DNA from: Psammoneis japonica
Lineage: Eukaryota
Length of the DNA stretch: 64,000 nucleotides
Assembly: GCA_008632985.1 (NCBI GenBank)
Contig: QPGO01000161.1
Coordinates: 62,001-126,000 of the forward strand
Reading direction: 5' to 3'
In this document: one piece after another, positions 1-64,000 of the stretch
Layout of the letters: each line of letters opens with the position of its first letter
How positions within the stretch are numbered: the first letter of the stretch is position 1
Notes under the pieces: model-generated
What the model saw: the letters and a program-made list of their open reading frames with translations, nothing else
What the model was told of the DNA's origin: nothing
Databases searched by the model: none
Program-made: the position numbers and the translations under genes

Positions 1-932
1 ATCAAATCATCCAATTTAGTAGCCACATAGTCGCTTGTTAGCCAGTAAATAACATGGCTTGCTGGAGATTCGGATGCTTCATAGATGCGACGAAGAAAGT
101 CCTTGCGACGGCCACTGCGTTTGCTGGCATCAATAATCTTGCTTTGAACCGAACTTGGAGAAAGGCAGTAGTGCTCGTAAAGTTCATCGTCTGTGAATTC
201 CGCACCGGAGAAGCAATTCACACACTGGATTATAACCTTGGCTCGGTACTTGGTGCTCCCCGTACGGAGGTAGCAGCGACTGATTTCGGCTCCTTTAGCC
301 CCCGAGAGCGGGATAAGGACCAACACGACCTGAAAAATGTGAAATTTATTCAAGTTGAGAGGTTTGTTATTAGAAACACTTTGCTGATCGCCGCTTACGG
401 ATGGGTTGGCAATCAAGACAAACTCGGTGTCCTCCTCCTCTTCCATAGAAGAGTCGGTATCTAAGTCATCCGGCTGAAAGCAGTATTCAAACAGGTCTTG
501 CAAAATTACATCACGATGAGGACTCGAAGCAAGGCACTTCCGCACAACAGCATGGCGGCCCTTGAGGGGAAGTGATCCCAAAAGATCAACCAGACGTGCA
601 AGGGGAGGCTTGGTGGAGGGCGACTGAAAGGCTTCGCAGCACCAATTCACTTCTTGCAAAAGATCTTTGTCACCGGGAAAGTCTCCAAGGATCCCGAAAG
701 CGTTTTGGAGGCTGAAGCCTCCATAGCAACCTTGTTCTGCGAGCTCATGAGATGGCTTGCGAATGAAACAGATGTTTTTGCAACAACACTTTTTGTTGAT
801 GTCGATGAAAGTGATGACAAGGCACAACGATGCGAACGCGTATCCAACGTGATGATTCGTGCATTCCAAAGCTTTCGATCCGCGACTTCGGAGTTGAGTG
901 AGTCGTGCACCTTGCACGACACAGCTAAAAGT
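1..932 (-). CDS. Partial host gene of unknown function; runs off the window end; start exon not identified
   Basis: One minus-strand frame is stop-free from 932 to 1 (...LQDLFEYCFQPDDLDTDSSMEEEEDTEF...RRIYEASESPASHVIYW). Candidate 69-nt GTAAG..TTTTTCAG intron at 398-330. TA and CG content normal. Confidence 0.45.
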
Positions 933-1067
933 TTATGGTCATATATGCAAAAGACTGCATTCCGGCTACTCGGTTGTGTAGCTCAGATGGAAAGAGCGCC
1001 GTTTCTACTCAGATGATTGCTCGGACGTAGATTCCGAGTCTTGATTCTCATTTCCACGGAGGGCGCT

Positions 1068-1270
1068 GGTTCAAGTCCAGCCACAACTTTTTTGCTCCCA
1101 CAGCAATGTTTGCAACGCCAAAACCTCTTTGCTCAAGAGGCCACCCCCATTTCTTTTGCAAACAAAAAAGTCTTGCGCTTTTGTGTGCGACCCCCAAAAA
1201 GAGGAAACTTGGCGGATGGGAGCAGGCTGCTTTTGCACACATCATGTGTGCCAACCCAGTTTTTGCTGAG
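1068..1270 (+). repeat. Dispersed repeat, probable element terminus; second diverged copy at ~4284-4560
   Basis: GGTTCAAGTCCAGCCACAA is identical at 1068-1086 and 4284-4302, followed by patchy similarity (cccacagcaa..., gcttttgcacac...tgtgccaac). The first copy coincides with the compositional boundary. Confidence 0.6.
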
Positions 1271-3646
1271 CCAGTTCAGCGACTGGATTTTTGCATCATC
1301 TGTCTGTCACAAAGAGTCCCACAGTGTGCCAGAGCATGTGTCATGCTCATTTTCATTTCCTGGGTGTGGTTTTTCAGAGTCTTGCGTGCGGCTCCTGATT
1401 GGTGCAAAATGCTCGAGCGATGACGCCCCCCTCTGTTGCGCCCAATTTTCCACACAAGCCAGCAGCCACTGAGCACTGTGGCCATGCTCTTCAATGGTCA
1501 AAATGTTGGGTTGGAGGGTTTTCATGCCTTTGAAGTTGTTTTGCACACAAAGAATGGCGCCCAACAAAGCTTTGCCAAACAAACCCAAAACGCAATGAAG
1601 CGAGCCACCAAACACAGCCATGAAAACAACAGCTCACACACAAAAGTCACTCACAAGCATTTTTTTGCTGAGAGCTCTGACTCAAGCCACGCGTGGTTGA
1701 CACAAGGCCTTCTGTGCACCCTCCCTCAGCTGTGGGAACAAGACCCAAGACTGGTCATGCTCAGCTGGGAGGGCAACTCAAAAAACAAACAAAGCACACA
1801 ACAGCTTGCAGCTTTCACACATGATGAGCAGTTGTGTGCAAAACAAATGCAAGCCAACCTTGGCCTCACTTGGAGGAGACACCAAGCTCCAACCCTGGCA
1901 GCCATCAATGGCATGTGACGCACATGTGCAGTGCACAAATGCAGTCCACAGGAGCTGCACTGTTGATTTTCAAATTTGGAGGCAGCCTCTCCAATCACCA
2001 CACCTGGCTCCTTCAGCACCTCCAGCAGCTTCCATGAAAACACACCACCACCACCACCTGTGCTTGACTGCAACAGCATGTCAACAGATGAGTCCAGCAC
2101 ACAAGAGCTGCAAACAAGTGTTTTGAAAAAAGCTCTTTCTGGGTGCAGCTGATGTGCTCCCAGTTGAGCAGTGTGTCCAGCAACTTTCTTGCCCAAACGT
2201 GTGCACCACAACCCAAAACAGAGCTCAAATTCAAGAACAGCAAGAACATTTGAGACAGGCAAAATAGAAACACACAGATTCTGGGTCCCTGGCTGAATGT
2301 GCACTCTGAGAAAATGTGTGATGTGTTGCCACGCAAGTCAGCAGAAGCAACTTGCGATTGTAAAAAATGTCCACACCATTTTCAACCATTGGATTTTACA
2401 ATGATGTGACAATGAGCGCGAACTTCTTTTGCAAAGAGGTCTCCAATGATGTGCCTTGTGTTGAGTTTGCACACTGACTCATGCAGCCATGCTGCAACCA
2501 TGTTCTCTGAACCCTCTCATGTGGCACATGATGAATTTTGTTGCTGCATCTTTCCAACCACAAGTGGCCATTTGCAGTGACTGACACATCGTTCAAATGC
2601 TCTGACAGCACCCTTTCACATGTGATGACACCTGAAAATCTAAAATTTGGCCAACATTTTGAGTGTGTGCATTTCCATTTTGCCTGCCTCATTTGTGCAA
2701 ACACCGCCAATTGTCCTGGTGGCTGCTGTCTTGACAATCCACGCCATTGTCAGCTGCGCTCACAAACTGCTCACTCACAAATCACCAGCACTTTGAGAGC
2801 AATGGACCATTGCTCCAGCAGCACACCACACAACTGGATGGTTGCACACACAAACACACACAAAATCACAACACAGCACCGCAAGATGCACACATGATGT
2901 CAGCAGCAAAAAAAAGAAGCATCAACAGGAGGATGGAGCTGACTGGCTTTGAAATTTGCACTGCAGGCAGAGACATGTGCCCTTTTTTTCATGTGTTGCT
3001 GGCTTTTGAACTTTTGTGCTGCTTGCATCACCTTCAGAGAGGGCATTGGGAGCTTCAGGAAATGTTGAGAAAATGTTTTTCTTCTGTTTTTCATGATTGT
3101 TTGCTGTGCAAGGGGGGGCAGAGAATGCCTTGATGTTTTTGGGAAGAAATCCACACAACGATGGGCACTGCACCACCTCAAATTTTTGTGCTGAAAACAT
3201 CCACTGTCAAAAGTTAAGAGTGAAAATCACAAAATTGTGTGACTGTCAACAGATCAATGCGCTGTCAATGGAGCAGTTTCTGCTGCCATTCTGTCAAGCA
3301 AGAAGAACGTCACAGTTGCTTCAGCGCGCATCCTTTGGCTCTAAAATGAAGCATCCAACACTCTCACCAAATGATGCATTTGCTGCACAATGAACAACAG
3401 TCATTTGGGGAGTGCGCTCATCCCAAAATCACCATTGCATTTGAGCAAGGCTTTTTGCAGTGTTTGTTTTTGAACACAAGAGTCATTCACAGCCACACCC
3501 AACAGCACACAAAAACAAGAACCATCAGCACCACAATCAAAGCTGTGCACAACAATGATGACAATCATCAACATTTCTCAAAAATGCAGTTTGCCATCTG
3601 CCAACTTTTCATGTTTGCAATCTTCAACATGCGTGACAAACACAAA

Positions 3647-3795
3647 ACAAGTGGGAGTTGGCAGATGGACCACCTCCATCACAGACTTGTGGCTTGTTGT
3701 TTTTGTTGTTTTTGCCACAGCACAAGTGGGAGTTGGCAGATGGACCACCTCCGTCACAGACTTGTGGCTTGTTGTTTTTGTTGTTTTTGCCACAG
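3647..3795 (+). repeat. Tandem duplication, 75-bp unit x2
   Basis: acaagtgggagttggcagatggaccacctcc... at 3647 and 3722; differs at a CA/CG site. Confidence 0.95.
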
Positions 3796-5743
3796 TGAAG
3801 CACAGCAAAATTCAGGAAAAAGTTTTGCAAAACATGAGCTGTTCAAGGCAGCAACCGACCACCCTTGAATGTGATGTTTTCAGCAAAAATGCTGTTTTGG
3901 CTCTAAAAACAAAAGGTTGATGGTGCCAAGACAACTTCAGCACAAGTTTGTCAGTGGTTTTGTCAGCATCCCAAGAAGGTCTCTGAATGAACTTTTGCGG
4001 ACAATGCTTGTGTGATGCAGATGAGATGCGCTGCCTTTCATTTAAATTGACAGCTGTCAATTTTTTCATGTTGCTGCAAAAGGCACAAAAAAGTGATGCA
4101 CTTGACAGGAAAAGCGATGCACACAACAGGGGTCAACTTTTCCATGTGCAAATGTTTTTGTGTTGAAAAAATTCAAGGCATTTGCCAAGATTGAAAAGTG
4201 GTTGTCAATGCTGCAATGATCGCGCAAAAATTGTGCAAGACTCAAAAACTCCACCATTCTCTTGACATTTCCCAGATCTCCCAGGTTCAAGTCCAGCCAC
4301 AAAATCACACTTTTCTTTTTGGGTGCTTCGATTCAAATTTTTTGAACCAGGTCATGCCCACAGCAACATTGGCAATGCCAAACCTTCTTTGCTTGAGAGC
4401 CCACCCACAGCTCTCTTTTGGGAACAAACAAGTCATTTTTTCTCTTGCTTGTTTTTCCTGCCCCAGCTTTGTCTTTTCTGGTGCTGAAAAACAAAAAGTT
4501 GTGCCTGGCAGGCAGCTGGCTTTTGCACACAGATGTGCCAACACATTTTTTGCCAGCAGCCACTCTGACAGCCAGTGCCATCCACAAATTTTGGCTGTTG
4601 GTTGCACTTTCACAAGTCTGCCATGTTCTGGCTCAAGATGAGCCTCTCTCAAATGTCACACTTTCTTCATTTTTTTTTCTTGCAGAGCAAAAAAATTGCA
4701 ACTCATCAAAAAGAGCATCAACCTCAAAGTGGATGTGGTGGGCAGCCAAAAACAACAACAAGTGGCCAAAAGGTCCTCATCAAAAGTTGCCAAAAGCATG
4801 GGCAAGAGAGAGCAGGCTGCAGTCAACAGAAAACAATGCCAGCCGCATTTTTTGTCTTTCATGCTGTGGTCACTCTCAAAGCCACAAATCACATCACAAG
4901 AAAAAACCTGGCCACAGCTGCATCAGCATCATCTCACTGCAAAACTCTTGTGTTGAGCTTGGCCTTGAAAAGATGCTGGTTTTGTGTTTTGCAGGCCAGC
5001 GTGGGAGGAAGAATTTGCCAAGTCAAAGAAAAACAGAGAGTGGCACCACAGGGCTTCTTCTCAGGAGGGGAGTTTGGGAAGCAGCCTTGTTGGGGCATGT
5101 TTCATGAGGTGGGGCTGCAAGGCTGCCCAGCTGAGTTGCATGCCACAGGTCCAGAGGCACATGCCCACAGCACTCTTTCTGGGTTTTTTGCAATTGTGCG
5201 GGGGCAGAAAAGGTGGGTGACTCATGACAATCTCAGCACAATTGTCAGTGCAGTTTTCTTGTTGCAGGTGGTGAGTCAGTGGATGTCCCAACAATGAGGT
5301 GATTGTTGTTCAAGTCAGCAACATGCCCTGTCAATCTGCTGGTTTTCATGCAAGCACCATGCTTTGTCCTGCTCTGCTCTCATGGTGCTTTTTTAAATGT
5401 TTGTTTCAATCTGCAACTCTGCTCAAATGAGCATGATTTTCCCAGCCAGCCACAGTGTGTTTGCTTCAACTGCAATCTTCTTTGTGTGAACAAAGCATCT
5501 TGTTGTTCCATCTGAGCATTGTTTCATTCTCACACATGCCATGCTGCACCTGGCGACACAATGATCTGTCTTGTCACTGCATGCATTTCAGCATCTTTTC
5601 CTCACAGCACACCTGCCCCACACTCTTTCCACCAAGAAGGCTCTCAACACATTTCACAGCAGCACACCAACTTGTGCCTGGAGATGATGTGCTGTCAATT
5701 CCTGATGGCTCTGTGAGACCTCTTTGCCCTCATTTTTTGATGT

Positions 5744-6625
5744 GTGCATTTCTGCACAACAGTGCACCAACTCATGCCTGGAGATGGTGCACTGCTGAGC
5801 TCTGCATGGTTCTGTGCAATGATCATGGCACCCAGCAGCACATTCCTGTGGGACAACGCATTTGATCTCTGCACCTCTTTTTCTTTTGACAATTGTCCTG
5901 ACTTTGAATCAATCAAGTGCTTTGCAAATGGACTTGGGCTGGAAATTGTTGAAGAGTGTTGTTGCCACACAGGCAAAGAAGAAGGATTTCCTTGTGTGCA
6001 CAAAGTGGGGCACACCTGTGGAACTTGTGGCACTTCACTTTGCTTGCCACAAGCTGTGCCTCTGCCATGTCCTGCATTTGGAGAAGTGGTTTGCACCAAT
6101 GACATTGTCAAGAAAGCTGTTGATCCCCTGGCTTGTGGTTGGACAACACCAAGTGAGTGGCAGCTGTGTTCTCAAGCATCAAATGCTCATGGAAGGCAGT
6201 CAACCTTCAAAGGAGAGACAAGCAACTTGAAAGTTGCTCATGCAGATGTGACTGTCAACAATCTCAAGGTGACAATTGCTCATGTGTGCATGCTGGACAA
6301 CTCCAACAACATTGTTGATTCACCAACCAAGCAACCTTGTTTTTGGTTCTTGGAGAAATGCAGTCTCAGCACACAAACAATTGATGATGCCAGATCTCAT
6401 GATCTTCTTGCAGGTCTCATTGTGGCCAAAATGTTTTTTCATTGTCTCTGGAAGGAAGAAAAGCATTTAGAAGACATGACAAAAAATGAGGAACAGCACC
6501 CCACAGAACTTTTCCATGACATTGTTTCCCAGACAGAATGGCAAATGTTCTTCAACAGTTTCCTTGTCCTTTCCAATTCCAACAAGTTTGGTGTGCCAAG
6601 TCTTCAGCCACAGATTGCTTGGTGA
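5744..6625 (+). pseudogene. Degraded paralogue of Plavaka-element ORF1 (10633-11556)
   Basis: Shared motifs: FANGLGLE/FTNGFGFE, EVVCTNDIVKK/EVIRTNNVVRK, PCFWFL/PCFRFL, EWQMFFNSFLV/EWRLFVNSFLV. Confidence 0.75.
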
Positions 6626-9600
6626 AAAAACATGGTGCCAAGTTCAAGGACCTTCAAGGCAATGCCCTTTCCAGACAATCTGTTGTCTTGAAGAAAAGGC
6701 AAACACATGGGCACAACAAGAGTTTTGGAGCATTGTCCCAAGCATGTGCCTGGCTCTCAACTCAACTTCAGCAAGCAGCCAAATTGTCTTGAGGATGAGC
6801 ATGGGAGAAAGTTTCTTCCTTCAACAAAACACAAAATCAGATGCAACCTGTTTGGTTGGCACCAGCATTTACAATGATGGTGAGTTGTGTTTGATGTTGC
6901 TGTTTTGTTGTGGCCCACTCCTTTTTCTGTTTTCAAGTTCCTTCATTGAATGTGCCCAACAAAATGGCAAAGACATCCAGTGCTGGCTCCCCAGCCATTG
7001 GCTGCAAAAGACAAATGAGAACAAAAAAAAATGAAACATCGCTGGATGAAAATGAGGGGCATGTCAATCAGCACAAAGTGATGGAGGAGCACCTCAAGAG
7101 CCTTGTTGTTCCACCTGCATTGACACCACCCACAAGACATCAAGGCTGCAAGCAAAAGAGAAGCAGCGATGGAAAAAGGGGGCAATGAAGTGAAAGCCAA
7201 AAACCAATGGAAGCAGAAGGGTTGGTCCAATGAGGAAAAGAGGTTTCTTGAGAAAATGAGGAAAGAAATCAACAAGAACAAGGAAGTGGACAAAATGTGT
7301 GAGGAGTGGCAGGCAGCACACAAGCTCATGATGACCATCATGCAAGAGGCACAAAGAAGATGGAAGAGGGAGACAATGGGGAGGACACATCTGAGTTGGG
7401 TGCAAAGCCAGTGTGCAAAGAAGCACAAATCATGCTGGCAATTTTTGCATTGAGCAAATTGAGAAAAGAGTCAAACAGCGTGGAGCAAACATTTGAGTGC
7501 AACAGTTGTGTCATTGCCGTCAAGATGGGAAGGGCATTGGGAGGGGATGTGCTGACTCAGCTGGGGGCTGCTGTCAAGACCACAAAAACAGATTGTTCAA
7601 ATCATCAATCTGAGATTGACAAGACAAATCAAGTGATTTGCCAATGAAGTCACAGGCGACAATGACTGCAATCAGATTCCCAGGATGAATCATGGATTTG
7701 TGCTGCAAATCATGCAAAAAACATGGAGAAACACAGGTGTGTGCAATGACCATGCAGGGTGGGCCACACATGCCAGCATGATTTGTCAAATCCAGCCCAA
7801 GATGAGCACAGAAAGCAGAAAGCCTTTGGCTTTGCAAAACAGAGAGCACGGAACAACTTTGCAGAAGATTCCTGCACAGAAATGCACATGCACGCATGGA
7901 ACAACTTTGCAGAAAATTCTGCACAGAAATGCCCATGTGCAACACATGGCCCAGAAAATGGGAAGCCTTTGGCTTTGCAAAACAGGGAGCATGGAACAAC
8001 TTTGCTGAAGATCATGTGCAAAAATGTGCACAACATGCCATGTGCTTGGTGCATGCTCAGAAAGCTTTCACACATGGCAGTGCAGCAGCATGTGGCCACA
8101 CCTGGAGCTGGAGCACATGTCTGTCAGTGTCTTGTGGCTTTTCCTTTTTGCACACATGCACAAACAGCCAGTGCCTTTGTGCCCCTTTGTGCCAGACAGA
8201 GATGGACCCACAAGCAACCAAAAGCAACCGCAATTGACCATGAATCACAAACAGCCACAAGCAACCATGCTGGTCATCAAAAGAGATCACAGCTGGCCAC
8301 GCCAAAGCAAAGCATGTGCGCGGGTCAAAGACACCCTTGGAGAGCACACAAAGGAGCCAAACTCAACATTTGTCAACTGCCCCTCTCCTCACCTTTTGCC
8401 CTGCCTGACTCTCAAGTGCTTTTGAGGAAAATTTGCTGGGCACAGCAAAGAGGCAAGGCACAGTGCAGCATGGATCTCTCTGTCTTTTTCCTCTCTGGCT
8501 GGCTGGCTTGTCTCATTCAGCTAAAATGCAGCGTGCTTTGTTTTCACCAGAGAGATTGGGTTCCACAAGCACTTGGTCAAGCCACACTCCAGTGTCTTTT
8601 TCTGCCTGTGAAAAAGAGTTGAGACAGGCAAAAAAATCATGATGTGTGTGCATCTGCCACTCACCTGCATTTTTTCTCAAAGAAAGAATCCTGGTTGCCA
8701 AAGCCAATTCAATGGGGTTGCAGAGTTGTCTGTGCTGCAGTTGTTTTCATCATCAGTGGAAAATTGTGCCCTCACAAAAATTCCCAAAGCACAAAGTTTG
8801 CACAAGCTCCCAACAAAAATCACTGCATTGAACAGCGAGAAAGTCACACAGGATTTCACGTCAATCTGGTGCAAAATGAGTGCAAACATGTTCTCTTTGC
8901 TGCACAAGTGAAGCAAGCAAACAAGGAAATGCCAGCAGTGTTGACAGCTGTTGCTGCTGCCTTTTGTCAATCAGCTGCAGCACTCATCATAACGTCATCG
9001 CAGATGTCTGATGTTTGCATGAGTGGCAGAAAAGAGCAAATGCACATTGAGCAAAAATGTGACACTGACAGCTGACATCACTTGGCCCAGCATCTCACCT
9101 TGCAAATGCTGCATTGCAGAGCACAACAGCCAAACAAATTTGGCTGTTCAATCTCAGTGTCAGCAGATGACTCTGACATCTGAGAGGTCATTGCAGCAAG
9201 TGCAGTTGATCAACAACAAGAGCAGCAACAAGAGACATGCTCCAGTGCCAGGCAACACACAAAATGACAATTTCATTGATTTATGTGCCAAATGTGTTCC
9301 AGCAAAATTGTCTTAAACTCCAGTGTCAAATGCGTGCAAATGCCTTGTTCATGCTCCAAGGAACTGTTTCCTCAATGAGAAGCAAGCCCCAAAAGTGACA
9401 CCCACATGACAACTGACATGGCCGCACAAAGTGGTGGTGGGTGCTTTCCACCTTGTGACAACAAAAATGACGCCATCAGATCCATCACATTTTGCTCAGT
9501 CTTTGGGTGCCATTGCTTTTTGTTCACTCAAATGGCTTTGAACTTGCAGGCATTTAGTGTCTTGAAAGTCAAAGAGTTTTTGCACCTTCTTCTTGGACCA

Positions 9601-10632
9601 TTTTGACGCCCTTGTCTGAAAGTGTTCAACATGAAACAGCGCCATTGAGTCCACTCAATCAGCTTGCTCAGTCATTTGTGTGTTGGAAAGATCTGTTTCA
9701 TTGACCCCATGCATCAAACTTTTGGGCAACACATCAAGACCTGGTGCAGAATCTGTTGAAAGCAACCGATTTGTTTTTGCATGAAAAAGGCCACAGTTCA
9801 ATGTTTGCTTCAAGAAACATGTTGTGCAGACCTCACATTGTTGGTCATTGCCAACTCTTAAGTCACAAAAGCAAAGCACAGGTCTTGCAGCATTCAAACT
9901 TTTGTTGCTGGCTTGCAAGCATGCTTTGCATCACAAAAAAGAAGCAAAATCTGATTTGTCAAACTGTGAATTCTCTCAACAAACAATGGCACAAACAAGT
10001 GGAAGATTTCATCAAATTGTGCACACTCATGAGGACAAACAAAAAACACCCCCAAGGTCAATGCCCCTTTGTGGCCATCAGAGGCCGCAACACAGTGTTG
10101 TTCACTTTCCTTTGGAAAATTTGGAACATTTAATTTGACAAATGTGCGCCATTGTTGGTGACAGTTCTTTTTTTTTTTGACACTCAATTTACATTCATTG
10201 TTGCCGTTTTATGTTGGCAATTGTTGCCGTTGTGTTTTGCTTTTAAGTCACCAAAGAATTTCAATGAGCTCTTCATTGTTGAGTGATGCTTTTTGTTTTG
10301 ATTAATTTTTCACATGTTTGTGGAAACGTTAACTTTGACATTGCTTTTCAATGGCTTCACCGCAGCCTTGCGTCACCACAGACAATGGCATTTCTCCCTC
10401 GCCCCAGTCGGCCACGCAATTGCCCAGAGAGGAACACCAGCTCATCATTTCCACCTGCGCGCTCCAGTTGTCCAGTCAATCTGCCCCCACCTGCATTTTG
10501 GTGCCTTTTCTACATGCGCAGTTCTCTGCCCATTTCATGACAGTGCACCCTCTCCCCAAAATGCTTTTGAAGAGAGGGTGCACTGTTGTGAATCCTGTGC
10601 ATTCTACGTGAATCGGCAACTGACTGTTGGCC

Positions 10633-11556
10633 ATGGCGTCTGACGACTTTACCCCGTCTGACGACGAGGTTGACCCTGACCCTTCTTTCCAAATTACCAA
10701 GGACTCAAATTTTGATGAAATGGAACATTTCACCAATGGTTTCGGATTCGAATTGTTCCAACCCAAGCTCAAAAGCACAGTTGCAATGCGTGCCTCGAAA
10801 AAGAAGTTTTTGGAGTCAACAAATTGGACCCCCTCTCCAGAATTCCTTGCTCTTCCCTTCCTTTGTCACAAGCCGAAGTTGCGCCGTGTTCCTTGTGTTG
10901 CCGAAGTCATCCGCACCAACAATGTTGTAAGGAAAACCCTTGGCTGTCCCGACATTTGGTCCTGCATCATGACTCGTGGTTGGTCCATTAAGAAATCCCG
11001 TCGTGTGAAAGGCGAATGTGTCCTGCGACATAAAAATCTCGAGGAGGCTCTGCATTTCTCCAAAATGTCTGGAGAGACAGAAAAAGAACAGCAGAACCGC
11101 GTGCTTCTTCACCGCAACATCCAGGCGATGGTAGAATTTGTTTGTGCGATCATTGCCAGAGACGACCCAAATGATCCTTTATCCGGCAAGCCTTGTTTCC
11201 GATTTTTACGGTGCAAAAGTCTCCAAAGTTTGATCAACAATCGAGCCCAAGACCTCCACAGTGCCTGTTTTGTCACTGACATCGTCATGCGTTACGTTCA
11301 GCACAAGCCCAAGGACATGGACTGTTGGTTCTTGAAGATTTTCCGTCACGTCAAAACCCAAAAGGAATGGCGCCTCTTTGTCAACAGCTTTCTGGTTGTG
11401 TGCAACACTGATGATCCTGGCGCCCAGGTGGGTGAGATCAAGGGGTTCCTTGACGACTCAACCGGCAACACAAAGAACACGGTGACAATGCAAGGCAATT
11501 CCCTTGCACGCCGTGAGGCTCATGAAGAAAAAAATCAATTCCATGTTGAATCATGA
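10633..11556 (+). pseudogene. Element A ORF1, unknown transposon-associated protein (TpA-eroded)
   Basis: ~308-aa ORF just inside the left TIR. Homologues at 5744-6625 and 55349-55502 (minus). Confidence 0.65.
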
Positions 11557-11568
11557 ATTTGGGAAGCA

Positions 11569-14500
11569 TTGTCCCAAGGAGCAAATTGGCACCCGACCTG
11601 GGTGCAGCAAGCAGCTCACAATGCTCCGTTGCAGAATGCGTGGTCAGAGGGCCAACTGCTTGGAAGACGACAACAAATGAATCTGCAACTCCAAACCCAA
11701 ACGCAAAATTGGGAGGACCCGCAAGGATGGCACCTGTTTGCACGATGGCAAGAAACCCCCCTCACCTCCCACCTTCTGCCTTTCCGCCTGTGTCTGTCGT
11801 CTCAATGTCTCTTCTCACACCCCATGATTGTTCACGACCCACCAGAGCCTTCCTTGACCGTTCCCAACAAGAAGGCCAAGCCTGCATCTCGCAATGAACA
11901 AGCCCCTCCATCGCTTTCTGGCAATGTTCCGTCATCTGGGGAGGCGCACCGGACTCTCACCGCCGACCTTCCGTCACTCTCAGAAATTGTGGAAAACCTA
12001 AAACCTGCTTCTACCTCCAAAGGTCCTTCGTCCAAACCTCATTCCTCTCCTCCTTCTGTTTCAGCTGATCCTCCCGCGGTTACGTCTCCTCCCAGTGACC
12101 CTGACGACATGTCGTGGCTTGACCTGTCCACACTCCGTGATCGCTTTGACCCGTCCAAGTGTCGACCCGTCACCACCGAGGAAGTTTCTTCTCATTTGTC
12201 ACACCTGCACATCATTGACAAAGCCACCGACACTGATCAGGTGCTTCATCATTCCGCCACCGACTTTTGCCTGGCGGACAACTTGCGGGAAAACTGGCAC
12301 ACGTTCTCAAACAATGCGCCATCATGTGATTCCACCACCGCATCTCGTGTTCGAACGGAGCACCCTCCTGACCTTGATCACTTCTCTGAGGAACTCTCCG
12401 TCGCCCGTCAGGCTAACTCTCTGTACAAAGGGCACTTCGGGTGCCTTCGTGCATGCATTCCTGCCCTTCTTCCACTTGTTTTGTTGAAGGGAGAGTCCGA
12501 TTTGACACGTGACGGACCGGTTGCAGTTCAAAACGGCGAAGCACGCAGGATAAAGTTCGGTTGTGCTGGGAGAGCGCATCACCCCAAGACGCCTGGTTCT
12601 GCCAAACAGGCCAAACCAAAGGCCACTTACGGACTTGTTGTCTTTGAGCCCGATGACAACTTTGACGCCAACGAGACCTCCAAAATCAAGGTGATGGCAG
12701 CCGACATCCTTGACTCGATTCAGCTTTGCGAAAATGAGGTAGAGCTGAAAAAACTGAGCAATCCACCACCATTTAACTGGTCCCTTCGGTGCGAGGAACA
12801 CTTGCAAAAGTTGGGCAACGAAATGGGCTGTCCATTCTTCAAACGTGAGGACGTCACCATGCAGGGATTGTGCATTTCCCGGGGTCAAGACTGTGATGGT
12901 CACCGTGACAATAAAAACTGCATCTGGCGTTGACACAGGAAGACAGCTGCAGGTTGCTTCTTTGTCATGGATGCCTTTGGCAACATCTGGTCCTTCAAGG
13001 TTGTCACCAACAGCAGAGCCACCATTGGTGAATGCTGCGACGACCAGTGCGACATGAAGCCCATGCTTGCTCGCATGCACCACAATCAAGCTCAGCTTGA
13101 TTTCGCACTTAAAGACTTGGACTTGCAGCACGATGGTCCCACCCACCCCGATGTGTCTCTTTCCAGCATTGCATTCAAGCATCTTTCCCTTGACGACAAC
13201 AGGCCGTGGGACAATGTTCTCATTGGTGGAGGTGGCGACTCTTCACATGTCGAGGTGCACATGGATCGACTCAAGTTCCCGACTTTCCCAGTCAGGGACT
13301 TCCACTTGTCTGCCCCAGTCACAGTGATCTGCCGTTTCAAGAACATTGTGTGCCGATCGGGTCCCGACCCAAAACGAGTCATTCGTTTGGCGATCCATGC
13401 TGGCTGTCCCACCGGATGTCACCGATTTTACTGTGTGGGGGACAAGCATCTTCCTGACCTTTGTTGCGAAGGTGCTGACCCGTTTGTCAACTTTGCCGAT
13501 TGCTTGCAGAACACATTTGGGGTGCCACACGGTGACCCACAGGTGGGTGGGATCAGCCCTGCCAATTTGACTTACGAGAAATTTTGCGATGCATTTCTAG
13601 ACCCTTGTCACGTCGGAACCGCGAATGACCTGATTGACGCAATGGTGGAAGAAATCTGTGCTGCACTTCTCTGGATAAACAACAATGTCGACACCAACGA
13701 GTTCTGTCCCAACTTAATGGAACAACGGTGCAAGGCAGCGTGTGATGCTTGGGCAGACCGGGGAGCAGATCTCAGTGAGATTCGTCTCATGTTGGTGCTG
13801 CAATGTCTGGTGCTGGCAGGTGTGGCAGTGAAAGACCATCCAAGACTCAACGACATCATCTGTCCTGTCTTCAATTCGGGAGCTGCCGCACAACTGGGGC
13901 ACATCCAACCGGAAGAAAGGCCGCTCATGCACCAAAGGATGTCATCCGAAACAGGAACCGAAGAGCACGGTTGGAACGGAACCGAGCACAAACTTTGTGA
14001 GAATTCAGACAATCGCTGCACCTGCGTTTTTGATTGTGTTTTCCAAGGACCCTGTTCAGGACAAGACCTGTTTACCTTCTCTCCCTCTGGCCAGCATCTC
14101 CGCAAGCCATGTGGGTCAACCGAGTGTGAAATTTTGGAGTGTGTTGATGACGACCCCAACCTTTGCCAATCACAAGACAATGCTGAATCGCACACATTTG
14201 TGCGTGAATCAGCCGTGCAATCAGATGGTGCCAGTGTTTTCTCTGTTGTTGATGGACCACCCGCGGACAATGAACTTAGCTCATTGTCATCGGAGGAGTC
14301 TAGACTCACCGCAAACAATGAACTTAGATCATTGTCTTTGGAGGATTGTCGACTTGACGCGGAGAAAGAACTAAGTTCATTGGATTCGGAGGAGTCTCGA
14401 CTCGCCGCAGACAATGAACTCAGCTCATTGTCTTTGGAGGAGTCTGTGTTGTCGGAGGACTGCTCGTGTCCTGATTCTGACTGCCGCGTTCCAATTGTCA

Positions 14501-14805
14501 CGGTAGATTCTGTCATCCTTCAGTTGCAGGATCAAGAATCCGATGAAGATGATGCAAGTAACGCAACCGTGCACGATCGACCCGAGCCACCGGTCCTTTC
14601 ACAAGTGCAAGATTTTGACATGGACAAACATGTGAGTGCCATTTTTGCGCAAGTCTGTCAACAGCCGAAGAACTCCTACAATTGTTTGGTGTCATGTTTT
14701 TCACAAATCTCAATCCGCAACATGACTCCTCCTGTGCTTTTGTTTCACATTGTCATGTCATCCCCAGTCAAGACGGAGGTGCAAATGTCCTGTGGCTTTG
14801 CATGA
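11569..14805 (+). pseudogene. Element A ORF2: large protein with HxDxKN motif and E-x-x-LCE helical region; candidate DNA-modifying enzyme
   Basis: ORFs 11569-12933 and 12967-14805 are in the same frame, separated by one TGA. Ser/Pro-rich N-terminus, DCDGHRDNKNC at ~12890-12921, NSGAAAQL...TEHKLCE at 13873-14001. The function call is inference. Confidence 0.6.
14262..14445 (+). repeat. Coding tandem repeat, 48-bp (16-aa) unit x~4
   Basis: Units start at 14262, 14310, 14358, 14406 (ADNELSSLSxEESRL). Confidence 0.9.
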
Positions 14806-15566
14806 CGAGGCCTGTCATGGCCGGAAACCTGACATTGGATGAGACATGTTCGGACCGTGGCGTGGAGGCCATCCGATCCACTCAGCAAAGAAGAGATGAG
14901 GCAAGGTGTCAAGTCGTTCAGGATCTCCACACGAACTCAAATGTTCGTGCTTGCACTGTGTCCCTGCAGGATGGCAGCCCCGCTTGTCACTTGAATTGCA
15001 ACACATCCGCCAAGAATTTTGCCCAAAGGGTCAAGACGCGGTTTGGAACCGTGATTGATTTTAAGAAAAGTGGCTTTGTTCAGATCTGCATGGACCACTG
15101 CTGGATGCAAAAAGGGGAGTGGCTGCAGTCGACACTCGGAAATTGCTTCTTTGGCAAAAACCCAAGGGATGTGATGGAGACGTTGTTTCATCCAAAGCTC
15201 CAGAGGTGCCGCGTCATAATCCCGTGCACCATTTGGTCACCAACCCAAACCGCGCGCAATTTGGATGACATTTTGGAACACGCAATGGTGCAGGCCATGA
15301 CGCAGGACATGGCATGTGAAATGGTGATGCTCTGCCAGGCTTCCCAGGAGACCATGGAGGAGCACCGTGTGGATTGGCTGGGAAAACCATCTGACCAGGA
15401 AGCATTACATTTGGGAGTCACGGAACAGGAAATTCGGGAAGCGCTGCCACATGAAGAAGCTAATTCAGTCCTAGAGTTCCTACGAGAGTGTGGAAATTGC
15501 AACCCGAAGGAACCGTTCCTGTTCCTGTCCTTCGAGAGGAGAATTCCGAATGGAGGGATGAGTTGA
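14802..15566 (+). pseudogene. Element A ORF3 (or downstream exon of ORF2), unknown
   Basis: Long open frame with protein-like composition inside the element; no recognised family. Confidence 0.35.
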
Positions 15567-15712
15567 GGAAATGGCCCAGGAGTTGTTTGCCATGCCAGTT
15601 CCCAGTCGGATTTGTGAGTGGATGGTTAAAGTGGGTGAGTGAACGTTGTCTCTGTTGTCCTTGTCGTCCCGATTAAGTTTTCCGCTGCTGTTGTAGAATG
15701 CTCACATGCTTT

Positions 15713-18700
15713 TCACCTGCTTTTGTGAAACAGCTCTCCCCACGCATTTCTGTGGTCTTGAACTGCCCAAACATGCTTTGTCCTGTCGTGTGTCTCAGCA
15801 ATGCCGGGTTGCTCCTCACACACCAACAATTTGTCGCCAACTGCGTCGATGGGCACCAAGAAAAGCTTGGGTGAGTGCACTGTTTGTTCAGTGGAGGACA
15901 AGTTGTTGTTCTTCACTTGGTCCAATTGACAGCGACTAACCAGGTCGGTGTGTTGCATTCGTTCAACCATGGTGCGCTTGTCAGGCTGGTGCATGCAAGG
16001 GTGAACGACCGCATGCAAGTCACCGTCACTTTCCCTTTGGAAGAAACAGCAAAGTCTTGACGGGAAGCACAATTCCCCCCCAGTTGTGCCAAAGTTGACA
16101 TTCGCCCAGTCGTGAACCGGTCCTTTGCTGTTGCAGTCTGGGTGTGCGCGGCAAGTGTCTTTCCCGTTCTTGTGGTGGAATTCGGTTTTGCAAACAAGGT
16201 TGACGGTGAGGTTGCCTCCTGCTCCAACGCATTCCCTCCACTTCTTTTGAAAGAAATGGAGCAGGACCAGGTGAACCTGACATTGTTTTTGCTTTCCGTG
16301 CCAGAGAAAGCTTGCTGCATTGTTTGTCACACTGCAGGTGATGGCAAAGGTGCTGCCACCCAGTGTGTGACTGTCATCACCACGTGCAACGTCCTTTCGT
16401 CCAACTCTCGATGTGATCCATGGGTTGGCCGACAACGCACGGTGCACCGTCATTTGGTCTTGCATGCGTGACACAACCTGACCCAGGAAGATGCCAAAGC
16501 TGCGTTGTTGTGCCGTGGCAGATGGCAATTTGAAAAAATCCTCAAACAAAGATTCTCCAAGACCAGCATCAAAGTTCATGGCATGACAGAAATGACGTGG
16601 AAAGATTGGAAGGTGAAGAAGCTCATGAAGTTTTTGCAGCTTCCACCCAGCCCCTTCATGTCCAGGGGAGCAATGCACAACACAAGACACAAGCAACCGA
16701 ATTTTCTTTGTGATTTTGGTCAGGTCAGTTGTGTCGGTCGGTGGGTCGCCAAGTCAACACCAAGCATGGAAGGCAAGCAGGTCTTCCAGCAACTGGACAT
16801 GTTGCCTGGCACTGCAACCAAGGGGCTTTCTCTTTTTTTTCCTTTTGCATTGATTGTGGCTGTCACCTTCATCCTCGGACTCGTCCGGTTGTTGTTCCAC
16901 ATGATCGTCTTCATCCCTTTCGTGCGGATCATCTGTTCTGTTGTTGGAATGATGATCGTTGCCATTGTCGCACTCTTCCGGCATGTGATCTTGGTCTTCC
17001 TGGAGAAAACAAGATTCGCAGACATCTCTGCCTTCCTTTGTCAGCAGCAACAAACAAAAAACAAAGGCCATCCCCGCCCAATGATGTGAGTTGAGGTGGG
17101 TGAGTGATGTGGCCCCGCCCTTGAAATTGGTTCGTAAGAAAGAATTGCACGTGGATCGGTGATTGCCAAACATTTTTTCCACTGATCTGTCGACCTCGCT
17201 TCTCACTGAGTTTGTCATGCTGTCAACAAAAACACCAACCTCCCTTTTTAAAGTTCCGTTTTCAAAAAGGTGCATCATGTCGCTTGCCGTGGAAAGGGTT
17301 GCTCCGAACGGCTGTTCTCCAAAATCTGCATTGAGCAAGCTGTTGGTGGGCACATTGTGCTGCTTCATGCAATGAAGCTGCTGCAGCCAGTGGCTCCTTT
17401 CTTGCTTGTCAAGACTGAGATCATTTGCGCGGTTCTGGACTGACAACATGTCACCAGCCCTGACCAGTTCGCACTCCTTCCAAGGGTCATCAAGCTCATT
17501 GCATCCGGTCACGCAAAACCTGGAACAACGTTGGTGACAGTTCTTGGCGCCACACCCACCCACAAGGCAGTCACCACTCTTTGCATCTCCGTTGATTGGG
17601 GTCATTGTTGGAATGACATGAAGGAAACGTGTCTCATCACCGCGTCGAACGCAGCAGCGAAAGCCGCCATTTTCCATCATGTCTGGCAGAGGCTGGAGCA
17701 TTGTTGCCAACACCTTGTGACAATCCCGGATGCTTTGGCCCTTCTCCGACTTTCGAGCATCATGTTGCTGTTTGGCGGCGGAGGAGGACATTTTTTCTAG
17801 GTCGGGAATGTAACCAAGGACACACCACTTCGCTCTGTCATGCCATTGGTTGTGGGCAACATGAGCCGACGCAACTGTGATGGGTTCTCCGCAGGAAGAC
17901 GACATGGAGGCTGTCTTCCCAGTCTTGTCAACGTAAATTGTCAAACATTCGAGGAACTCTTTAAGAGGATCCGAGACCCTGGCTGCATGCGCACTTCTGT
18001 GCCACTCTCCTGCCAAAACACACTTGTCGTGCTTTCCCTTTGAGACATGCATTCCGCATGGATCGGCAGTGTCGGCGAGATTGCTGGGGTTGGCCCATGT
18101 GCAAGCATCCAGCATGAATGATTCCCACACATCTTTGAAATTCCATCGCGGAACTCTTGCTGTTGTCTCACCGCATTCCCCATTGACGCTTTCTAGGTTG
18201 ACTGGAATCATCTCGCATTCCGGACCTGCAAAAGATTCACGCAGGTTCTCCATTGGTTTGGTCCGGCAAGGGATTTGCATTCCAAGATGGAAGGTGCTGC
18301 CACAGTGTCTATCGATGAACTCGGCGATCTTGTCGTGCAGGTGAAGTGGTGCTCTGCAGTCGTCTAAGAGCTTGCGCAGCTCTGCACAAGCACCATTGAG
18401 GTTGCCAAGAGATGGCATGCGCGCAAATGCGTCTTCGGCTGGGCTGCGGTGCACCTTGCCCAATCGGCTGTCTTCACTCTGCGATTCATCTTTGTCTGAG
18501 CTGTTTGATTTGTCAGGATTTGCAACTTCGGAGCCACCCATTGTGACATCTGGCAGCGCGTCAAACAAGTTGTCTGGTGACAAGCTGGCTTCGGAAGACA
18601 AGTCCAGGGACATGTCATGAATTTCCTCGTGATGGGATTGCAACCCAAGAGCGGAAATGTCATCATCAAACGTTGGTGACCATGGTTCATCACTTCTGTC

Positions 18701-19084
18701 ATTTTCGTTGTCAGTGGACCCAAGCCCAATGTTCGCTGCTGACGCACCTCATCTGGACCGCCTCAGCCATGGCTGTGATGAGTCATCTGATGAGGAGGAA
18801 ATGTCGAGATCAACCGACCCACTTCTGCAAGAGAATTTGTTGCTGATGTTGGAAGTTTCAGCCGCAACCCTTGCTGACAACTCTGGCATTGGGCAGTTTG
18901 TGACTGCATTGCGACTTGACAAGTTGGACATCTCTTGAGCAAATGAAAAACACAGCGGGTCATGATGGAAATGGGTGAGCATCCGTTTGAAGGATCGTTT
19001 GCAACGGGGACATGCCGCCACAGACACGTTCCAGATGCAGGTGGGAATCCGTGTGACATTGGGCCCATGGACTTCTGCATGCAA
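15713..19084 (-). pseudogene. Plavaka transposase, frameshifted and eroded, with N-terminal C2H2-like finger
   Basis: Motifs IYVDKT, LGYIPDL, GDAKSGD, DMMHLFENG, GWKLQKLHELLH, NFDAGLGE, (Y>C)RAHPD(Y>C)..GPV(Y>H)DWA. CPRCKRSFKRMLTHFHH near 19010-18960. Confidence 0.85.
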
Positions 19085-19754
19085 GCTTCACAGCAAAATC
19101 ACACGGCAATTAAAATGTCAATGATCGCCAACAGAAAATGAGGCAATTTTGCGAACGCACAAACTCGCACATGATTGAAGCACATCATTTTTTACTCAGC
19201 CAGTTACATTCTTCAGACATTGAAGAATGTAACTGGCGCATTGTTGTTTCTATAAATTTGTCACATAAAACGTCTGGGGCTTTGCAAAACAGCGAGTCTG
19301 GACAATTTTTTTTAAATGTCACACGTAGAAATCTGCGTGCGAAACATGCAACGGATGACAAAAATTGTTGTTGTCACACGTCAGCACTGCAAGCTCCCAC
19401 CTGGGGCTGGAATGCGTCCACACCACCCCCACCCTGCCAACCACCGTTTCCTTCCATTTGTCATTGCAGCAGGTTTGTGGGCCACCCAAACACATGTGTG
19501 TTTGAATGGCAGCACCGGCTCAGTTCGTGAAAAGTGAAATGGTTTGGGCGGCAAGGAAGGAAAACACGACACGAATTGGCACAAAAACATGGGTGCATTG
19601 TGTTCTTCCCATCAATGAAAACATTGACAGGTGAGAATGAATCGAGTGCGTTGCAATGATTGACAACTTTGAGCATGAACAACTGATTGCAAAGGTTGTT
19701 TTTCTGCGGAAAGGAAAAAACAAGTTGTGACGTGACAAGCCGTGATGCGTTGCA

Positions 19755-21233
19755 GTGAGAAGTCTGGGAGGGGTGCACCCACACCCACTGCAGAGCCAGA
19801 CACAAATGTTGCAATCAACAATGAATGCTGTTGCACAAAATGAACGCTTGACGGCACATTGGCCAAACGACTGCTGGAGGAGATTTGAAAGTTTGACAAT
19901 CATGATGGCAGAAGGAAGGCGACAAATCATGGAATCGGAGTGCGATGCGGCTTTTGATGAATTGGATCGTTTGATGCAAAGTTCACCACAAGGCAGCATG
20001 GTGCGTTCTGATGACACGGGCACAGCTTTGATCGAGTTTGAGAGCGGCACACATGCGGTTAACCTGCACCTGCGCCATGACATGATGGACCTGTTTTGTA
20101 TGATGAACGAGGAAGACATCCAACAAAGGTGGCGGGAACTGTGGAAGCAGAGGTGCAACTGCATGGTTTGGCTGCACGAACATGTGAGTGATTGGAGCAC
20201 AGAAGCAATTGAGTGCATGCACGCCAGCACAGGCATGATCTCAATTCACGACAACCTGAACTGGTTGAATGGCGTCGTCAACCGTGGGATCAATGCTCGC
20301 CATTGCCAGGAGTGTTGGGACTGCATCGCGACTCACCAAGACAGGCAAGGAAGGATGTGCTGTGTCTGCAGTGCTCTGCACAATGAAGGAGAGAAAGAGC
20401 TGAGGGATGAATTTGCAGCGGGTGCGTGTGATGACACAAAACCAGTCATTGACAGGGGAGACGTTTCGAGATTGAGACGGAATTCGAGTGTCCTCATGCC
20501 GACCTGTGGCATGGACGAGACAGGCACTTGCGGACCGTTGGGAGAAACATCGGCGAGGGGAGGCACATGCGGACTTGTAATGGACAAGAAGGGAATTGTT
20601 TGCGATGCATTAAAGCTGGCAAAGTGGTTCCAGTGTGACATCGTGCGAGACAACCATGAAAGACTTTGGTTCTGTGAGCAAATGGAGTTCTTCAGGTCAT
20701 CTCCAGGGACAGTCAATGAATGGATGCTGGACATCATCTGGAAGGAGGATGGTGAGCAGGAGAAATTTCAAAGCAGGAGAAAGGAAAAGCGTTGGGTGGA
20801 GAGACGTCATTGTGTTGAAGTTAACGAATTCATGAGAATGGTCGGAGTTGAGACGAGGGCTTTCAACCACATGACTGACTGTTGCGACAGAGGGCGACAC
20901 ATCAAGTTGAGAGTTATGAAGTTAGAGGGTGATGACGAATTGGACCAGAGAAAACGATTTGGTGCCAAAAAGGATGGATGTGCTTGGGCCCCAACAGCGA
21001 ACCGGAATTACGTTAAAGCAGGTGAGGGGTGTGTTCATTGTAGCAAAAACAACTTTCATGGGTGCACGTTTCACAATGATGTTTTGAACAAAGCACTTTT
21101 GCAAGCAATTTACACTGTGGAAGTGGATTTCGAAATTGCAGCAAAAGAGAGGTTTGAACTGGAATTCGCAATGATTCAAAATTTTCATGAGATTGTGAGG
21201 AGTGGCAAAATGGATGAATTGTGTGCACATTAA
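19755..21233 (+). pseudogene. Element A ORF, unknown ~490-aa protein
   Basis: Long ORF; its 3' end is conserved in the sister element (50357-50779, minus). Confidence 0.6.
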
Positions 21234-21340
21234 AAGATTTGGTCAATTCTCCAACTGTGAGATTTTTGGCATTAAAGAGAGGTTTGAAAATTTTCCAACG
21301 GCGAAAATGACTGGGACACAAGGCATGGAGCCACCCACAA

Positions 21341-22575
21341 TTGGCGACAATGGCGAGGAAGAAGAAGAAAGGAACTGCGGGGGTGGCTGGAGATCAACCA
21401 ACAAGCCCAAGGCTGGCCGCAGCGTTGGTGCGGGTGGGAGCCACTGGGGATCACCAGTCTGTGAAGAGAGAGGTGGAAGAGGTGGCGCGGAAGGAACTTT
21501 TCCCAAAGGCGAAATTCCTTGTCAAGGCGGACATGGCAAGCAGTGGCAAAGTGTCGCGGCTCATCAGGAAAAAGACAGCCGGAGGAAATTACAGCAAGCG
21601 AGACTGGGCGGGAGCGTGGGAAGACTGGGCAAAGAAGTGCGTCATGTGTGCAATTAACGCGAAAAGGAGCACGGTCACTCAGGCGATCAAGAACAATGCA
21701 ACGGCTGGCAAGTGTTTTGTGGTGCACGGCATGTTGAGTGTAGTTGCACTTGACACAGCTGCACCTTCATTTGTTGAAGTCGTGTTGACAGAGAATGAAG
21801 CAGAGGAGATGCGCAGTCAGAAGCTGGCAGCAAAGGGCAGAGGTGGGAAGAAGAGCAAGAACAGGACGAAGAACGATTGCACGGAAGAGGAAGAGCCGTT
21901 CCTGGCAACTTGGGGGGAGGAGACAGTGACAACGATTGTGGAGGACAAGCGCAAGAACAAGGAAGCATGTGCTTGGTTCTACAAAAACATCCTGAAATTC
22001 ACAAAGAGCACCACCACATGGAGAAGGAAGGTGGAGTCGGGTGAGACAAAGGCAACCGGTCTGGCTGCAGTGAGTGACGAGGCTCTAGCGCTGTTGACAT
22101 TGGAAAACTGCTGGAAGAGTTGGGAGCACAAGGCACGTCATGACAAGACTGTTGTGGCAGGGGGGGGGGTTCGGACGAAGAAGATGAGGAAGAGTCGGAA
22201 CCAACACCCAAGCACACGGACCCGTCGAGGCAACGAGACTCGTGGAAAGATGCAGGGATCAAGCAATTCAATGAGCTGCTTGCGGCAGTAAAGAAAGACA
22301 GGTTGAGTGAGGAGGGCATGCAGTTCGACACATGGCACAGTGAAGGCAAGAAAAGGAAGAGTGACGAAAGAGGCAAGGGATCAAAAAGAAAGAAAAAGCA
22401 GGTGGAGGAGGCAAGAACACAGGCAACAATGGAGCTTTCAAGTGACGACAAGGAGAAGGAGGAAGAGGTGACGGACGAGAACAGAGGAGACGAGGAAAGC
22501 AACGAAGGGGAGGAGGACAGTGATGCGGAAAGCAGTGCGAGTGTAGATGCAGATGGTGAGCGAGCTGCGGCATGA
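21341..22575 (+). pseudogene. Plavaka-associated accessory protein (SDEALALLTLENxW type), one intron and one frameshift
   Basis: KELFPKAKF...INAKRS...SDEALALLTLENCWKSW...PK(Y>H)TD...QFNEL, acidic tail. Candidate intron 21708-21779 (GCAAGT..GAAG). Frameshift in the G-run at ~22160. Near-identical copy at 49087-50325. Confidence 0.75.
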
Positions 22576-25330
22576 AAAGGTGGCGGAGGCTTTTGTTAGT
22601 GTGACAATGGAAAGAGGATGAGCAACGTAGCAGGTTTCAATGTTGACAGTCACAAGGTTTGACAAAGTGCCAAAGGGATCATTGTTTTGTGATCTAACCT
22701 TTTGTTTGACAACCAGTGCATGCAACAGAACGAGTGCATGCAATGGAAGGTTCTCTAAAAAATGCAACGCAATGATTGGCATTGATTTGTCATCAACCAA
22801 AAAGTTGTGAACATTGCTTTCAAAAGGTAAAAAGTGATGTGATTCTGACAGTCAAGGGAGGGGTCCCACAGGTGAAGGAGGGGTCCCATGGTGAAAATTG
22901 TAACACCATGACACACAATAAAAAATCACGTTCTACACAACTCACTCAACATGAAACTGTTGCATTTATGCCCACAACAGTGCTAAAAATTGCCCACAAG
23001 AAGGGTGGTCAGGATCACTGTGTTTCGCGCTCTGATGCTGCTGCAATGCAACCAGTGCAATGGAAATTGGAAATGAAGAGCAACCGCTTGTTTTGGTGCA
23101 CTCCTGCAGGCTTCATTGGTGTGTTGATGCACCCACAATTGGATCAAGCAAGAAATTGTTCTCCAATCATCAAAGCAACTGCAAGTTGGTGGCGGAGCAA
23201 AAATGATGCAAATTGGCCACAGCACAAAAAAACATGACTTGTTCTCAAGACCTGCATGAAATGAAAAAAGTTGATTTTTTGTGTCTCTTCATTCGCTGCA
23301 GATGCTGCAGTGGTTTTTGTGCAGGACTGTGCCACGTGTGCCATCAAAAGCTGCCGAACAACAACTTCCCATTGTGACAATGAAGTGTGATGGAGGTGAT
23401 GCTCATGCTGCCTTTTTCATGAAGCACACACAGTTGCAAAAACATGACAATCAACAAAGAAATGAAGAACAGGCTCCTTCCTGGTGAAGCAAGCAGAAAG
23501 TTGGTGCTTGATTGTCGGGCTTGGTTTTCAACAATCAGCTCCAAAATGTGCCCTTGGCATGGGCTGCACTGCATCTGATGATGTCCATTCATTGTTGCGG
23601 TTGGCTTGCATGGTGCATTGGTGAATTTCATGCTGCAAGCCTTGTTGGAAATCAACCTGAATGTGCCACATCATGATTGCTGTGGTTGGCAACTCAAGTG
23701 GTCGGTGAGATCTCATTTTCCTTGCGCGTGAGCTGTGCAGAAAAATCACTTGAAAAAATGGCTTTTGTTGGACCCAGCAGAGCACAACTTTTCTCACAAT
23801 GACACCCAGTTTCAACCATTCACACCATTGGAGAAAGTGCTTTTTCTTTGCTTTTTGGCAATGTGATTTCAGCAAAAGGTTGAAAAATGACAACACGCCA
23901 CATTTTTTGATTTTGCAGCTGCTCTTTTTTTAAGGCATGCACACAACCAAGTTGTGCAGAGCAGCACAATGTTGGACAGAGGATGGTTGTGCGTTGACTG
24001 TAATTTGTGCAACAAATTGCCGTTTGGCGCTGCCTGTGATGATGACAATTTTCTGGTGCTGTCAGAGAATGATTTTGCAGCGGGCCCTTGACACAACAAT
24101 GATCTGCTGTGCTGCGCAGAGAACACGAGTGTGCATGGAAAGTCCCCCAGATGAAGCCCTTGCCATTTGATGATGAGCACACAACAGTGGCTGGTCAGAA
24201 ACAGAGCCTGGCATTGGCGAAACGTTTTGCTGTTCAACGGAGGTTGATGGCAGAGACTTTCATGACTGAGTGAGTGCCTCCTGGGTGCAACAAACCAAAT
24301 GTCTGCAAAGACAAAAGACTCTTGGACACATCGCTGACATGACAAATGTTGCGACAACACACCACCTTCATGCCACATGTTGCTGCCATTTGGCAATGAG
24401 GTGGGCAGTGCACTGCGCATTTCTGGTGCAGTGGAAAATCCTGAAAAATCACAAATCGTCTTGCGTTCACCCCTTTCCTTCAGGCGTGCGGCTTGTTCAC
24501 CTGCGGCTTGAACACGCCAGCAGTTGGTGATGCGGCAGGCGGCCAAACCTGTCGGCGTCACTCAAGTCACTGGCAATTTTTCGTGAAAACGAGCCGAGCC
24601 TCTCACTTTTCAGGCCGTTGCCAGCATGGAGGACAAAATCACTCCCGAAAAGGCATCGACGAACCTGCGTCACATGCGTTAAGTGATCCTGACGTTGTCA
24701 GTTGGGTTTGTCAACTGCTTCAGTTTGAAGAATTTACTTCTCCTCATGTTTGCTCTTCAGCATGTGTGGTCCATTAAAAACTGTTCAGCAGTCATCATTC
24801 GAATTCTCAATGACTGGCATTTGGTCAAAAATTTGAATTTTCGGTCGCCTCAATGGTGCACACAACCATCACACCGGCACAATGTTGTTTTGCGACAACG
24901 TTTTTCATGCCGCCGATGAAGCCACCGAACCGCGCAAGTGTCGCTGTGTGGCATTTTTTTACCTGTTAAGCCATCTTACAGTGTCTCACACTGTGCTTGT
25001 TGTTTTTCCTAGCCAAAAAGAGGGAATCACGGATCGCATCACGATCGCAATCACGATCGCAACACACCACGAGTCCGCCGCAAACGTGCTCGCGAACGTT
25101 CCTTTTCCAAGAATCGGTCGCCCCAGAAGCGTCGGACTCGTCGTCGTGGCAAGAGCAAAAACCCTCCGCGACCTACATCCTTTGTGTCGAGTTTTTTTTT
25201 CTGGCGTGAAATGCAGTCTCTCGGCTGTTTTTGGTTCTTTTTTCACTCCCCCAACTGTGATGCCGCCAGCACCCAGTCCACCACAGCCTTCTCTGTTGAC
25301 TTCTCCACCATTTGTTGGTGTGATCGCTCG

Positions 25331-25426
25331 CTCGTTGGCTTGTGCTAGTGACTCAGGGAAGAAGACCGCCGGCTTGGACTCGTTGGCTTGTGCCAGTGAC
25401 TCGGGGAAGAAGACCGCCGGCTTGGA
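25331..25426 (+). repeat. Tandem duplication, 48-bp unit x2
   Basis: ctcgttggcttgtgcYagtgactcRgggaagaagaccgccggcttgga at 25331 and 25379. The only differences are TA/CA and CA/CG. Confidence 0.95.
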
Positions 25427-27274
25427 ACCCACCATGTTGGAGCAAGAGCCGACTTCTCCACTGGCAAATGCTGGTGTGATCAAACGCTCTGTGGCGAACC
25501 GCCAGAAAAAATCTCTGTCATCGTCAAGTTCTTTGACATCCTCTCAGGATTTGCTGACTTCTCCACTGGTGAATCCCGGTGTGATTGATCGCTCTGCGGC
25601 GAATTCCCAGAAAACATCGCGGCCATCATCGATTTCGTCGACGTCTCATGAGTCGACGTCTACACTGTTGCCACCTGCTGGTGTCAGTGACCGCTCTGCA
25701 GCGAACCGATCGTCGCCATTGTCGGATTCGAAACTGTCATCGATGCCGGTTCTCTTGCCAAAAGAGGCTTTGTCCTCTCGCCAAGAGGTGTTCAACCTCT
25801 TGCTTTCGTTGTCACCCTCCCAGGAAGACAATGATTCTATTTTTAATCATGGCTTTTTGGTGGAGGAAATGAAGCCCTCCTTCTTTCTGCTTCCCAAGGG
25901 AAACAGAAATGAGTTGGTTTCTTTTGGGAAACTGTCGGCCGAGCGCTGGCATTGTGTTCATCGAATTCACTTTTGGCCGCAAGCACCAGAACAAGCCCAC
26001 CTTCTGAAAACTGCTGTTTTTCCTCACTGCCAGACGCTCCCAGCAATTTTGCTTTTTTCGGTTGGGAACTACCTTGACTCCCATCCGACATCCGGTTTAG
26101 GTCTGCAATTGTATGATCCGAACGAAAATCATGCCAACGATTTACTTGTTCTGTTAAACAAGGGCGACGAACTCTCCGATGTCGTCAACGAAATTGATTT
26201 TGATTCGTTTGACCGCTTGACATCCCATGCTTGCCGTTTCAACCCAATCCCCAAGAAAACCGAGAACCCCGACGGCACTTTAACCACAACCATTCGTCAG
26301 CGCTCAACGAACTACTGTGACGCAGGTTGTTGTGGTGGGCAGTCTGGAGACCGGGATGACTCACCCGACGGTCACTGCATTCCGTCCCTGCGGCAGGGCA
26401 CCTGTTGTTCTCCGAGTGTTGGAGACGATACGGAACACGACCCAACTGCAATTGGTGCGATGATTGCTGTCTCCAAAATGTCAAAAGTACTTGCCAAAGA
26501 TGCGCCATTTGTGGATGGTGACAATCCCTTTGAGGATCGTCTCAACCCCACGCGCCAACAAGAATTTGCTGGCGCTCTCCATCCCTCTATTGTGATCGAA
26601 GTTATTCGTTGTTCGCTCTCAAGGCCGGCTCCACCAGAGAAGAAGGAGGACTGTGACACCCACGTCGACGACAAAAATGGCGACATCGAACCTGTCTGTG
26701 GTGTTTCCAAGATCAAGGATGGCCCTGATGGTGTCCCCCGTCGCCATGCAGTCAATGGACAGATGAGGAAATCCATTGACGACCTCTTTCGCAACAGGCG
26801 CAACCAGGATGCAATTCTCGACGACCTGGTAAGAGCTTGTGATCGATTCGACGTGTCAAGACTCAAGATCAGCAACAGCATACGAGATGCCGGCGATGCA
26901 GTCGAGTGGATTCCAGGGTTCCCGGCCAATCGCACCCACTGCAATCTCGACCCTGATTGGTTCACCATGATTGTTCATGACTCAATTGTTCGGTTGGGTG
27001 TGCAGTTCAACCTCAACTACATTGAATTGCAGTCGGTGCACCATGCTTTTCATTGCCATGCACCTGGACCCTACTTCCTTGGTGTCGCCAGTCGGATTCT
27101 TCTGCCAGCCCCTCCAAGGAAGTTAAGGAGGGACATGGTGAACGAAAAGTTTGGACATCATGTTTCCAGGCTCATCATTTTTCTGTTCAACATGTTCAGG
27201 GAGAGGACTGGTGGTCGGGGTGGCCAAATGACCTTCCGACGATGGGGTCAGTTGCCCGACCCAGAGCTTGTGCC

Positions 27275-27726
27275 NNNNNNNNNNNNNNNNNNNNNNNNNN
27301 NNNNNNNNNNNNNNNNNNNNNNNNNNNNNNNNNNNNNNNNNNNNNNNNNNNNNNNNNNNNNNNNNNNNNNNNNNNNNNNNNNNNNNNNNNNNNNNNNNNN
27401 NNNNNNNNNNNNNNNNNNNNNNNNNNNNNNNNNNNNNNNNNNNNNNNNNNNNNNNNNNNNNNNNNNNNNNNNNNNNNNNNNNNNNNNNNNNNNNNNNNNN
27501 NNNNNNNNNNNNNNNNNNNNNNNNNNNNNNNNNNNNNNNNNNNNNNNNNNNNNNNNNNNNNNNNNNNNNNNNNNNNNNNNNNNNNNNNNNNNNNNNNNNN
27601 NNNNNNNNNNNNNNNNNNNNNNNNNNNNNNNNNNNNNNNNNNNNNNNNNNNNNNNNNNNNNNNNNNNNNNNNNNNNNNNNNNNNNNNNNNNNNNNNNNNN
27701 NNNNNNNNNNNNNNNNNNNNNNNNNN
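27275..27726. other. Assembly gap (N run)
   Basis: Run of N. Confidence 1.
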
Positions 27727-28114
27727 TATTTTCGAAACGACCGGTGATGACGAAACAGCAGTTCACCCACCTGGACGCACGAATGCAGGTGCTTGCCACC
27801 AAATGTTCGATGCAATCCCATTCGGTGACTCGCAAGTGACCTGGGATGAGTTGGTTGAGCACCTGAAACTTGCTGATGCAGGCAACCTCCCCTCGTCCGT
27901 CGTTGAGTTACAGTCACACGAGTGTCCTCAAGAACTCATAAATCCCAAGCAGCGGCTGTCTGTTCTACACCCAGTGAACAGTTTGCGCCCTCTCAGTCGA
28001 GAGACTGAGGCCTTTTGCAAGAAGGTCCTCTGCGATGCACTCAAAATTAAGATCTAGTTTGAGTTCCAACATGTTGTCTCCAATCCATTTGTAATTGCAC
28101 AAGAAAGTCTGGCA

Positions 28115-30395
28115 TTAATAAGTGGGTGGCTGATGGAGATTTAGTCCATTTCCACAAATGTGAGTGCGTCGCTTCTTGGAGTCATGTTCAGAACAGTTGG
28201 ACACCCATCGCGGCCCCTCACTGCTTGTGTTGTTGGTCTCTTGCACATCACGGTGTGTGTGAAACTTTCCTCGGATGTCCACAATTAGATCATCGATTGA
28301 TTTGACAGTGTGAGATAAGTCGGGTGCTTCCATTTGATGGATGTTCTCCGACTCGCATAGACCGTGCAGAGTCGACAACTTGGGGGCCAACACCTGTTGC
28401 ATGTTTGTGGGAGTGACATTTGCAGGAGGGTCTTGAGGAGAACCACTCATTTCTGATTCTTCGAGAGCAAACAGATCGCCGTCTGCACTGCACTCATCGT
28501 CTTCAAGATTGAACGCATCTCCCAGTTGGTCACGTTGGCTTGCATCGACATCAGTCAATTGGGAGCAACCAATTGCGCTTAGACCCAATTGTGTGGGGTC
28601 TGTGCAACGCAGTGCTCGGTTTGCTTGATCGGAACTGCAGTTACGGAGTGAGTGACAAACATCCTGCGGTTTGTCAAAAACGGATTCATCCGGTGTACTT
28701 GAAGTTGGTTGAGGTGCTGGCTGCCACCATTCAGGCAGGCATGGTCCTCGAACATCATTGTCGAGGATGGAATCAAACAATCCGTCCAGACCCTCAACAT
28801 GACGGTCACCGTTGAACGCACAGTGAAAGCACTTGCGCCACCAAACAATGGAAACATCATGGTGTGTGAATCCCAAGTGTGCATTGCCAAGTTCGTGCTG
28901 GCCAACCGCAAGGAAGTGCATGCAGCCAACACCCGTTCTCTGGAACTCTCCGCAGCTACAGTGAAGCACACCCTCTGCATCTAGCTTCACTTTTCGCACT
29001 CTTTGAAACTTGGGCATTTTGGAAAAGAAAGGATTGGCTTCTTCCTCTTCGTTTGACAATGGAGCTTCATTGGATTTCTTGTGGACCACCTCCCATGTCG
29101 GGTGTTCGCCATCCTCCTTGCCGCAGCACCGCACGTGGAAGTCATGTCAATGCTTCCACCGTTCAGCAATGACACCCTCACACACAGTGACGACATGGTC
29201 CGCTGCAGGTAGATTAGACCAGAGGCATTCAGTTGTTGCCATGCGGTTGCTTTCTGCATGCAGCTCTGCAACCTTTACGTCCGATTGCATGGCAAAGTTC
29301 ATGACTGGTGGCCAAGTTCTGTGATGGCAGTGCTGGAGCAGAATGGTTCTTCATGCCAAAGTTGGTGCCCTCGTGGCTAGAATTGTTTGCTTCCTCACAA
29401 TGGCGGAGGAATTTCTTGCGGTGGAAGGCATGGCAGTTCTCCCAGGCCCACACCTTATCTCAGATAAAGACAACGATGCGCTGAACGGTTGACTCGACAC
29501 CGTCGCACATCTGGAGGACTCTTGGGGAATGCAGAAACATGATGAGCAACGACTTGGAGACCTTGAGTTCATCTTCATTCTCGCACCCTCCAGGGCACAT
29601 GAATGAACACAGCCAGGCTTTGACTGTGGCAACAAATTGCTTGTGGGTCTCACGCCTCTGGCCAGGAGACACACAGGTCTCACCAGGACAGTGACGCAAC
29701 CATCCCTTTTCCACAACATGCCAGCCACAACGTCCTTGGAAGACATCCGGCATGTAGACTTGAATTGCACTGCGCAACTCCCAGATTTCTTGGGAGTCTC
29801 CATCCGTCAATGCCAACTTGATTCGCCGCAGTGCGTCTGCATCAAGTAGAGTGGGTAGCACCACCTGAAACACCCACCGAAACGTCCCCTGTGTTTGATC
29901 AGGAAGAAAGATTTGGAGGAAAACAATGCAAGAGCCATTTGGCGCACGGACGGAGAAAGTCAGGCATGGCCTTTTCTCGTTGTTGGTGTGAGATGTGGCA
30001 TCCACTTTAATCACATGTGGCATTTGGCGAAACAATCGTGTCTCGCCCTTGAGTGTCCAAGCAGCACCGACAAAGAGGTCATCCTCAGGACCAAGCTGGG
30101 CGGCTTCCCTCTCACGCCTGTGCTGGTCGACCACCTCGGAACAAAGTTCCTCGAGGTTCTGGATCTCCCTTTCTCCATTGACACAAGATTCGTTGAAAAG
30201 TGACGAGGACTGGAAACGTGGGTTGCGTTCCCGGGTTGGCGTCTGCACAGCATTAGCTCCACTTGCGAGAACAGAGTGTTCAATGTCTTCACGACTCTGA
30301 AAAAACCTCTGAAGCTCCAGGATGCCGTCATCCAAAGCGGCATCTTCAGAAGAGGGTGGGAATGGGGTCAACTCTTCCTTGTCAGCCTGTCGCAT
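28115..30395 (-). pseudogene. Mutator/MULE transposase with SWIM zinc finger, 5'-truncated
   Basis: VDATSHTNNEKRP, LTDGDSQE, CGWHVV, NSSHEGTN, SWIM CSCGEFQRTGVGCMH. In-frame TGA at 29460 and a frameshift near 29200. Confidence 0.9.
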
Positions 30396-33300
30396 GACGC
30401 AACGAAACGACCAGTCTCCGCCTACCTACGGTTATATAGCTCAATATTCATTTATCCTTGACTTCATTTTGGCATTGTCCAATACTATAGAGGGAACCAT
30501 CAAGTGCTTGGCTGAAGGGGAGGACGACAAAGACTACGTGGTGTCGAGTTTCATCAACGATTCTTTCGAAGGAGCGGCCTCTATTGCCGATATCTTCAAA
30601 AACCCCAATCCCCGTGATAACCCTCTCGAAGACTTTATTGCTCCTCCCTACGTCGATCCTGATAATTGCGCCAGCGCAAATTCAACTTGTTCGAGCGACA
30701 ACCTATGTTGCGAAAAACCTGTTGGTAGCGATGGCGTCTACCAACCTGAGTGTGATTCCGGGACTTGTGATCTCACTGATTACAATACCAACAACGTGAA
30801 CGCTACATGTTTCAAAGAAGGCGCTTCGTGCACAGACAGTGGACAGTGCTGCCAGAAGGAAGACCAACTCGTCATTTGTCAGAAGCAGTACAACAGTACT
30901 ACTAACTACTACACTGGAAGTGGCAAATGCGAAGATGCACCTCGGCAGCCTATTGGTTGGAATCCTTTTTGCATTGCCTACAATCTGAACACCTTTGCAT
31001 TTTCGTTTGCGGAGCCCTTTCCACCCATTTACCTTGATCCGGCTGGATTTTTAGGTACGCTGCTGCCAAACAACCCCGGTCCTAAACTACAAAATTTTCC
31101 ACCAGCAGGGGATCCCAAGGTAACTTTAAATTGTACCGACTCAGCTTTGATGCATTGATGACTTGTCACTAACTTCTCTCACTACATTTCTGCCCTTAGC
31201 AATGCGAATTGGTGAACGGATTTGCGAAAGTGGCGGGCAAGGTAACAATCGGTTTCCAAATTCTGGGCTTTGGTGGGTCAGCGGGTGACGGCCTATCGTA
31301 TGGCACCAACTTGTTCACCTCCGGAACGGAATACGGCGACTCCGTTCCCACCGTCTGGGATGGATTCTTGAGTGTGCCTCTGGCACCAAATCCTGGTACT
31401 AACTTCTGGCTTGCCGTTCGAATCAAACTGTTACCTACTCCACTACACAAGTGGAATGTGAAGGAGTGCGAGCTGGCTCAGAAACGAGTCTTCCTTCCGG
31501 GAATTTTAACGAGTCCCTCTAATTTTTTTCGCAAGCAGCTTGCTACGATAGAGGTGCGGCTCGATCTAGAGCTGTATGTGGACGGTGGCGGTGGCGGTGA
31601 TAGTGAATGTATCATTGTTGCTTTAACCAGTGCTACTTTGAAACTCTCCTTTTTTCAATTCACCTTGGGCCGAGGCATTGGTGGATGGTGCCGAAATGAG
31701 GACACATCGAATACATGCTCGCCTCAAGGCTTCTTTTTGAACTTCGAACCAAAGTTTGAAGGAAGAACTGGCGCAGTGAATATACCCTTGAACGGTATTC
31801 TAAGAGGCCTTGGTGCCGCAGAGGAGGCAACTAAAGAGACTAATCCGACTACGTTTTCATTGGACCCAGCGAACTTTGGAGCGGACGGCGGATATAGCCT
31901 TGGGGTTTTCGTGGATAGCTCCCAGGCAGCCACAGCAGTAGCTCTTCGTATGGAGACCAATACGCTGAAACTCTTTGGAATCGGTTTATCTCCGCAAACC
32001 AAAATCCACTTCCAGTGGTATCGTGGATCTGAACAAAATCGTCGTGTTGAATCGCTGCTCAGGATTGATGGTACGCCAAATTGCGAAAATATTGTTGCGA
32101 GCTGTAGCGAATGGAAACCGTATATTCGCACAGTCGACGGCGCTGATTATTATGGAGGGAAGAAAGTTGAAATCTGCCAGGATAGACTCTTTGACCTTGA
32201 CCGATACAACCAGCTTATTGTCGCCACCTCTTCGTACGGCGAGCCAGATTATCCGATTCGGGTAAGTTCATAGTTGACGTGGTGATGCTACTCCAATGAC
32301 TGCCATGACCTCTGTCTCACCCTTTCTTGCACAGATCGATCCCGATGTGGATGTCGAAGTTTGGTACTCTAACCCAAAGTTTGATCAGGCCAACAACGAA
32401 GACTCCAACAACATCATCGTCTATTTGGCGATCCAGAACTGGAATACCGGGATAGTGAACCTCGATGATCTTTCTTTCGTTTTCATTCTGCAAGTCGAGG
32501 AAGATAGCGATCTGACCATCACCGTTCCTGAAAACCCTACCGACGATGACTTCAATGTGCTGGGCAACGACGTTGAGGCGCAGTTGGAAACCATCGAAGA
32601 AAGCAGCAAGAAGGTTGATATTTACGCTGACATCCAGTTGCAACTCACGGTGTTATTCTTCGTTCAGATAAAATCAGCTGCAAGCGTTCAGAACAATGCT
32701 GACGGACAGGGGACGTATTCCCATTGGGTAGTTGCTGGAGGAGTAAGATGATCGCTGGTGGCAACTTCAGTATATCTAATCCTCAAGAGACATTTCAAGG
32801 GGATCGAGAACTAATTGATGATAATGAATATCGGAGATGGCTGGAGGAAGAGGTAGAGGAAGTGAAGCCCGATTACAACATTGACTTTACTCTGGGCTGC
32901 GTTCGAGTTAGCGATTTTATATTTGCCGGTCTGACAGATTTGTACGCCACGTTGCTGACACCTGCGTTTGTGCGCGTCGATGAGCTTTTGGTGGGTGTAG
33001 GAAAGGAGGTAGATCGCCTTCTCAACGAAGCGTCTTTCCTAAATGGCGAGTCTTGGAGCAAGCTAAGAGGGATTGCGACGCAGCTCAAAAACAATCGAAA
33101 AGACGGGTTTGAGAGCCTTGCGGAGGCCGTGGAGGAAGAAGATTGGGAGGATATTAGTCAATTGATTGCGCAAATCATCCTCAATGAGTAAGTCCGTTTG
33201 CTCCGGAGTTTTCTCTAGGTTTGTTCCGGTCACTCTCTTACTTGCCTGGCCGCCTTTGCTGTTGCGCCTCTCTTGTAGGTTTGAAGCTCGATTGCAGGTT

Positions 33301-35777
33301 TATTTCGAGATTGTTTCGGGTGCCATCAATTTTATAGATGAAGTGGGAAATTTCTTCGTAGGCATCGGTCAAGAGATTGAAGACTTTTTCACAGGGATTG
33401 AATGCGATACTGTTAAGAAGTGCTGGGACGAGCCCCGCAACATTACGAAAACCGAGAAAGATGATCTCGACTGTCCCATTAAACTCAACCAGCAACGGGG
33501 CTGCTCTACCCCTAGGTTGTGTTTCAAACCTAAGGGATGTGCTACTACGTGCTCAGAGTGGCAAGACAAGCAGTGGCGGCTATCGAAGAGAACATCGCCA
33601 AGATCGACAAGTATGTTAATATCGTCACTGACAACAATGAAAACAACATCAAGGGATTCCGATACGCCGTCAAGAAAGACTCCAGTGTTTTGAATGCAGA
33701 GCTGGCATTCGAAGAAGTCCGAGTCGCTTCCAACGGTGTTCCAATAAAGCGTCTCCAGCTCAAACCGACAGCAGCGAGTTTTCCGGTACTCAGTAGTAAT
33801 GCGAACGAACCCCAGATGAGCACGGACGAGGCCTTCTTCACAGATGGGGAAACGTTTGATATTGATTTCTTCCGCCAAAGCTCAACTGACAGTAGAGGGC
33901 GAAGAATTCTAGAGGAAAGTGGTGCCGCTGAGCAGAGAATCAACGACAGTCTAGGGAATCTTTTTCAAGGTCGTCTTGTTGAGCGAGCCCTGGTGAACAC
34001 CAAGCTGAGGGGGACAGATATGAGTGCCTATTATCCTGGGCTTAACAAGCCAGTCCTCAACATGAATGACTTTACTGGGGACCAATTCTCCGAAACATTT
34101 GACGATTGCTCACTTTTCGAGGGTTCATGGGGAGCGTCAGCCACCCCTGAAGCCATTCTTGGTATTGTACACGATCAACTTAAGAAAAAGTACAAATGGA
34201 CGATATCCGTCGACAATGACTTGGTGGACAAGACTGAGTTTGACAGATGGACAACGAAAAGCGTTGAAACAAATTGCGAAGGCTTCAAGCTCGAGCTCAA
34301 GCTACAAGGTGCAGATTCTGGTGAGAGACTGTCGGACAGGTCCTTGGACTTTGTCGTCAATGTTCCATTCCATCAACCTATCTTGCTGAGTGACCCGGAG
34401 AAGGTTCAAGTGGTTGCCACACGTTGCCCTAGTGAGTCCTATGACCCTCAGACACTGGCTGGTGTCTACAACATGGACATCCCAGAACTGAGCAGACGTG
34501 GCTGTCCATCTCCGTTTCTCTCTTTGGATCATTCAGATTCAGTCGACGTCGAAGAAACTTCCTGTTCAACTGTGTACAGAGAAATCACAAGATCGTGGTC
34601 TGTCGTATCAGTGGATACCAGTTGCACGGTGCCGCCGGAGTGGGCTGCCCAGAATGTTGTATTGCAGCAGAAAATCACTCTTGGTGGCGGTCCTCTGACT
34701 GTGGGAAACACGATAGATTCAATGCCTGCAACGCCTACGTTTGTTTTGCAAGATGTCTACTATGAGCTTCCTGACACTGTCGACGGCACTGTATCAGCGC
34801 AGGTTCCAACAAGTGTTTCCGATTTCTTCATTGAAGGCAATACTCCACAATCTGAATGTGGTTTGTGTGGGGATGCCTCCAAGCCATCAATAGAATTCTC
34901 TCGTGGAGACTTCTTCGATTGCTCCGATGAGGGAGAAAACGAAGTGACAGTGTCGGTCCTCAATGAGAATGGAATCAAGGTTACTCAGAAGGCCATTGCA
35001 AATGTTATGGACAATGTCGCTCCCAATGTCGTCACCAAGAGTCATGCAGTGACATTGACGAAGGACGGAGTTCTGGCGTTGGAAGATGCTGTGACGGAAG
35101 CAAACGTTGATGGTGGAACGTGGGATAACTGCGGTATTCGCGAGCTTTCGGTCCTAAATGCACGAATCTATCAGAGTGTCGATGAAGGTCCACAAGACGT
35201 AATTTTGAGAGCTGTTGATGTCCATGGCAATTACGCCGAAAAGACCCAGACTGTGATGGTGGAGGACCCGCACTGCCTTGTCATTGAAAGCAGGGGGGAA
35301 GAATCAGAAAGCAGTTCTGAAGAAGCAGAAAGCAGTGATGGGGAAGAAGTGACAGGCGAGCAACAGGTTGCGATGAATGATGGTTACATTCAGATGCCCA
35401 AAGGCAAGCTTCCGAAGGATGTGAAGAAGGTAGCCAAGTACAAGAAGAGCAAATGCGAAGAGGTTGCTCTGTACATGCGCAGGGATGGTGACACAAACTT
35501 CTTTGAGGTCAATTTCAACAACATTTATGAGCGGAAGAGTAGTGAGAGTAGCAGTGGAAGGAAAAAGAGCAAAAGAAAGTATTTTATCCCAGATTACAAG
35601 AAAAATAATCCAGAGTCCTTGCACTTTTTCTCGAACATGTGCAACGGTCTTCCTCGTGAAGGCGAAACCAAGACTTGCCTGGGCGAGGTAAAGGCGCAGG
35701 TTGTTTGTGAAGGTGTGCTTGGTTGCTGGCGAGGCATGCTGAACGTGACAGTGATTGGAAAAGACATGGATGATTAG
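30394..35777 (+). CDS. Large Cys-rich, probably extracellular host protein with HYR-like repeats; 5' end missing; two apparent 1-nt frameshifts
   Basis: Frame-preserving GT-AG introns at 31120-31199, 32262-32334, 33188-33278. Frame changes at ~32705 and ~33570. FDCSDEGENEVTV..VMDNVAP and DGGTWDNCGI..VDVHGN repeats; RRxLEE motifs. Normal TA/CG content. Confidence 0.7.
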
Positions 35778-38700
35778 CTGATAAGACGCATGAGTGTCGT
35801 AATGATAGAATTTTGTCGTCATTCTATTGAGGCACAGAGATGTGCATGGTGTCTCCTGAGGTCTTCGACATTTATGTGCATTGCATTAGCCAAATTATGA
35901 TGTGAAAAGCTGTTGCAGCTCCATGCGTGAGTGCTGCTGCAGGAGCCATGTGTTGCATGAAGAATCTGTCCTCCACATGTGGAAGGAACAGGCACACGCC
36001 CATGAGCTGCATGTGCTCTTAGACATTGTTCGGCAGCAGTCAGTCAAGTTCACTCTAGAAACTCATTCAGAGGTCGACATTGTGGAAAAGTCTCCATCAC
36101 CTCACAGTGCTGCAAACTGCAATCGTCTGTTGCTGGAGGGCCAAACACAAGTGCTGCACTGGTGCATGAGCAGGATTGATGGTGGCGCGATCCCCTCATT
36201 TCTCTCTCATCTTCTGCCAGCATCACATGGGCAAACTGAACCAATCTCATGCATTGGGTGGTGACCCTGACCCCACTTTCACCCCAGATTGATGAAATGT
36301 GTGAAACACACCCCTGTTTTGTGAAACACCCAAGTGACAAGCAGTGGCTTGGGTTGTCATGGTGCTTTTGACAGTCAAGCTGAGCAGTTTTTGCTGTTTG
36401 CACATTCAAATTACACACGCACTGACAGGGAGTGTTTGCTTCCGGAATGCTGCAGGTTTTGATCCACAATCAACCATGACTGATGACAGACCAATGACTG
36501 AGTGATCAACCCCTGCTGTGGTGGATTCCACACAAAATGTGGGGCAATGAGCAAAGCTGTGTGGTTTGCACAACAAAGCATGTGTTTTGCAGAACAACAC
36601 ATGATTTTGTGATCCCCCCTCCACCCACTTCACCGCAGAGGTTGTGCCCAATGCACGAGATTAATTCAGCACACCCCATGCTGTGATTGCTTCCATTTCA
36701 ACCATGTTGGCGCCATGTCTGAGACCCATTTGGATTGTGCACCTCTTTGTTGTGTTTTTTTTCATTGGGCAAGATAGAATCTTGAAAACGTTGCAAAAGA
36801 AAGCTCAAGAGGCCTGCTGAAAGCCCCTCAAGCTGCAAGTGGAATTTTTTAATTGGTGGCTTTGTGCAGCACACAAGGAAGCAGAACTCAACATTTGGCA
36901 ATGCACAGAGCACTTGTCACACACCTTGCAAGCAGCACAATGTTGCACAATCATTGGTTTTGCCCCAGCCAAGGCAACAGTTGAGCAATTTGCTCACTTT
37001 GTCAGAGCTGACACTGTCTGACACATGGCTGGTGCAAAGCGAAGCAGCTGATGCTGTTCAACGCACAACTGGTGCAAAGCAAAGCAGGTGGTGCACGTGG
37101 ATTGCACCACAGGCAACATCATTCCCTGAGAAGCAAGAGACAATGCACTGGCATCAATCCACAAATGAGATTGACAAAGCAGTTGGCAAGCTTGACTGAC
37201 AATGTCGCTGAAGCTGGAACTGTGTTCATGGACAAATGGTGATCTCAGATGGAGAGGAGCTTTGGAGCAGGCTCTCCCCACTTCACAATGGTTCTCACAG
37301 GAAACACAAAGACTGTTGCACTCCCCAAAATGACCACAGAAGCTTGCAAGCAAAGACCTTTTTTCAGCAGATTGCATCAAAAACTGCACACAACAAGAAT
37401 TCTTGGAACAGAAATTAGACCTCTTGATGCATGAGACAAGTTGTTGGGAACACTTGTGGACAAAACAACAGCTCTGTTTGACAACAGATCTGACAAAAGG
37501 GGGCCGACAATGTCACTTGCTTCCACATCTGGGCAGGCTGAAAGACAGAGCAAAAATGACAGAAGTTGATCCATTCAGATGGACTTGGGTTTGATTGAAG
37601 CAGGGCATTTTGACACATTTGATTGACAAGATGCCAGCCTTCAAAGGTGGCATGTTTGGTCTTGTTTCCCATGGCTTCCTGCAAGCTGCCATGATGCAGA
37701 GCATTGTGGAGCAAATGTTGCACAGCTCAAGCAAAAAGACCATGCTGGGAGCAACAAGAGCTTGCAGCTGGGAACCACAACTGCAGCTGTCATGCTGCTG
37801 CCTTGAGCAGAAATTCATCAATGGTGCAGGGCTTGGGAGAAAGTCTTGGGGTGAGTCAATCCAAGCACAAAGAGATGCCATCTGCCATCTTGACTCCAAC
37901 AATGAGCAAAGCAGGAAGCACTGCAGCATCAAACCAAACAAAAGTGGGCAAAAAGAGCTCATCTTGGTTTGGGTGTGGTTGAAATTTCCCATTTGATGGA
38001 CCAACCATTGAGAACATGCCATCTCATCCAAAACTTGAGGGAAAAAAACTAAATTGGACAATGCAATGCTCGGAATGCACAACATTGGTGTGAAAGGAGA
38101 ACACTTCTTAGAGTGTGAAACAGAGCCACATGCACCAACAATGGCGGCAGGCTTGCAAAACTGATGGGGAGATTGTCAAGTGCAGCAAAACCCCCAAGCA
38201 GGGACACGCGTCATTTTTTTGTTTTCAGACAAACCTTGCTGCTCAAAACTCCTTTTTCACAAATTGAATCTCTGCAAGACATTGACCATTTGTTGCAGAC
38301 ACTTCACAACAAATGGACAAACCAAATGAACACAGAACAAGTGCTTTGCAACTCAACACACATTCAATGGATGTCCAAACAGCAGCACAGTTTCACTGTT
38401 TGGCAGCTCTCCTTTTGACACCCTTCTGTCATGGAGACAAAATTTTGCCGTGGATGACAAATGATGACAACAAAGAGCAACAAACAGAGCCGAAAGGTGA
38501 CAAAGGGAGACAAGTTCAAAACAAGGCATCCAAGATGCACAGACAGAGACAACAGAGACAAATCAATGAAAGTCAAGATAAAATGGGCTCTTTGGCTCTT
38601 TGCTGTGCCATGCAGTGGCAGTCATTTTGCAGCTTGGCAGGTGACATCACATGTCTGTCTGTCCTGTCATCAATCAATTTGTTGGTTTTGTCTCTGTCTG

Positions 38701-40064
38701 GCATTTGTCAGTGCCACCACACATCCATCTGTCTCATTGCCAATCAATCCATTGGTTTTGTCTCTGTCTGTCTCCATTGGAGACACAATTTTCCTGTCTG
38801 TCTTGTTTGTCTCTGTTTGTCATGGTTTTTTGTTGTTTGTCATGGTTTGTTGTTGACCACAAATTTTTGTCTCCTCCACTTGTCTCATGAAAAATGCTTT
38901 TGTTTCAAAAATGGAGACAAATTGCCAAAAAAAAATTGCTTGCTGAGTGAAGTGATGCACACGTCAACAGGCAACATCAAAGTCAACCTTCACAAACATG
39001 CGCATGTGCAATCATTTGTTTGTCCTCAACAGTCTTTTTGCTGAAACTTTTTCACTCAAACAGGTCATTGCACCAGACAAATGTGCAGGACCATGGACAG
39101 CTTTTTTTAGAAAGTGAGACAAATTGCCATGTGTCCCAGAAGATGTGCATCAGCCACAGACAAGATGACAAAACCAAACTTGGCCGGCGGTGTTCAACAT
39201 GCAGTCACCACAATGGGGGCATGCTTTGAAGTAAAGAAGTGCATCATGACTGCCAAAACCCAACAAATTGCAAGTCAGAAGATGACCAGCAACAGCAGTG
39301 TTGAATCACAACAAGGGGCTGGCAAAAGGTGCATGATTTTTGGACAATGGCGGGCAGGTGGGAGGGGAGTGGTGGCAGTGAGAGCATGTTCATTGCATGA
39401 GATGTAGAGGGAATGCATGGAGAAGAATGAAAAAAAAAAGGACAACATTCACATTGCCAGTGTGGGAAAATGAGTGGCAAATTTTGCTGGTTTGAAGAAA
39501 ATGACCTTGCTGGTTTGTTGCACTGCAGGTGAAACACCAGCAACAGACATTGCCAGCAACAACCCAAGTTGGCAGAAGCGCACCTGAAAATGTCTTTTTC
39601 AATTGGCGGGTGATCTCTGCACAACACAGGTGATTTTGTGAGCTGCAAAGTGATTGACCCAAGAGATGCCAACAACTGCAGTGCTGTTGATGCAGAGGTT
39701 GAGAAGCAACCAACCAAGAGGGCAATTTCTTTTTCTTCTTTTCTCTCTCTCTTGAACAAAAAAAGGCAGAGCCAACATTCCACCAAATTTTGCTAACACA
39801 GAACAAAGAGCAGCCAAGGCAGGTCCCACTGGTTTGGATGTTTGTCCAGCCACACTCAGAAAATGGCAGGCACAACTGCACTGGTCAAAGTCAAGAGCAA
39901 GATTTTCATGGTGGCTTCATCAGTGGCTGGCTCTTGTTGTTGACATGTGGTGGTTGAGGCTGTTGTGTTTTAAAAAGATCCAAGGTGCAGTTGTTGTTGA
40001 GGGCAGGACAGATGGACGTGCTTGAAGGACTGCTGGTTTTCAAATCTCTCATGCTGGGTCAGTC

Positions 40065-40067
<3 letters not shown>

Positions 40068-40132
<65 letters not shown>
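40068..40132 (+). repeat. (TC)n microsatellite
   Basis: Perfect dinucleotide run. Confidence 1.
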
Positions 40133-40136
<4 letters not shown>

Positions 40137-40313
40137 CAAACAAAAGAACAGTCAAAATTGGCAAAGTCACTTTTCTGTCAAATGTGACAAACACAAACAA
40201 TGCTGGCAGCTGGGGCAATGAGAGCACCCCCAATCGAATGTTCATCCAAGTGTTTCACAAATGGCAGGCACAACAACGTTGGCCAAAGTCAGGAGAATGA
40301 GACTTTTGTGGTG

Positions 40314-40670
40314 TTTGTTCAAGAGAGACAGAGAGATGGGAATTTTGAACCAAATCATTCAAATGAACTCATCCATCCTCCTTTGGATCTTTTTGATGCA
40401 ACAACTTCCACCACATGAACAACAGCAGCTGGGTGACAAACAACACTGGGCTGGTGGCTGAGGAAGAGCTGCTTCAGTTGGACATTCATCTGACTGTTTC
40501 AGCAAACAACAGGCACAACAACATTGGCCAAAGTCAGGAGAACAACACTTTTGTGGTGGCTTCATCAATGGCTCAATGCTGTTGTTCATGTGGTGGAAGT
40601 TGTTGCATCAAAAAGATCCAAAGGAGGATGATTTGGTTCAAAACTCCCATCTCTGTCTCTTTTGAACAAA
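40314..40670. repeat. Inverted repeat, arms 40314-40427 and 40577-40670
   Basis: catcctcctttggatctttttgatgcaacaacttccaccacatgaacaacagca and its reverse complement. Associated 33-bp direct repeat at 40265 and 40510. Confidence 0.9.
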
Positions 40671-40739
40671 TGGCCAAAATTGGCATGGCAAACAAATGAC
40701 CCCTGTTTGCAATTCGACAGGACAAAGCTGGGAGGGGGG

Positions 40740-41700
40740 CATGGGAGATGCAAAGTTTGTGGCAGGAAAGAAGATTTCCAAGGTTTCTTTGCAAGCAGCT
40801 GCAACAGACAATCATGTGGTCAAGGCCAACGTGTTGTTCAGTGCAACTTGAAAGGTTTGGGAGGGGTTGTGAGCAGGGAGGGGTGGCCATTGTGCCCTTC
40901 CACAGCTGCTGTGGTTTGCTTGATGGCAGATCATTTGGGTGACAAGGGATGTGCAAGAATGTGGGATTTGACTGGGGCGGGTTCTTGATTTGCTCTGGTG
41001 GCATTGCCAAAGATGAGGTTGCACGGCTTTTCAAGAGTGGCTGCAGTTTGCTGGGCTTGTGGCCTTGAGCTTGAAGTTGAAGGCACAGTGTTCTTGTGTT
41101 TGCTTTCGCATTGGTGGCATCAGAGCAAAGATTTTTGAAGCAAAAGAGCATGCCCATGATTGATCAGGCCAGTGAGTGCTCCAGACGGATGAGCCAAGTG
41201 GGATGGCATGTGCACACACAAGCTCATTTCTTTTTTGCAGAGGGGGGTGTGAAGGTGGGAGCCTTGGAGCAAGATTGTGAGGTCCACACAAAGTCAAATT
41301 GGCAGCTTCAGGCTCTCGTGATTCAGGTGATGTTGAAGTCATCAAGCCTGGAGGCAAATGCATCCCATGTGTTGGTGGCAGTGTCTGAGTTTTGCCAGAT
41401 GCCAAAGACATTGTCAATGAGTTGTTTGCAGCAAAACAGCTGGGAGCCAAACTCCTCTGCAGCATGTCTTTGCACAGTGCGCAGCACAAAGAAGCACATG
41501 GAAGGGTGGGTGGTGTGCCCCCCTGCTGCCAGGTGGTGTCCCCAAATTTAAGTGCGTCATTTTCCATCATGATTCAGAGGGCTTTCATGAGGGCATCCAT
41601 TGGTGTGTTGTTGCAGTTGTTTTCATGATGTCAAAGACAGGAGGCAATCAATCACAGCACTTTGCTGGCAGGCATGTTGGAGCAGCAGGCCTTGACATTG
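40740..41700 (-). pseudogene. Penelope-like retroelement reverse transcriptase remnant
   Basis: MENDALKFGDTTWQQ..GTPP, LIDNVFGIW (xxDD motif), HMPSHLAHPSGALTGLI, FLHIP(Y>C)HPND, RNLGNLLS in shifting frames. Confidence 0.6.
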
Positions 41701-42489
41701 GACGTGAAGAGGAGGCATTGTGGTGCCATCTCCATTTGGATGAGGGCTTCTTTCAGGTCCAGGCAGGGAGCTCTTGAAGCATGGTTGTTGGCAGCAAGCA
41801 ACCTTCTGGAGCTGGCGGGGCAGGAGGTTGGTTCTGCCTTGGCAGTTCACAAGAAGGTTGGTGACTTGTGTCTTGAAGGCAGTGCAGTGGCATTTGACAA
41901 TGTTGGTGAGTTTCCAAGGGGGGGTTGTGTTGGACCAGAGGTGCATCCTTGGGCTGCAATCTCTGTTGTCATCATTGATTGGTGCACTGGCAAAATGCCC
42001 GCATTTGTTGAGGTCTTGTTTGAATTGTCCAAGTGTTTGTCCTCAGACCTTGGAGGACATGCCATTGTTGGTGAAGTGTTGTGTTCAAACAAATTTCAGA
42101 CTGAGAGACAAAGTGATGGTTGAAGGTTTTTTGGTGGTTGTTTCATCGCAGTGCAGTCATGAAAGGCAAGGTGTGAGGGCCTGCTGAAGTGGCACCAGGC
42201 AGGCATGTTTTGCAGGCAGGTGCAGGCATTGTGTTGCAGTGTGCAAGATGGATTGGCAACGAGTCTGTGCGCACAATGGATTCAGTGTTCAATTGCCTCC
42301 AGCACCTGTTCTGACTGGCACGTTGGAGAGCTGTTGCTTCTTTTTTGATGGCTGTCTCAGTGTGGAAATGTGACAATTGTTTTCGTTGGTGCTGCAGGTG
42401 TTGTTGTTGGCATTGTTGGCTTTGCAAATGTGCCGAGGGCATTGTTTCCTTGATTTACCTGCAACAAGACACCTTTGCCTTTTGCTTTT

Positions 42490-42717
42490 GTGGCTGCCTT
42501 GATGGGCGCTGAAACTGGCTTTGGAGAGCAGACGAATTTCTTGGTTGCAAGCAAATTGCTGTTTTTGACATTGTCCAGTTGCCACCGGCTGACAAGGTTG
42601 GTGTGTTGAAGGCCATCCACACCATGGAACGCTCATCCATCTGGCATGTGCGCGGCAGGTGTGCACAATGGCAAGCAACTCCCCATTGCTTTGATTCTTG
42701 AAAAACCAGCTCAAATG
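42490..42717 (-). pseudogene. 3' piece of an older Plavaka transposase, continuing from 56064-56420
   Basis: WFFKNQSNGELLAIVHTC and LQHTNLVSRWQLDNVKNSNL match CFFQRESDGDLHAVVHPC and MQHTDLVSRCQLDQVKNNNL of 15713-16696. Confidence 0.8.
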
Positions 42718-43465
42718 CTTGGTTTGGTTTTGCCGTGTTTTTGAACAAAATTCCCCGGGATCACCACCTTTTACCCTGTTTTTCTACGGAAAGGGTGAAT
42801 TCCCGGGGAATCGACACGAGTTGCCCTTCGTTGCATGCATGCTTGGTGCACGAATGAAGAATTGCACATCGGCAATTCCCCGTGCTTCCCCTCTCATACA
42901 TTTCCACGTGTTCTGCGTGCCGGCACGTGCGGAGCCACACATCAGACATCAGAACTGAAATCAACAATCGCAACAAAAATGGGCAACATGCCATGGAGCG
43001 GCTTGCACCCCATTTGTGACGGCTTTTGTCCAACAATGATGACACCAGTCAATCCAGTGAACAACATTGCGATCGACAGCATAAAACACAAAATGAATGG
43101 AAGCTTGACAGACCATTTTTAGAAAAAAATGGTGCATTGACAGATCGTTGCACTCATTCTTTTGTCGTGCGGTCACAAGTGCAAGCCATGTGGTGTCTGC
43201 AGCAAAATCCAAGGCAAAAGCAGAGCTGTCCATGGCAAACAAAAATGTGGCGGATTGAATGGTCTTGCTTGTTTTTCCAGTCGACACATCTCATGTTCAG
43301 AATGAAGCGGATCATTTAGAATCACTGTTGTCGTCCAGCTACAAATGCAAACCATGAGGCATCTAAAGTGAAGGCTCAGGCAAAAGCAGAACCTCGCCAG
43401 GCTAAAAAAAACATGTCAGATTGATCATTCATGCTCATTCTTTCCTTTGAACTGTCTCATTTGTC

Positions 43466-43744
43466 TGCCGAGTGTCACGGTCATCAATGTTCATTCGTGG
43501 ATGTCAGCATGGTGTCAAAAGTGTCAAAAGGATGTCAACGATGACACTTTCTAGAAACCTCTTCTCTTTTCTTGATGCATCTCGATGCCTCTCAAAAGAT
43601 TGTTTCTTTGTGTTTCTGCGCAGTTTCTCAGCATTGATTCTGCCAGATTTCGGAGTGGCCGAATCTCTTTCATTTCTTCTCACAACATTGGCAACAGTCC
43701 ACTTTACAACGCCATTTTGTGCAACTGCTTGGCGCCACTTGGCA
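43466..43744 (+). repeat. 5' LTR
   Basis: TGCCGAGTG...CACTTGGCA; direct repeat of 47923-48214. Confidence 0.95.
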
Positions 43745-43786
43745 CAGCAAATTCACTCCCAAACACTTGTCCATCTCTCTCAAGAC

Positions 43787-44912
43787 ATGTCTGCCGACCA
43801 CATTGTCCTGACCAGACATGTCAGCAGAAAACTGCCCAATCGAACTTGAGCGTCCTGATCACTCTGAAGAAGAGCAACGCAAAGACCAGTTTGTGTCTTT
43901 TGAAAGCCCCGTTGATCCTGACGATCCAGATGGGCTTGAAACTGCAATCAAGGTGCAAAAGCTGGCTTTGACTGAACCGGAAGATGTTCTTGCCTTCTGG
44001 TCAAACTTCGACGAACTTGTCGATGACCTCGGAACGGCTGAAGGACAGTCACGTTTCCGACTTGTGACCAGACTCATGACCGGAACACCAAAAGACGACT
44101 GGGAAATCATCGCAAACGAATGCGAAAACCGCGACCAAGACACATTCAACACTTGTCGCAAAGAATTCCAACTCCAGTGCACGCACAGAGAAATTGCCCT
44201 TGATGCCAAGGAATGGCTTCAAAGTCTTGAGAAGCCCAGAAACCAATCTGTCAAGTCATTTGTTGATGACATCCGTCGCTTTAATGAGTTGATTGGTGTC
44301 ATGCCTGCACCATCCGAAGACGATGACGAAAGGGTTCCGTCATTCACGGAAGCGGAATTGTCCGTGATCCTTCAAAAATGTGGACCCAGATCATGGGCCG
44401 AAACTCAGACCAAGGCTTGACTTCGCAACTTGGGCTTGAACGACCAAGCTCAATGCCACGAGAGTCTCCGATGCATGGAACAACATGGTGACAAAAGATC
44501 TGCCGACAACAACAGACGCAACAACAACCGGAATCGACGCAACAACGGTCAAAATGCGCGTCGTGGCCAGAATGACAACCAAAATTGCGACACCAGGAAC
44601 AAGAACCAAAACAACCATGGACAACCGTGTCCGATCCATGGCGTTGTACATCCAAATGGTCAAGAGTGCAATGTCACCCGTCGTGAACATGAAAATTACA
44701 AGCGGAATCATGCAAATTGGAGTGTGCCGAATCAACAAAATGACTCTCAAAGCAAACCAACACATGGCCATCCAACACGGAGTCGCACACGGAACGTCAA
44801 AAACAACAATGTGGACTCCAGAGCCAATCGCTCTGCTTCAAATGACACCGATGGCATCGTGTCAGACGACATCAACGATGTTTTTTTAAGACGTCACGTC
44901 TCTCCCAGATGA
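43787..44912 (+). pseudogene. gypsy gag-like gene
   Basis: Helical gag-like ORF after the 5' LTR, Asn/Arg-rich linker and CPIHGVVH...C knuckle-like motif. Internal TGA at 44418. Confidence 0.75.
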
Positions 44913-44929
44913 TCCCACTGAATCCGAGG

Positions 44930-47901
44930 TAAAAGACAACCTTGCCACGGAAGCGCGTGTCCAGATGATCGACACTCATTCTGGAATGCATGAGTTCCGC
45001 GTTGCTTTGCTCGACACCGGCGCAAATCGCAACTTTGTGAAGCACTCAGCCCTTCATGGAATTCCTCACAAAATCTGTAAATGTGACATTCCCGTTAAAG
45101 GCCGTTGCAGCACCATCGACCTGCGCGAGATTGCGACGCTGACGTTGAAGTTTCCAGACTTCGCATCATCCAAGAAGGTTTCCGTCGATGCTCATGTAGA
45201 AGACAAAGCCACAGGAAAACACGACATCATCATCAGAAGAAAAACCGCCACAGAAATGGGACTCGTTTTTTATTTTCGACATCAAACAATCACGTGGGAC
45301 GACGTTGCCCCATCCATGTGATCCAAGGGCTCTTTTGACCAAGTCGAGGTCAATGCAGTTCATCCCGGCGATGCTGAATTGCCCAAGTTCTTCCAGAACA
45401 CCGTCAACCGTCAGATTTGAGGTGTGATGAGCAATGCTTGCAACAAACACAATTGTTGTGACATGGTCTTACACTGCAAACACCTTGATGATGATCAGCA
45501 GCACCAACTCATCAAACTCTTCGGACGACATCCGCAATCATTTGATGGTGCGCTTGGAGCTGCACCAGGAAAACCCGTTCATTTGACCCTGAAACCAGGA
45601 TCACGTCCATGCTGCATGAAAGCCTGCACCACTCCGCAGGCGTCACATCCCATGGCTTGTAAAGAAGTGGACAAATTGGAAAAAATTGATGTCATTGCAT
45701 AAAAACTCCATTCTCCATGGGGAGCACCCTGTCTTTTCCGATCAAAGAAAAGCGGTGGCATCCGTTTCTCACCCGACTTGCAAAAGCTCAACGAGTGTCT
45801 TGAACGGCATCCATGTCCGCCACCTGTTGTCGACGACGTCGCATGGAAAATGAACGGATTTACCTTTGCAACTTGTCTGGACCTGAATCAAGGTTGCTGT
45901 CACTTCGTGCTCGATGACGAATCAAAAAAACTCTGCGGTGTCATCCTGCCGTGGGGCAAGCATTGCTGCAACCGCCTGCCACAAGGAATCAAACCAGCAA
46001 GCGATGTTTTTCAAGCCTGCATGACAGATGTTTTTCATGACATGGAAGACATCATGGTCTGCATTGACAATGTCATCCTCTTTGCCAAGAACGACTTCAA
46101 TCATCACTGCCAATGACTTGAACTTGTCTTGCAGCGGCTCCTCGCGAACAATCTTCATGTGCATGTTGAAGAATCATGTCTCGCCGCCAAGACCGTCAAC
46201 TGCTCAGGCTGCACCATGACTGCGAAAGGCGTTCAACCTCAGAAAAAGAAAATCCTGCCTTTGCTTTGCTTCGCTCGCCCTCAGAACCGTCGACAATTGC
46301 GTGGTTTCATCGGGTTCGTGAATTGTCACAAGAAATTGTGGCACCGACGCAGCCACACTCTCATGCCCTTAACTGCGCTGTCATTGGACAAAGTCAAATT
46401 CAAGTGGACTGACGTCCACGCCGAAGCCTTCAACCAGATGAAGAAAATTGTGGCGCGCGAAATCCTCCTCCGATTCCCCGACTTCTCTCGACCTTTCAAG
46501 ATCTATCCGGATGCGAGTGATTGTCAACTTGGTGCAGTGATTGCTCAAGATTTTGATGATGGCGAATGGCCAATTGCATTCTACAGCCAAAAATTGTCTC
46601 TGGCACAGCGAAACTACACGACGATGGAAAAAGAACTGCTGTCGCTCGTCGAGATGACCGAAAATTTCAAGAGCATCCTTTTTGGCCATTGATGCTGCCT
46701 TTTCACCAATCAAAAGAACCTTGCATTCGACAAATTCAAGTCAGAGCACATCAAACGCTGGCGTTTGCTTCTCGAAGAGTGTGATTGCTCTTTCGAGTGC
46801 TTGTCAGGCCACAAGAATGTTGTGGCCAATTTTTTGAGTCGCTGTCCCATTGTCCAAGTCGATCAAAGCGACTGTGAGGAAATGACTTCATTGGAAATCA
46901 ATCCTTCGACATTCTCTGTCACTTTCGACATTGTCGCCGACCATCAGAAAAAAGATTCTGCTCTCCAGCAGCGACTCGACAAGTCCGAAACCCACTCAGC
47001 CGAACCACTCAACAAAAAGCAGATTGTCCTTCGCAAGGACAAGATTGTCCTCCCTCCAACGCTTTTTCCTGCAGTCCTACGTTGGTGTCATGAAACTCTC
47101 TGTCATCCTGGTGCCAATCGCACCTGTCAAACCTTGGCTTCACATTTTTACATCCGTGACATGCAGATGAAAGTCCGCACTTTTGTCCATCAGTGCCGCG
47201 TGTGTTCCAAATCCAAGCGCATTGCAGCAAACTACGGTGAGCTGCCTCTCCCAGATGCTGTCTACAAGCCTTGGCAAGCAACTCAAGTCAATCTTTTCGG
47301 TCCCTGGGCATGTGCCGATAAGAATGGCATTGATCGCAAAATCAGAGCCGTTTCGATTGTTGATGTTGCAACCCACTGGATTGAACTCGCAAACCACAAG
47401 TCCAAAACGTCCGAAGACATTTCACTTGTGGTCGATCGCGAGTGGTTTTGTCGCCATCCGCGACCAGAAATTGTCATTTGTGACAATGGCTCCGAATTCA
47501 CTTCCGAGTTTGCAGATCTCCTCTGCAGTTGTGGTGTTAAACCGAAGCCTGCAACGATCAAGAATCCTCAAGCCAATGCGTTCGTTGAACGCATTCATCA
47601 AGTCATTGCCAATTCTCTCCGTGCGATGGATCTCCCTTCTCGCGATTGTGATGAAGACACGATTCGTGGAATTTTGCAATCCGTTGCATGGGCCTTGCGC
47701 AGTGCCTGCCACACTGCCCTTGTGTCATCTCCCGGACAAATTGTCTTCGGTCGAGACATGGTCATTTCAAAACACAAACTCAACACCAAAGATGGTCCCT
47801 TCCGTGTCGCACGTGTCCACACCAATGGAACCGTTGCCATCCAGCGCTCGCCTCACGTCACCGAACGTGTCAACATCCGCCGTCTTCACCCTGTCTTCTA
47901 A
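44930..47901 (+). pseudogene. gypsy pol (protease, RT, RNase H, integrase) with stops and frameshifts
   Basis: LLDTGA; LDLNQG..H; RLPQG; (Y>C)IDN; DASD.QLGAV; RNYTTMEKELL; H..LCHPG...C..C; DNGSEF; PQANAFVERIH. Confidence 0.95.
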
Positions 47902-47922
47902 CGTCTCAATTGGGGAAGCGAG

Positions 47923-48214
47923 TGCCGAGTGTCACGGTCATCTGTGTTCATTCGTGCGTTCATTTGTGGATGTCAGCATGGTGTCAAAAGTGTCAAAAGG
48001 ATGTCAACGGCGACACTTTCTAGAAACCTCTTCTCTTTTCTCGACACATCTCGATGCCTCTCGAAAGATTGTTTCTTTGCATTTTCTGCACGGTTTCTCA
48101 GTGTTGATTCTACGAGATTTCGGAGCAGCCGAATCTCTTTCATTTCTTCTCACAACATTGGCAACAGTCTACTTTACAATGCCATTTTACACAACTGCTT
48201 GGCGCCACTTGGCA
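47923..48214 (+). repeat. 3' LTR
   Basis: Direct repeat of 43466-43744, preceded by the PPT. Confidence 0.95.
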
Positions 48215-49086
48215 TGGTCACAAATGCAAACAACAAGGGCTCTAGAGCAAAGGACAAGGCAAAAACAGAACCTCACATGAGCAATGTCAATGTGGCTGAT
48301 CTAATGGCAAAGTTTCTTCTTTCCTTGCTCTTCCACAAGGGGCTGCTTTGTGTCGATGTGTCGATGCAATCATTGTCGTTGCATCGTGTCGCGTCGCTCG
48401 CTCGAGCCTCCAGCGCTCGCTCGGTCATCATGGTGATAAAAGTGCACCCGCCTGGCTGTGTTTGCCGCACATTGCCGCACTCCATTCGTTTTTGTTCCCC
48501 TCCCCTGAGCCCTTTCAGGCGTTCCTTCCCGCAAAATTACCCTCATTTCCAGGGATTCCCCCAAAAGGGCAAGGTAACTCCCCCTCACCCTGGCCATTTT
48601 GGGGAATCCCCAAATGGGTAAAACCACATCAGAGCGCGAAATGTGGTGATCCTGACCACCCTTCTCATGGGTGATTTTTCATGCTGTTGCAGGTGTGAAT
48701 GCAAAGGTTTCATTTTGAGAGAGTTGGGTGGACCATGATTTTTTGTTGCATGTCACAGCACACCATTTTTCACTGTGGGAACCCTCCTCATCCTGTGGGA
48801 TCCCACCCTCAACCATCAGACTGCCGTCCCTTTGCACCTTTTTAAAGCGAAGTTCAAAACGTTTTGTTTGACAACAAATTGGTGGTGCTGATCATTGCGT
48901 TTCTCGGGTTTAAAGAACCTTCCATTGCAAACACTGGTTGTCAAATGAAAGGTTAGATCACACAACAATGACCCCTGAAACACTTTGTCAAACCTTGTAA
49001 CTGTTTGCATTGAAACCTGCTACATTGCTTGTCCGCTTTCCATTCTCACACTGGCAAAAGCCTCCGCTGCCTTTTCATGCCGCAGC

Positions 49087-50325
49087 TCACTCATTGCCTG
49101 CATCTGCGCTCGTTTTGCTTCCCGCATCACTGTCTTCATCCTCCTCCTCGCTGTCCTCATCTCCTCTGTTCTTGTCCGTTGCCTCTTCCTCCTTCTCCTC
49201 ATCATCACTTGAAAGCTCCATTGTTGCCTGTGTTCTTGCCTCCTTTTCCACCGGCTTTTTCTTTCTTTTTGATCCCTTGCCTCTTTCGTCACTCTTCCTT
49301 TTCTTGCCTTCACTGCACCATGTGTTGAACTGCATGCCCTCCTCACTCAACATGTCTTTCTTTGCTTCTGCAAGCAGCTCGTTGAATCGCAATGTCCCTG
49401 CATCCTTCCACGAGTCGCGTTGCCTTGACGGGTCCGTGTGCTTGGGTGTTGGTTCCGACTCTTCCTCATCCTCTTTGTCTGAGCCTCCCCCCGCTCCAAC
49501 AGTCTTGTCATGATGTGCCTTGTGCTCCCAACTCTTCCAGCAGTTTTCCAATGTCAACAGCCCCAGAGCCTCGTCGCTTGCTGCAGCCAGACCGGTTGCC
49601 TTCGTCTCACCCAACTCTGCCTTCCTTCTCCATGTCGTGGTGCTCTTTGTGAATTTCAGGATGTTTTTGTAGAACCAAGCACATGCTTCCTTGTTCTTGC
49701 GCTTGTCCTCCACAATCGTTGTCACTGTCTCCTCCTCCCAAGTTGCCAGGAACGGCTCTTCATCTTCCGTCTTTTCGTTCTTCTTCCTCTTCTTGCTCTT
49801 CTTCCCTCCTCTGCCTCTTGCTGCCGGCTTCTTCTGACTGTGAATCTCCTCGGCTTTGTTCTCTGTCAACACGACTTCAGCAAGTTAAGGCGCAGCAGTG
49901 TCAAGCACAACTGCACTCAACATGCCGTGCACCACAAAACACTTGCCAGCCGTTGCATTGTTCTTGATCGCCTGAGTGACCGTGCTCCTTTTCGCGTTAA
50001 TTGCACACATGATGCACTTCTTTGCCGAGTCTTCCCACGCTCCTGCCCAGTCTTGCTTGCTGCAATTGCCACCGTCTGTCTTTTTCCTGATGAGCCGTGA
50101 CACTTTGCCACTGCTTGCCATGTCCGCCTTGACAAGGAACTTTGCCTTCGGGAAAAGTTCCTTCCGTGCCACCTCTTCTGCCTCTCTCATCATAGACTCT
50201 TGATCCCCAGTGGCTCCCACCCGCACCAACGCCGCGGCCAGCCTTGGGCTGGTTGGTTGATCTCCAGCCACCCCCGCAGTTTCTTTCTTCTTCTTCCTTG
50301 CCATTGCCTGTGCCACTGTTGCCAA
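49087..50325 (-). pseudogene. Copy of the Plavaka accessory gene
   Basis: Near-identical protein to 21341-22575. The stop at 49885 falls within the predicted intron. Confidence 0.8.
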
Positions 50326-50779
50326 TTGTGGGTGGCTCCATGCCTTGTGTCCCCAGTTAATTTTGCCGTTGGGAAATTTTCAAACCTCTCTTTAATGCTA
50401 AAAATCTTGTGCTTTCCACCAATGATTCTCTTTTCTCAAATGCAACACAATGGAGAATTGACCAAATTTTACAATGCATGTGCAATTTATTTGTTTTGCC
50501 ACTCCTTGTCATCTTTTGAAAATTTTGAATCCCTGCGAATTCCAGTTCAAACCTCACTTTTGCTGCAATGTCAAAATCCACTTCCACAGTGTAAACAGCA
50601 TGCACAAGCATTTTGCTCAAAACATCATTGTGAAAACGTGCACCTGCAAAAGTCATTTTTACTGCAATGAACAAACCCCTCACCTGCTTCAATGACATTC
50701 CGGTTTGCTGTTGGGGCCTGAGCACATTCATCCTTTTTGGTGCCAAATCGTTTTTTCTGGTCCAATTTGTCATCTCCCT

Positions 50780-53526
50780 GGTGTCGTTCCGACAGCGGAA
50801 AACACGGGTTTGTCCACAAGAGAAGCCAAGAGACATCGTGGGCAGTGAATTGTCGACAACCAAGACAACACAGCACAAGACCGACAGTCGCATCACGGCC
50901 GAACGCTCCTTGCGAGCCGCCGCAACCTTGGTCATTCTATGCGCCGATATGATGTTTGTCGATGGGGAAGACAAAGCGTTTGAAAACGTGGTCCCAAACT
51001 TGACCACTGGTGCAAAAACCTTTCTCGACCTTGTTGAAGGCTGTCGTGGAAACAAAGCACATCCAATGAGCACTTCCCTCAACATGGGAATGGACGACAC
51101 TGGGCTTGCTGCCACAAAAGGCCCCCAACCTGGAGACCCTTTAGAATGGCGCGTTGTCACTGCCTCAGAGTAAAACTTGCCATCACAATGGTTGCTTCTG
51201 GAGAGGCCGCACCAGTCATGTTGACGTTCAAGAAGATGACGGAACGTCAACTCCCAAAAGGACACACGAAAGATGCACACAGCAATGAGGACGGTGTACA
51301 TTTAGTGGACGTGCACGGGCTGTGTCCAGGAGGTGACACGAACATTGATGTTGGCATCGGCTTTGTCCTGTTCATGAGGGACGACATTGACAAAGCTGAG
51401 CTCAAGCGCATGGTGATGCATCGCAAGTTTGTCCATTTGCCCCATGTGCAGAGACAGTGTCACAAGTTGCGAGGCCGCACGGGTGCCTCAGACCAAGTGC
51501 ACACTGAAGACGAGTGCAGCGTTCTTGTCATGGATGGTGACCGTGGACAAAAATTGATGCAAACACGGTTTCCCCAGAAGCGACGAAAATTGATGACAAA
51601 GAGAAGATGACCTCCGGCAAGACCAACCCTGCAAGGACCGGATCGAAAGCGTCTTGTGATCAAGCTGATGTCTTCAGCACTGCAAAATCCACCCTGAAGA
51701 AACAAGCCACTGCCACAGAGTGAGACATCCATTCTCACGCAAACAAGTTGGAGGCCACAAGAGCCCTGGAAAAGACTCCCCTTCAGCTGGCAAAGGACAA
51801 GGATGCAATCATCGACTCACTTGCCAAGCTTCTGTCAATCCTGACTCAGTCGTTGCAACGGAAGAAGATTCTGAAGGGATTCGTGGTCTCTGGCATCATT
51901 GACCAGAAAACTCTGCGTTGTCCTGATTTTGAATCCGTCATGTCTGCTGTCAAACGGCAAGTCTCCCAAGAAGAATGCGATCTTTGCCTCTGATCCTTCC
52001 CCACCTTGATGAAAGCATGGGATGACAATGGGGGTCACATCCCCGAAGTGGTTTTTGATGAACTCGAGTTCCCCGAGAACCGTGATCCCACCGGGAACAT
52101 GCACCGGCATGATGCCGGCATTTCACAAGAACCCCTGCAGCGTGCCAAACTTCTTAACTCTGCTGGTCAAAGGGCAGCCCGGAAGGAATGACAGGATCAC
52201 CTGCAGGCCGAGAAACAGGCAAAACTTGTCCATGAAATTGCAGCGCACAACAAAGCACATGATGAAGCTGTGGCAGCGGAGTCCAAAATGCTGGACATGA
52301 TGAGCAGCAACGAGAGTCTTCAAGTTGTGGCTGAGTCAGACGGACCAATTGTGGCACAGGCATTGATCGACATGTGCGCAAAACTTGCAGTTTCGCAGTT
52401 GCAGTCATTTGTGAATGCACGCTTCTTCCGATCAATGAAAGACAAGCCATCAAAGTTTTGTGCAAACAAGGGTGCATTGGCGGAGGCAAGGGATGAATCT
52501 GAGAATGACGAAAACTCTGGCAGGCGGCTCGACTCCCCACCGACTTCGCTCGTTCACAAGCTCATCCACTCATGCTACAAGGCTTGGCACCTTCCTGTCA
52601 TTTGTGAAAAAAAGGAACTGCCCAGTGAGACCACAGCTCCTGCTCCTGTCCTTCCAGCTGATCCTGCTGACCATGAGGTTGGGCGTCCGCTCCATGAGAA
52701 TCCGATGTGGCAAGCGAGTGCAGTCAAGGTTGCAGACGATTTCATGTCTTTTGGTCTGGAGCAAATGCAACAAACCACTCAGTCAGCTCCGATTCTGATG
52801 CAATGACTCGAGACACACAAATGTCAGTGACTCAAGAACTGTGACACTCACCGCAACCACTGGACACTCCAATGGGCAGAACAGAATCTACCACTGATGG
52901 CGGCTGTGATGGTCAGCCGTGGCCACATCCTCCCAAACATTGAGTTTCGGAGCGGCACTGCATCCTTGTTGCTCCACCCAAAGGCACAGTCTGAGAACAG
53001 CACTGGAGATCATCTCATGAAGGAAGGTGCCTGCAGATTGTGTCACTTCTGCACACCCGTTAGGTCAGGAAAGAATTCAGGTGCCAATGCAAATTTTGGA
53101 GTGCAAGACGATGAGCATCTAAAGTGCTCTGAGCTCACTGAATCAAAGCATGCCAACAATGCTCTCTGTTCCTTGCACCCATCCAAGGAAATCGATCGAG
53201 ACATGAAAGAGCAAATCAAGTCACAACAGAAAGGATGGCACGAGGATCTTGAGATGGTCATGTTCTTTGGGTGGTCACGCAGTGACAAAGACATCACAGA
53301 TTTGCTTGCCTCAGAAGGCCCTGCTGGCTTGTTCCAATGGGATGCCGAGACCTTGAAACACCTGGAAGAGTCTAAAGTCTGTGGCACTCTTTGGTCCAAG
53401 AAATTGGCGATGGTGGGTCATCTGGCTGAGCTTGCCTGCAATCTCTGTCTCGGCGAAGACAACATCTCTAATTCCCCTGGATTCAAAAGTTTCGGATTGC
53501 TTCAGATTCACTTGAACAGGACCTAG
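50780..53526 (+). pseudogene. Degenerate pogo/DDE-like transposase with a C-terminal GIY-YIG-like region, within element B
   Basis: Chain of collinear plus-strand ORF pieces: RVKLAITMVASGEAAP, VLVMDGD, KTNPARTGSKASCD (PxxTxxxQPxD-like), then GA(Y>C)...VRSGK...DEH...NISNSPGF. The family call is inference. Confidence 0.45.
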
Positions 53527-56063
53527 AGACAAATGGTGTCCCTCTGCAGCTTTGACAGCTGCTGTCTCACGCGCATTGTCCTCCAGTGCGGAGCTGTCTA
53601 CACACGGGTCAAAAAGAACAATGAACTGTGTTGGTCTCAGTGCCAAAAGGGGACACATGATGCACAACTTCTCAATCAACACTTGCCTTTTGCACCAAGT
53701 TCTAATCAAAGTGGTGGCACTCTCTGCCAGAGAGTTCATCCCATTGGCAGAGACTTCTGCGCTTGGGCCGGTGCCATCTTCATCACTGTGTGGCTTTTCA
53801 CACACTGCCGGCACCGTGCTCCCCACTTCCAGCAGAGAAATGTCTTTCCTGTGTCTTAGAACAGCAGATCGGCAAGTCATCATTCAAATGGTGCACACAC
53901 ACAATCTGCTGGGCCTGCAGCATGCACATGGTGCGTGCCATCCAGAAGCAACAGCACTTGCGGCTACACTCCATCCCACATTTTATTGAACAGCCACACA
54001 TCTCTAATCTAGAGACACTGAGCACTCCAGGATCTGATTTCCCCATGTGAGCAAAGAGTGTCAAAAGACATCGATCATGTAGAACATGGGCCTGGAAATG
54101 CCACTGCAAGCTTTAACGGTCAACGACAGTCATGCTGGAAAATGACAGGCAAAATGAAAACATGAGAGGAAAAACGCACACAGCAACAATCCGTTGGGGT
54201 TGCACAACACAGTGTGCTCACTGGGGCACCTTTTGAAGGTGGAGCTGAGTTGCCTTGCCAATTTTTATGCCCCCAAGTGCCATCAGCGGTTCGTGGCATC
54301 CGCACATTCAAGAGGAGGCAATGAGCCCGCCAACACAAGCCTCAACCTTCACATTTTGCCCATTGCAAAGCCTGGAGTCGTAGTTGCACCACAAAGATCT
54401 CCCAAAATAACGTGGACAATATAATGTCTTAGACAATGATGACAATGCGGTTGAAGGGCAGGTGGAAAGGGTCAAAAAGGACCAGATGCCTGCACGCATG
54501 ATCGAGACGCACCAAAAAAGGATCGTTGGGCAGGCAAGTTTTGTCAAAACAAGTGCAAAACTCAATCAATCACAACACACTCACAGGGTCACCTTCTTTG
54601 GACTGTGGCAAGGCTGTCTGACAAGTGCCAATGTCGTGAGCATCCCCAAGACTCTATCGCATTGTTTTGTTTACACTGCATGCACTGTCAAGAAATTGTT
54701 GTCACCGAAAAACGACATGCTGTGATTGCGAGCCGACCAAGACATCCAAAAACACATCAAGCTCGTCACAAGTCCAAATGAACAGTGCAAATAGATGTGC
54801 CAAAGGACAAAGAGTGAGATGAAGCATGAGGCTCCCAAACGGATGTGCTGTGGTGGCGCAAATGCCACGAGAAAGACACCAACATCACAGATGCAACAAT
54901 CAACCATACGAGACAATCAATCGACCTCACACGCTGCAACAAAAAACAACAATGATCTTTGGTGAACAGGAAAACAACACAAATTGAGAAAACACAAAGA
55001 GAACTTGCCATCGCGACGTTGTTGACCAATCATGCGTTACACGCACCCTGCAGCAATCGAGTCACGAGTCGAGGCACATTGCCGTTTGCACCGTGTGTCA
55101 AAACCAAAGCCCCCCAGAAAACCAAACCAATGCATCAACCTCTTCACAACAATGGCAGAAAAAGATCCCCCATGAAAGACACATCAACCCAACGATGCAT
55201 GCCATGGCAAGATGCATCAAAGTGAAACATGCCATTTTTGATGCAAAATCGGGACCGGTTGAGTCCAATCAAATGATTCGACTCTCGCACTTCACCGTGG
55301 TGAAATTTCAGTCACGGATGCCGGGACCGGTTGAGTCCTCCGGCAGCTTTGCAGTTGTGCTTTTGAGCTTGGGTTTGAATGATTCGAACCCAAAACCATT
55401 GGTGAAATGTTCCATTTCATCAAAATTGCAGTCCTTGGAAATTTGGAAAGAAGGGTCAGGGTCGACCTCGTCGTGAGACGGGGCAAAGTCGTTGGACGCC
55501 ATGGCCAACAGTCAGATGCCGATTCACGTAGAATGCACAGGAATCACAACAGCACACCCTCTTGTCAAATGCTTTTTGGGGAGAGGGTGCACTGTTGTGA
55601 AATGGGCAGAGCATTGCGCATGTAGAAAAGGCACCAAAATGCAGGTGGGGAGCTGTTGACTGGAAAACTGGTGGGTGCAGGTGGAAACAATGAGCCAAGT
55701 GCTCATGTGGCCAATTTGGGCGCAAAAGAAACACCCTTGTCTGTGGTGACGTGGTGACGCAAGGCTGCGGTGAAGCTGTTGAAAAGCACTGTCAAAGTTG
55801 ACGTTTCTGTGAACATGTGACAAATTGATCAACACAAAAAGCATTGTTCAACAATGAAAGATTTGTTGAAAGTCTTTGGCAACTTTAAATCAAAATAAAA
55901 TGGTGACAATTGCCGACATAAAAAGGCAACAACAAATTTAACTTGACTGTTAAAATTGAAACTAAATTTGCCTGACAACAACATGCTTTCATCAAATTGA
56001 ATGTTCCAAAATTTCCAAAGGAAAGTGAGCAACACCACATTGCGGCCTCTGATGCAAACCAAG

Positions 56064-56420
56064 TTCAAATTCAAGCAGGAAGATGAACATTTGCCGAGTT
56101 GCAAATGGCACCTTCCTTGTTGCAGTCTGGGTGGGGGGGCGGCATTTGTCTGCTCTGTTTTTGTTGCAGCACTCAGTTTTGCACTCCAGGATGTTTGAGG
56201 TGCGCAGAGTCTCGTCAATGCCGGTGTGCAGTCCCTCCACTTCTTGCCAACAAAGTTCAGGAGGACATGTGAACCTGACAGTGGTTTTGCTTTCAAAGCC
56301 AGCAGGAGGTGACCGCCTTGTTTGTTTCACTGCAGTGCAGAGCAAATGTGCTCCCCATAGAGTCTTCACAGTGCCATTCGTTCGCTCGCCGCTCCATCGC
56401 ATCGTCTGCCTGTCCATGTC
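56064..56420 (-). pseudogene. 5' piece of the older split Plavaka transposase C-terminal region
   Basis: GSTFALHCSETN, LLNFVGKKWRDC, CKTE, PDCNKEG..ANV match GSTFAITCSVTN, LLHFFQKKWREC, CKTE, PDCNSKG..ANV at ~16100-16350. Confidence 0.8.
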
Positions 56421-56695
56421 GTGAACTCCTCAAGAAAGAAACCCGGTTGTTGAAGTCGATTCTTCCACGCGTAGAATCCATACGAATACGTAGAATGCAC
56501 AGAAGCTTCAGTACGCTGACGCAACGCTGACGCAATCCTCATTCATCTTTTGTTCATTTTTTTTTTCTGCCATGGCGCCCTGATCAAAAAGAGCATTGAT
56601 TCCACTGCACCATGAAACAAAGCAATCTCCAAGCACATTCTATATCCAGTCACTATCCGATACGATGCATTTGTGAGTCAAGGCGACGAGTTGTT

Positions 56696-59600
56696 ATGTT
56701 TCTCTATTATTGTTTTGTACTCGTCATTGCATCGTGGAGCGCCTCCGCCTTTACGTTTGGTACTACAACAACAACAAGACCACCGAGAATAACTACTACT
56801 AAACCATCACCACTGTACGCTACCATTGACTGTAACAAACACGTCAATGGCAATGATTCAACAACAAAACAAGACCAAAGCATCACGACTCTGACACCCT
56901 ACCAAATACTGCATCCCGACTTGTTTTATTCTGCCTCCAACAAAACTACTACTACTGGAGCCGATATATCATTACCCTTTTATGCTTGCCTCAAGTTATT
57001 GAAACAATCCTTGGAACACATTATTCGTATGCAGCAAGATGAAACTATTCTACAGCAATTTGACTCACAACAAATCATTGTTCGATTGGAGCATGTCATT
57101 TCACATGCAGTCGATCCGTTGTGTTGGTTGCACGCGCAACAACAACAACAACAAAATGAAGAAACCACGTGTTATTTTCAAAATGCCGAAAAACAAATGG
57201 AAGCCGCCATCTATGGATCGGCTTGTACATTGCTGGACTCCTCTAAAGCAGATTTTTGGAACTTTATTGCCAAACTACCCAAAAACACCCAAGTTTATGG
57301 TGGTGAGCGATTTGATTCTTCTGATTCCACATCCATAAGTGACGAGTGGAGTGATTTTGGACGTGGCATGTGGATTTTACCAGCCGTGGAATTGCGTGTT
57401 GTACAAGAGGAACAAACTAAAAAAAGACAAGCACTATTGCTGTACACTTGGTCGTTACCGAAAACAACAACAAGAATTGGCAAAATGCAGCACAAGAGAC
57501 TCTACAAATATTAAATCAAGTTTCCGATGCGTGTTCGGCTACGATTCCCACCACGACATTACCACCCGTCTTGTCACGCGATTCTTCTTATAAAGATGGC
57601 ATCGATGGACAAGAATTATACGAAGAGGGTGTTACCAAGGCATTGGAATTGTTTGACACCACAAAATTGGAAAAGGTAGTGTTGGCTCGTCGTATGGATT
57701 TGCGTTTTTCACCTCATGCTCACATGACGGGATTGGATATTTTGAAACGATGGAAATTTGGTGGTCATGAAGGTGGACACTTGTTGTATCTATCACCCAA
57801 AAACAATAAAACATCGACGTCTCGCGAATTTTTTGGATGTACACCGGAACGGTTGTTTCAAATTCAAAATGGGATTGTCTTGTCGGAAGCATTGGCTGGA
57901 ACACGACCACGTGGTTCCACGGCACAAGCCGATGCAACACTCATGAAGGAATTGTTTGAATCACCCAAGGATCGCAATGAAAATTTCATTACAGCACGGT
58001 ACATTCGAAACCTATTTACAAATCTCGAAAGACGTGGTATTTTGGAATTGTCTGAAAAAGAAAACAACAACAATAATGGTGGTTTCTTTGTTCGACGATT
58101 ACGACATTTGCAACATATTTGTCAACGTATTCAAGGGAAACTACGAAACAACGAAAATGCACTGGATGCTACCAAATTCTTGTTGGAGGGTTTACATCCG
58201 ACACCGGCGGTTTGTGGATATCCCCGTCAAGAAGCACTCGACTTTATCCGTAAACACGAGTCGTTTGTAGGGTTCGATCGTGGTTTTTATGCAGGTCCCT
58301 TTGGATTTATTGGAAAAGATTCGGCCGATGTATGTGTCGCAATTCGATCGGGATTGCTTTCGAAAACGAACAGTCAAAACAAAAAGGATGTACGCGTCTC
58401 GGTCTATGCCGGTGCGGGTATTGTTCCCGGCTCCAATGTACAAACGGAATGGGCCGAAACATCGTACAAACTCGATGTCATTTCATCCTTGTTTTTGCCA
58501 TCACCCATGACACTCAAGAGCGCACCGACTGCCAATGTCGCGTGGACGACTGCCTTTGTGGAGGAACTCATTCGCAACGGGGTGACACAATTTTACATTT
58601 GTCCCGGATCACGGTCGACACCCTTGGTTGCTGCCGTGGCCAAGGCGGTTCGGTCCAATGTGGGAATTGTCCATGCCACATCGGTTCATGACGAACGTGC
58701 TGCCGGATTTCGTGCTCTTGGCCATGCTCGGGGTAGTCACAATAACAAGCCAGCCGCGGTCATTACGTCGAGTGGAACCGCGGTGGGGAACTTGTATCCC
58801 GCCGTCATGGAGGCTGGAATGGATGGTGTGCCCCTGTTGTTACTGACAGCCGATCGGCCCTATGAGAATCGAGACACGGGAGCCAATCAAGCATTGGATC
58901 AAGTAAAGGCGTTTTCATCTACTTACATTCGGTGGTTTCGGGATGTTCCACCTCCAAGCGACGATGTGCCCGTGTCTGTCGCCTTGTCGGATGCCAACCA
59001 AGCAGTGACGCTGGCTCGTAAACTCCGTGGACCGGTCCATGTCAATGTACAGTTTCGTGAAAACTTGGCACCCGAGGGTGGTCCGATTCGAAACGACGAC
59101 CGAAGTGACTCCATGACGTCGTTTAATCGAGGCAGATTTACAGATGCTCCCGGCTTTCATCGATGGTCTGTTGGTGGAAATCATTGGTTGAAATCCTATT
59201 CATCATTTGATGGAGAATTTGACAGCGCTTCCGATTCTGTGGTAGAGCTCTCGCGATTGATTGCCGAGTCAAAACGTGGTTTAATCGTGGTGGGAAACGT
59301 TCGTATACGCGAGAATGACGATGAGTCACAGGTCTCGGACATTATATCCAGCTTTGCGCAAACGATTGGTTTTCCAATCATGGCTGGAATCCAAAGCGGA
59401 AGTCTACGAAGAAGAAGTCCAGCGGTGATTCCATTCGCAGAGCATCTTCTCAAGCACCCATCCGTGTCAAAGAATCTACAGCCAGACTTGGTTATACAAA
59501 TTGGAGCGCCGCTTGTGTCTACTGCGATTCAAAGTGTCATTGTTTCTTCCATGCGTACGGGCGAGCAACAGAGTGACGAAACGGGAGCGTCTGTTCGTAA

Positions 59601-62600
59601 CCATGTTCTCATTCATCCGCACTATCCGCACGAACGCGCCGATCCAAATTTCTCGCTGTCACACCAGATATCCGCCGAGATTGCTCCATTCCTAAAAGCA
59701 ACGATTCATCAGCTGGAACAAATGAATGTCGTACAGAATCTTGGCAGTGACTTGTCGTCGCTAGTTGTTCTTGGCAAGGCACTCAGAGAGAAAATGCCCG
59801 GAATAATCAACGAGGCTTCAAGTGCAGTTGTCGATAGACAGGCCTCGGATGCCACTGTTGCACAAGCCGGTGGTCTTCGGAATGAAATGAGCAGCAGGAA
59901 TGCGACATCGGAGATCGCAGACGAGTCTAGTTACGGAGGGATGTTGAATGGCGATGCTGGTAGCACTTTCTCTCTAGGACAAAACGAAATGCCAACACTT
60001 ACCGAACCCCAAGTGGTTCTCGCACTTGCAGAAGCAATGCAAGATAAGGACATACCAATGTCGCTCTTCCTGTCAAATTCAATGCCGGTAAGAAATGCCG
60101 AGTTCTTTTTGTACCCGCTAAAAGATGTGGAAAGTAGCTCCGAACCTTGCAGAGTTGGCGTCAATCGAGGGGCAAGTGGAATCGATGGAATCATATCCAC
60201 GGCATCCGGGTTTGCAGAAGCAACCGACCGACCGACGACTCTATTGATCGGAGATGTAGCAGCATTGCACGACATTAATGCTCTACACGTACTCTCCAGT
60301 GGAAAGTCGTCCTCACAAAATTCCCTTCAGCGAGCGCCAAATCTTACTACCGTTATCGTCAACAACGACGGCGGAGGTATCTTTTCCTTTCTCCCTGTTG
60401 CTAAACATGGAAATGACGTTTCGTTTGATGAATTCTTTGGGACGCCAACAAGCTCGTTTTCGTTTCAACAAGGCGCTCAAGCGTTTGGCCTTTCAGTTGA
60501 ATACGCGTCAGACTACGAGTCCTTTTCAACTCTGTACAGAAAAAGTGTCCAAAGCGAACAACCAAGTATTGTTGAAGCCAAGGTTGTGGGAAGAGAAAGC
60601 AATGTTGCCGTGTCGAAGGAGATTACGCGTCGCGTGGTGGATTTCCTTGACACAAAGACAGAGGAGACGTTGCCAAGGGTAGCCTCTGAGTACCCTCTCC
60701 TCCCGATGAAGATACATAGACGCGACGAAAGTAGTGGAGTTGACCGCGAGAGCGACATTTCTTTCAAATCGCCGATTGCCAATGAGAACGACGAGAAGGT
60801 CCTAGTGTTGCTGCATGGTTGGATGGGCGACAAAACCGAGTGGGACCCGGTCGCAAGTGTTTTGACTCAGTCTTTATCCAAGGACTGGACAGTTATCTCC
60901 GTAGATCTTCCGGGTCATGGTTCTGCCCCGCTTGTTCGTTCGTCACAACAACAGGTCTTGCATTCCACATTAGGAATCCCGTTCAACGAACAAGCAGGAG
61001 AACTGGCTACCGAAAAGCAAGTCGACTTTTCGATTGATGAGCTTGCAACGTCGGTTCTGGTTTCCCTGTCAGAGCACTACAACTTGAAGACTGTGAACGC
61101 AATTGCTGGATACAGCCTTGGCGGAAGAGTGGCACTTGCGATGAAGAGACTTTCGATGCATAACGAAGGAATCCCACAGCTGATCAAGGCGGACACGAAA
61201 ATGGTATTGCTTGGTTCTGATCCCGGCACCATAAAGCCAGTCCCTGCTGACGAGATACCAACAACATCGACGGCAGAGGCGAATGCGTTGAGAATACGAA
61301 AAGACGACGCCCTTGCTTTGATGCTTGAAGCAACTACCAACCGCGAAATTTTGTTGCCTCCGTCGTTATCCGAGAAATCTCTATTGTGGTCCGATTTCCT
61401 GGAGAGATGGTATGGAATGTCGTCACTGTGGGGATCCTTGAATAAATCGCGATCGGGTTCCTATCGGTCAATGCTGGCAAAGCGAGTAAGTGCCTTGAGT
61501 AGTCGTGGAAGAGATCTAGCGGCTCTGTTGCAGCAAGCAACTCCCCCGCGACAAACAACAGCTGAATGGCTACTTGACGAATCAAAAAATACTTTGTTTG
61601 TTGCTGGAGGTTCGGATACAAAGTACTCAGAGATAGGCAAGCTGCTGTCGAGTGCTGACAGTGGAGTGGAATATGCCGAGATTTCTGGTGCAGGGCATGC
61701 ATTGTTAGTCGAAGCTCCTGCAAAAGTGGCCGCAGCAATTGGTGGTTTTCTCAGAACTGATCGAACAACTGGGCCACGATGGTTTGGTAAACGAAGGCCT
61801 CAGCAATCTCCTCAAGAAGAATCCGAAGACGACTTTGATAACGCAGACTTGACAGAATCTTCAGTGTCCATATCTACTGCAGACGATGAGAGCGAAGTCG
61901 TCTATGGCGACGTTGGAACCTTGGACTTTGAATCTTTTCAGATCGAGCTAAAAAACGGCAAGGAAGACGGAGTATTGGGGATTGGATGGGGCAAGAAGGC
62001 GGAGCTGAGTCAGGAGAATCGTGTTGATACGAGGTCTGGCTTCATTCTGAATCTCGTTTCATCCGATGGCTCGGCTGTTGGAATAGGAGAAGCAAGTCCA
62101 CTTTCAGGACTGCACCCCGAAACAATCGATGAAGCCGAAGCTCAACTCAAACTTATCGACGAAGGACTCAAGCAGATAAAGGAAGAAGACGTGCTACGTT
62201 TTGATGCCATGAAGCTGCTTTCCATGAATGGGGCTCTGGAGGAGTACATTGAAACTCTTGTGGCCGCACTCAATCTCGACGATCTCACTCCATCAGTGAA
62301 AGCAGGCCTAGAAATGGCTCTCCTTTCACTTGCTTCTCAAGTTCTCAAGAAACCTTTACTTCAAGCTATCTCTGAAAACTTTCCGGGTGATTTATCAGCT
62401 CAACCGAGTTGTCTTTCTCTGAACGGTCTAAGCATGAGGGGGCGGTCAACTTCAACTTCAAATCAGCCGCAACGAGGCGAAGACAAGGCGATTGCCTATG
62501 AATCCATAAAGGTCAAAGTTGGGCATCAAAGTGTCAAAGAAGACGCCCTATCCATTTCAGCAGCCATCCAAGACATGGAAAGGTTCAGCAGGAATCGAGG

Positions 62601-63917
62601 CAAAATTAGAGCCGACGCGAACCGAGCTTGGACAATGGAAGACGGTCAAGTCTTTACTAAAGCACTTGAGCGCCTTGAGGTAAGCTCCATGGCTCAAGTC
62701 GAATTCATAGAGGAGCCCTTGAAAAAGCACGTTGAAGATACGAGTAAATGGTCATTTGCTATCCAAGTGAAGCAACTTGAGGAGTGGTACAAGCTCACCG
62801 GAATACGTTACGCGCTTGACGAGACCTTGGCTGATTTGGCAGAACAATGTGGAAATGACTTCGAAAGCATGAAGAAAGAGATCGAATACGCATTCGCAAA
62901 CGAGACGATTGGCTGTGCCGCTTTTGTGTTGAAGCCCTCACTGCTTGGTTTGGAGTTGTCTCTTCGGCTTGCGCGAATGGCTCATGAAGACCTAGCCATC
63001 GGAGCGGTCTTTTCGTCATCCTTTGACTCTGGAGTCGGACTGGCGTACATGTCGGTTCTTGGTGCTATTTCCGATGCCGGAAAGTCGATAAGTCCATCGA
63101 CATTATATGCTCATGGAGCGGGAACATTTAGTCTCCTTGGAGCAGATACACTCTCTCCACCGTTTGCGTCCTACGTCGATGATGCAGGCGTGCTGAACGT
63201 TGCATCATTGTCTAGGGCATTGTATGGTCTAGGCCTCGACGAAATGAGGGAATCTTTGGCAATGAGACTGCCAGAAGAGAAACTTGTTACTCGGACAACT
63301 ATATCCCAGGATACCGAAGACTTTCAATCGTCTGCAAAAACAAGCGGTAGCGGTAGGGAAATCAGCGTTGTCGTATCTCTCCCGCTCCCATTTTCGGACG
63401 ATATCGCCAGTGCACGCTTCACGGATCTTCCTCAAATGTCTCGTTGGTCCCCGTGGCTCAAATCGGTGGCGTATCTTGACGGACGAGAGACGGAATGGAC
63501 GCTAAATGTTCGAGGCGTGGAGCTGTCTTGGAGAGCTGTAAGCACAATCTTGACAGAACCACATCGTGGTATCATGTGGGAATCCGTTTCGGGGTTGAAA
63601 AACATGGGCGTAGCGGAGTTTATCCCCTCATCGGAGGATTCGTGCACAATGAAAGTGAAAATGACCATTGTGACCCCCCGGGTCCTTGCGGCCCTCTTTC
63701 GTGGCACTTCTGTTTTCATTGAAGACTTTCTCCAAAACAAATTCTCAAGTGGAGTCTTGAAATGTTTCGCGACGTTGTCAAAGGGGACTTGGCACTCGAA
63801 CGAGGTGATGTAGAGCTTGGCGATGCGCTATTCGGCGCAGTAGAAGGAAGAGCAAATGCTATTGAAGCGTCCTTGTCCTATCCAGGAGACAAGGAAATAC
63901 CAACTCAAGACTTTTAA
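56696..63917 (+). CDS. PHYLLO: Plastid-targeted PHYLLO-type multifunctional phylloquinone biosynthesis protein: MenF-MenD-MenH-MenC plus C-terminal SRPBCC/polyketide-cyclase-like domain
   Basis: Signal peptide + ASAF. MenF: KVVLARR, TPERL, EALAGT, LHPTPAVCG, YAGAGIV. MenD: CPGSRSTPL, DERAAGF, LTADRP, NRGASGIDG, GD..NNDGGGIF. MenH: LHGWMG, DLPGHG, GYSLGG, AGH. MenC: KVKVG, DANRAW, IEEP, LDE, LKP. Two apparent 1-nt deletions (~57420 A-run, ~63742); corrected stop TAA 63915-63917. Confidence 0.93.
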
Positions 63918-64000
63918 AATGAGTTGGTGTTGAAAAAAACGAGTGATATCGCGTACGGCCTTCGCATCGTGCAGTCCAACAGTTACAATGCTCACTACTT

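Follow-up and report, generated by a model that had tools for sequence, protein, structure and literature searches.

A mutational process acting on TpA dinucleotides has been described in the chlorarachniophyte alga Bigelowiella natans (Rhizaria). In mutation-accumulation lines, 230 of 231 mutations in two integrated viral regions were A > G or T > C (bioRxiv 10.64898/2026.01.13.699255). Mettrop et al. report that the GC-biased mutations all fall on TpA, and that reverse transcriptase and DDE domains are overrepresented among coding sequences low in TpA (bioRxiv 10.64898/2026.01.13.699255). Fungal RIP resembles what we describe here in being a dinucleotide-specific transition hypermutation that hits both strands and is limited to the DNA of transposons or repeats, plausibly for genome defence, but it runs in the opposite direction: RIP turns CpA into TpA and makes stop codons, whereas the process here removes TA and cannot make them. 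RIP also leaks into flanking DNA, while the edges seen here are sharp to ~100 bp. Deamination of 5mC (CpG decay) yields the same TG and CA products and has run in the older blocks of our locus too, but it cannot remove TA. Retroelements are also subject to hyperediting by ADAR and to editing by APOBEC3 (PMC4866542), which are deaminase-driven defence hypermutation of mobile elements, as is the process proposed here. However, ADAR acts on RNA, and APOBEC causes C > T or G > A changes during reverse transcription; at our locus DNA transposons and integrated LTRs are changed.

We analyzed 64,000 nucleotides (“the window”) of Psammoneis japonica, a diatom (Stramenopila) and not a fungus, in which an earlier note had proposed a TpA-directed hypermutation for which no described system was known. 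The latter claim no longer stands, as the 2026 preprint on B. natans reports TpA-to-TpG/CpA hypermutation of integrated viral DNA. In the literature, we found this signature only in that one preprint, on an unrelated alga, and no report from a diatom. As far as the preprint's account goes, the two cases agree in that the changes are almost exclusively A > G or T > C, always occur at TpA and are confined to foreign DNA, and in that TpA is depleted, CpA and TpG are enriched, and open reading frames (ORFs) are left standing. They differ in their targets: in B. natans those directly shown are an NCLDV and a virophage insert that still keep many TpA (rho 0.45 for NCLDV), while here three classes of transposable element (TE) are near saturation (O/E 0.03-0.18). 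A term search of the preprint's main text returns no flanking-base rule; here the target is 5'-TAY and TTAA is spared. For B. natans, mutation-accumulation lines gave a measured rate, whereas the present locus offers the end state only.

Over the whole window, the observed/expected (O/E) ratio is 0.19 for TA, 0.64 for CG, 1.55 for TG and 1.51 for CA, which bears out the previously noted excess of TG and CA. In 1-kb bins of positions 1001-30000 and 36001-56000, TpA O/E is 0.00-0.22, the sole exception (0.41) being the bin with an assembly gap (N run, 27275-27726, in block 1; Table 1), compared to 0.39-0.70 in the single-copy parts (1-1000, 30001-36000 and 56001-64000). As the earlier note observed, TpA is nearly absent from transposon DNA and much commoner in the single-copy parts. 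The TE blocks contain 296 TA in 49,341 bp, a frequency of 0.0060 (174 in ~28.8 kb of block 1 and 122 in 20.5 kb of block 2), versus 502 in 14,030 bp, or 0.0358, in the single-copy parts. The longest TA-free stretch is 1652 bp; at host TA density, the chance of a gap of 1000 bp is ~2e-16. The depletion has its borders at ~1060-1100, 30400, 35900 and ~56400, all within ~100 bp of where the earlier note had placed them. At the edges of the single-copy islands the process comes to a stop within ~100 bp. The YR share (TA+TG+CA+CG) stays constant across the window at 0.23-0.26, and the gain of TG and CA balances the loss of TA, plus that of CG where present. CpG O/E is 0.14-0.67 in the older blocks, where CpG decay of the type expected from 5mC accompanies the TpA process, and ranges over 0.15-0.93 among the sub-blocks of block 1.

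Table 1. Coordinates of the features in the window
Feature	Position	Strand	Details
TpA-depleted block 1, composite of transposon remnants	1060..30400	.	TpA O/E 0.00-0.22 per kb
Second repeat family pair	10076..10794, 55342-56054	+, -	self-BLAST, 81% identity
Plavaka-like transposase, two consecutive ORFs	15713..18748 (16754-18748 + 15713-16753)	-	atlas score 0.93
Unclassified repeat family, copy A	20926..23037	+	self-BLAST, 83-86% identity to copy B
MULE transposase remnant	28115..30425	-	MULE domain ORF 29460-30425, C-terminal ORF 28115-29146
Island, normal TpA	30401..35900	+	TpA O/E 0.55, CpG 0.88
TpA-depleted block 2, transposon remnants	35900..56400	.	TpA O/E 0.00-0.22 per kb
Gypsy-type LTR retrotransposon	43466..48214	+	Pfam matches, two LTRs
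Gypsy LTRs	43466-43744, 47923-48214	+	TG...CA ends
Gypsy pol frame	44890-47901	+	open apart from in-frame stops
Unclassified repeat family, copy B	48627..50779	-	self-BLAST, 83-86% identity to copy A
Island, normal TpA	56471..64000	+	TpA O/E 0.50, CpG 1.08
PHYLLO-like fused MenF-MenD-MenH-MenC gene	57421-63813	+	2130-aa open frame, Pfam domains

Of the three host genes claimed for the islands, one can be named, the PHYLLO-like men gene, whose named relatives are diatoms (top identity 65%). The ORFs of the island at 30401..35900 (30313-31158, 31200-32273 and 33534-35777) gave no Pfam match. Positions 30406-36302 are covered by a single read-derived contig at depth 56.

The gypsy element, with Pfam matches to gag (weak), RVT_1 (below cut-off), RT_RNaseH_2, Integrase_H2C2 and rve and 181 relatives, shows the direction of change. 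At the 18 columns where 80 outgroup proteins have a Tyr consensus, 4 are kept, 10 have become Cys (TGY) and 4 His (CAY), compared to 253 of 338 other conserved columns kept (Fisher p = 8.7e-6); conserved Arg is kept at 21 of 26. Of the A > G or T > C changes at conserved columns that require a single step, 23 of 28 fall at TpA. The composition of the protein has shifted as well, with Tyr at 0.70% (2.83-5.27% in 120 relatives) and Cys at 4.78% (0.67-2.19%). For the element as a whole, O/E is 0.95 for CpG, 0.10 for TpA, 1.56 for TG and 1.34 for CA, which upholds the earlier distinction from 5mC decay; in the youngest element, the TpA process is much further advanced than CpG decay. The LTR pair differs at 23 positions, of which 21 are transitions and 19 lie inside YR/YR differences (5 CA/TG doublets, 6 CG/x and 3 TA/x). 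As the LTRs differ almost only at YR dinucleotides, the change must have occurred in DNA after integration.

The DNA transposons show the effect to the same degree as the retrotransposon. The Plavaka-like transposase has 661 HMMER relatives, and PF18759 is found at E <= 1e-4 in 7 of 8 scanned relatives, in 5 of them above Pfam's cut-off. Its two ORFs contain 0.30% and 0.0% Tyr, where 150 relatives average 2.86%. The Tyr-consensus columns, only 8 in number, comprise 2 that are kept, 5 that are Cys or His and 1 that is Arg, and the 3036 bp hold 10 TA, 0 of them in RTAY context. The MULE remnant matches PF10551 (E 2.2e-9) in ORF 29460-30425 and has, by eye, a SWIM-like CxC...CxH stretch in its C-terminal ORF; six relatives contain PF10551, four of them PF04434 too. 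Its Tyr content is 0.31%, versus 3.17-4.29% in relatives, and none of the only 3 Tyr-consensus columns of the N-terminal ORF is kept (2 His, 1 Leu). The C-terminal ORF aligns poorly, keeping 51 of 117 conserved columns, and there 5 of 7 lost Tyr are neither Cys nor His. In general, reading frames remain open, since a change from TA to TG or CA cannot make a stop codon, but nearly all Tyr become Cys or His. Gypsy, MULE and Plavaka-like elements are thus confirmed among the five TE classes listed in the earlier note; “Penelope-like” and “pogo-like” found no Pfam support in the 237 ORFs scanned (34 + 114 + 89).

Two further repeat families occur as pairs of copies. Copies A and B differ by 41 CA/TG doublets, 20 TA/(TG or CA) and 38 CG/(TG or CA), with 191 transitions versus 84 transversions; the second pair has 23 CA/TG doublets. 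Ancestral CG, as well as TA, could yield such doublets, and a two-state model predicts far fewer of them from either source, which points to site heterogeneity. Overall, the proposed directional T:A-to-C:G change at TpA is supported by polarisation against outgroups in three TE classes unrelated to one another, by the LTR differences, by the normal TpA of related elements elsewhere and by the gypsy element, whose CpG is intact. The comparisons show that the transposon DNA of this locus, once inserted, was subject to a very strong, site-specific A:T-to-G:C transition process at TpA, acting on the DNA itself and turning each TA into either TG or CA.

The loss of TA depends on the flanking bases. 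In the TE blocks, ATAT, ATAC and GTAC are lost to 97-98% and TTAA is intact, with survival ratios from 0.015-0.017 for ATAT up to 0.90-1.27 for TTAA (ranges over two different normalisations), and this hierarchy is present in 7 of 7 blocks. RTAY accounts for 13 of the 296 surviving TA in TE blocks versus 146 of 502 in single-copy DNA. Regarding the strand of change, YTAY tyrosine codons became Cys in 9 cases versus His in 2, and 10 of 14 informative copy-pair sites agree with a changed A of 5'-TAY (combined, 19 of 25, p = 0.007). Judged by its sequence context, the base that changes is the A of 5'-T-A-Y-3', equivalent to the T of 5'-R-T-A-3' on the opposite strand. RTAY would then be 97-98% gone because it is palindromic and open to change on both strands, and TTAA intact because it is a poor target on either strand. 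Both strands are changed, we found no strand-coordinated runs, and the choice of strand looks independent between sites.

The sequencing reads bear on the claim that the process is restricted to repeats, and lend it no support: at >= 90% identity, they hold one fully TpA-depleted stretch, 36280-40056, as a single copy. Targeting may therefore follow TE or foreign status, or chromatin, and not copy number. A read-derived contig at depth 63 reproduces this stretch with 3 other letters; the three sequencing runs behind it are from one sample, possibly the assembly's own source, and do not amount to an independent platform. The earlier note had named three observations that would speak against it, namely TE consensus sequences or active copies that are just as TpA-poor and lack a directional excess of TA-to-TG/CA change, equally depleted single-copy non-coding DNA, and raw reads with TA at the depleted sites. 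As far as testable, none was seen: related environmental Plavaka-like loci have normal TpA (O/E 0.47-0.68) in 18 of 18 cases, and the contig carries the depleted sequence.

In our view, the best explanation of the whole, with a probability of roughly 0.6, is a post-insertion TpA process carried out by an enzyme, likeliest an adenine deaminase, that targets DNA which is silenced or foreign. For the agent, our leading guess is a DNA adenine deaminase. ADAT2/ADAT3 and TadA-type deaminases convert A into I, and I is read as G, as proposed here. In their natural tRNA context (U33-A34), these enzymes find a T or U immediately 5' of the A they act on. No natural enzyme is known to do this in chromatin. 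On DNA, the DNA-active amphioxus enzyme BjADAT2 prefers the adenine context 5'-GAA (PMC10354150), and the difference from TAY counts against the deaminase reading. So does the fact that the analysis turned up no enzyme, modified base or guide.

The A of TAY and the T of RTA are inseparable by sequence, and the same TA-to-CA/TG outcome would follow if the thymine of 5'-RTA were modified in TE chromatin (e.g., by a TET/JBP-type enzyme to 5-hydroxymethyluracil, 5hmU, or a derivative) and then mispaired or was repaired to C. In its favor, dinoflagellate 5hmU and the base J of kinetoplastid telomeres both occupy the T of TpA, and fungal KDZ/Plavaka-type transposons accompany TET/JBP genes. However, 5hmU pairs with A and is weakly mutagenic, and Pfam finds no TET/JBP domain in the 237 ORFs scanned. 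The B. natans authors favor deamination (bioRxiv 10.64898/2026.01.13.699255). We consider a thymine-centered origin unlikely.

Still less probable is error-prone repair in heterochromatin with a polymerase-eta-like WA-to-WG signature, such as patch repair after 5mC deamination mismatches. In its favor are the A > G errors of polymerase eta at WA motifs and the CpG decay also present in the TE blocks. But AA/TT shows no depletion (TE/host ratio 1.06) and AG/CT no enrichment (0.97), just 5 of the 28 A > G or T > C changes in gypsy pol lie outside TpA, and ~80% of TA is gone from the gypsy element, whose CpG is intact. Nor is a polymerase error spectrum specific enough to account for a 98% loss of RTAY with TTAA intact.

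A-to-I editing at the level of RNA, in which an ADAR-like or ADAT-like enzyme would act on transposon transcripts or dsRNA and reverse transcription would fix the result, is contradicted already by the data, as two DNA transposons (MULE and Plavaka-like) are affected and the LTRs of one inserted element differ at TA-derived sites; we give it very little credence. Changes on both strands without strand-coordinated runs do not fit it either, and the 3' neighbor here is Y while ADAR prefers G. The 5' U of the A > G site is, on the other hand, the classical ADAR neighbor, as cited in the B. natans preprint (bioRxiv 10.64898/2026.01.13.699255).

An artifact of sequencing, base-calling or polishing, e.g., a modified base at TpA read as G, is similarly improbable. 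All runs come from one sample with the library type unrecorded, but strand-discordant reading should split k-mers and halve the depth, and the 3.8-kb contig instead stands at 63 versus 56 for its single-copy neighbor. Copies and LTRs show fixed alternative TG or CA states, and public metagenome proteins from other assemblies have the same tyrosine loss. Finally, that the families are TA-poor through descent or selection, without mutation in place, is barely credible: we found no point in its support, and against it stand the 18 of 18 Plavaka-like loci with normal TpA, the normal Tyr content of outgroup gypsy, MULE and most Plavaka proteins, the post-insertion LTR divergence at these sites, and the replacement of catalytic-motif Tyr by Cys or His, owing to which the TE copies in the window cannot be the active form.

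Under the preferred deaminase reading, an enzyme directed at silenced or foreign DNA would convert adenine to hypoxanthine in DNA, as proposed for B. natans, and would serve as a genome defence that disables transposases while leaving their reading frames unbroken. Its targets might be picked by copy number, small RNAs or chromatin marks. We regard this locus as a striking and genuine case, in a diatom, of a kind of process that has been described only very recently.

TpA is depleted throughout the transposon-derived part of the window. Measured in 1-kb bins, the observed/expected (O/E) ratio of TpA lies between 0.00 and 0.22 across 1001-30000 and 36001-56000, apart from a sole outlier bin at 0.41 that contains an assembly gap, and between 0.39 and 0.70 in 1-1000, 30001-36000 and 56001-64000. 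The depleted blocks (1060-30400 and 35900-56400) hold 296 TA in 49,341 bp versus 502 in 14,030 bp for the rest of the window, which we refer to as single-copy or host DNA; the longest stretch without any TA is 1652 bp. All four block borders are sharp to ~100 bp (e.g., 0 TA in 30301-30400 and 10 in 30401-30500), and at these four borders, in this one window, the depletion is confined to transposable element (TE)-derived DNA, with normal host DNA adjoining it. Both the depletion and its coordinates, as claimed in the earlier note, are thus borne out by the bins, the TA counts and the borders. In three pockets inside the blocks (19001-19501, 27801-28401 and 53801-54701), TA is of intermediate density, peaking at 7-9 per 300 bp versus ~11 expected at host density; they may be element junctions or stretches rich in spared sequence contexts.

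The loss is specific to one dinucleotide and is matched by a gain in two others. Over the entire window, O/E is 0.19 for TA, 0.64 for CG, 1.55 for TG and 1.51 for CA, and the summed share of the pyrimidine-purine (YR) dinucleotides TA, TG, CA and CG stays constant at 0.23-0.26, with the extra TG and CA in the depleted blocks making up for the missing TA (and locally also for missing CG). In the gypsy element, relative to host DNA, the frequency of TA is down by 0.029, that of TG and CA together is up by 0.036, and that of CG is unchanged. The frequencies of AA, AC, AG and AT in the blocks are 0.87-1.06 of those in single-copy DNA; that of TA is 0.17.

Features of the window and the evidence by which they were assigned
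Feature	Coordinates	Strand	Details
Four successive long ORFs	10624-15566	+	310, 458, 623 and 315 aa
ORF	12934-14805		no usable atlas match
Plavaka-like transposase	15713-18748	minus	atlas score 0.93; 661 relatives by HMMER
Assembly gap	27275-27726
MULE transposase remnant	28115-30425	minus	Pfam match
Local repeat cluster	39900-40700		direct repeats; simple repeat, (SL)n in one frame
Perfect 54-bp inverted repeat	40374-40427 / 40630-40577		within the local repeat cluster
Gypsy-type LTR retrotransposon	43466-48214		LTRs of 279 and 292 bp, TG start and CA end; Pfam gag, RT, RNase H, integrase
Gypsy pol frame	44890-47901		aligned with X at in-frame stops
Gypsy RVT_1 match	45703-46113	+	21.5 bits vs Pfam cut-off of 29.6
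PHYLLO-like gene	57421-63813	+	intron-free 2130-aa frame; fused MenF-MenD-MenH-MenC

Among the TE classes listed in the earlier note, gypsy, MULE and Plavaka-like elements stand, whereas "Penelope-like" and "pogo-like" find no support in Pfam searches of 237 ORFs. These searches returned nothing beyond the named domains: stop-to-stop ORFs between 1 and 30 kb gave MULE only, and those between 36 and 56 kb gave gypsy domains only. Seven of eight scanned relatives of the Plavaka-like protein match PF18759 at E <= 1e-4, five of them above the Pfam cut-off. There are also two unclassified repeat families, each with two copies within the window. The four long ORFs that adjoin the Plavaka-like transposase exceed chance length even for TA-poor DNA, have neither a Pfam nor an atlas match, and may be cargo genes of that element. 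In the local repeat cluster, read contigs give many alternative joints. The protein encoded by the PHYLLO-like frame ends in a polyketide-cyclase/START-like domain (PF03364), and the same C-terminal addition (PF03364 or PF10604) occurs in many of its diatom relatives. The source organism is a diatom: the protein has 276 relatives, and every named one comes from a diatom (Cylindrotheca, Mayamaea, Skeletonema, Thalassiosira, Epithemia, Bacillariaceae), the best identity being 65%.

The direction of change was read from protein outgroups because a two-state model apportioning CA/TG doublets to ancestral TA or CG predicted far fewer doublets than are seen, and was dropped. When the gypsy pol frame is aligned with 80 of the 120 relatives listed (best identity 49%), 18 columns have a tyrosine consensus, of which 4 keep Tyr, 10 have become Cys (TGY) and 4 His (CAY), so that all 14 of the 14 lost conserved tyrosines are TGY or CAY. 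Other conserved columns are kept at 253 of 338 positions (Fisher p = 8.7e-6 versus Tyr), conserved Arg at 21 of 26, and no conserved Cys or His column in this alignment has turned into Tyr. The 99 changed conserved columns comprise 28 multi-step changes and, as single steps, 16 TA > TG, 7 TA > CA, 3 other A > G, 2 other T > C, 12 changes at CpG, 9 other C > T or G > A, and 22 transversions. Thus, 23 of the 28 polarized A > G or T > C changes are located at TpA. As the outgroup proteins are 25-49% identical, the numerous transversions and multi-step differences reflect family divergence besides decay. The same columns contain an 11:1 excess of CG > CA over CG > TG, which is probably a detection bias of codon structure and no strand effect.

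Amino acid composition follows the same pattern. Tyrosine makes up 0.70% of the gypsy pol residues, compared to 2.83-5.27% in all 120 relatives, and cysteine 4.78%, compared to 0.67-2.19%. The Plavaka-like ORFs have 0.30% and 0.0% Tyr (mean of 150 relatives, 2.86%), and the MULE ORF has 0.31% (six relatives, 3.17-4.29%). Tyrosine-consensus columns are few in both DNA transposons. The Plavaka-like ORFs have 8, with Tyr retained in 2, replaced by Cys or His in 5 and by Arg in 1. The MULE ORF has 3, with Tyr replaced by His in 2 and by Leu in 1. All 7 in the poorly aligned MULE C-terminal ORF have lost Tyr, 2 of them to Cys or His and 5 to something else. Plavaka-like loci from metagenomes, found with a 7-sequence alignment, have TpA O/E of 0.47-0.68 in 18 out of 18 cases, and the family is therefore not TA-poor by nature. 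Judged from the tyrosine columns of the three element types and the normal TpA of related loci, the direction of change is TA > TG/CA, in agreement with the directional claim of the earlier note.

Which TA sites are lost depends strongly on the flanking bases. We define survival as the frequency of a TA tetranucleotide relative to the single-copy DNA of the window.

Survival of TA in the depleted blocks by tetranucleotide context
Context	Survival
ATAT	0.017
ATAC/GTAT	0.024
GTAC	0.035
ATAG/CTAT	0.061
ATAA/TTAT	0.13
CTAC/GTAG	0.15
GTAA/TTAC	0.29
CTAG	0.32
CTAA/TTAG	0.35
TTAA	1.27

Loss at RTAY amounts to 97-98%, and TTAA is spared. The order of contexts is unchanged (0.015 to 0.90) when normalized to 14 unmutated Plavaka-like loci of similar G+C, and the pattern is seen in 7 out of 7 blocks. 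Of the 296 TA that survive in the blocks, 13 are in RTAY, versus 146 of 502 in single-copy DNA; in the two most depleted blocks, the 17 survivors include 0 RTAY and 11 YTAR. The ten contexts are reasonably reproduced by a single parameter per 3' neighbor of the A (ln loss: T 2.0, C 1.7, G 0.6, A 0). Strand information points the same way: tyrosine codons in the Y-TA-Y context went to Cys 9 times and to His twice, and at copy-pair sites where one copy keeps TA, the strand with a pyrimidine after its A was the one hit in 10 of 14 informative cases. Taking codons and copy pairs together, the hit strand fits A-then-pyrimidine at 19 of 25 sites (p = 0.007). The base that changes is therefore the A in 5'-TAY or, seen from the opposite strand, the T in 5'-RTA.

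The simplest chemistry would be deamination of adenine to hypoxanthine, which would then be read as G. Modification of thymine at RTA would give the same outcome and is inseparable from adenine deamination by sequence; we regard this T-centered version as improbable. Repair errors of the polymerase-eta type (WA > WG) are also unlikely: AA is undepleted (AA/TT 1.06), AG/CT stands at 0.97, and the 97-98% loss at RTAY contrasts with an untouched TTAA. The data lend no support to a processive mechanism on a single strand, since strand choice at neighboring sites is independent with no strand-coordinated clustering (runs tests, P = 0.45-0.80), though saturation could mask tracts.

The gypsy LTR pair shows that the substrate of the process is integrated DNA. 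The two LTRs were copies of one template at insertion, so the differences between them arose after integration. There are 23 differences, 21 of which are transitions, and 19 fall in YR-to-YR changes (5 CA/TG doublets, 6 CG/(TG or CA) and 3 TA/(TG or CA)) with only 4 of other kinds. By rough arithmetic, the ~4 doublets derived from TA mean that about as many sites took the same product in both LTRs; together with 3 TA converted in one LTR and 2 still intact, this puts the ancestral density near 13 TA per 279 bp of LTR. This is similar to unmutated DNA, and all of the TA loss can therefore have occurred in place. The same classes of difference are found between copies of the two repeat families, with 41 and 23 CA/TG doublets, and between the window and paralogous contigs built from reads, where 207 of 217 differences are transitions and the 40 differences listed fall into these classes. 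Changes of C > T and G > A at CpG occur alongside A > G and T > C. The DNA transposons are as strongly affected as the retrotransposon. RNA hyperediting of the ADAR type, fixed by retrotransposition, is ruled out as the cause, because the signature is also present in two DNA transposons (MULE and Plavaka-like) and the two LTRs of a single element are no longer alike.

Deamination of 5-methylcytosine as the only cause is likewise ruled out, as the excess of TG and CA is not balanced by CpG loss alone. The gypsy element has a CpG O/E of 0.95, as in single-copy DNA, together with 0.10 for TpA, 1.56 for TG and 1.34 for CA. Older blocks (1.1-10 kb and 35.9-42.5 kb) have lost both, with CpG at 0.14-0.15 and TpA at 0.03-0.04, so TpA loss has advanced much further than CpG decay within the same DNA. 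Fungal RIP proceeds from C:G to T:A, typically CpA to TpA, and raises TpA; in the window, by contrast, TpA is removed as TA becomes TG or CA.

In a sequencing artifact where a modified base is read differently on each strand, k-mers would be split and depth would drop by half. Read-derived contigs from a public run match the depleted stretch 36280-40056 at depth 63, differing by 3 letters and one gap, compared to depth 56 for the neighboring single-copy contig (30406-36302); all runs derive from a single sample, possibly the assembly's own source, and the match does not amount to a second platform. Fungal RIP acts on duplicated DNA that exceeds a threshold of length and identity. In the reads, 36280-40056 is depleted yet single-copy at an identity of at least 90%, so dependence on repetition is only a possibility here, although the process itself would erase identity between copies; depleted DNA at 42.7-48 kb is multi-copy, with summed read depth up to ~1900. 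At 32742-32787, within the single-copy island, the contig from run X1 has 11 other letters replacing 44 assembly bases, which could be an assembly error or an allele. A second public run (X2, low depth, library type unrecorded) matches only the single-copy island at 30.5-35.7 kb and no TE block, though TE sequence is much more abundant; it behaves like a transcript library, yet is not recorded as one.

These elements have been changed in their DNA, after integration, by a transition process that is specific to TpA, follows a 5'-TAY rule and, within the window, is limited to TE-derived DNA. We infer that it is enzymatic because some tetranucleotides have lost ~98% with none lost at TTAA, the borders are sharp, and the rate far exceeds that of CpG decay.

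Targeted hypermutation that defends against mobile DNA is known mainly as cytosine deamination, by RIP in fungi and APOBEC in animals. A TpA-specific counterpart from A:T to G:C has been reported once so far, in a 2026 preprint on the chlorarachniophyte Bigelowiella natans (Mettrop et al., bioRxiv 10.64898/2026.01.13.699255), and the remark in the earlier note that it knew of no described system therefore no longer holds. According to the preprint's main text, 231 of 302 nuclear mutations in mutation-accumulation lines lie in an integrated NCLDV and virophage insert, 230 of these 231 are A > G or T > C, all GC-biased mutations fall on TpA, and 324 low-TpA coding sequences are enriched in RT and DDE domains; its authors propose adenine deamination and name a putative ADAT2-like candidate (bioRxiv 10.64898/2026.01.13.699255). 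A term search of that main text gave no flanking-base rule; the supplement may hold mutation flanks. As a caution, one DNA-active ADAT2 prefers adenine in a 5'-GAA context (PMC10354150). The accessible text of a diatom DNMT paper mentions RIP solely through the DNMT4/RID relationship (PMC9998398). Our full-text literature search found no diatom report of TpA hypermutation, the Bigelowiella preprint being the sole match. The window resembles B. natans in that nearly all changes are A > G or T > C, a T stands directly before the A that mutates, the changes are confined to foreign or TE DNA with normal host DNA next to it, and the depletion of TpA is coupled to a gain of CpA and TpG. With one earlier description in another supergroup lineage, the finding is not categorically new; its contribution lies in the saturation seen in three TE classes, in an LTR pair that proves integrated DNA to be the substrate, and in a rule for the target site.

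This kind of decay leaves reading frames open. Under the genetic code, TA > TG and TA > CA create no stop codon (TAA turns into TGA or CAA, TAG into TGG or CAG), which explains why dead elements retain long open frames, such as the 664-aa Plavaka-like frame, and why gene callers retain such ORFs. Hypermutated elements are consequently annotated as genes. They also escape Pfam thresholds and are under-annotated by standard pipelines; the gypsy RVT_1 match falls below its cut-off because of the Tyr > Cys/His changes. Dating by LTR divergence would overestimate age several-fold, as 19 of the 23 differences between the LTRs stem from YR hypermutation. Public metagenome protein sets contain three clusters of Plavaka relatives, P0287 (8 members), P0315 (3) and P0371 (1), that have 0-1 Tyr in 1127-1290 residues, with Cys or His at 6 of 11, 6 of 9 and 7 of 9 tyrosine-consensus columns, respectively, and the same footprint is thus present in other assemblies. 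Five full-length P0287 members are 98.8-99.6% identical to each other; they could be one locus recovered from several samples, or an element that was copied recently and had already lost its tyrosines. A search for related loci with P0371 alone found no relative.

Near saturation in a diatom LTR retrotransposon and two classes of DNA transposon suggests that the process is widespread among SAR protists, and the sharper target rule (5'-TAY, with TTAA immune) is a requirement for any candidate enzyme; if this enzyme is a DNA adenine deaminase, it would be of interest to base editing. More tentatively, with a probability of roughly 0.3, diatoms carry a chromatin- or homology-guided enzymatic genome defense that deaminates adenine in double-stranded chromosomal DNA at 5'-TAY, inactivates every transposon class while leaving frames open, and shares ancestry with the Bigelowiella system. 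If so, the shared ancestry would make this an ancient, SAR-wide "adenine RIP," with an enzyme that would be the first DNA adenine deaminase in nature to work on chromatin, and the Plavaka ORFs without tyrosine seen in unrelated metagenome assemblies would mark its activity in other eukaryotes as well.

Follow-up and report, generated by a model that had tools for sequence, protein, structure and literature searches.

The region from ~24.4 to 30.43 kb of the Psammoneis japonica sequence analyzed here (the window, the whole 64,000-nucleotide stretch) is probably a decayed copy of a MULE transposon, in which the transposase is accompanied by a convergent second gene (gene B) with TET-like and glycosylase-like parts that would modify DNA bases. 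Gene B is encoded on the plus strand, where its frame is open for 812 codons from 24837 to the start of an assembly gap. The first ATG in the family frame is at 25260 and the stop codon is a TAG at 28055-57. The Ser/Pro-rich N-terminus reaches ~25820 and is followed by the conserved region, where the family HMM matches in one frame only (25824-27275, E 1.6e-138). The features of the gene are as follows.

25260..27274, plus strand: gene B from ATG to gap (open frame 24837-27272; family HMM)
25824..26800, plus strand: predicted TET/JBP-like double-stranded beta-helix domain (~residues 11-306 of the homologue P0015, alignment A2)
26649..26678, plus strand: DCDTHVDDKN
26661..26678, plus strand: H-V-D-D-K-N (His 26661-63, Asp 26667-69)
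26766..26777, plus strand: R-K-S-I, end of the beta-hairpin after HxD (strand position from the P0015 model)
26801..27274, plus strand: first half of the predicted helical domain (~residues 307-452 of P0015)
26940..26954, plus strand: C-N-L-D-P motif (family conservation)
27275..27726, no strand: assembly gap of 452 N inside gene B
27728..28057, plus strand: C-terminal part of gene B beyond the gap (family HMM positions 605-711, E 1.5e-7)

The gap hides approximately family positions 452-605, including a conserved H and the GLLP.W and EN..CK..R motifs. Contigs from public run X1 reach 242 and 197 letters into it, and the 30 letters displayed at either edge keep the gene B frame. The part beyond the gap falls in another nominal frame because the length of the gap is arbitrary. 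TA is depleted in this part of the window, so that TAA and TAG are rare. However, TGA is not rare, and given this, together with the family HMM match, the open frame is more than a product of chance.

A phmmer search of 1.84 billion representatives recovered 48 cluster representatives that match gene B at E<=1e-3 and 16 at E<=1e-10 (best 6.8e-51). Counted in clusters at 50% identity, the family comprises at least 48 representatives. No Pfam family, Tet_JBP included, matched any of 49 members at E<=0.01. Nothing relevant was found for 10 long members at E<=10 (neither Tet_JBP nor aGPT-Pplase), and a profile search of PDB sequences with the family gave no match at E<=10. Judged from these comparisons, gene B belongs to a genuine protein family that goes unrecognized by Pfam, and standard pipelines miss the family because it has no annotation.

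The sequence-only reading had singled out an HxDxKN motif. In the family, the C..H.D and R.S parts are conserved (H 97%, D 92%; Arg 82%, Ser 86%), but D-C-D and the K are not. The C-N-L-D-P columns are also conserved (C 92%, N 81%, D 83%, P 85%), as are several other polar columns (in P0015 numbering, R52, H60, H80, R156, Q157, D162, and R173), and at nearly all of the best-conserved columns gene B has the family residue (H, D, R, S, and CN.DP are among them). The R.S is a candidate 2-oxoglutarate-binding site, and would thus have a cofactor role. Only ~35 residues separate HxD from R.S, and no conserved distal His lies within them; the canonical 2-His-1-carboxylate site is therefore putative. 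H60 and H80 are conserved upstream of HxD, and one of them might substitute as the third metal ligand.

The fold was assigned from one modeled homologue, P0015, which is 23% identical to gene B (alignment A2). Its AF2 model (pLDDT 90.8, pTM 0.87, 54-row alignment) consists of an N-terminal TET-like domain, a helical domain, and a small C-terminal beta domain. We compared the model with 48,161 chains using VIA-align and counted from the top 50 rows. The N-terminal domain takes 37 of these, and all but one are titled as 2OG/Fe oxygenases (the exception, 2rg4, is an uncharacterized protein). NgTET1 is at rank 1 of the 48,161 chains (Z 9.7, 167 residues aligned, rmsd 3.7), and TET2 (Z 7.3), CMD1 (7.1), and CcTet (7.1) follow within five rows, with AlkB also at 7.1. 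In the model, R.S marks the end of the hairpin, and the alignments to the oxygenases stop at this point. The N-terminal fold of gene B is thus predicted to be a double-stranded beta-helix whose nearest solved structures are TET/JBP members.

The helical part takes the remaining 13 rows, and 10 of the 13 belong to the HhH-glycosylase group (gp46, DUF2419 twice, AGOG twice, Mag1, MagIII, Tm1821, EndoIII-3, and NTHL1). Residues 307-612 of P0015 match gp46/PUGT at Z 8.0 (231 aligned), DUF2419 at Z 7.4, and AGOG, Mag1, MagIII, and EndoIII at Z 4.1-5.4. The gp46 match is suggestive, because best Z values of 7-8 are common without a true relative, and can be as high as 13-14 for helical folds. Foldseek found nothing at E<=1e-3 against PDB and no significant E-value against BFVD; among the higher-probability BFVD rows are two JBP1/TET oxygenase proteins (0.66 and 0.44) and one amino-acid:DNA transferase protein (0.60). 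Overall, the model is suggestive of a fold shared with HhH glycosylases and amino-acid:DNA transferases.

We propose that the second gene of this MULE lineage encodes a three-part protein of about 700-1,100 residues. The first part would be an N-terminal TET/JBP-type double-stranded beta-helix in which a conserved C..HxD precedes a beta-hairpin that has R.S at its end. The second would be a helical domain with the HhH DNA glycosylase fold, nearest to the phage 5-PmdU glycinyltransferase gp46 and the queuine-salvage protein DUF2419, and the third a small C-terminal beta domain. Such a protein would act on DNA bases. The dioxygenase-like domain may oxidize a 5-methylpyrimidine (5mC or T), and the glycosylase/transferase-like domain may flip out the oxidized base and then excise or further modify it. 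The effect would be that silencing marks on the element are erased or masked. An epigenetic or counter-defense enzyme had been guessed from the letters alone, and the predicted TET/JBP-like fold is consistent with that guess.

Conceivably, the protein is TET-like in fold without being an oxidase, and serves the MULE as an inert DNA-binding or base-flipping accessory that aids transposition or targeting (this could be likened to the non-enzymatic second genes of Mutator-type elements). The expected segment lacks a conserved distal His and Pfam Tet_JBP does not match, which fits this possibility, and any useful accessory function would explain why a second gene has been kept across elements at 28% identity. 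However, we consider it unlikely, given that HxD, R.S, and the other conserved polar residues listed above form an active-site-like pattern and that two other conserved histidines could provide the third ligand.

The window contains a second element (element A), and the sequence-only reading had claimed that the gene it carries is homologous to gene B. The relevant feature for this comparison is:

11557..14805, plus strand: element A gene (DCDGHRDNKN 12889-12918, HRDNKN 12901-12918, in-frame TGA 12931-12933)

This gene is 54% identical to P0073 (E 1.8e-185). Tyr residues of P0073 are often Cys or His in element A, and the in-frame TGA aligns to an Arg. For the partner gene of element A, Pfam and PDB sequence searches gave no match, nor is it similar to MULE. 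Several of the features said to be common to the two genes are indeed present. DCDTHVDDKN and DCDGHRDNKN are the only two H.D.KN matches in six frames of the window, the downstream strand ends in RKSI (26766-26777) in gene B and RATI in element A, and both genes have a Ser/Pro-rich N-terminus. The upstream R..E...L....E segment is not a meaningful common feature, because its spacings, compared by eye, differ between A and B.

The homology itself is weakly supported. BLASTP of element A against gene B recovers just the motif (E 0.4), and the gene B family HMM, run on the six-frame window, has no match to element A at E<=10. The profile-profile alignment that had been suggested as a check gives nothing or marginal values: hhalign P is 0.008-0.03 for the gene B family against the A side (best 0.008, with the unmutated A-family protein P0073), and the hhalign probability is 0.1-0.2% for element A, 4.9% for P0073, and 1.6% for the A5 profile. 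With an HMM of the double-stranded beta-helix only, element A scores 0.1 bits, whereas the eight highest-scoring shuffles out of 2000 lie well above it at 3.8-7.9; for P0073, the real score is attained by 144 of 5000 shuffles. With the full family HMM, the real score is attained by 1 of 2000 shuffles for element A and 11 of 5000 for P0073. In the reverse direction, the A-family HMM matches three of 52 B-family proteins at E 3.2e-4, 2.2e-3, and 4e-3. These three exceed the best of 1040 shuffled sequences (7/52 exceed the 99th percentile), and all three matches lie on the HxD-hairpin-R.S core of ~65 residues. P0073 alone matches P0044 (E 0.0037). No similarity was detected between A and B beyond these ~65 residues.

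A chance motif match between two transposons with unrelated passenger genes would account for the BLASTP result, the lack of a family HMM match, the low hhalign probabilities, the shuffle-level scores of A and P0073 with the beta-helix HMM, the restriction of the similarity to one short segment, and the failure of the AF2 model of the A family (pLDDT 32.5). We nevertheless think this improbable. The reverse HMM matches converge on the same segment and stand above all of the shuffles, P0073 by itself matches P0044, few shuffles attain the full-HMM scores, and the A and B families both lack a His between HxD and R.S, with equal spacing of the two motifs. The element A gene is most likely a remote relative of gene B, to judge from these comparisons, with only the catalytic-core segment in common.

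Gene B is convergent with a transposase on the minus strand (30425-28115, tail-to-tail), with 57 bp between the stop codons (28057 and 28115). The transposase is in two frames.

29274..30425, minus strand: MULE transposase, upstream frame (MULE DDE domain ~29709-30014)
28115..29299, minus strand: MULE transposase, downstream frame (SWIM finger ~28904-28966)

Pfam MULE (PF10551) matches at E 2.2e-9 (38.1 bits, cutoff 27.6), bearing out the earlier claim of a convergent MULE transposase. SWIM is just below its cutoff of 19.6 (17.3 bits, E 0.0035), and is over it in the relative on environmental contig L003 (21.5 bits). The window transposase matches that of L003 (E 2e-78): its upstream frame aligns to residues 343-715 at 35% identity and its downstream frame to residues 715-927 at 30%, and the frame changes near 29274-29299. 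Gene B and the L003 gene share 28% identity. The first ~340 residues of the relatives are missing from the window transposase. We found no convincing terminal inverted repeats and no target-site duplication for this element in the window, and its right end appears truncated at ~30.43 kb.

The family gene is followed by a convergent MULE transposase in all four environmental contigs with enough downstream DNA to be informative (L001, L002, L003, and L005; L004, L006, and L007 do not extend far enough). In L003 and L005 the convergent protein has 1071 and 1085 aa, respectively, with MULE and SWIM domains, and L001 and L002 have the same arrangement. L003 3134-10722 and L005 1559-7864 are 98-99% identical, and BLAST found no match between the flanks of this shared unit, although MAFFT aligns ~70 bases of the L003 right flank to the L005 left flank. 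Both copies have inverted repeats of 32-39 bp at their ends:

L003: 3127-3165 with 10684-10722
L005: 1559-1590 with 7826-7857

MULE target-site duplications are typically about 9-11 bp; no matching direct repeat was seen flanking these two copies, and their exact ends are ambiguous. The unit bounded by inverted repeats in L003 contains two genes only, and no kinase gene. Because nearly identical copies with inverted-repeat ends lie in unrelated flanks, the relative of gene B and the MULE transposase move as one unit. This supports the proposal, made from the window, that gene B belongs to a MULE element as a genuine passenger or second gene.

Both window copies, A and B, show TA-to-TG/CA hypermutation. 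The TA observed/expected ratio is 0.11-0.23 over 25-30 kb versus 0.5-0.7 past 30.4 kb (0.48-0.64 in the related loci), and the mutated block spans both gene B and the transposase, with a sharp end at ~30.42 kb. That gene B is an ordinary host gene adjoining a dead MULE insertion by chance would fit the lack of terminal inverted repeats and target-site duplication in the window, but is contradicted by the convergent pair in 4/4 informative loci, the mobile copies bounded by inverted repeats, and the TA-poor block over both genes, and is very hard to credit. Tyr makes up 1.0% of gene B compared to a family mean of 3.7%, and conserved tyrosines have become His or Cys. Both window copies look dead. 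For the gene B copy this is probable because it is hypermutated, has lost tyrosines, and has a transposase with a frame change that is missing ~340 N-terminal residues.

Earlier work by Iyer and colleagues in 2014 is said to have dealt with transposon-encoded TET/JBP dioxygenases of fungi. TET/JBP genes are now reported from fungal DNA transposons of 11 lineages (Kojima 2025, PMC12730594). As in the MULE family, a TET/JBP-type gene lies inside a DNA transposon beside the transposase. According to the part of that paper drawn on here, the genes are spread over unrelated transposon lineages and proposed to counter methylation-based silencing, and some of the proteins are so diverged that they are recognized only when their structures are compared with CMD1, NgTET, and CcTET. 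In contrast to gene B, the hosts in PMC12730594 are fungi rather than a diatom-like alga, MuDR/MULE is not among the 11 carrier lineages it gives, and a fused glycosylase/transferase-like domain is not mentioned in that part of the text. The gene B family also lacks an identifiable distal His, unlike the fungal system. The N-terminal domain finds its best structural matches in NgTET1, TET2, CMD1, and CcTet, but the gene B family differs from them in having no sequence-level match to family models, in the ~35 residues from HxD to R.S without a conserved His, and in the large extra helical domain. An Asn is found three residues past HxD in gene B, P0015, element A, and P0073; the corresponding Asn presumably has a role in TET2.

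In phage genomes, T-dioxygenases are linked to kinases and to amino-acid:DNA transferases (PMC13229309, PMC8989533). The thymidine hypermodification module comprises a T-dioxygenase (5mYOX), a 5-hmU DNA kinase, and an amino-acid:DNA transferase such as PaMx11 gp46 (PMC8989533, PMC13229309). As predicted for gene B, these modules combine a TET/JBP-type domain with an HhH-like transferase fold, and gp46 (8z2m) is the top solved match of the helical domain, at a Z that is in the uncertain range for helical folds. In the gene B family, however, a single eukaryotic transposon protein would unite the domains of both activities by fusion, Pfam aGPT-Pplase does not match, and the element has no kinase gene, whereas gp46-type transferases are described as needing a 5-hmU DNA kinase alongside (PMC8989533). 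We regard as doubtful a stronger form of our proposal, in which the MULE polypeptide would be a phage-like two-step base modifier that hypermodifies or demethylates the element's own DNA, first oxidizing T or 5mC through the TET/JBP-type domain and then using the amino-acid:DNA-transferase/glycosylase-like domain for a transfer onto the oxidized base or for its excision, with the same core independently recruited by the unrelated element A.

To our knowledge, the anti-silencing protein of VANDAL elements in plants is not an enzyme of the gene B family fold. VANDAL-type plant MULEs encode this protein themselves (cited in PMC12730594), and thus are, like the gene B element, Mutator-superfamily elements with a second gene proposed to undo their own epigenetic silencing.

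So far, transposon-borne TET/JBP genes are on record from fungi, and there they are considered an aid to the elements in escaping methylation-based silencing. Gene B would extend this idea to a new type of host, a diatom-like alga, to a new carrier, the Mutator superfamily, and to a new architecture, in which a TET-like domain is fused to a glycosylase/transferase-like domain in a combination otherwise reminiscent of the DNA hypermodification pathways of phages. The L003 gene and other intact copies are directly testable candidates for a DNA-modifying activity that would be new in marine algae.

The sequence-only reading had described an ORF with the motif DCDTHVDDKN (gene B) convergent with a MULE transposase, and this proved correct, as motif, frame, MULE domain, and stop codons could all be located. 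In a six-frame translation of the window, DCDTHVDDKN lies at 26649-26678 (plus strand) and DCDGHRDNKN, in the gene of element A (a second transposon in the window), at 12889-12918 (plus strand); H.D.KN occurs at these two sites only. The features are as follows:

24837 to the assembly gap, plus strand: open frame of gene B (from translation)
25260, plus strand: start of gene B, first ATG in the family frame past a low-complexity leader (from translation)
25824-27275, plus strand: match to the B-family HMM in one frame (E 1.6e-138)
27275-27726: assembly gap of 452 N, inside gene B
27725-28048, plus strand: B-family HMM match past the gap, in another nominal frame, HMM positions 605-711 (E 1.5e-7)
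28055-57, plus strand: stop of gene B (TAG)
28115-17, minus strand: stop of the converging transposase
29146-28115, minus strand: SWIM finger ORF (Pfam SWIM, E 0.0035, just under the cutoff)
30425-29460, minus strand: MULE domain ORF (Pfam MULE, E 2.2e-9, above the cutoff)
18748-15713, minus strand: partner ORF of element A, fragments of which recur elsewhere in the window

Pfam searches of the window ORFs gave no match besides MULE and SWIM. Because of the HMM match past the gap, gene B can be followed on to its TAG, with the gap concealing approximately family positions 452-605. Contigs from a public DNA run (X1) enter the gap by 242 and 197 letters, one from either side, and the first 30 gap letters on each side keep the frame of gene B and fit the family (...PELV/PFRQRQNEVS and ...FKDTHFRDSV/IFETTG, slashes marking the gap edges). 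In the Ser/Pro-rich N-terminus of gene B, 48 bp are duplicated in tandem and exactly in frame (25331-25378 and 25379-25426, 96% identical), and a G-V-I-x-R-S-x-A-N-like peptide recurs about four times (25300-25720).

With the translation of 25950-27272 as query, phmmer was run exhaustively against 1.84 billion cluster representatives and recovered 48 proteins at E≤1e-3, 16 of them at E≤1e-10 (best 6.8e-51). On sequence similarity, gene B is a member of a real protein family. The 10 top clusters have members from environmental assemblies, either unnamed or labeled “hypothetical protein.” Pfam recognized no family in 49 aligned members (E≤0.01) or in 10 long members (E≤10), and the profile of the family alignment found no match among PDB sequences at E≤10. 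A word-index protein search with gene B and with the element-A fragment returned no match. The ESM Atlas gave no usable match to P0015, a full-length family member, and just unnamed, low-value matches to the element-A fragment.

The fold of the family was approached through an AlphaFold2 model of P0015 (716 aa, 54-row alignment; pLDDT 90.8, pTM 0.87). Foldseek with the whole multidomain model found nothing in the PDB at E≤1e-3. The model was also searched with VIA-align against 48,161 representative chains, and the best 50 rows were considered. Among these, 37 cover P0015 residues ∼1-307, and 36 of the 37 are titled 2OG/Fe oxygenases, the lone exception being an uncharacterized protein (2rg4). 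NgTET1 is the top row (Z 9.7, 167 aligned, rmsd 3.7), followed on the N-terminal side by TET2 (Z 7.3), CMD1, CcTet, and AlkB (7.1 each), and FTO (7.0), bearing in mind that Z values of 7-8 are common without true kinship, more so for helical folds. Assignment of the modeled N-terminal domain as TET-like is well supported, because NgTET1 is the best match and four of the top six are TET/JBP structures. The remaining 13 rows cover residues ∼299-612, with the HhH-glycosylase group accounting for 10 of these. Matches to this helical part, for which the same reading of Z applies, are:

Phage PaMx11 gp46, 5-PmdU glycinyltransferase: Z 8.0, 231 aligned
DUF2419, queuine-salvage protein: Z 7.4 and 6.9
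AGOG (two rows), Mag1, MagIII, Tm1821, EndoIII-3, and NTHL1: Z 4.1-5.4

From the model, the helical domain is probably transferase/glycosylase-like. Foldseek on a viral library gave no significant E-value; JBP1/TET oxygenase proteins (two rows, 0.66 and 0.44) and one amino-acid:DNA transferase protein (0.60) are among the rows of higher probability.

The best conserved columns of the family, in P0015 numbering, include the following, and gene B retains nearly all of those within its covered portion:

Residues 52-260: R52, H60, H80, R156, Q157, D162, G164, R173, C255, H258, D260
Residues 276-356: S276, R287, N291, Q293, R295, S297, D299, C352, N353, D355, P356
Helical and C-terminal parts: E380, G423, R445, P452, H512, G521, P524, E581, N582, C585, K586, D602

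In the P0015 model, a beta-hairpin with R.S at its end (strands 272-281 and 284-293) comes after the HxD, and a long helix comes next. No conserved His occurs between HxD and R.S in the B family, and the canonical third metal ligand was not found there; H60 or H80 may serve as this ligand. We infer that the oxygenase-like domain would be catalytically competent.

The association with MULE extends beyond the window. A metagenome locus scan with six B-family members (a 6-row alignment) returned seven loci, and a convergent MULE transposase is present in all four that have sufficient downstream DNA (the other three, L004, L006, and L007, end before that point). In L003, a 1071-aa protein bearing MULE and SWIM domains lies past the homolog (3988-7395, plus strand) and converges with it; L005 has the same arrangement, and in L001 and L002 the convergent transposase is directly downstream from the homolog. 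The sequences at L003 3134-10722 and L005 1559-7864 are 98%-99% identical, save for a 1.28-kb deletion within the L005 passenger gene. This deletion falls in the TET-like gene (2413-4537), and the L005 transposase frame is intact. The flanks of the two copies have no BLAST match, and MAFFT aligns ∼70 bases of the L003 right flank with the L005 left flank. Inverted repeats of 32-39 bp are found at the ends of both copies; their outermost bases are not the same from end to end, which obscures any target-site duplication. The window transposase aligns with residues 343-927 of the L003 protein at 35% and 30% identity (E 2e-78); it has a frame change at ∼29274-29299 and lacks a counterpart of the first ∼340 L003 residues. 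Identity between gene B and the L003 gene is 28%, and thus the gene and its MULE partner have stayed together over deep divergence.

The window copy has been altered extensively. The observed/expected ratio of TA is 0.11-0.23 over 25-30 kb and 0.00-0.17 over element A, compared with 0.5-0.7 in the genes past 30.4 kb, and the TA-poor block ends sharply at ∼30.42 kb. Tyr makes up 1.0% of gene B versus a B-family mean of 3.7%, and at 10 family-Tyr columns gene B has Tyr twice, His twice, Cys twice, and other residues four times. Similarly, many Tyr residues of P0073, an unmutated relative of the element-A gene product, are Cys or His in element A. The in-frame TGA of element A (12931-12933) aligns to an Arg of P0073, which fits CGA to TGA, and the His after it aligns to a Tyr. 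These alignments confirm that TA-to-TG/CA hypermutation has a protein readout here, with Tyr replaced by Cys or His. Therefore, some Cys and His residues of these ORFs are not original, and long ORFs are easier to find in TA-depleted DNA because TAA and TAG are rare. The window region is probably a dead, hypermutated copy of the MULE lineage. All 29 differences listed between the window and the run X1 contigs over 26300-28600 are transitions. Many are adjacent pairs, CA in the window versus TG in the contig or the reverse (e.g., 26436-37, 26976-77, 27156-57, 27193-94, 27768-69, 28365-66, 28445-46, and 28491-92), the pattern expected if a single ancestral TA had been altered separately in each of two copies or alleles.

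CpG climbs at ∼24.4 kb, ∼860 bp upstream of the gene B ATG, which suggests the left edge of the MULE element, because L003 shows a matching distance between its left inverted repeat (3127) and the point at which the gene's open frame begins (3988). Around the window element, a search for inverted repeats gave short matches only, chance-like in appearance. Just to the left of the element, the block 23000-24400 has very little CpG and is nearly devoid of TA (1 in 1,400 bp); it has the look of an older repeat and is mutated to a greater extent than the MULE element. Directly past the TA-poor block, plus-strand ORFs of normal TA content at 30450-33000, one of them Cys-rich (30313-31158), are presumably host genes.

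The sequence-only reading had also held gene B to be homologous to the element-A gene (11557-14805, plus strand). Direct comparisons of the two were negative or marginal. BLASTP covered the motif alone (E 0.4), the B-family HMM found no match on element A at E≤10 in the six-frame window, and hhalign of the family against A gave a probability of 0.1%-0.2%. At Z=1, the full-length HMM aligns A residues 443-508 with a score of 3.2, reached by 1 of 2000 shuffles, and an HMM of the double-stranded beta-helix (DSBH) domain alone scored 0.1 bits, well under the eight best of 2000 shuffles (3.8-7.9). P0073 was the one unmutated relative of A found (54% identical, E 1.8e-185). Its hhalign comparison with the B family gave P 0.008 over 100 columns, aligning HxD..N, an NSR.(A)I segment, and a CN motif (P 0.031 for the profile of A plus P0073); its HMMER scores were reached by 11 of 5000 shuffles (full HMM) and 144 of 5000 (DSBH HMM). 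The reverse search was clearer: the A-family HMM matched one common segment in P0044 (E 3.2e-4), P0043 (2.2e-3), and P0037 (4e-3), three of 52 B-family proteins scored higher than any of 1040 shuffled family sequences, and seven beat the shuffles' 99th percentile. P0073 alone matched P0044 at E 0.0037. We therefore consider it likely that the A and B genes are remote relatives over a core of ∼65 residues (HxD-hairpin-R.S); the comparisons run showed no kinship outside it. As for HxDxKN as a shared feature, the H, the D, and the preceding C hold, together with R.[ST]I, and the rest of the motif is not a family feature. The C-terminal A motifs L.C..L.G, E..LC, and GQ.LF.F, collinear with the B family by eye, were rejected; C-terminal and helical sub-HMMs of the family found no match on A, and the score of the C-terminal one on P0073 was reached by 304 of 5000 shuffles. 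AlphaFold2 on P0073 with three alignment rows failed as a fold test (pLDDT 32.5) because there were too few sequences, and a metagenome scan with the A fragment yielded 47 pattern matches, none confirmed.

The element-A partner ORF has no Pfam match, no PDB sequence match, and no similarity to MULE; motifs resembling those of CACTA-type transposases were seen by eye alone. Fragments of its protein occur at 42495-42722 and 56080-56355. Two inverted matches are present in the window, 10076-10794 with 56054-55342 (81%) and 20926-23037 with 50779-48627 (86%); element A may span ∼13 kb, and 48.6-56.05 kb may hold another copy of it, shorter internally and oppositely oriented. A 256-bp direct repeat, whose copies (43489-43744 and 47958-48214) are 91% identical and separated by 4.5 kb, may represent an LTR pair.

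Full-text searching found no paper on JBP-type dioxygenases in diatom transposons, and a TET plus transferase-like architecture may already have been described from algae. Iyer et al. (2013) reportedly mention such systems in stramenopile algae. For JBP-type dioxygenases with MuDR, one study alone was relevant (Kojima 2025). In that survey, 11 lineages of DNA transposons in fungi carry TET/JBP genes, which are proposed to aid escape from methylation-based silencing (PMC12730594). MuDR appears there in other contexts only and diatoms are unmentioned, whereas here the carrier is a MULE. Transferases of the gp46 type place glycine onto phosphorylated 5-hmU in DNA. In phages, T-dioxygenases are regularly linked with kinases and amino-acid:DNA transferases (PMC13229309). 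Given this linkage, finding both predicted folds in one B-family protein would be biologically meaningful, although the phage modules include a kinase and the MULE transposon does not. According to the model, the conserved second gene of this MULE lineage would encode a protein that joins a TET/JBP-like domain to a glycosylase/transferase-like one, the latter fold being probable. The MULE-borne TET-like gene falls among the transposon-borne DNA-base oxygenases, a kind already known; its notable features are the new carrier superfamily, the new host group, the unannotated family, the predicted domain fusion, and the unusual active-site layout.

Follow-up and report, generated by a model that had tools for sequence, protein, structure and literature searches.

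Conserved tyrosines replaced by cysteine and histidine in a TpA-depleted Ty3/gypsy copy of the diatom Psammoneis japonica

A Ty3/gypsy copy and its surroundings

The window analyzed here, a 64,000-nucleotide stretch of a Psammoneis japonica contig, holds a Ty3/gypsy retrotransposon, a Plavaka-like DNA transposase remnant and a host gene (Table 1). The two LTRs of the gypsy element lie in direct orientation and have TG...CA ends, and the five bases on each side, where a target-site duplication would lie, are alike at four of five positions. Along pol, which contains the interval 45800-47720, the Pfam matches follow one another as RVT_1, RT_RNaseH_2, Integrase_H2C2 and rve, all in one frame; RT_RNaseH is also among the matches, and the RVT_1 match, at 21.5 bits, lies under the Pfam cut-off. 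All of these domains (RT, RNase H and integrase) are present in the relatives. A single pol frame runs from 44890 to 47898, interrupted solely by five in-frame stops (45319, 45418, 45700, 46114 and 46690), and it aligns in one frame with the eight closest relatives at 47-51% identity over 868-991 positions. The stop at 46114 falls on a column that is arginine in all eight. The gag region gives a weak Retrotrans_gag match (E=6.9e-4, under the Pfam cut-off), and because the relatives have one gag-pol reading frame of ~1420 aa, a frameshift is probable near 44890-44912. The polymerase-motif box reads C-I-D-N at 46060-46071, its first residue being Tyr in each of the 108 homologs. Judged by its sequence, the copy is a dead member of its family and no working element.

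Table 1. Features of the window (positions counted from its first nucleotide)
Feature	Position	Strand	Basis or remark
TA-depleted domain	1001..30000	.	observed/expected TA per kb 0.00-0.22, but 0.41 next to N gap
Plavaka-like DNA transposase remnant	15716..18748	-	same Tyr loss; CRAHPDC motif near 16150
TA-depleted domain with gypsy element	36001..56000	.	dinucleotide counts
5' LTR	43466..43744	+	279 bp, TG...CA ends; direct repeat with 47923-48214; limits from alignment
gag region	43812..44912	+	frame differs from pol; one in-frame stop; ORFs
pol	44890..47901	+	protease-like part, RT 45703-46113, RNase H 46117-46689, integrase 46693-47898
Tyr>Cys codons	45895, 45898, 45967, 46060, 46201, 46210, 46324, 46786, 46798, 46843, 47086, 47530	+	Tyr in at least 75% of 8 closest relatives
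Tyr>His codons	45961, 46327, 46993, 47395, 47455	+	Tyr in at least 75% of 8 closest relatives
Retained TAC codons	46582, 46615, 47233, 47263	+	Tyr in at least 75% of 8 closest relatives
Polypurine-tract-like purine run	47912..47922	+	adjoins 3' LTR; read from sequence; function suggested by position only
3' LTR	47923..48214	+	292 bp; against 5' LTR 279 aligned positions, 15 difference events
Host gene, isochorismate synthase/MenD/MenH/MenC fusion	57421..63810	+	Pfam domains

In the gypsy element the observed/expected ratio of TA is 0.098 and that of CG is 0.95. Over 45 kb of depleted DNA, 253 TA steps were counted vs. 3021 expected, and in the older islands the ratio for TA goes down to 0.00-0.03, with CG at 0.00-0.21 per kb. 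TpA is erased likewise in unannotated repeat DNA on both strands. We estimate that TpA erasure is ~5-6 times faster than CpG decay and, indirectly, that the TpA mutation rate here is roughly 300 times background. The dinucleotides AA, TT and AT are undepleted (observed/expected 1.26, 1.28 and 0.86), which rules out polymerase-eta-type WA mutagenesis and a general GC-biased conversion. In the host gene, whose named homologs are all from diatoms, the ratio for TA is 0.40-0.56.

The 64-kb window contains 175 open reading frames of at least 110 aa. Because TAA and TAG are lost to the TpA process, long spurious reading frames remain in dead repeats and can mislead gene callers; the drift from Tyr to Cys and His also reduces the profile scores of transposon domains. 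Outside the element, a Pfam scan of 125 long reading frames identified just the host gene and one MULE transposase, and a relaxed scan of six long frames gave no credible domain, so that the depleted DNA is for the most part without annotation.

Fate of the conserved tyrosines

For the alignment, the window pol was combined with those 108 of 120 listed homologs that are at least 900 aa long, the 12 shorter ones being dropped; a second listing of 120 homologs served for composition and was left out of the alignment. The stop-free integrase reading frame was the query of the homolog search, and X was placed at the pol stops for the alignment. The closest relatives are P0121-P0128 (n=8), which are intact, 924-1441 aa long and 47-51% identical to the window pol, and a column was called conserved if at least 75% of them agreed.

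The original prediction was that conserved gypsy pol tyrosines had been turned systematically into Cys or His, and the alignment bears this out. Over the whole pol, 27 columns are Tyr in the closest relatives, and the window copy has Tyr in 4, Cys in 16, His in 6 and Phe in 1, so that 22 of the 23 changed columns end as Cys or His. Other conserved residues are retained at 379 of 505 columns, vs. 4 of 27 for Tyr (Fisher p=3.1e-10). Between 45800 and 47720 Tyr is retained at 4 of 22 columns (Cys 12, His 5) and other residues at 268 of 354 (p=7e-8). With all 108 homologs and an agreement of at least 60%, 26 columns give Tyr 3, Cys 12, His 6, Phe 3, Trp 1 and Val 1. The same shift is visible in overall composition: the window pol contains 0.70% Tyr, 4.81% Cys and 4.71% His, and the means of 120 homologs are 3.96% (minimum 1.72), 1.56% (maximum 3.57) and 3.15%, respectively. 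In the reverse direction, none of 22 conserved Cys or His columns of the closest set became Tyr, and one of 18 did so when all 108 homologs were used.

Because the intact relatives have Tyr, and not Cys or His, at these columns, the direction of change is fixed as TAY to TGY or CAY. The change is thus a transition from A:T to G:C at TpA, which CpG decay is unable to yield, as had been claimed, and this amino-acid read-out gives the direction without an ancestral DNA copy. The further claim that Cys is clearly more common than His agrees in direction with the 16:6 ratio at changed columns, but this excess (binomial p=0.052; inside the interval 12:5, p=0.14) is a trend and not a proven bias.

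Of the substituted motif sites singled out in the original prediction, 12 of 16 are Tyr in seven or eight of the eight closest relatives, namely two each in GYYH, G.Y.Y, YLGY and NYY and one each in YID, WYH, RYPRP and SYG. The four sites in PCP, DASDC, EEC and ACH vary between Tyr and Phe among the relatives. All eight closest relatives, and 105-108 of the 108 homologs, have Tyr in GYYH, G.Y.Y, YID, WYH and RYPRP and at the second Tyr of NYY; at the remaining confirmed columns Tyr is found in 78-107 of the homologs, and most of the others have Phe. The proposed change of YIDD to CIDN stands for the tyrosine, which is Tyr in 108/108, but not for the last residue: all eight closest relatives have YIDN (overall 9 of 108 have N vs. 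99 with D), and by this comparison the N of CIDN is native to the clade and not a mutation.

Changes outside the tyrosine codons follow the same dinucleotide. The exchange counts in pol include TA-linked replacements, as predicted, but mostly in another form: the main ones are I>V (11) and T>A (5), and I>M (3) and I>T (1), those named in the original prediction, are few. I>V and T>A arise where a codon border separates the two bases (T|A to T|G). Among replacements from A-first to G-first codons (I>V, T>A, N>D), 15 of 17 are preceded by T, compared to 34 of 104 retained G-first codons used as a control (p=1.9e-5), and of 78 retained A-first codons just one follows a T and 41 follow a C. On the evidence of these codon contexts, TpA erasure is shown to be blind to reading frame and codon phase.

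The minus-strand Plavaka-like copy behaves in the same way, as had been suggested from its motifs. Its nine conserved Tyr columns now hold Tyr 2, Cys 3, His 3 and Arg 1, and the 2/9 retained Tyr compare with 185 of 246 other residues (p=0.0017). Because Tyr is also lost in this DNA transposon, erasure is not tied to reverse transcription. The Pfam Plavaka family matches above the cut-off in three of four full-length homologs and below the cut-off in the fourth; in a fifth homolog of 571 aa the Plavaka match is absent. Atlas feature matches agree with the Plavaka identity at the strength of a lead.

Could the family natively use Cys and His, or avoid TA through codon bias or under pressure from a TA-cutting nuclease? 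The host gene is itself moderately TA-poor, with a ratio of ~0.45-0.5, and the D>N difference in the YIDD box did turn out to be native. At the main motif columns, however, the eight closest relatives and nearly all of the 108 homologs carry Tyr rather than native Cys or His. Moreover, the five in-frame stops and the Cys in the YID(N/D) box, in a column that is Tyr throughout, imply a copy without selection to stay functional, and the erasure is indifferent to codon phase. We regard native sequence or selection as having a vanishingly small probability.

Timing, substrate and flanking bases

The LTR pair bears on when and where the change took place. Within 279 aligned bases the two LTRs differ by 15 events, of which eight are TA-linked (five TG-versus-CA doublets and three sites with TA versus TG or CA) and five are CpG-type; 6 of 13 CpG sites differ, and TA is found in both LTRs at only two sites. 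Since LTRs are identical at insertion and now differ by five TG/CA doublets, the change postdates insertion and occurred in chromosomal DNA. The LTR pair therefore shows the TpA process working on chromosomal DNA. The combination of two TA/TA sites, three half-converted sites and five doublets rules out one conversion rate for all LTR sites, a misfit that arises because the sites are heterogeneous by context.

Editing at the level of RNA or of reverse transcription (ADAR-like or APOBEC-like), completed before integration and inherited at insertion, would account for the 16:6 ratio of Tyr>Cys (sense A>G) to Tyr>His (T>C), as sense-RNA editing predicts, and ADARs favor U before the edited A, as noted in the Discussion of a preprint on Bigelowiella natans (Mettrop et al., bioRxiv 10.64898/2026.01.13.699255). 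Such editing is largely refuted by the LTR differences, both the doublets and the half-converted sites. T>C is common as well, as seen from the six Tyr>His changes and from the 41 of 78 retained A-first codons that follow a C, and the Plavaka-like DNA transposon and the unannotated repeat DNA of both strands are equally erased. We therefore consider pre-integration editing extremely unlikely.

Which TA steps survive depends on the bases around them. In depleted DNA the survivors comprise 110 YTAR, 75 YTAY, 60 RTAR and 8 RTAY, compared to 59, 151, 83 and 124, respectively, in genic DNA (chi-square p=2e-24), the genic baseline being a proxy for the ancestral composition of the repeats. YTAR is the best survivor and RTAY the worst in all five sub-regions, and TTAA is especially spared within the surviving YTAR. 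The mixed classes YTAY and RTAR are intermediate in the sub-regions except for the gypsy element, where 6 RTAR and 8 YTAR survive and the TA share of RTAR, uncorrected, is slightly under that of YTAR. The ratio of TG to CA products in each context class differs little from genic DNA. When the Tyr outcomes of both elements are pooled, the Cys:His ratio is 16:5 after a pyrimidine and 3:5 after a purine (p=0.08). This suggests, as a trend only, that the sense-strand A is favored when a pyrimidine precedes the TAY codon, which may be why Cys is more frequent than His; a strand-specific reading of the flanking rule would be a hypothesis only.

Related copies were found in contigs of run X1, where 131 of 138 differences from the window are transitions. 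The 40 of these 138 differences that were listed for classification correspond to 36 events: four TG/CA doublets, six sites with TA in the other copy and TG or CA in the window, one reverse case in which a retained TAC of the window is TGC in the other copy, 12 CpG-type events and 13 in neither class. The TA-linked events among them point to conversion having taken place independently in separate copies. The summed depths are far above the ~55 of contigs matching the window exactly, which shows that the gypsy family is multi-copy in this run. Part of the conversions may be older than the insertion of the present copy.

A modified base in repeat DNA that makes TA read as TG or CA would turn the pattern into a sequencing or assembly artefact. 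No sequencing platform is recorded, and the sole run with this stretch may be the assembly's own source data, for which reason run X1 does not count as independent support; run X2 contributed no contigs, and the data sets listed with this stretch include none of RNA. Against an artefact, run X1 has contigs identical to the window over lengths of 166-208 bases at a depth of ~55, and it also shows TA, TG or CA at homologous positions; related copies with TA mean that TA is readable in that sequence context. The calls are consistent over 45 kb and obey a four-class flanking rule, and in B. natans the corresponding signature emerged from Illumina sequencing of mutation-accumulation lines, according to the main text of the preprint (bioRxiv 10.64898/2026.01.13.699255). 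We judge an artefact to be very unlikely.

Proposed process and known systems

A mutation process acting at the DNA level, after insertion and specifically on TpA very probably lies behind the loss of tyrosines. It would convert TpA to TpG or CpA by A:T to G:C transitions in transposon DNA, and the Cys and His residues would be the coding read-out of that conversion. The data show that the integrated chromosomal copy was the substrate, struck on both strands and without regard to the reading frame. Some 80-90% of the element's TpA steps have been erased, with CpG left near expectation and the adjacent host gene spared. The process also depends on the flanking bases, with RTAY nearly gone, YTAY and RTAR intermediate and YTAR, above all TTAA, largely surviving. 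The evidence base for this process is one 64-kb window and one run, and the process is inferred from sequence.

As to the chemistry, the likeliest candidate, to which we give even chances, is an enzyme that deaminates adenine in DNA to hypoxanthine; it may be aimed at silenced or repeated DNA and serve genome defence. The same DNA-level erasure could come from a modified thymine that mispairs with G or from a TA-specific error of a repair polymerase. A possible precursor lesion is a thymine of the 5-hydroxymethyluracil type, which a TET/JBP-like enzyme would produce where DNA is silenced. TpA is self-complementary, so that a hit on A and a hit on T look alike in sequence, and a pyrimidine 3' of A is a purine 5' of T on the opposite strand. 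Nevertheless, a polymerase-eta-type WA signature would erase ApA, and AA stands at 1.26, with Lys>Arg at only 2 of 32 conserved Lys columns of pol. The authors of the B. natans preprint, in its main text, likewise prefer adenine deamination, as a hypothesis (bioRxiv 10.64898/2026.01.13.699255). We consider these other chemistries unlikely.

We tentatively suggest, with somewhat less than even confidence, that diatoms possess a dedicated genome-defence mutator: a DNA adenine deaminase guided to silenced or repeated DNA, with a preference for 5'-TAY-3', that would rewrite TpA to TpG or CpA until transposons are dead. It might be the same system as in B. natans, hence old and widespread in the SAR supergroup, and would parallel fungal RIP with A>G as its change, erasing stop codons where RIP makes them. 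A full-text literature search for TpA erasure in diatoms or transposons returned the B. natans preprint and fungal RIP papers and did not find such a case. Passages of PMC9998398, on diatom DNA methyltransferases, and of bioRxiv 10.64898/2026.07.24.739820 contain no statement on TpA, and in the main text of the B. natans preprint (bioRxiv 10.64898/2026.01.13.699255) the words diatom, retrotransposon, tyrosine, flanking, context and trinucleotide are absent. If confirmed, our case would be the second, phylogenetically distant one of TpA-directed hypermutation of selfish DNA, the first in diatoms, which are major primary producers, and the first with transposons rather than integrated viruses as the clear target. 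The flanking rule, in which RTAY is erased and YTAR and TTAA are spared, offers a fingerprint that can be compared with the B. natans mutations and with candidate deaminases.

RIP, known from Neurospora and other fungi, turns CpA into TpA in duplicated DNA, raises the TA and AT content and creates stop codons. TpA erasure resembles it in that dinucleotide-specific transitions are confined to repeats, transposons are killed, and LTR pairs and paralogs differ at the target dinucleotide. The change is opposite to that of RIP, however: instead of C>T at CpA with a gain of TpA, TpA is lost, in a direction set by 108 homologs, GC goes up, and no new stops are possible except by TAA>TGA. CpG decay through 5-methylcytosine deamination likewise feeds TpG and CpA and marks silenced repeats, and it is present in the window, as seen in the low CG of the older islands, the LTR differences at CpG sites and the stop at 46114 in an Arg column. 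As a C>T change it cannot yield TAY to TGY or CAY, and in the element it lags behind (CG 0.95 vs. TA 0.098). ADAR hyperediting and APOBEC3 also leave clusters of deamination-type transitions in selfish elements, but they act on RNA or replication intermediates, before integration and on one strand, which would leave the LTRs alike. Here TA-derived sites distinguish the two LTRs, which diverged after integration; TG and CA products are both present, both strands are hit, and a DNA transposon is affected as well.

The closest counterpart is found in B. natans, for which the main text of the preprint describes a hypermutation, restricted to TpA, that strikes giant-virus and virophage DNA integrated in the genome, with de novo TpA to TpG or CpA changes of integrated viral DNA in mutation-accumulation lines that yielded 231 new mutations, changes that are almost only A>G and T>C, an enrichment of reverse-transcriptase and DDE domains among TpA-poor coding sequences, and an ADAT2-like enzyme as a proposed, unproven candidate (Mettrop et al., bioRxiv 10.64898/2026.01.13.699255). 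On this account both systems produce A>G or T>C at TpA, giving TpG or CpA, with CpG-type and a few other changes in addition in our case, and in both, the changes are confined to foreign or mobile DNA and adjoining host DNA is ordinary, here in one window only. The hosts differ, a chlorarachniophyte (Rhizaria) there and a diatom here. New mutation was observed in B. natans, at a measured rate of ~1000 times background, and is inferred here, at roughly 300 times by our indirect estimate. The B. natans targets reported are two integrated viruses in which TpA still makes up 3.3% and 9.2% of dinucleotides, whereas in P. japonica LTR and DNA transposons are near saturation, with a TA observed/expected ratio of ~0.1, and of 0.00-0.03 in the older islands.

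Conserved tyrosines of the gypsy polyprotein

The Ty3/gypsy element encodes, in the order found by Pfam, a reverse transcriptase (weak, below the cut-off), an RT-linked RNase H, an integrase zinc domain and an integrase core, and the stops in its pol frame lie at 45319, 45418, 45700, 46114 and 46690. The stop-free integrase ORF served as query in two rounds of homology search for relatives (240 among the matches listed). The eight closest among these matches (P0121-P0128) are 47-51% identical to the window copy across the whole pol and have unbroken ORFs, seven of 1415-1441 aa and one of 924 aa. Stops in the window pol were written as X, and the sequence was aligned with these eight and with 100 others of at least 900 aa from the same search (108 in total), excluding 12 homologs below 900 aa; the 120 homologs of the other search served for composition only.

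Features of the window, with strand and basis of assignment
Feature	Position	Strand	Basis or remark
Plavaka-like transposase ORFs	15716-18748	-	homologs, n=407 at E of 0.001 or better
5' LTR	43466-43744	+	TG...CA ends
gag part	43812-44912	+	frame differs from pol
pol, single frame throughout	44890-47898	+	interrupted by five in-frame stops only
Interval examined, within the pol of the Ty3/gypsy LTR retrotransposon	45800-47720	+	Pfam
3' LTR	47923-48214	+	TG...CA ends; purine run directly upstream
Host gene, isochorismate synthase/MenD/MenH/MenC fusion (Men/PHYLLO-type)	57421-63810		Pfam; 2130 codons

The predicted loss of tyrosine at conserved pol columns is borne out. Where at least 75% of the eight closest relatives agree, tyrosine is retained in 4 of 27 columns across the whole pol (Cys 16, His 6, Phe 1), compared with 379 of 505 for other conserved residues (Fisher p=3.1e-10). 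Within 45800-47720 the corresponding values are 4/22 (Cys 12, His 5, Phe 1) and 268/354 (p=7e-8), and with all 108 homologs at 60% agreement or more they are 3/26 (Cys 12, His 6, Phe 3, Trp 1, Val 1) and 284/466 (p=5.4e-7) across the whole pol. Conserved Cys or His columns read Tyr in 0 of 22 cases with the set of eight and in 1 of 18 with the set of 108. The window pol contains 0.70% Tyr, 4.81% Cys and 4.71% His; the means of the 120 listed homologs are 3.96% (minimum 1.72), 1.56% (maximum 3.57) and 3.15%, respectively. Because the relatives carry Tyr rather than native Cys or His at these columns, the direction of change is from Tyr to Cys/His.

Individual motifs named in the original prediction need small adjustments. 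Twelve of the 16 substituted sites are Tyr in seven or eight of the eight closest relatives, confirming GYYH, G.Y.Y, YID, YLGY, NYY, WYH, RYPRP and SYG, while the other four are Tyr/Phe-variable; judging from the alignment, a Tyr origin of PCP, DASDC, EEC and ACH is plausible, if insecure. The proposed change of YIDD to CIDN holds for Y>C only, since the polymerase box at 46060-46071 natively reads Y-I-D-N instead of the usual Y-x-D-D in this gypsy clade (8/8 closest relatives, 9/108 overall), so that the N is no mutation. The claim that Cys is clearly the more frequent product is reduced to a trend (Cys:His 16:6, p=0.052; 12:5 within the interval, p=0.14).

Change of chromosomal DNA after insertion

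If TpA is the target, hits are expected across codon borders too. At 17 conserved columns a codon starting with A has been replaced by its partner starting with G (I>V 11, T>A 5, N>D 1), and T precedes 15 of these 17, compared with 34 of 104 retained G-first codons (p=1.9e-5). T stands before just 1 of 78 retained A-first codons, and C before 41. This pattern indicates that, in any frame, T|A was converted either into T|G, with a changed residue, or silently into C|A; the change belongs to the DNA rather than to the protein. Across its 4749 bases the element contains 31 TA (observed/expected 0.098), and CG stands at 0.95. As stated earlier, CpG decay cannot produce the pattern. It has nevertheless acted to a lesser extent: at the stop at 46114, all eight closest relatives have Arg.

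The two LTRs of such an element are identical at insertion. Here the pair shows 15 difference events over 279 aligned bases, with five TG-versus-CA doublets, three TA kept in one LTR, five CpG-type events and three others; TA is present in both LTRs at only two sites. A TG-versus-CA doublet arises because an ancestral TA was resolved oppositely in each LTR, and therefore the conversions occurred independently per LTR, in chromosomal DNA, post-integration. Contigs of the one public sequencing run covering this stretch (X1) contain window-identical pieces at a depth near 55 and related copies at far higher summed depth, which differ from the window by transitions at 131 of 138 positions. Forty of the 138 differences were resolved, into 36 events: 4 TG/CA doublets, 6 sites with TA in the other copy and TG or CA in the window, 1 reverse site (TAC retained in the window, TGC elsewhere), 12 CpG-type and 13 others. 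Among these copies, homologous sites are read variously as TA, TG or CA. X1 may be the assembly's own data and so gives no independent confirmation of the assembly. In three of its contigs the flank left of the 5' LTR (43449-43455) is fused to the 3' LTR end or just beyond (48212-48215), skipping the element; such contigs may represent empty sites, solo LTRs or paralogous copies of the flank.

Could editing of RNA or of reverse-transcription intermediates be the general cause? The Plavaka-like element is a DNA transposon and has no RNA stage. Of four full-length homologs scanned, three exceed the cut-off for Pfam Plavaka and one falls just short of it; another homolog, of 571 aa, gave no Pfam match, and a protein atlas likewise indicates Plavaka for this interval, at the strength of a lead. 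As predicted, this copy shows the same pattern: Tyr makes up 0.20% of its residues versus 2.0-4.7% in 15 homologs, and is retained at 2 of 9 conserved columns (3 Cys, 3 His, 1 Arg), compared with retention of other residues at 185 of 246 (p=0.0017). Since a DNA transposon is also affected, such editing cannot be the general cause.

Extent, rate and flanking bases of TpA erasure

The observed/expected ratio of TA per kb is 0.00-0.22 nearly throughout 1001-30000 and 36001-56000; the exception is a value of 0.41 next to the 452-N assembly gap at 27275-27726, whose flanks are AT-richer (GC 0.39-0.40). Altogether, 45 kb of depleted DNA contain 253 TA versus 3021 predicted from base composition. The ratio is 0.51-0.70 in 30001-34000, with a MULE transposase ORF (Pfam E=2.2e-9; 29463-30425, - strand) at the border to the depleted domain, and 0.40-0.56 in the host gene. 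This gene, the only clear host gene in the eukaryotic window, is one uninterrupted ORF with no sign of introns, 59-66% identical to its best homologs across residues 60-720; among the 120 homologs listed, all organism-named ones are diatom (Bacillariaceae, Cylindrotheca, Mayamaea, Skeletonema, Epithemia, Amphora, Thalassiosira, Cyclotella, Cyclostephanos), and the host is accordingly taken to be a diatom. Strong purine/pyrimidine strand skews mark 20001-23000 (GC +0.28, AT +0.28) and 48001-51000 (GC -0.26, AT -0.28).

In older islands (1001-10000, 36001-42000) TA is at 0.00-0.09 and CG at 0.00-0.21 (first kilobase 0.36). As CG is lost there yet kept in the gypsy element, TpA erasure comes first and CpG decay later. 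Rough rates per site and lineage are ~1.5-1.9 events for TpA (estimated from the LTR counts and the 4/27 Tyr columns retained), ~0.3 for CpG (7 of 13 LTR CpG sites unchanged) and ~0.005 elsewhere (3 other events in 279 bases), placing TpA erasure at roughly 5-6 times CpG decay and 300 times background.

TA steps were classed by their flanking purine (R) or pyrimidine (Y), and survivors in the 45 kb of depleted DNA were compared with TA in 12 kb of genic DNA (chi-square p=2e-24).

Survival of TA steps by flanking bases
Context	Survivors	Genic	Survival relative to genic share
YTAR	110	59	0.47
YTAY	75	151	0.11
RTAR	60	83	0.16
RTAY	8	124	0.01

YTAR survives best and RTAY least in each of five separate sub-regions, with YTAY and RTAR intermediate save in the gypsy element, where the uncorrected TA share of RTAR (6 survivors) is slightly below that of YTAR (8). 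Depletion is not visible for TTAA (ratio 1.1); GTAT, ATAT, ATAC and GTAC survive at 0.01-0.03. We read this, strand-wise, as a good target being A followed by a pyrimidine. The retained Tyr codons read CTAC in all four cases in the gypsy pol and TTAC in both cases in the Plavaka copy. A pyrimidine always follows the sense-strand A of a Tyr codon, and follows the antisense A only when the codon is preceded by a purine; the rule thus offers a reason for the excess of Cys over His. With both elements combined, the Cys:His ratio is 16:5 for codons preceded by a pyrimidine and 3:5 for those preceded by a purine, in the expected direction, not significant (p=0.08). TG/CA product ratios per context class show no clear difference from genic DNA, so that recognition of the double-stranded RTAY word as such is possible.

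Mechanism and related systems

The process is DNA-level, post-insertion, TpA-specific, active on both strands, context-dependent and repeat-restricted. A polymerase-eta-like WA signature and plain GC-biased conversion were both rejected: AA, TT and AT are undepleted, and of 32 conserved Lys columns only two show Lys>Arg. Because TpA is self-complementary, sequence alone cannot separate A from T as the target, and a thymine-modification route is possible. We hypothesize that the process is enzymatic adenine deamination, directed at silenced or repeated DNA and serving as a defence.

Conversion of TA to TG or CA destroys TAA and TAG, and the sole stop it can create is TAA>TGA. The window has, on both strands, 175 stop-free stretches of at least 110 codons, and a Pfam scan of 125 long ORFs outside the gypsy element left 123 without a match. 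With TAA and TAG erased, long ORFs in depleted DNA are no sign of function, and such false ORFs are a hazard for gene callers in the host genome. At 14262-14441, a 623-codon ORF without a family match contains a tandem array of three 48-base units (76-86% alike).

The replacement of Tyr by Cys or His is confirmed, and its original interpretation is supported with small corrections. The contributions made here are the polarity from 108 outgroups, the frame-independent test, the post-insertion timing by LTRs, the DNA-transposon control, the rate ranking against CpG decay and the flanking-base rule. A full-text literature search found no report of TpA erasure in diatoms. Fungal RIP is a functional analogue that acts in the opposite direction. 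The nearest known match is the TpA hypermutation of Bigelowiella natans, described in the main text of a 2026 preprint that mentions neither diatoms, retrotransposons nor tyrosine, nor the words context, flanking or trinucleotide (Mettrop et al., bioRxiv 10.64898/2026.01.13.699255). According to that text, mutation-accumulation lines gave 231 new mutations in the targets, an integrated giant virus and virophage; 230 of these were A>G or T>C and lay on TpA without exception, at ~1000 times the background rate. Reverse-transcriptase and DDE domains are over-represented among TpA-poor coding sequences, and the enzyme proposed is an ADAT2-like deaminase (bioRxiv 10.64898/2026.01.13.699255). The process in the window belongs to this very recently described kind.
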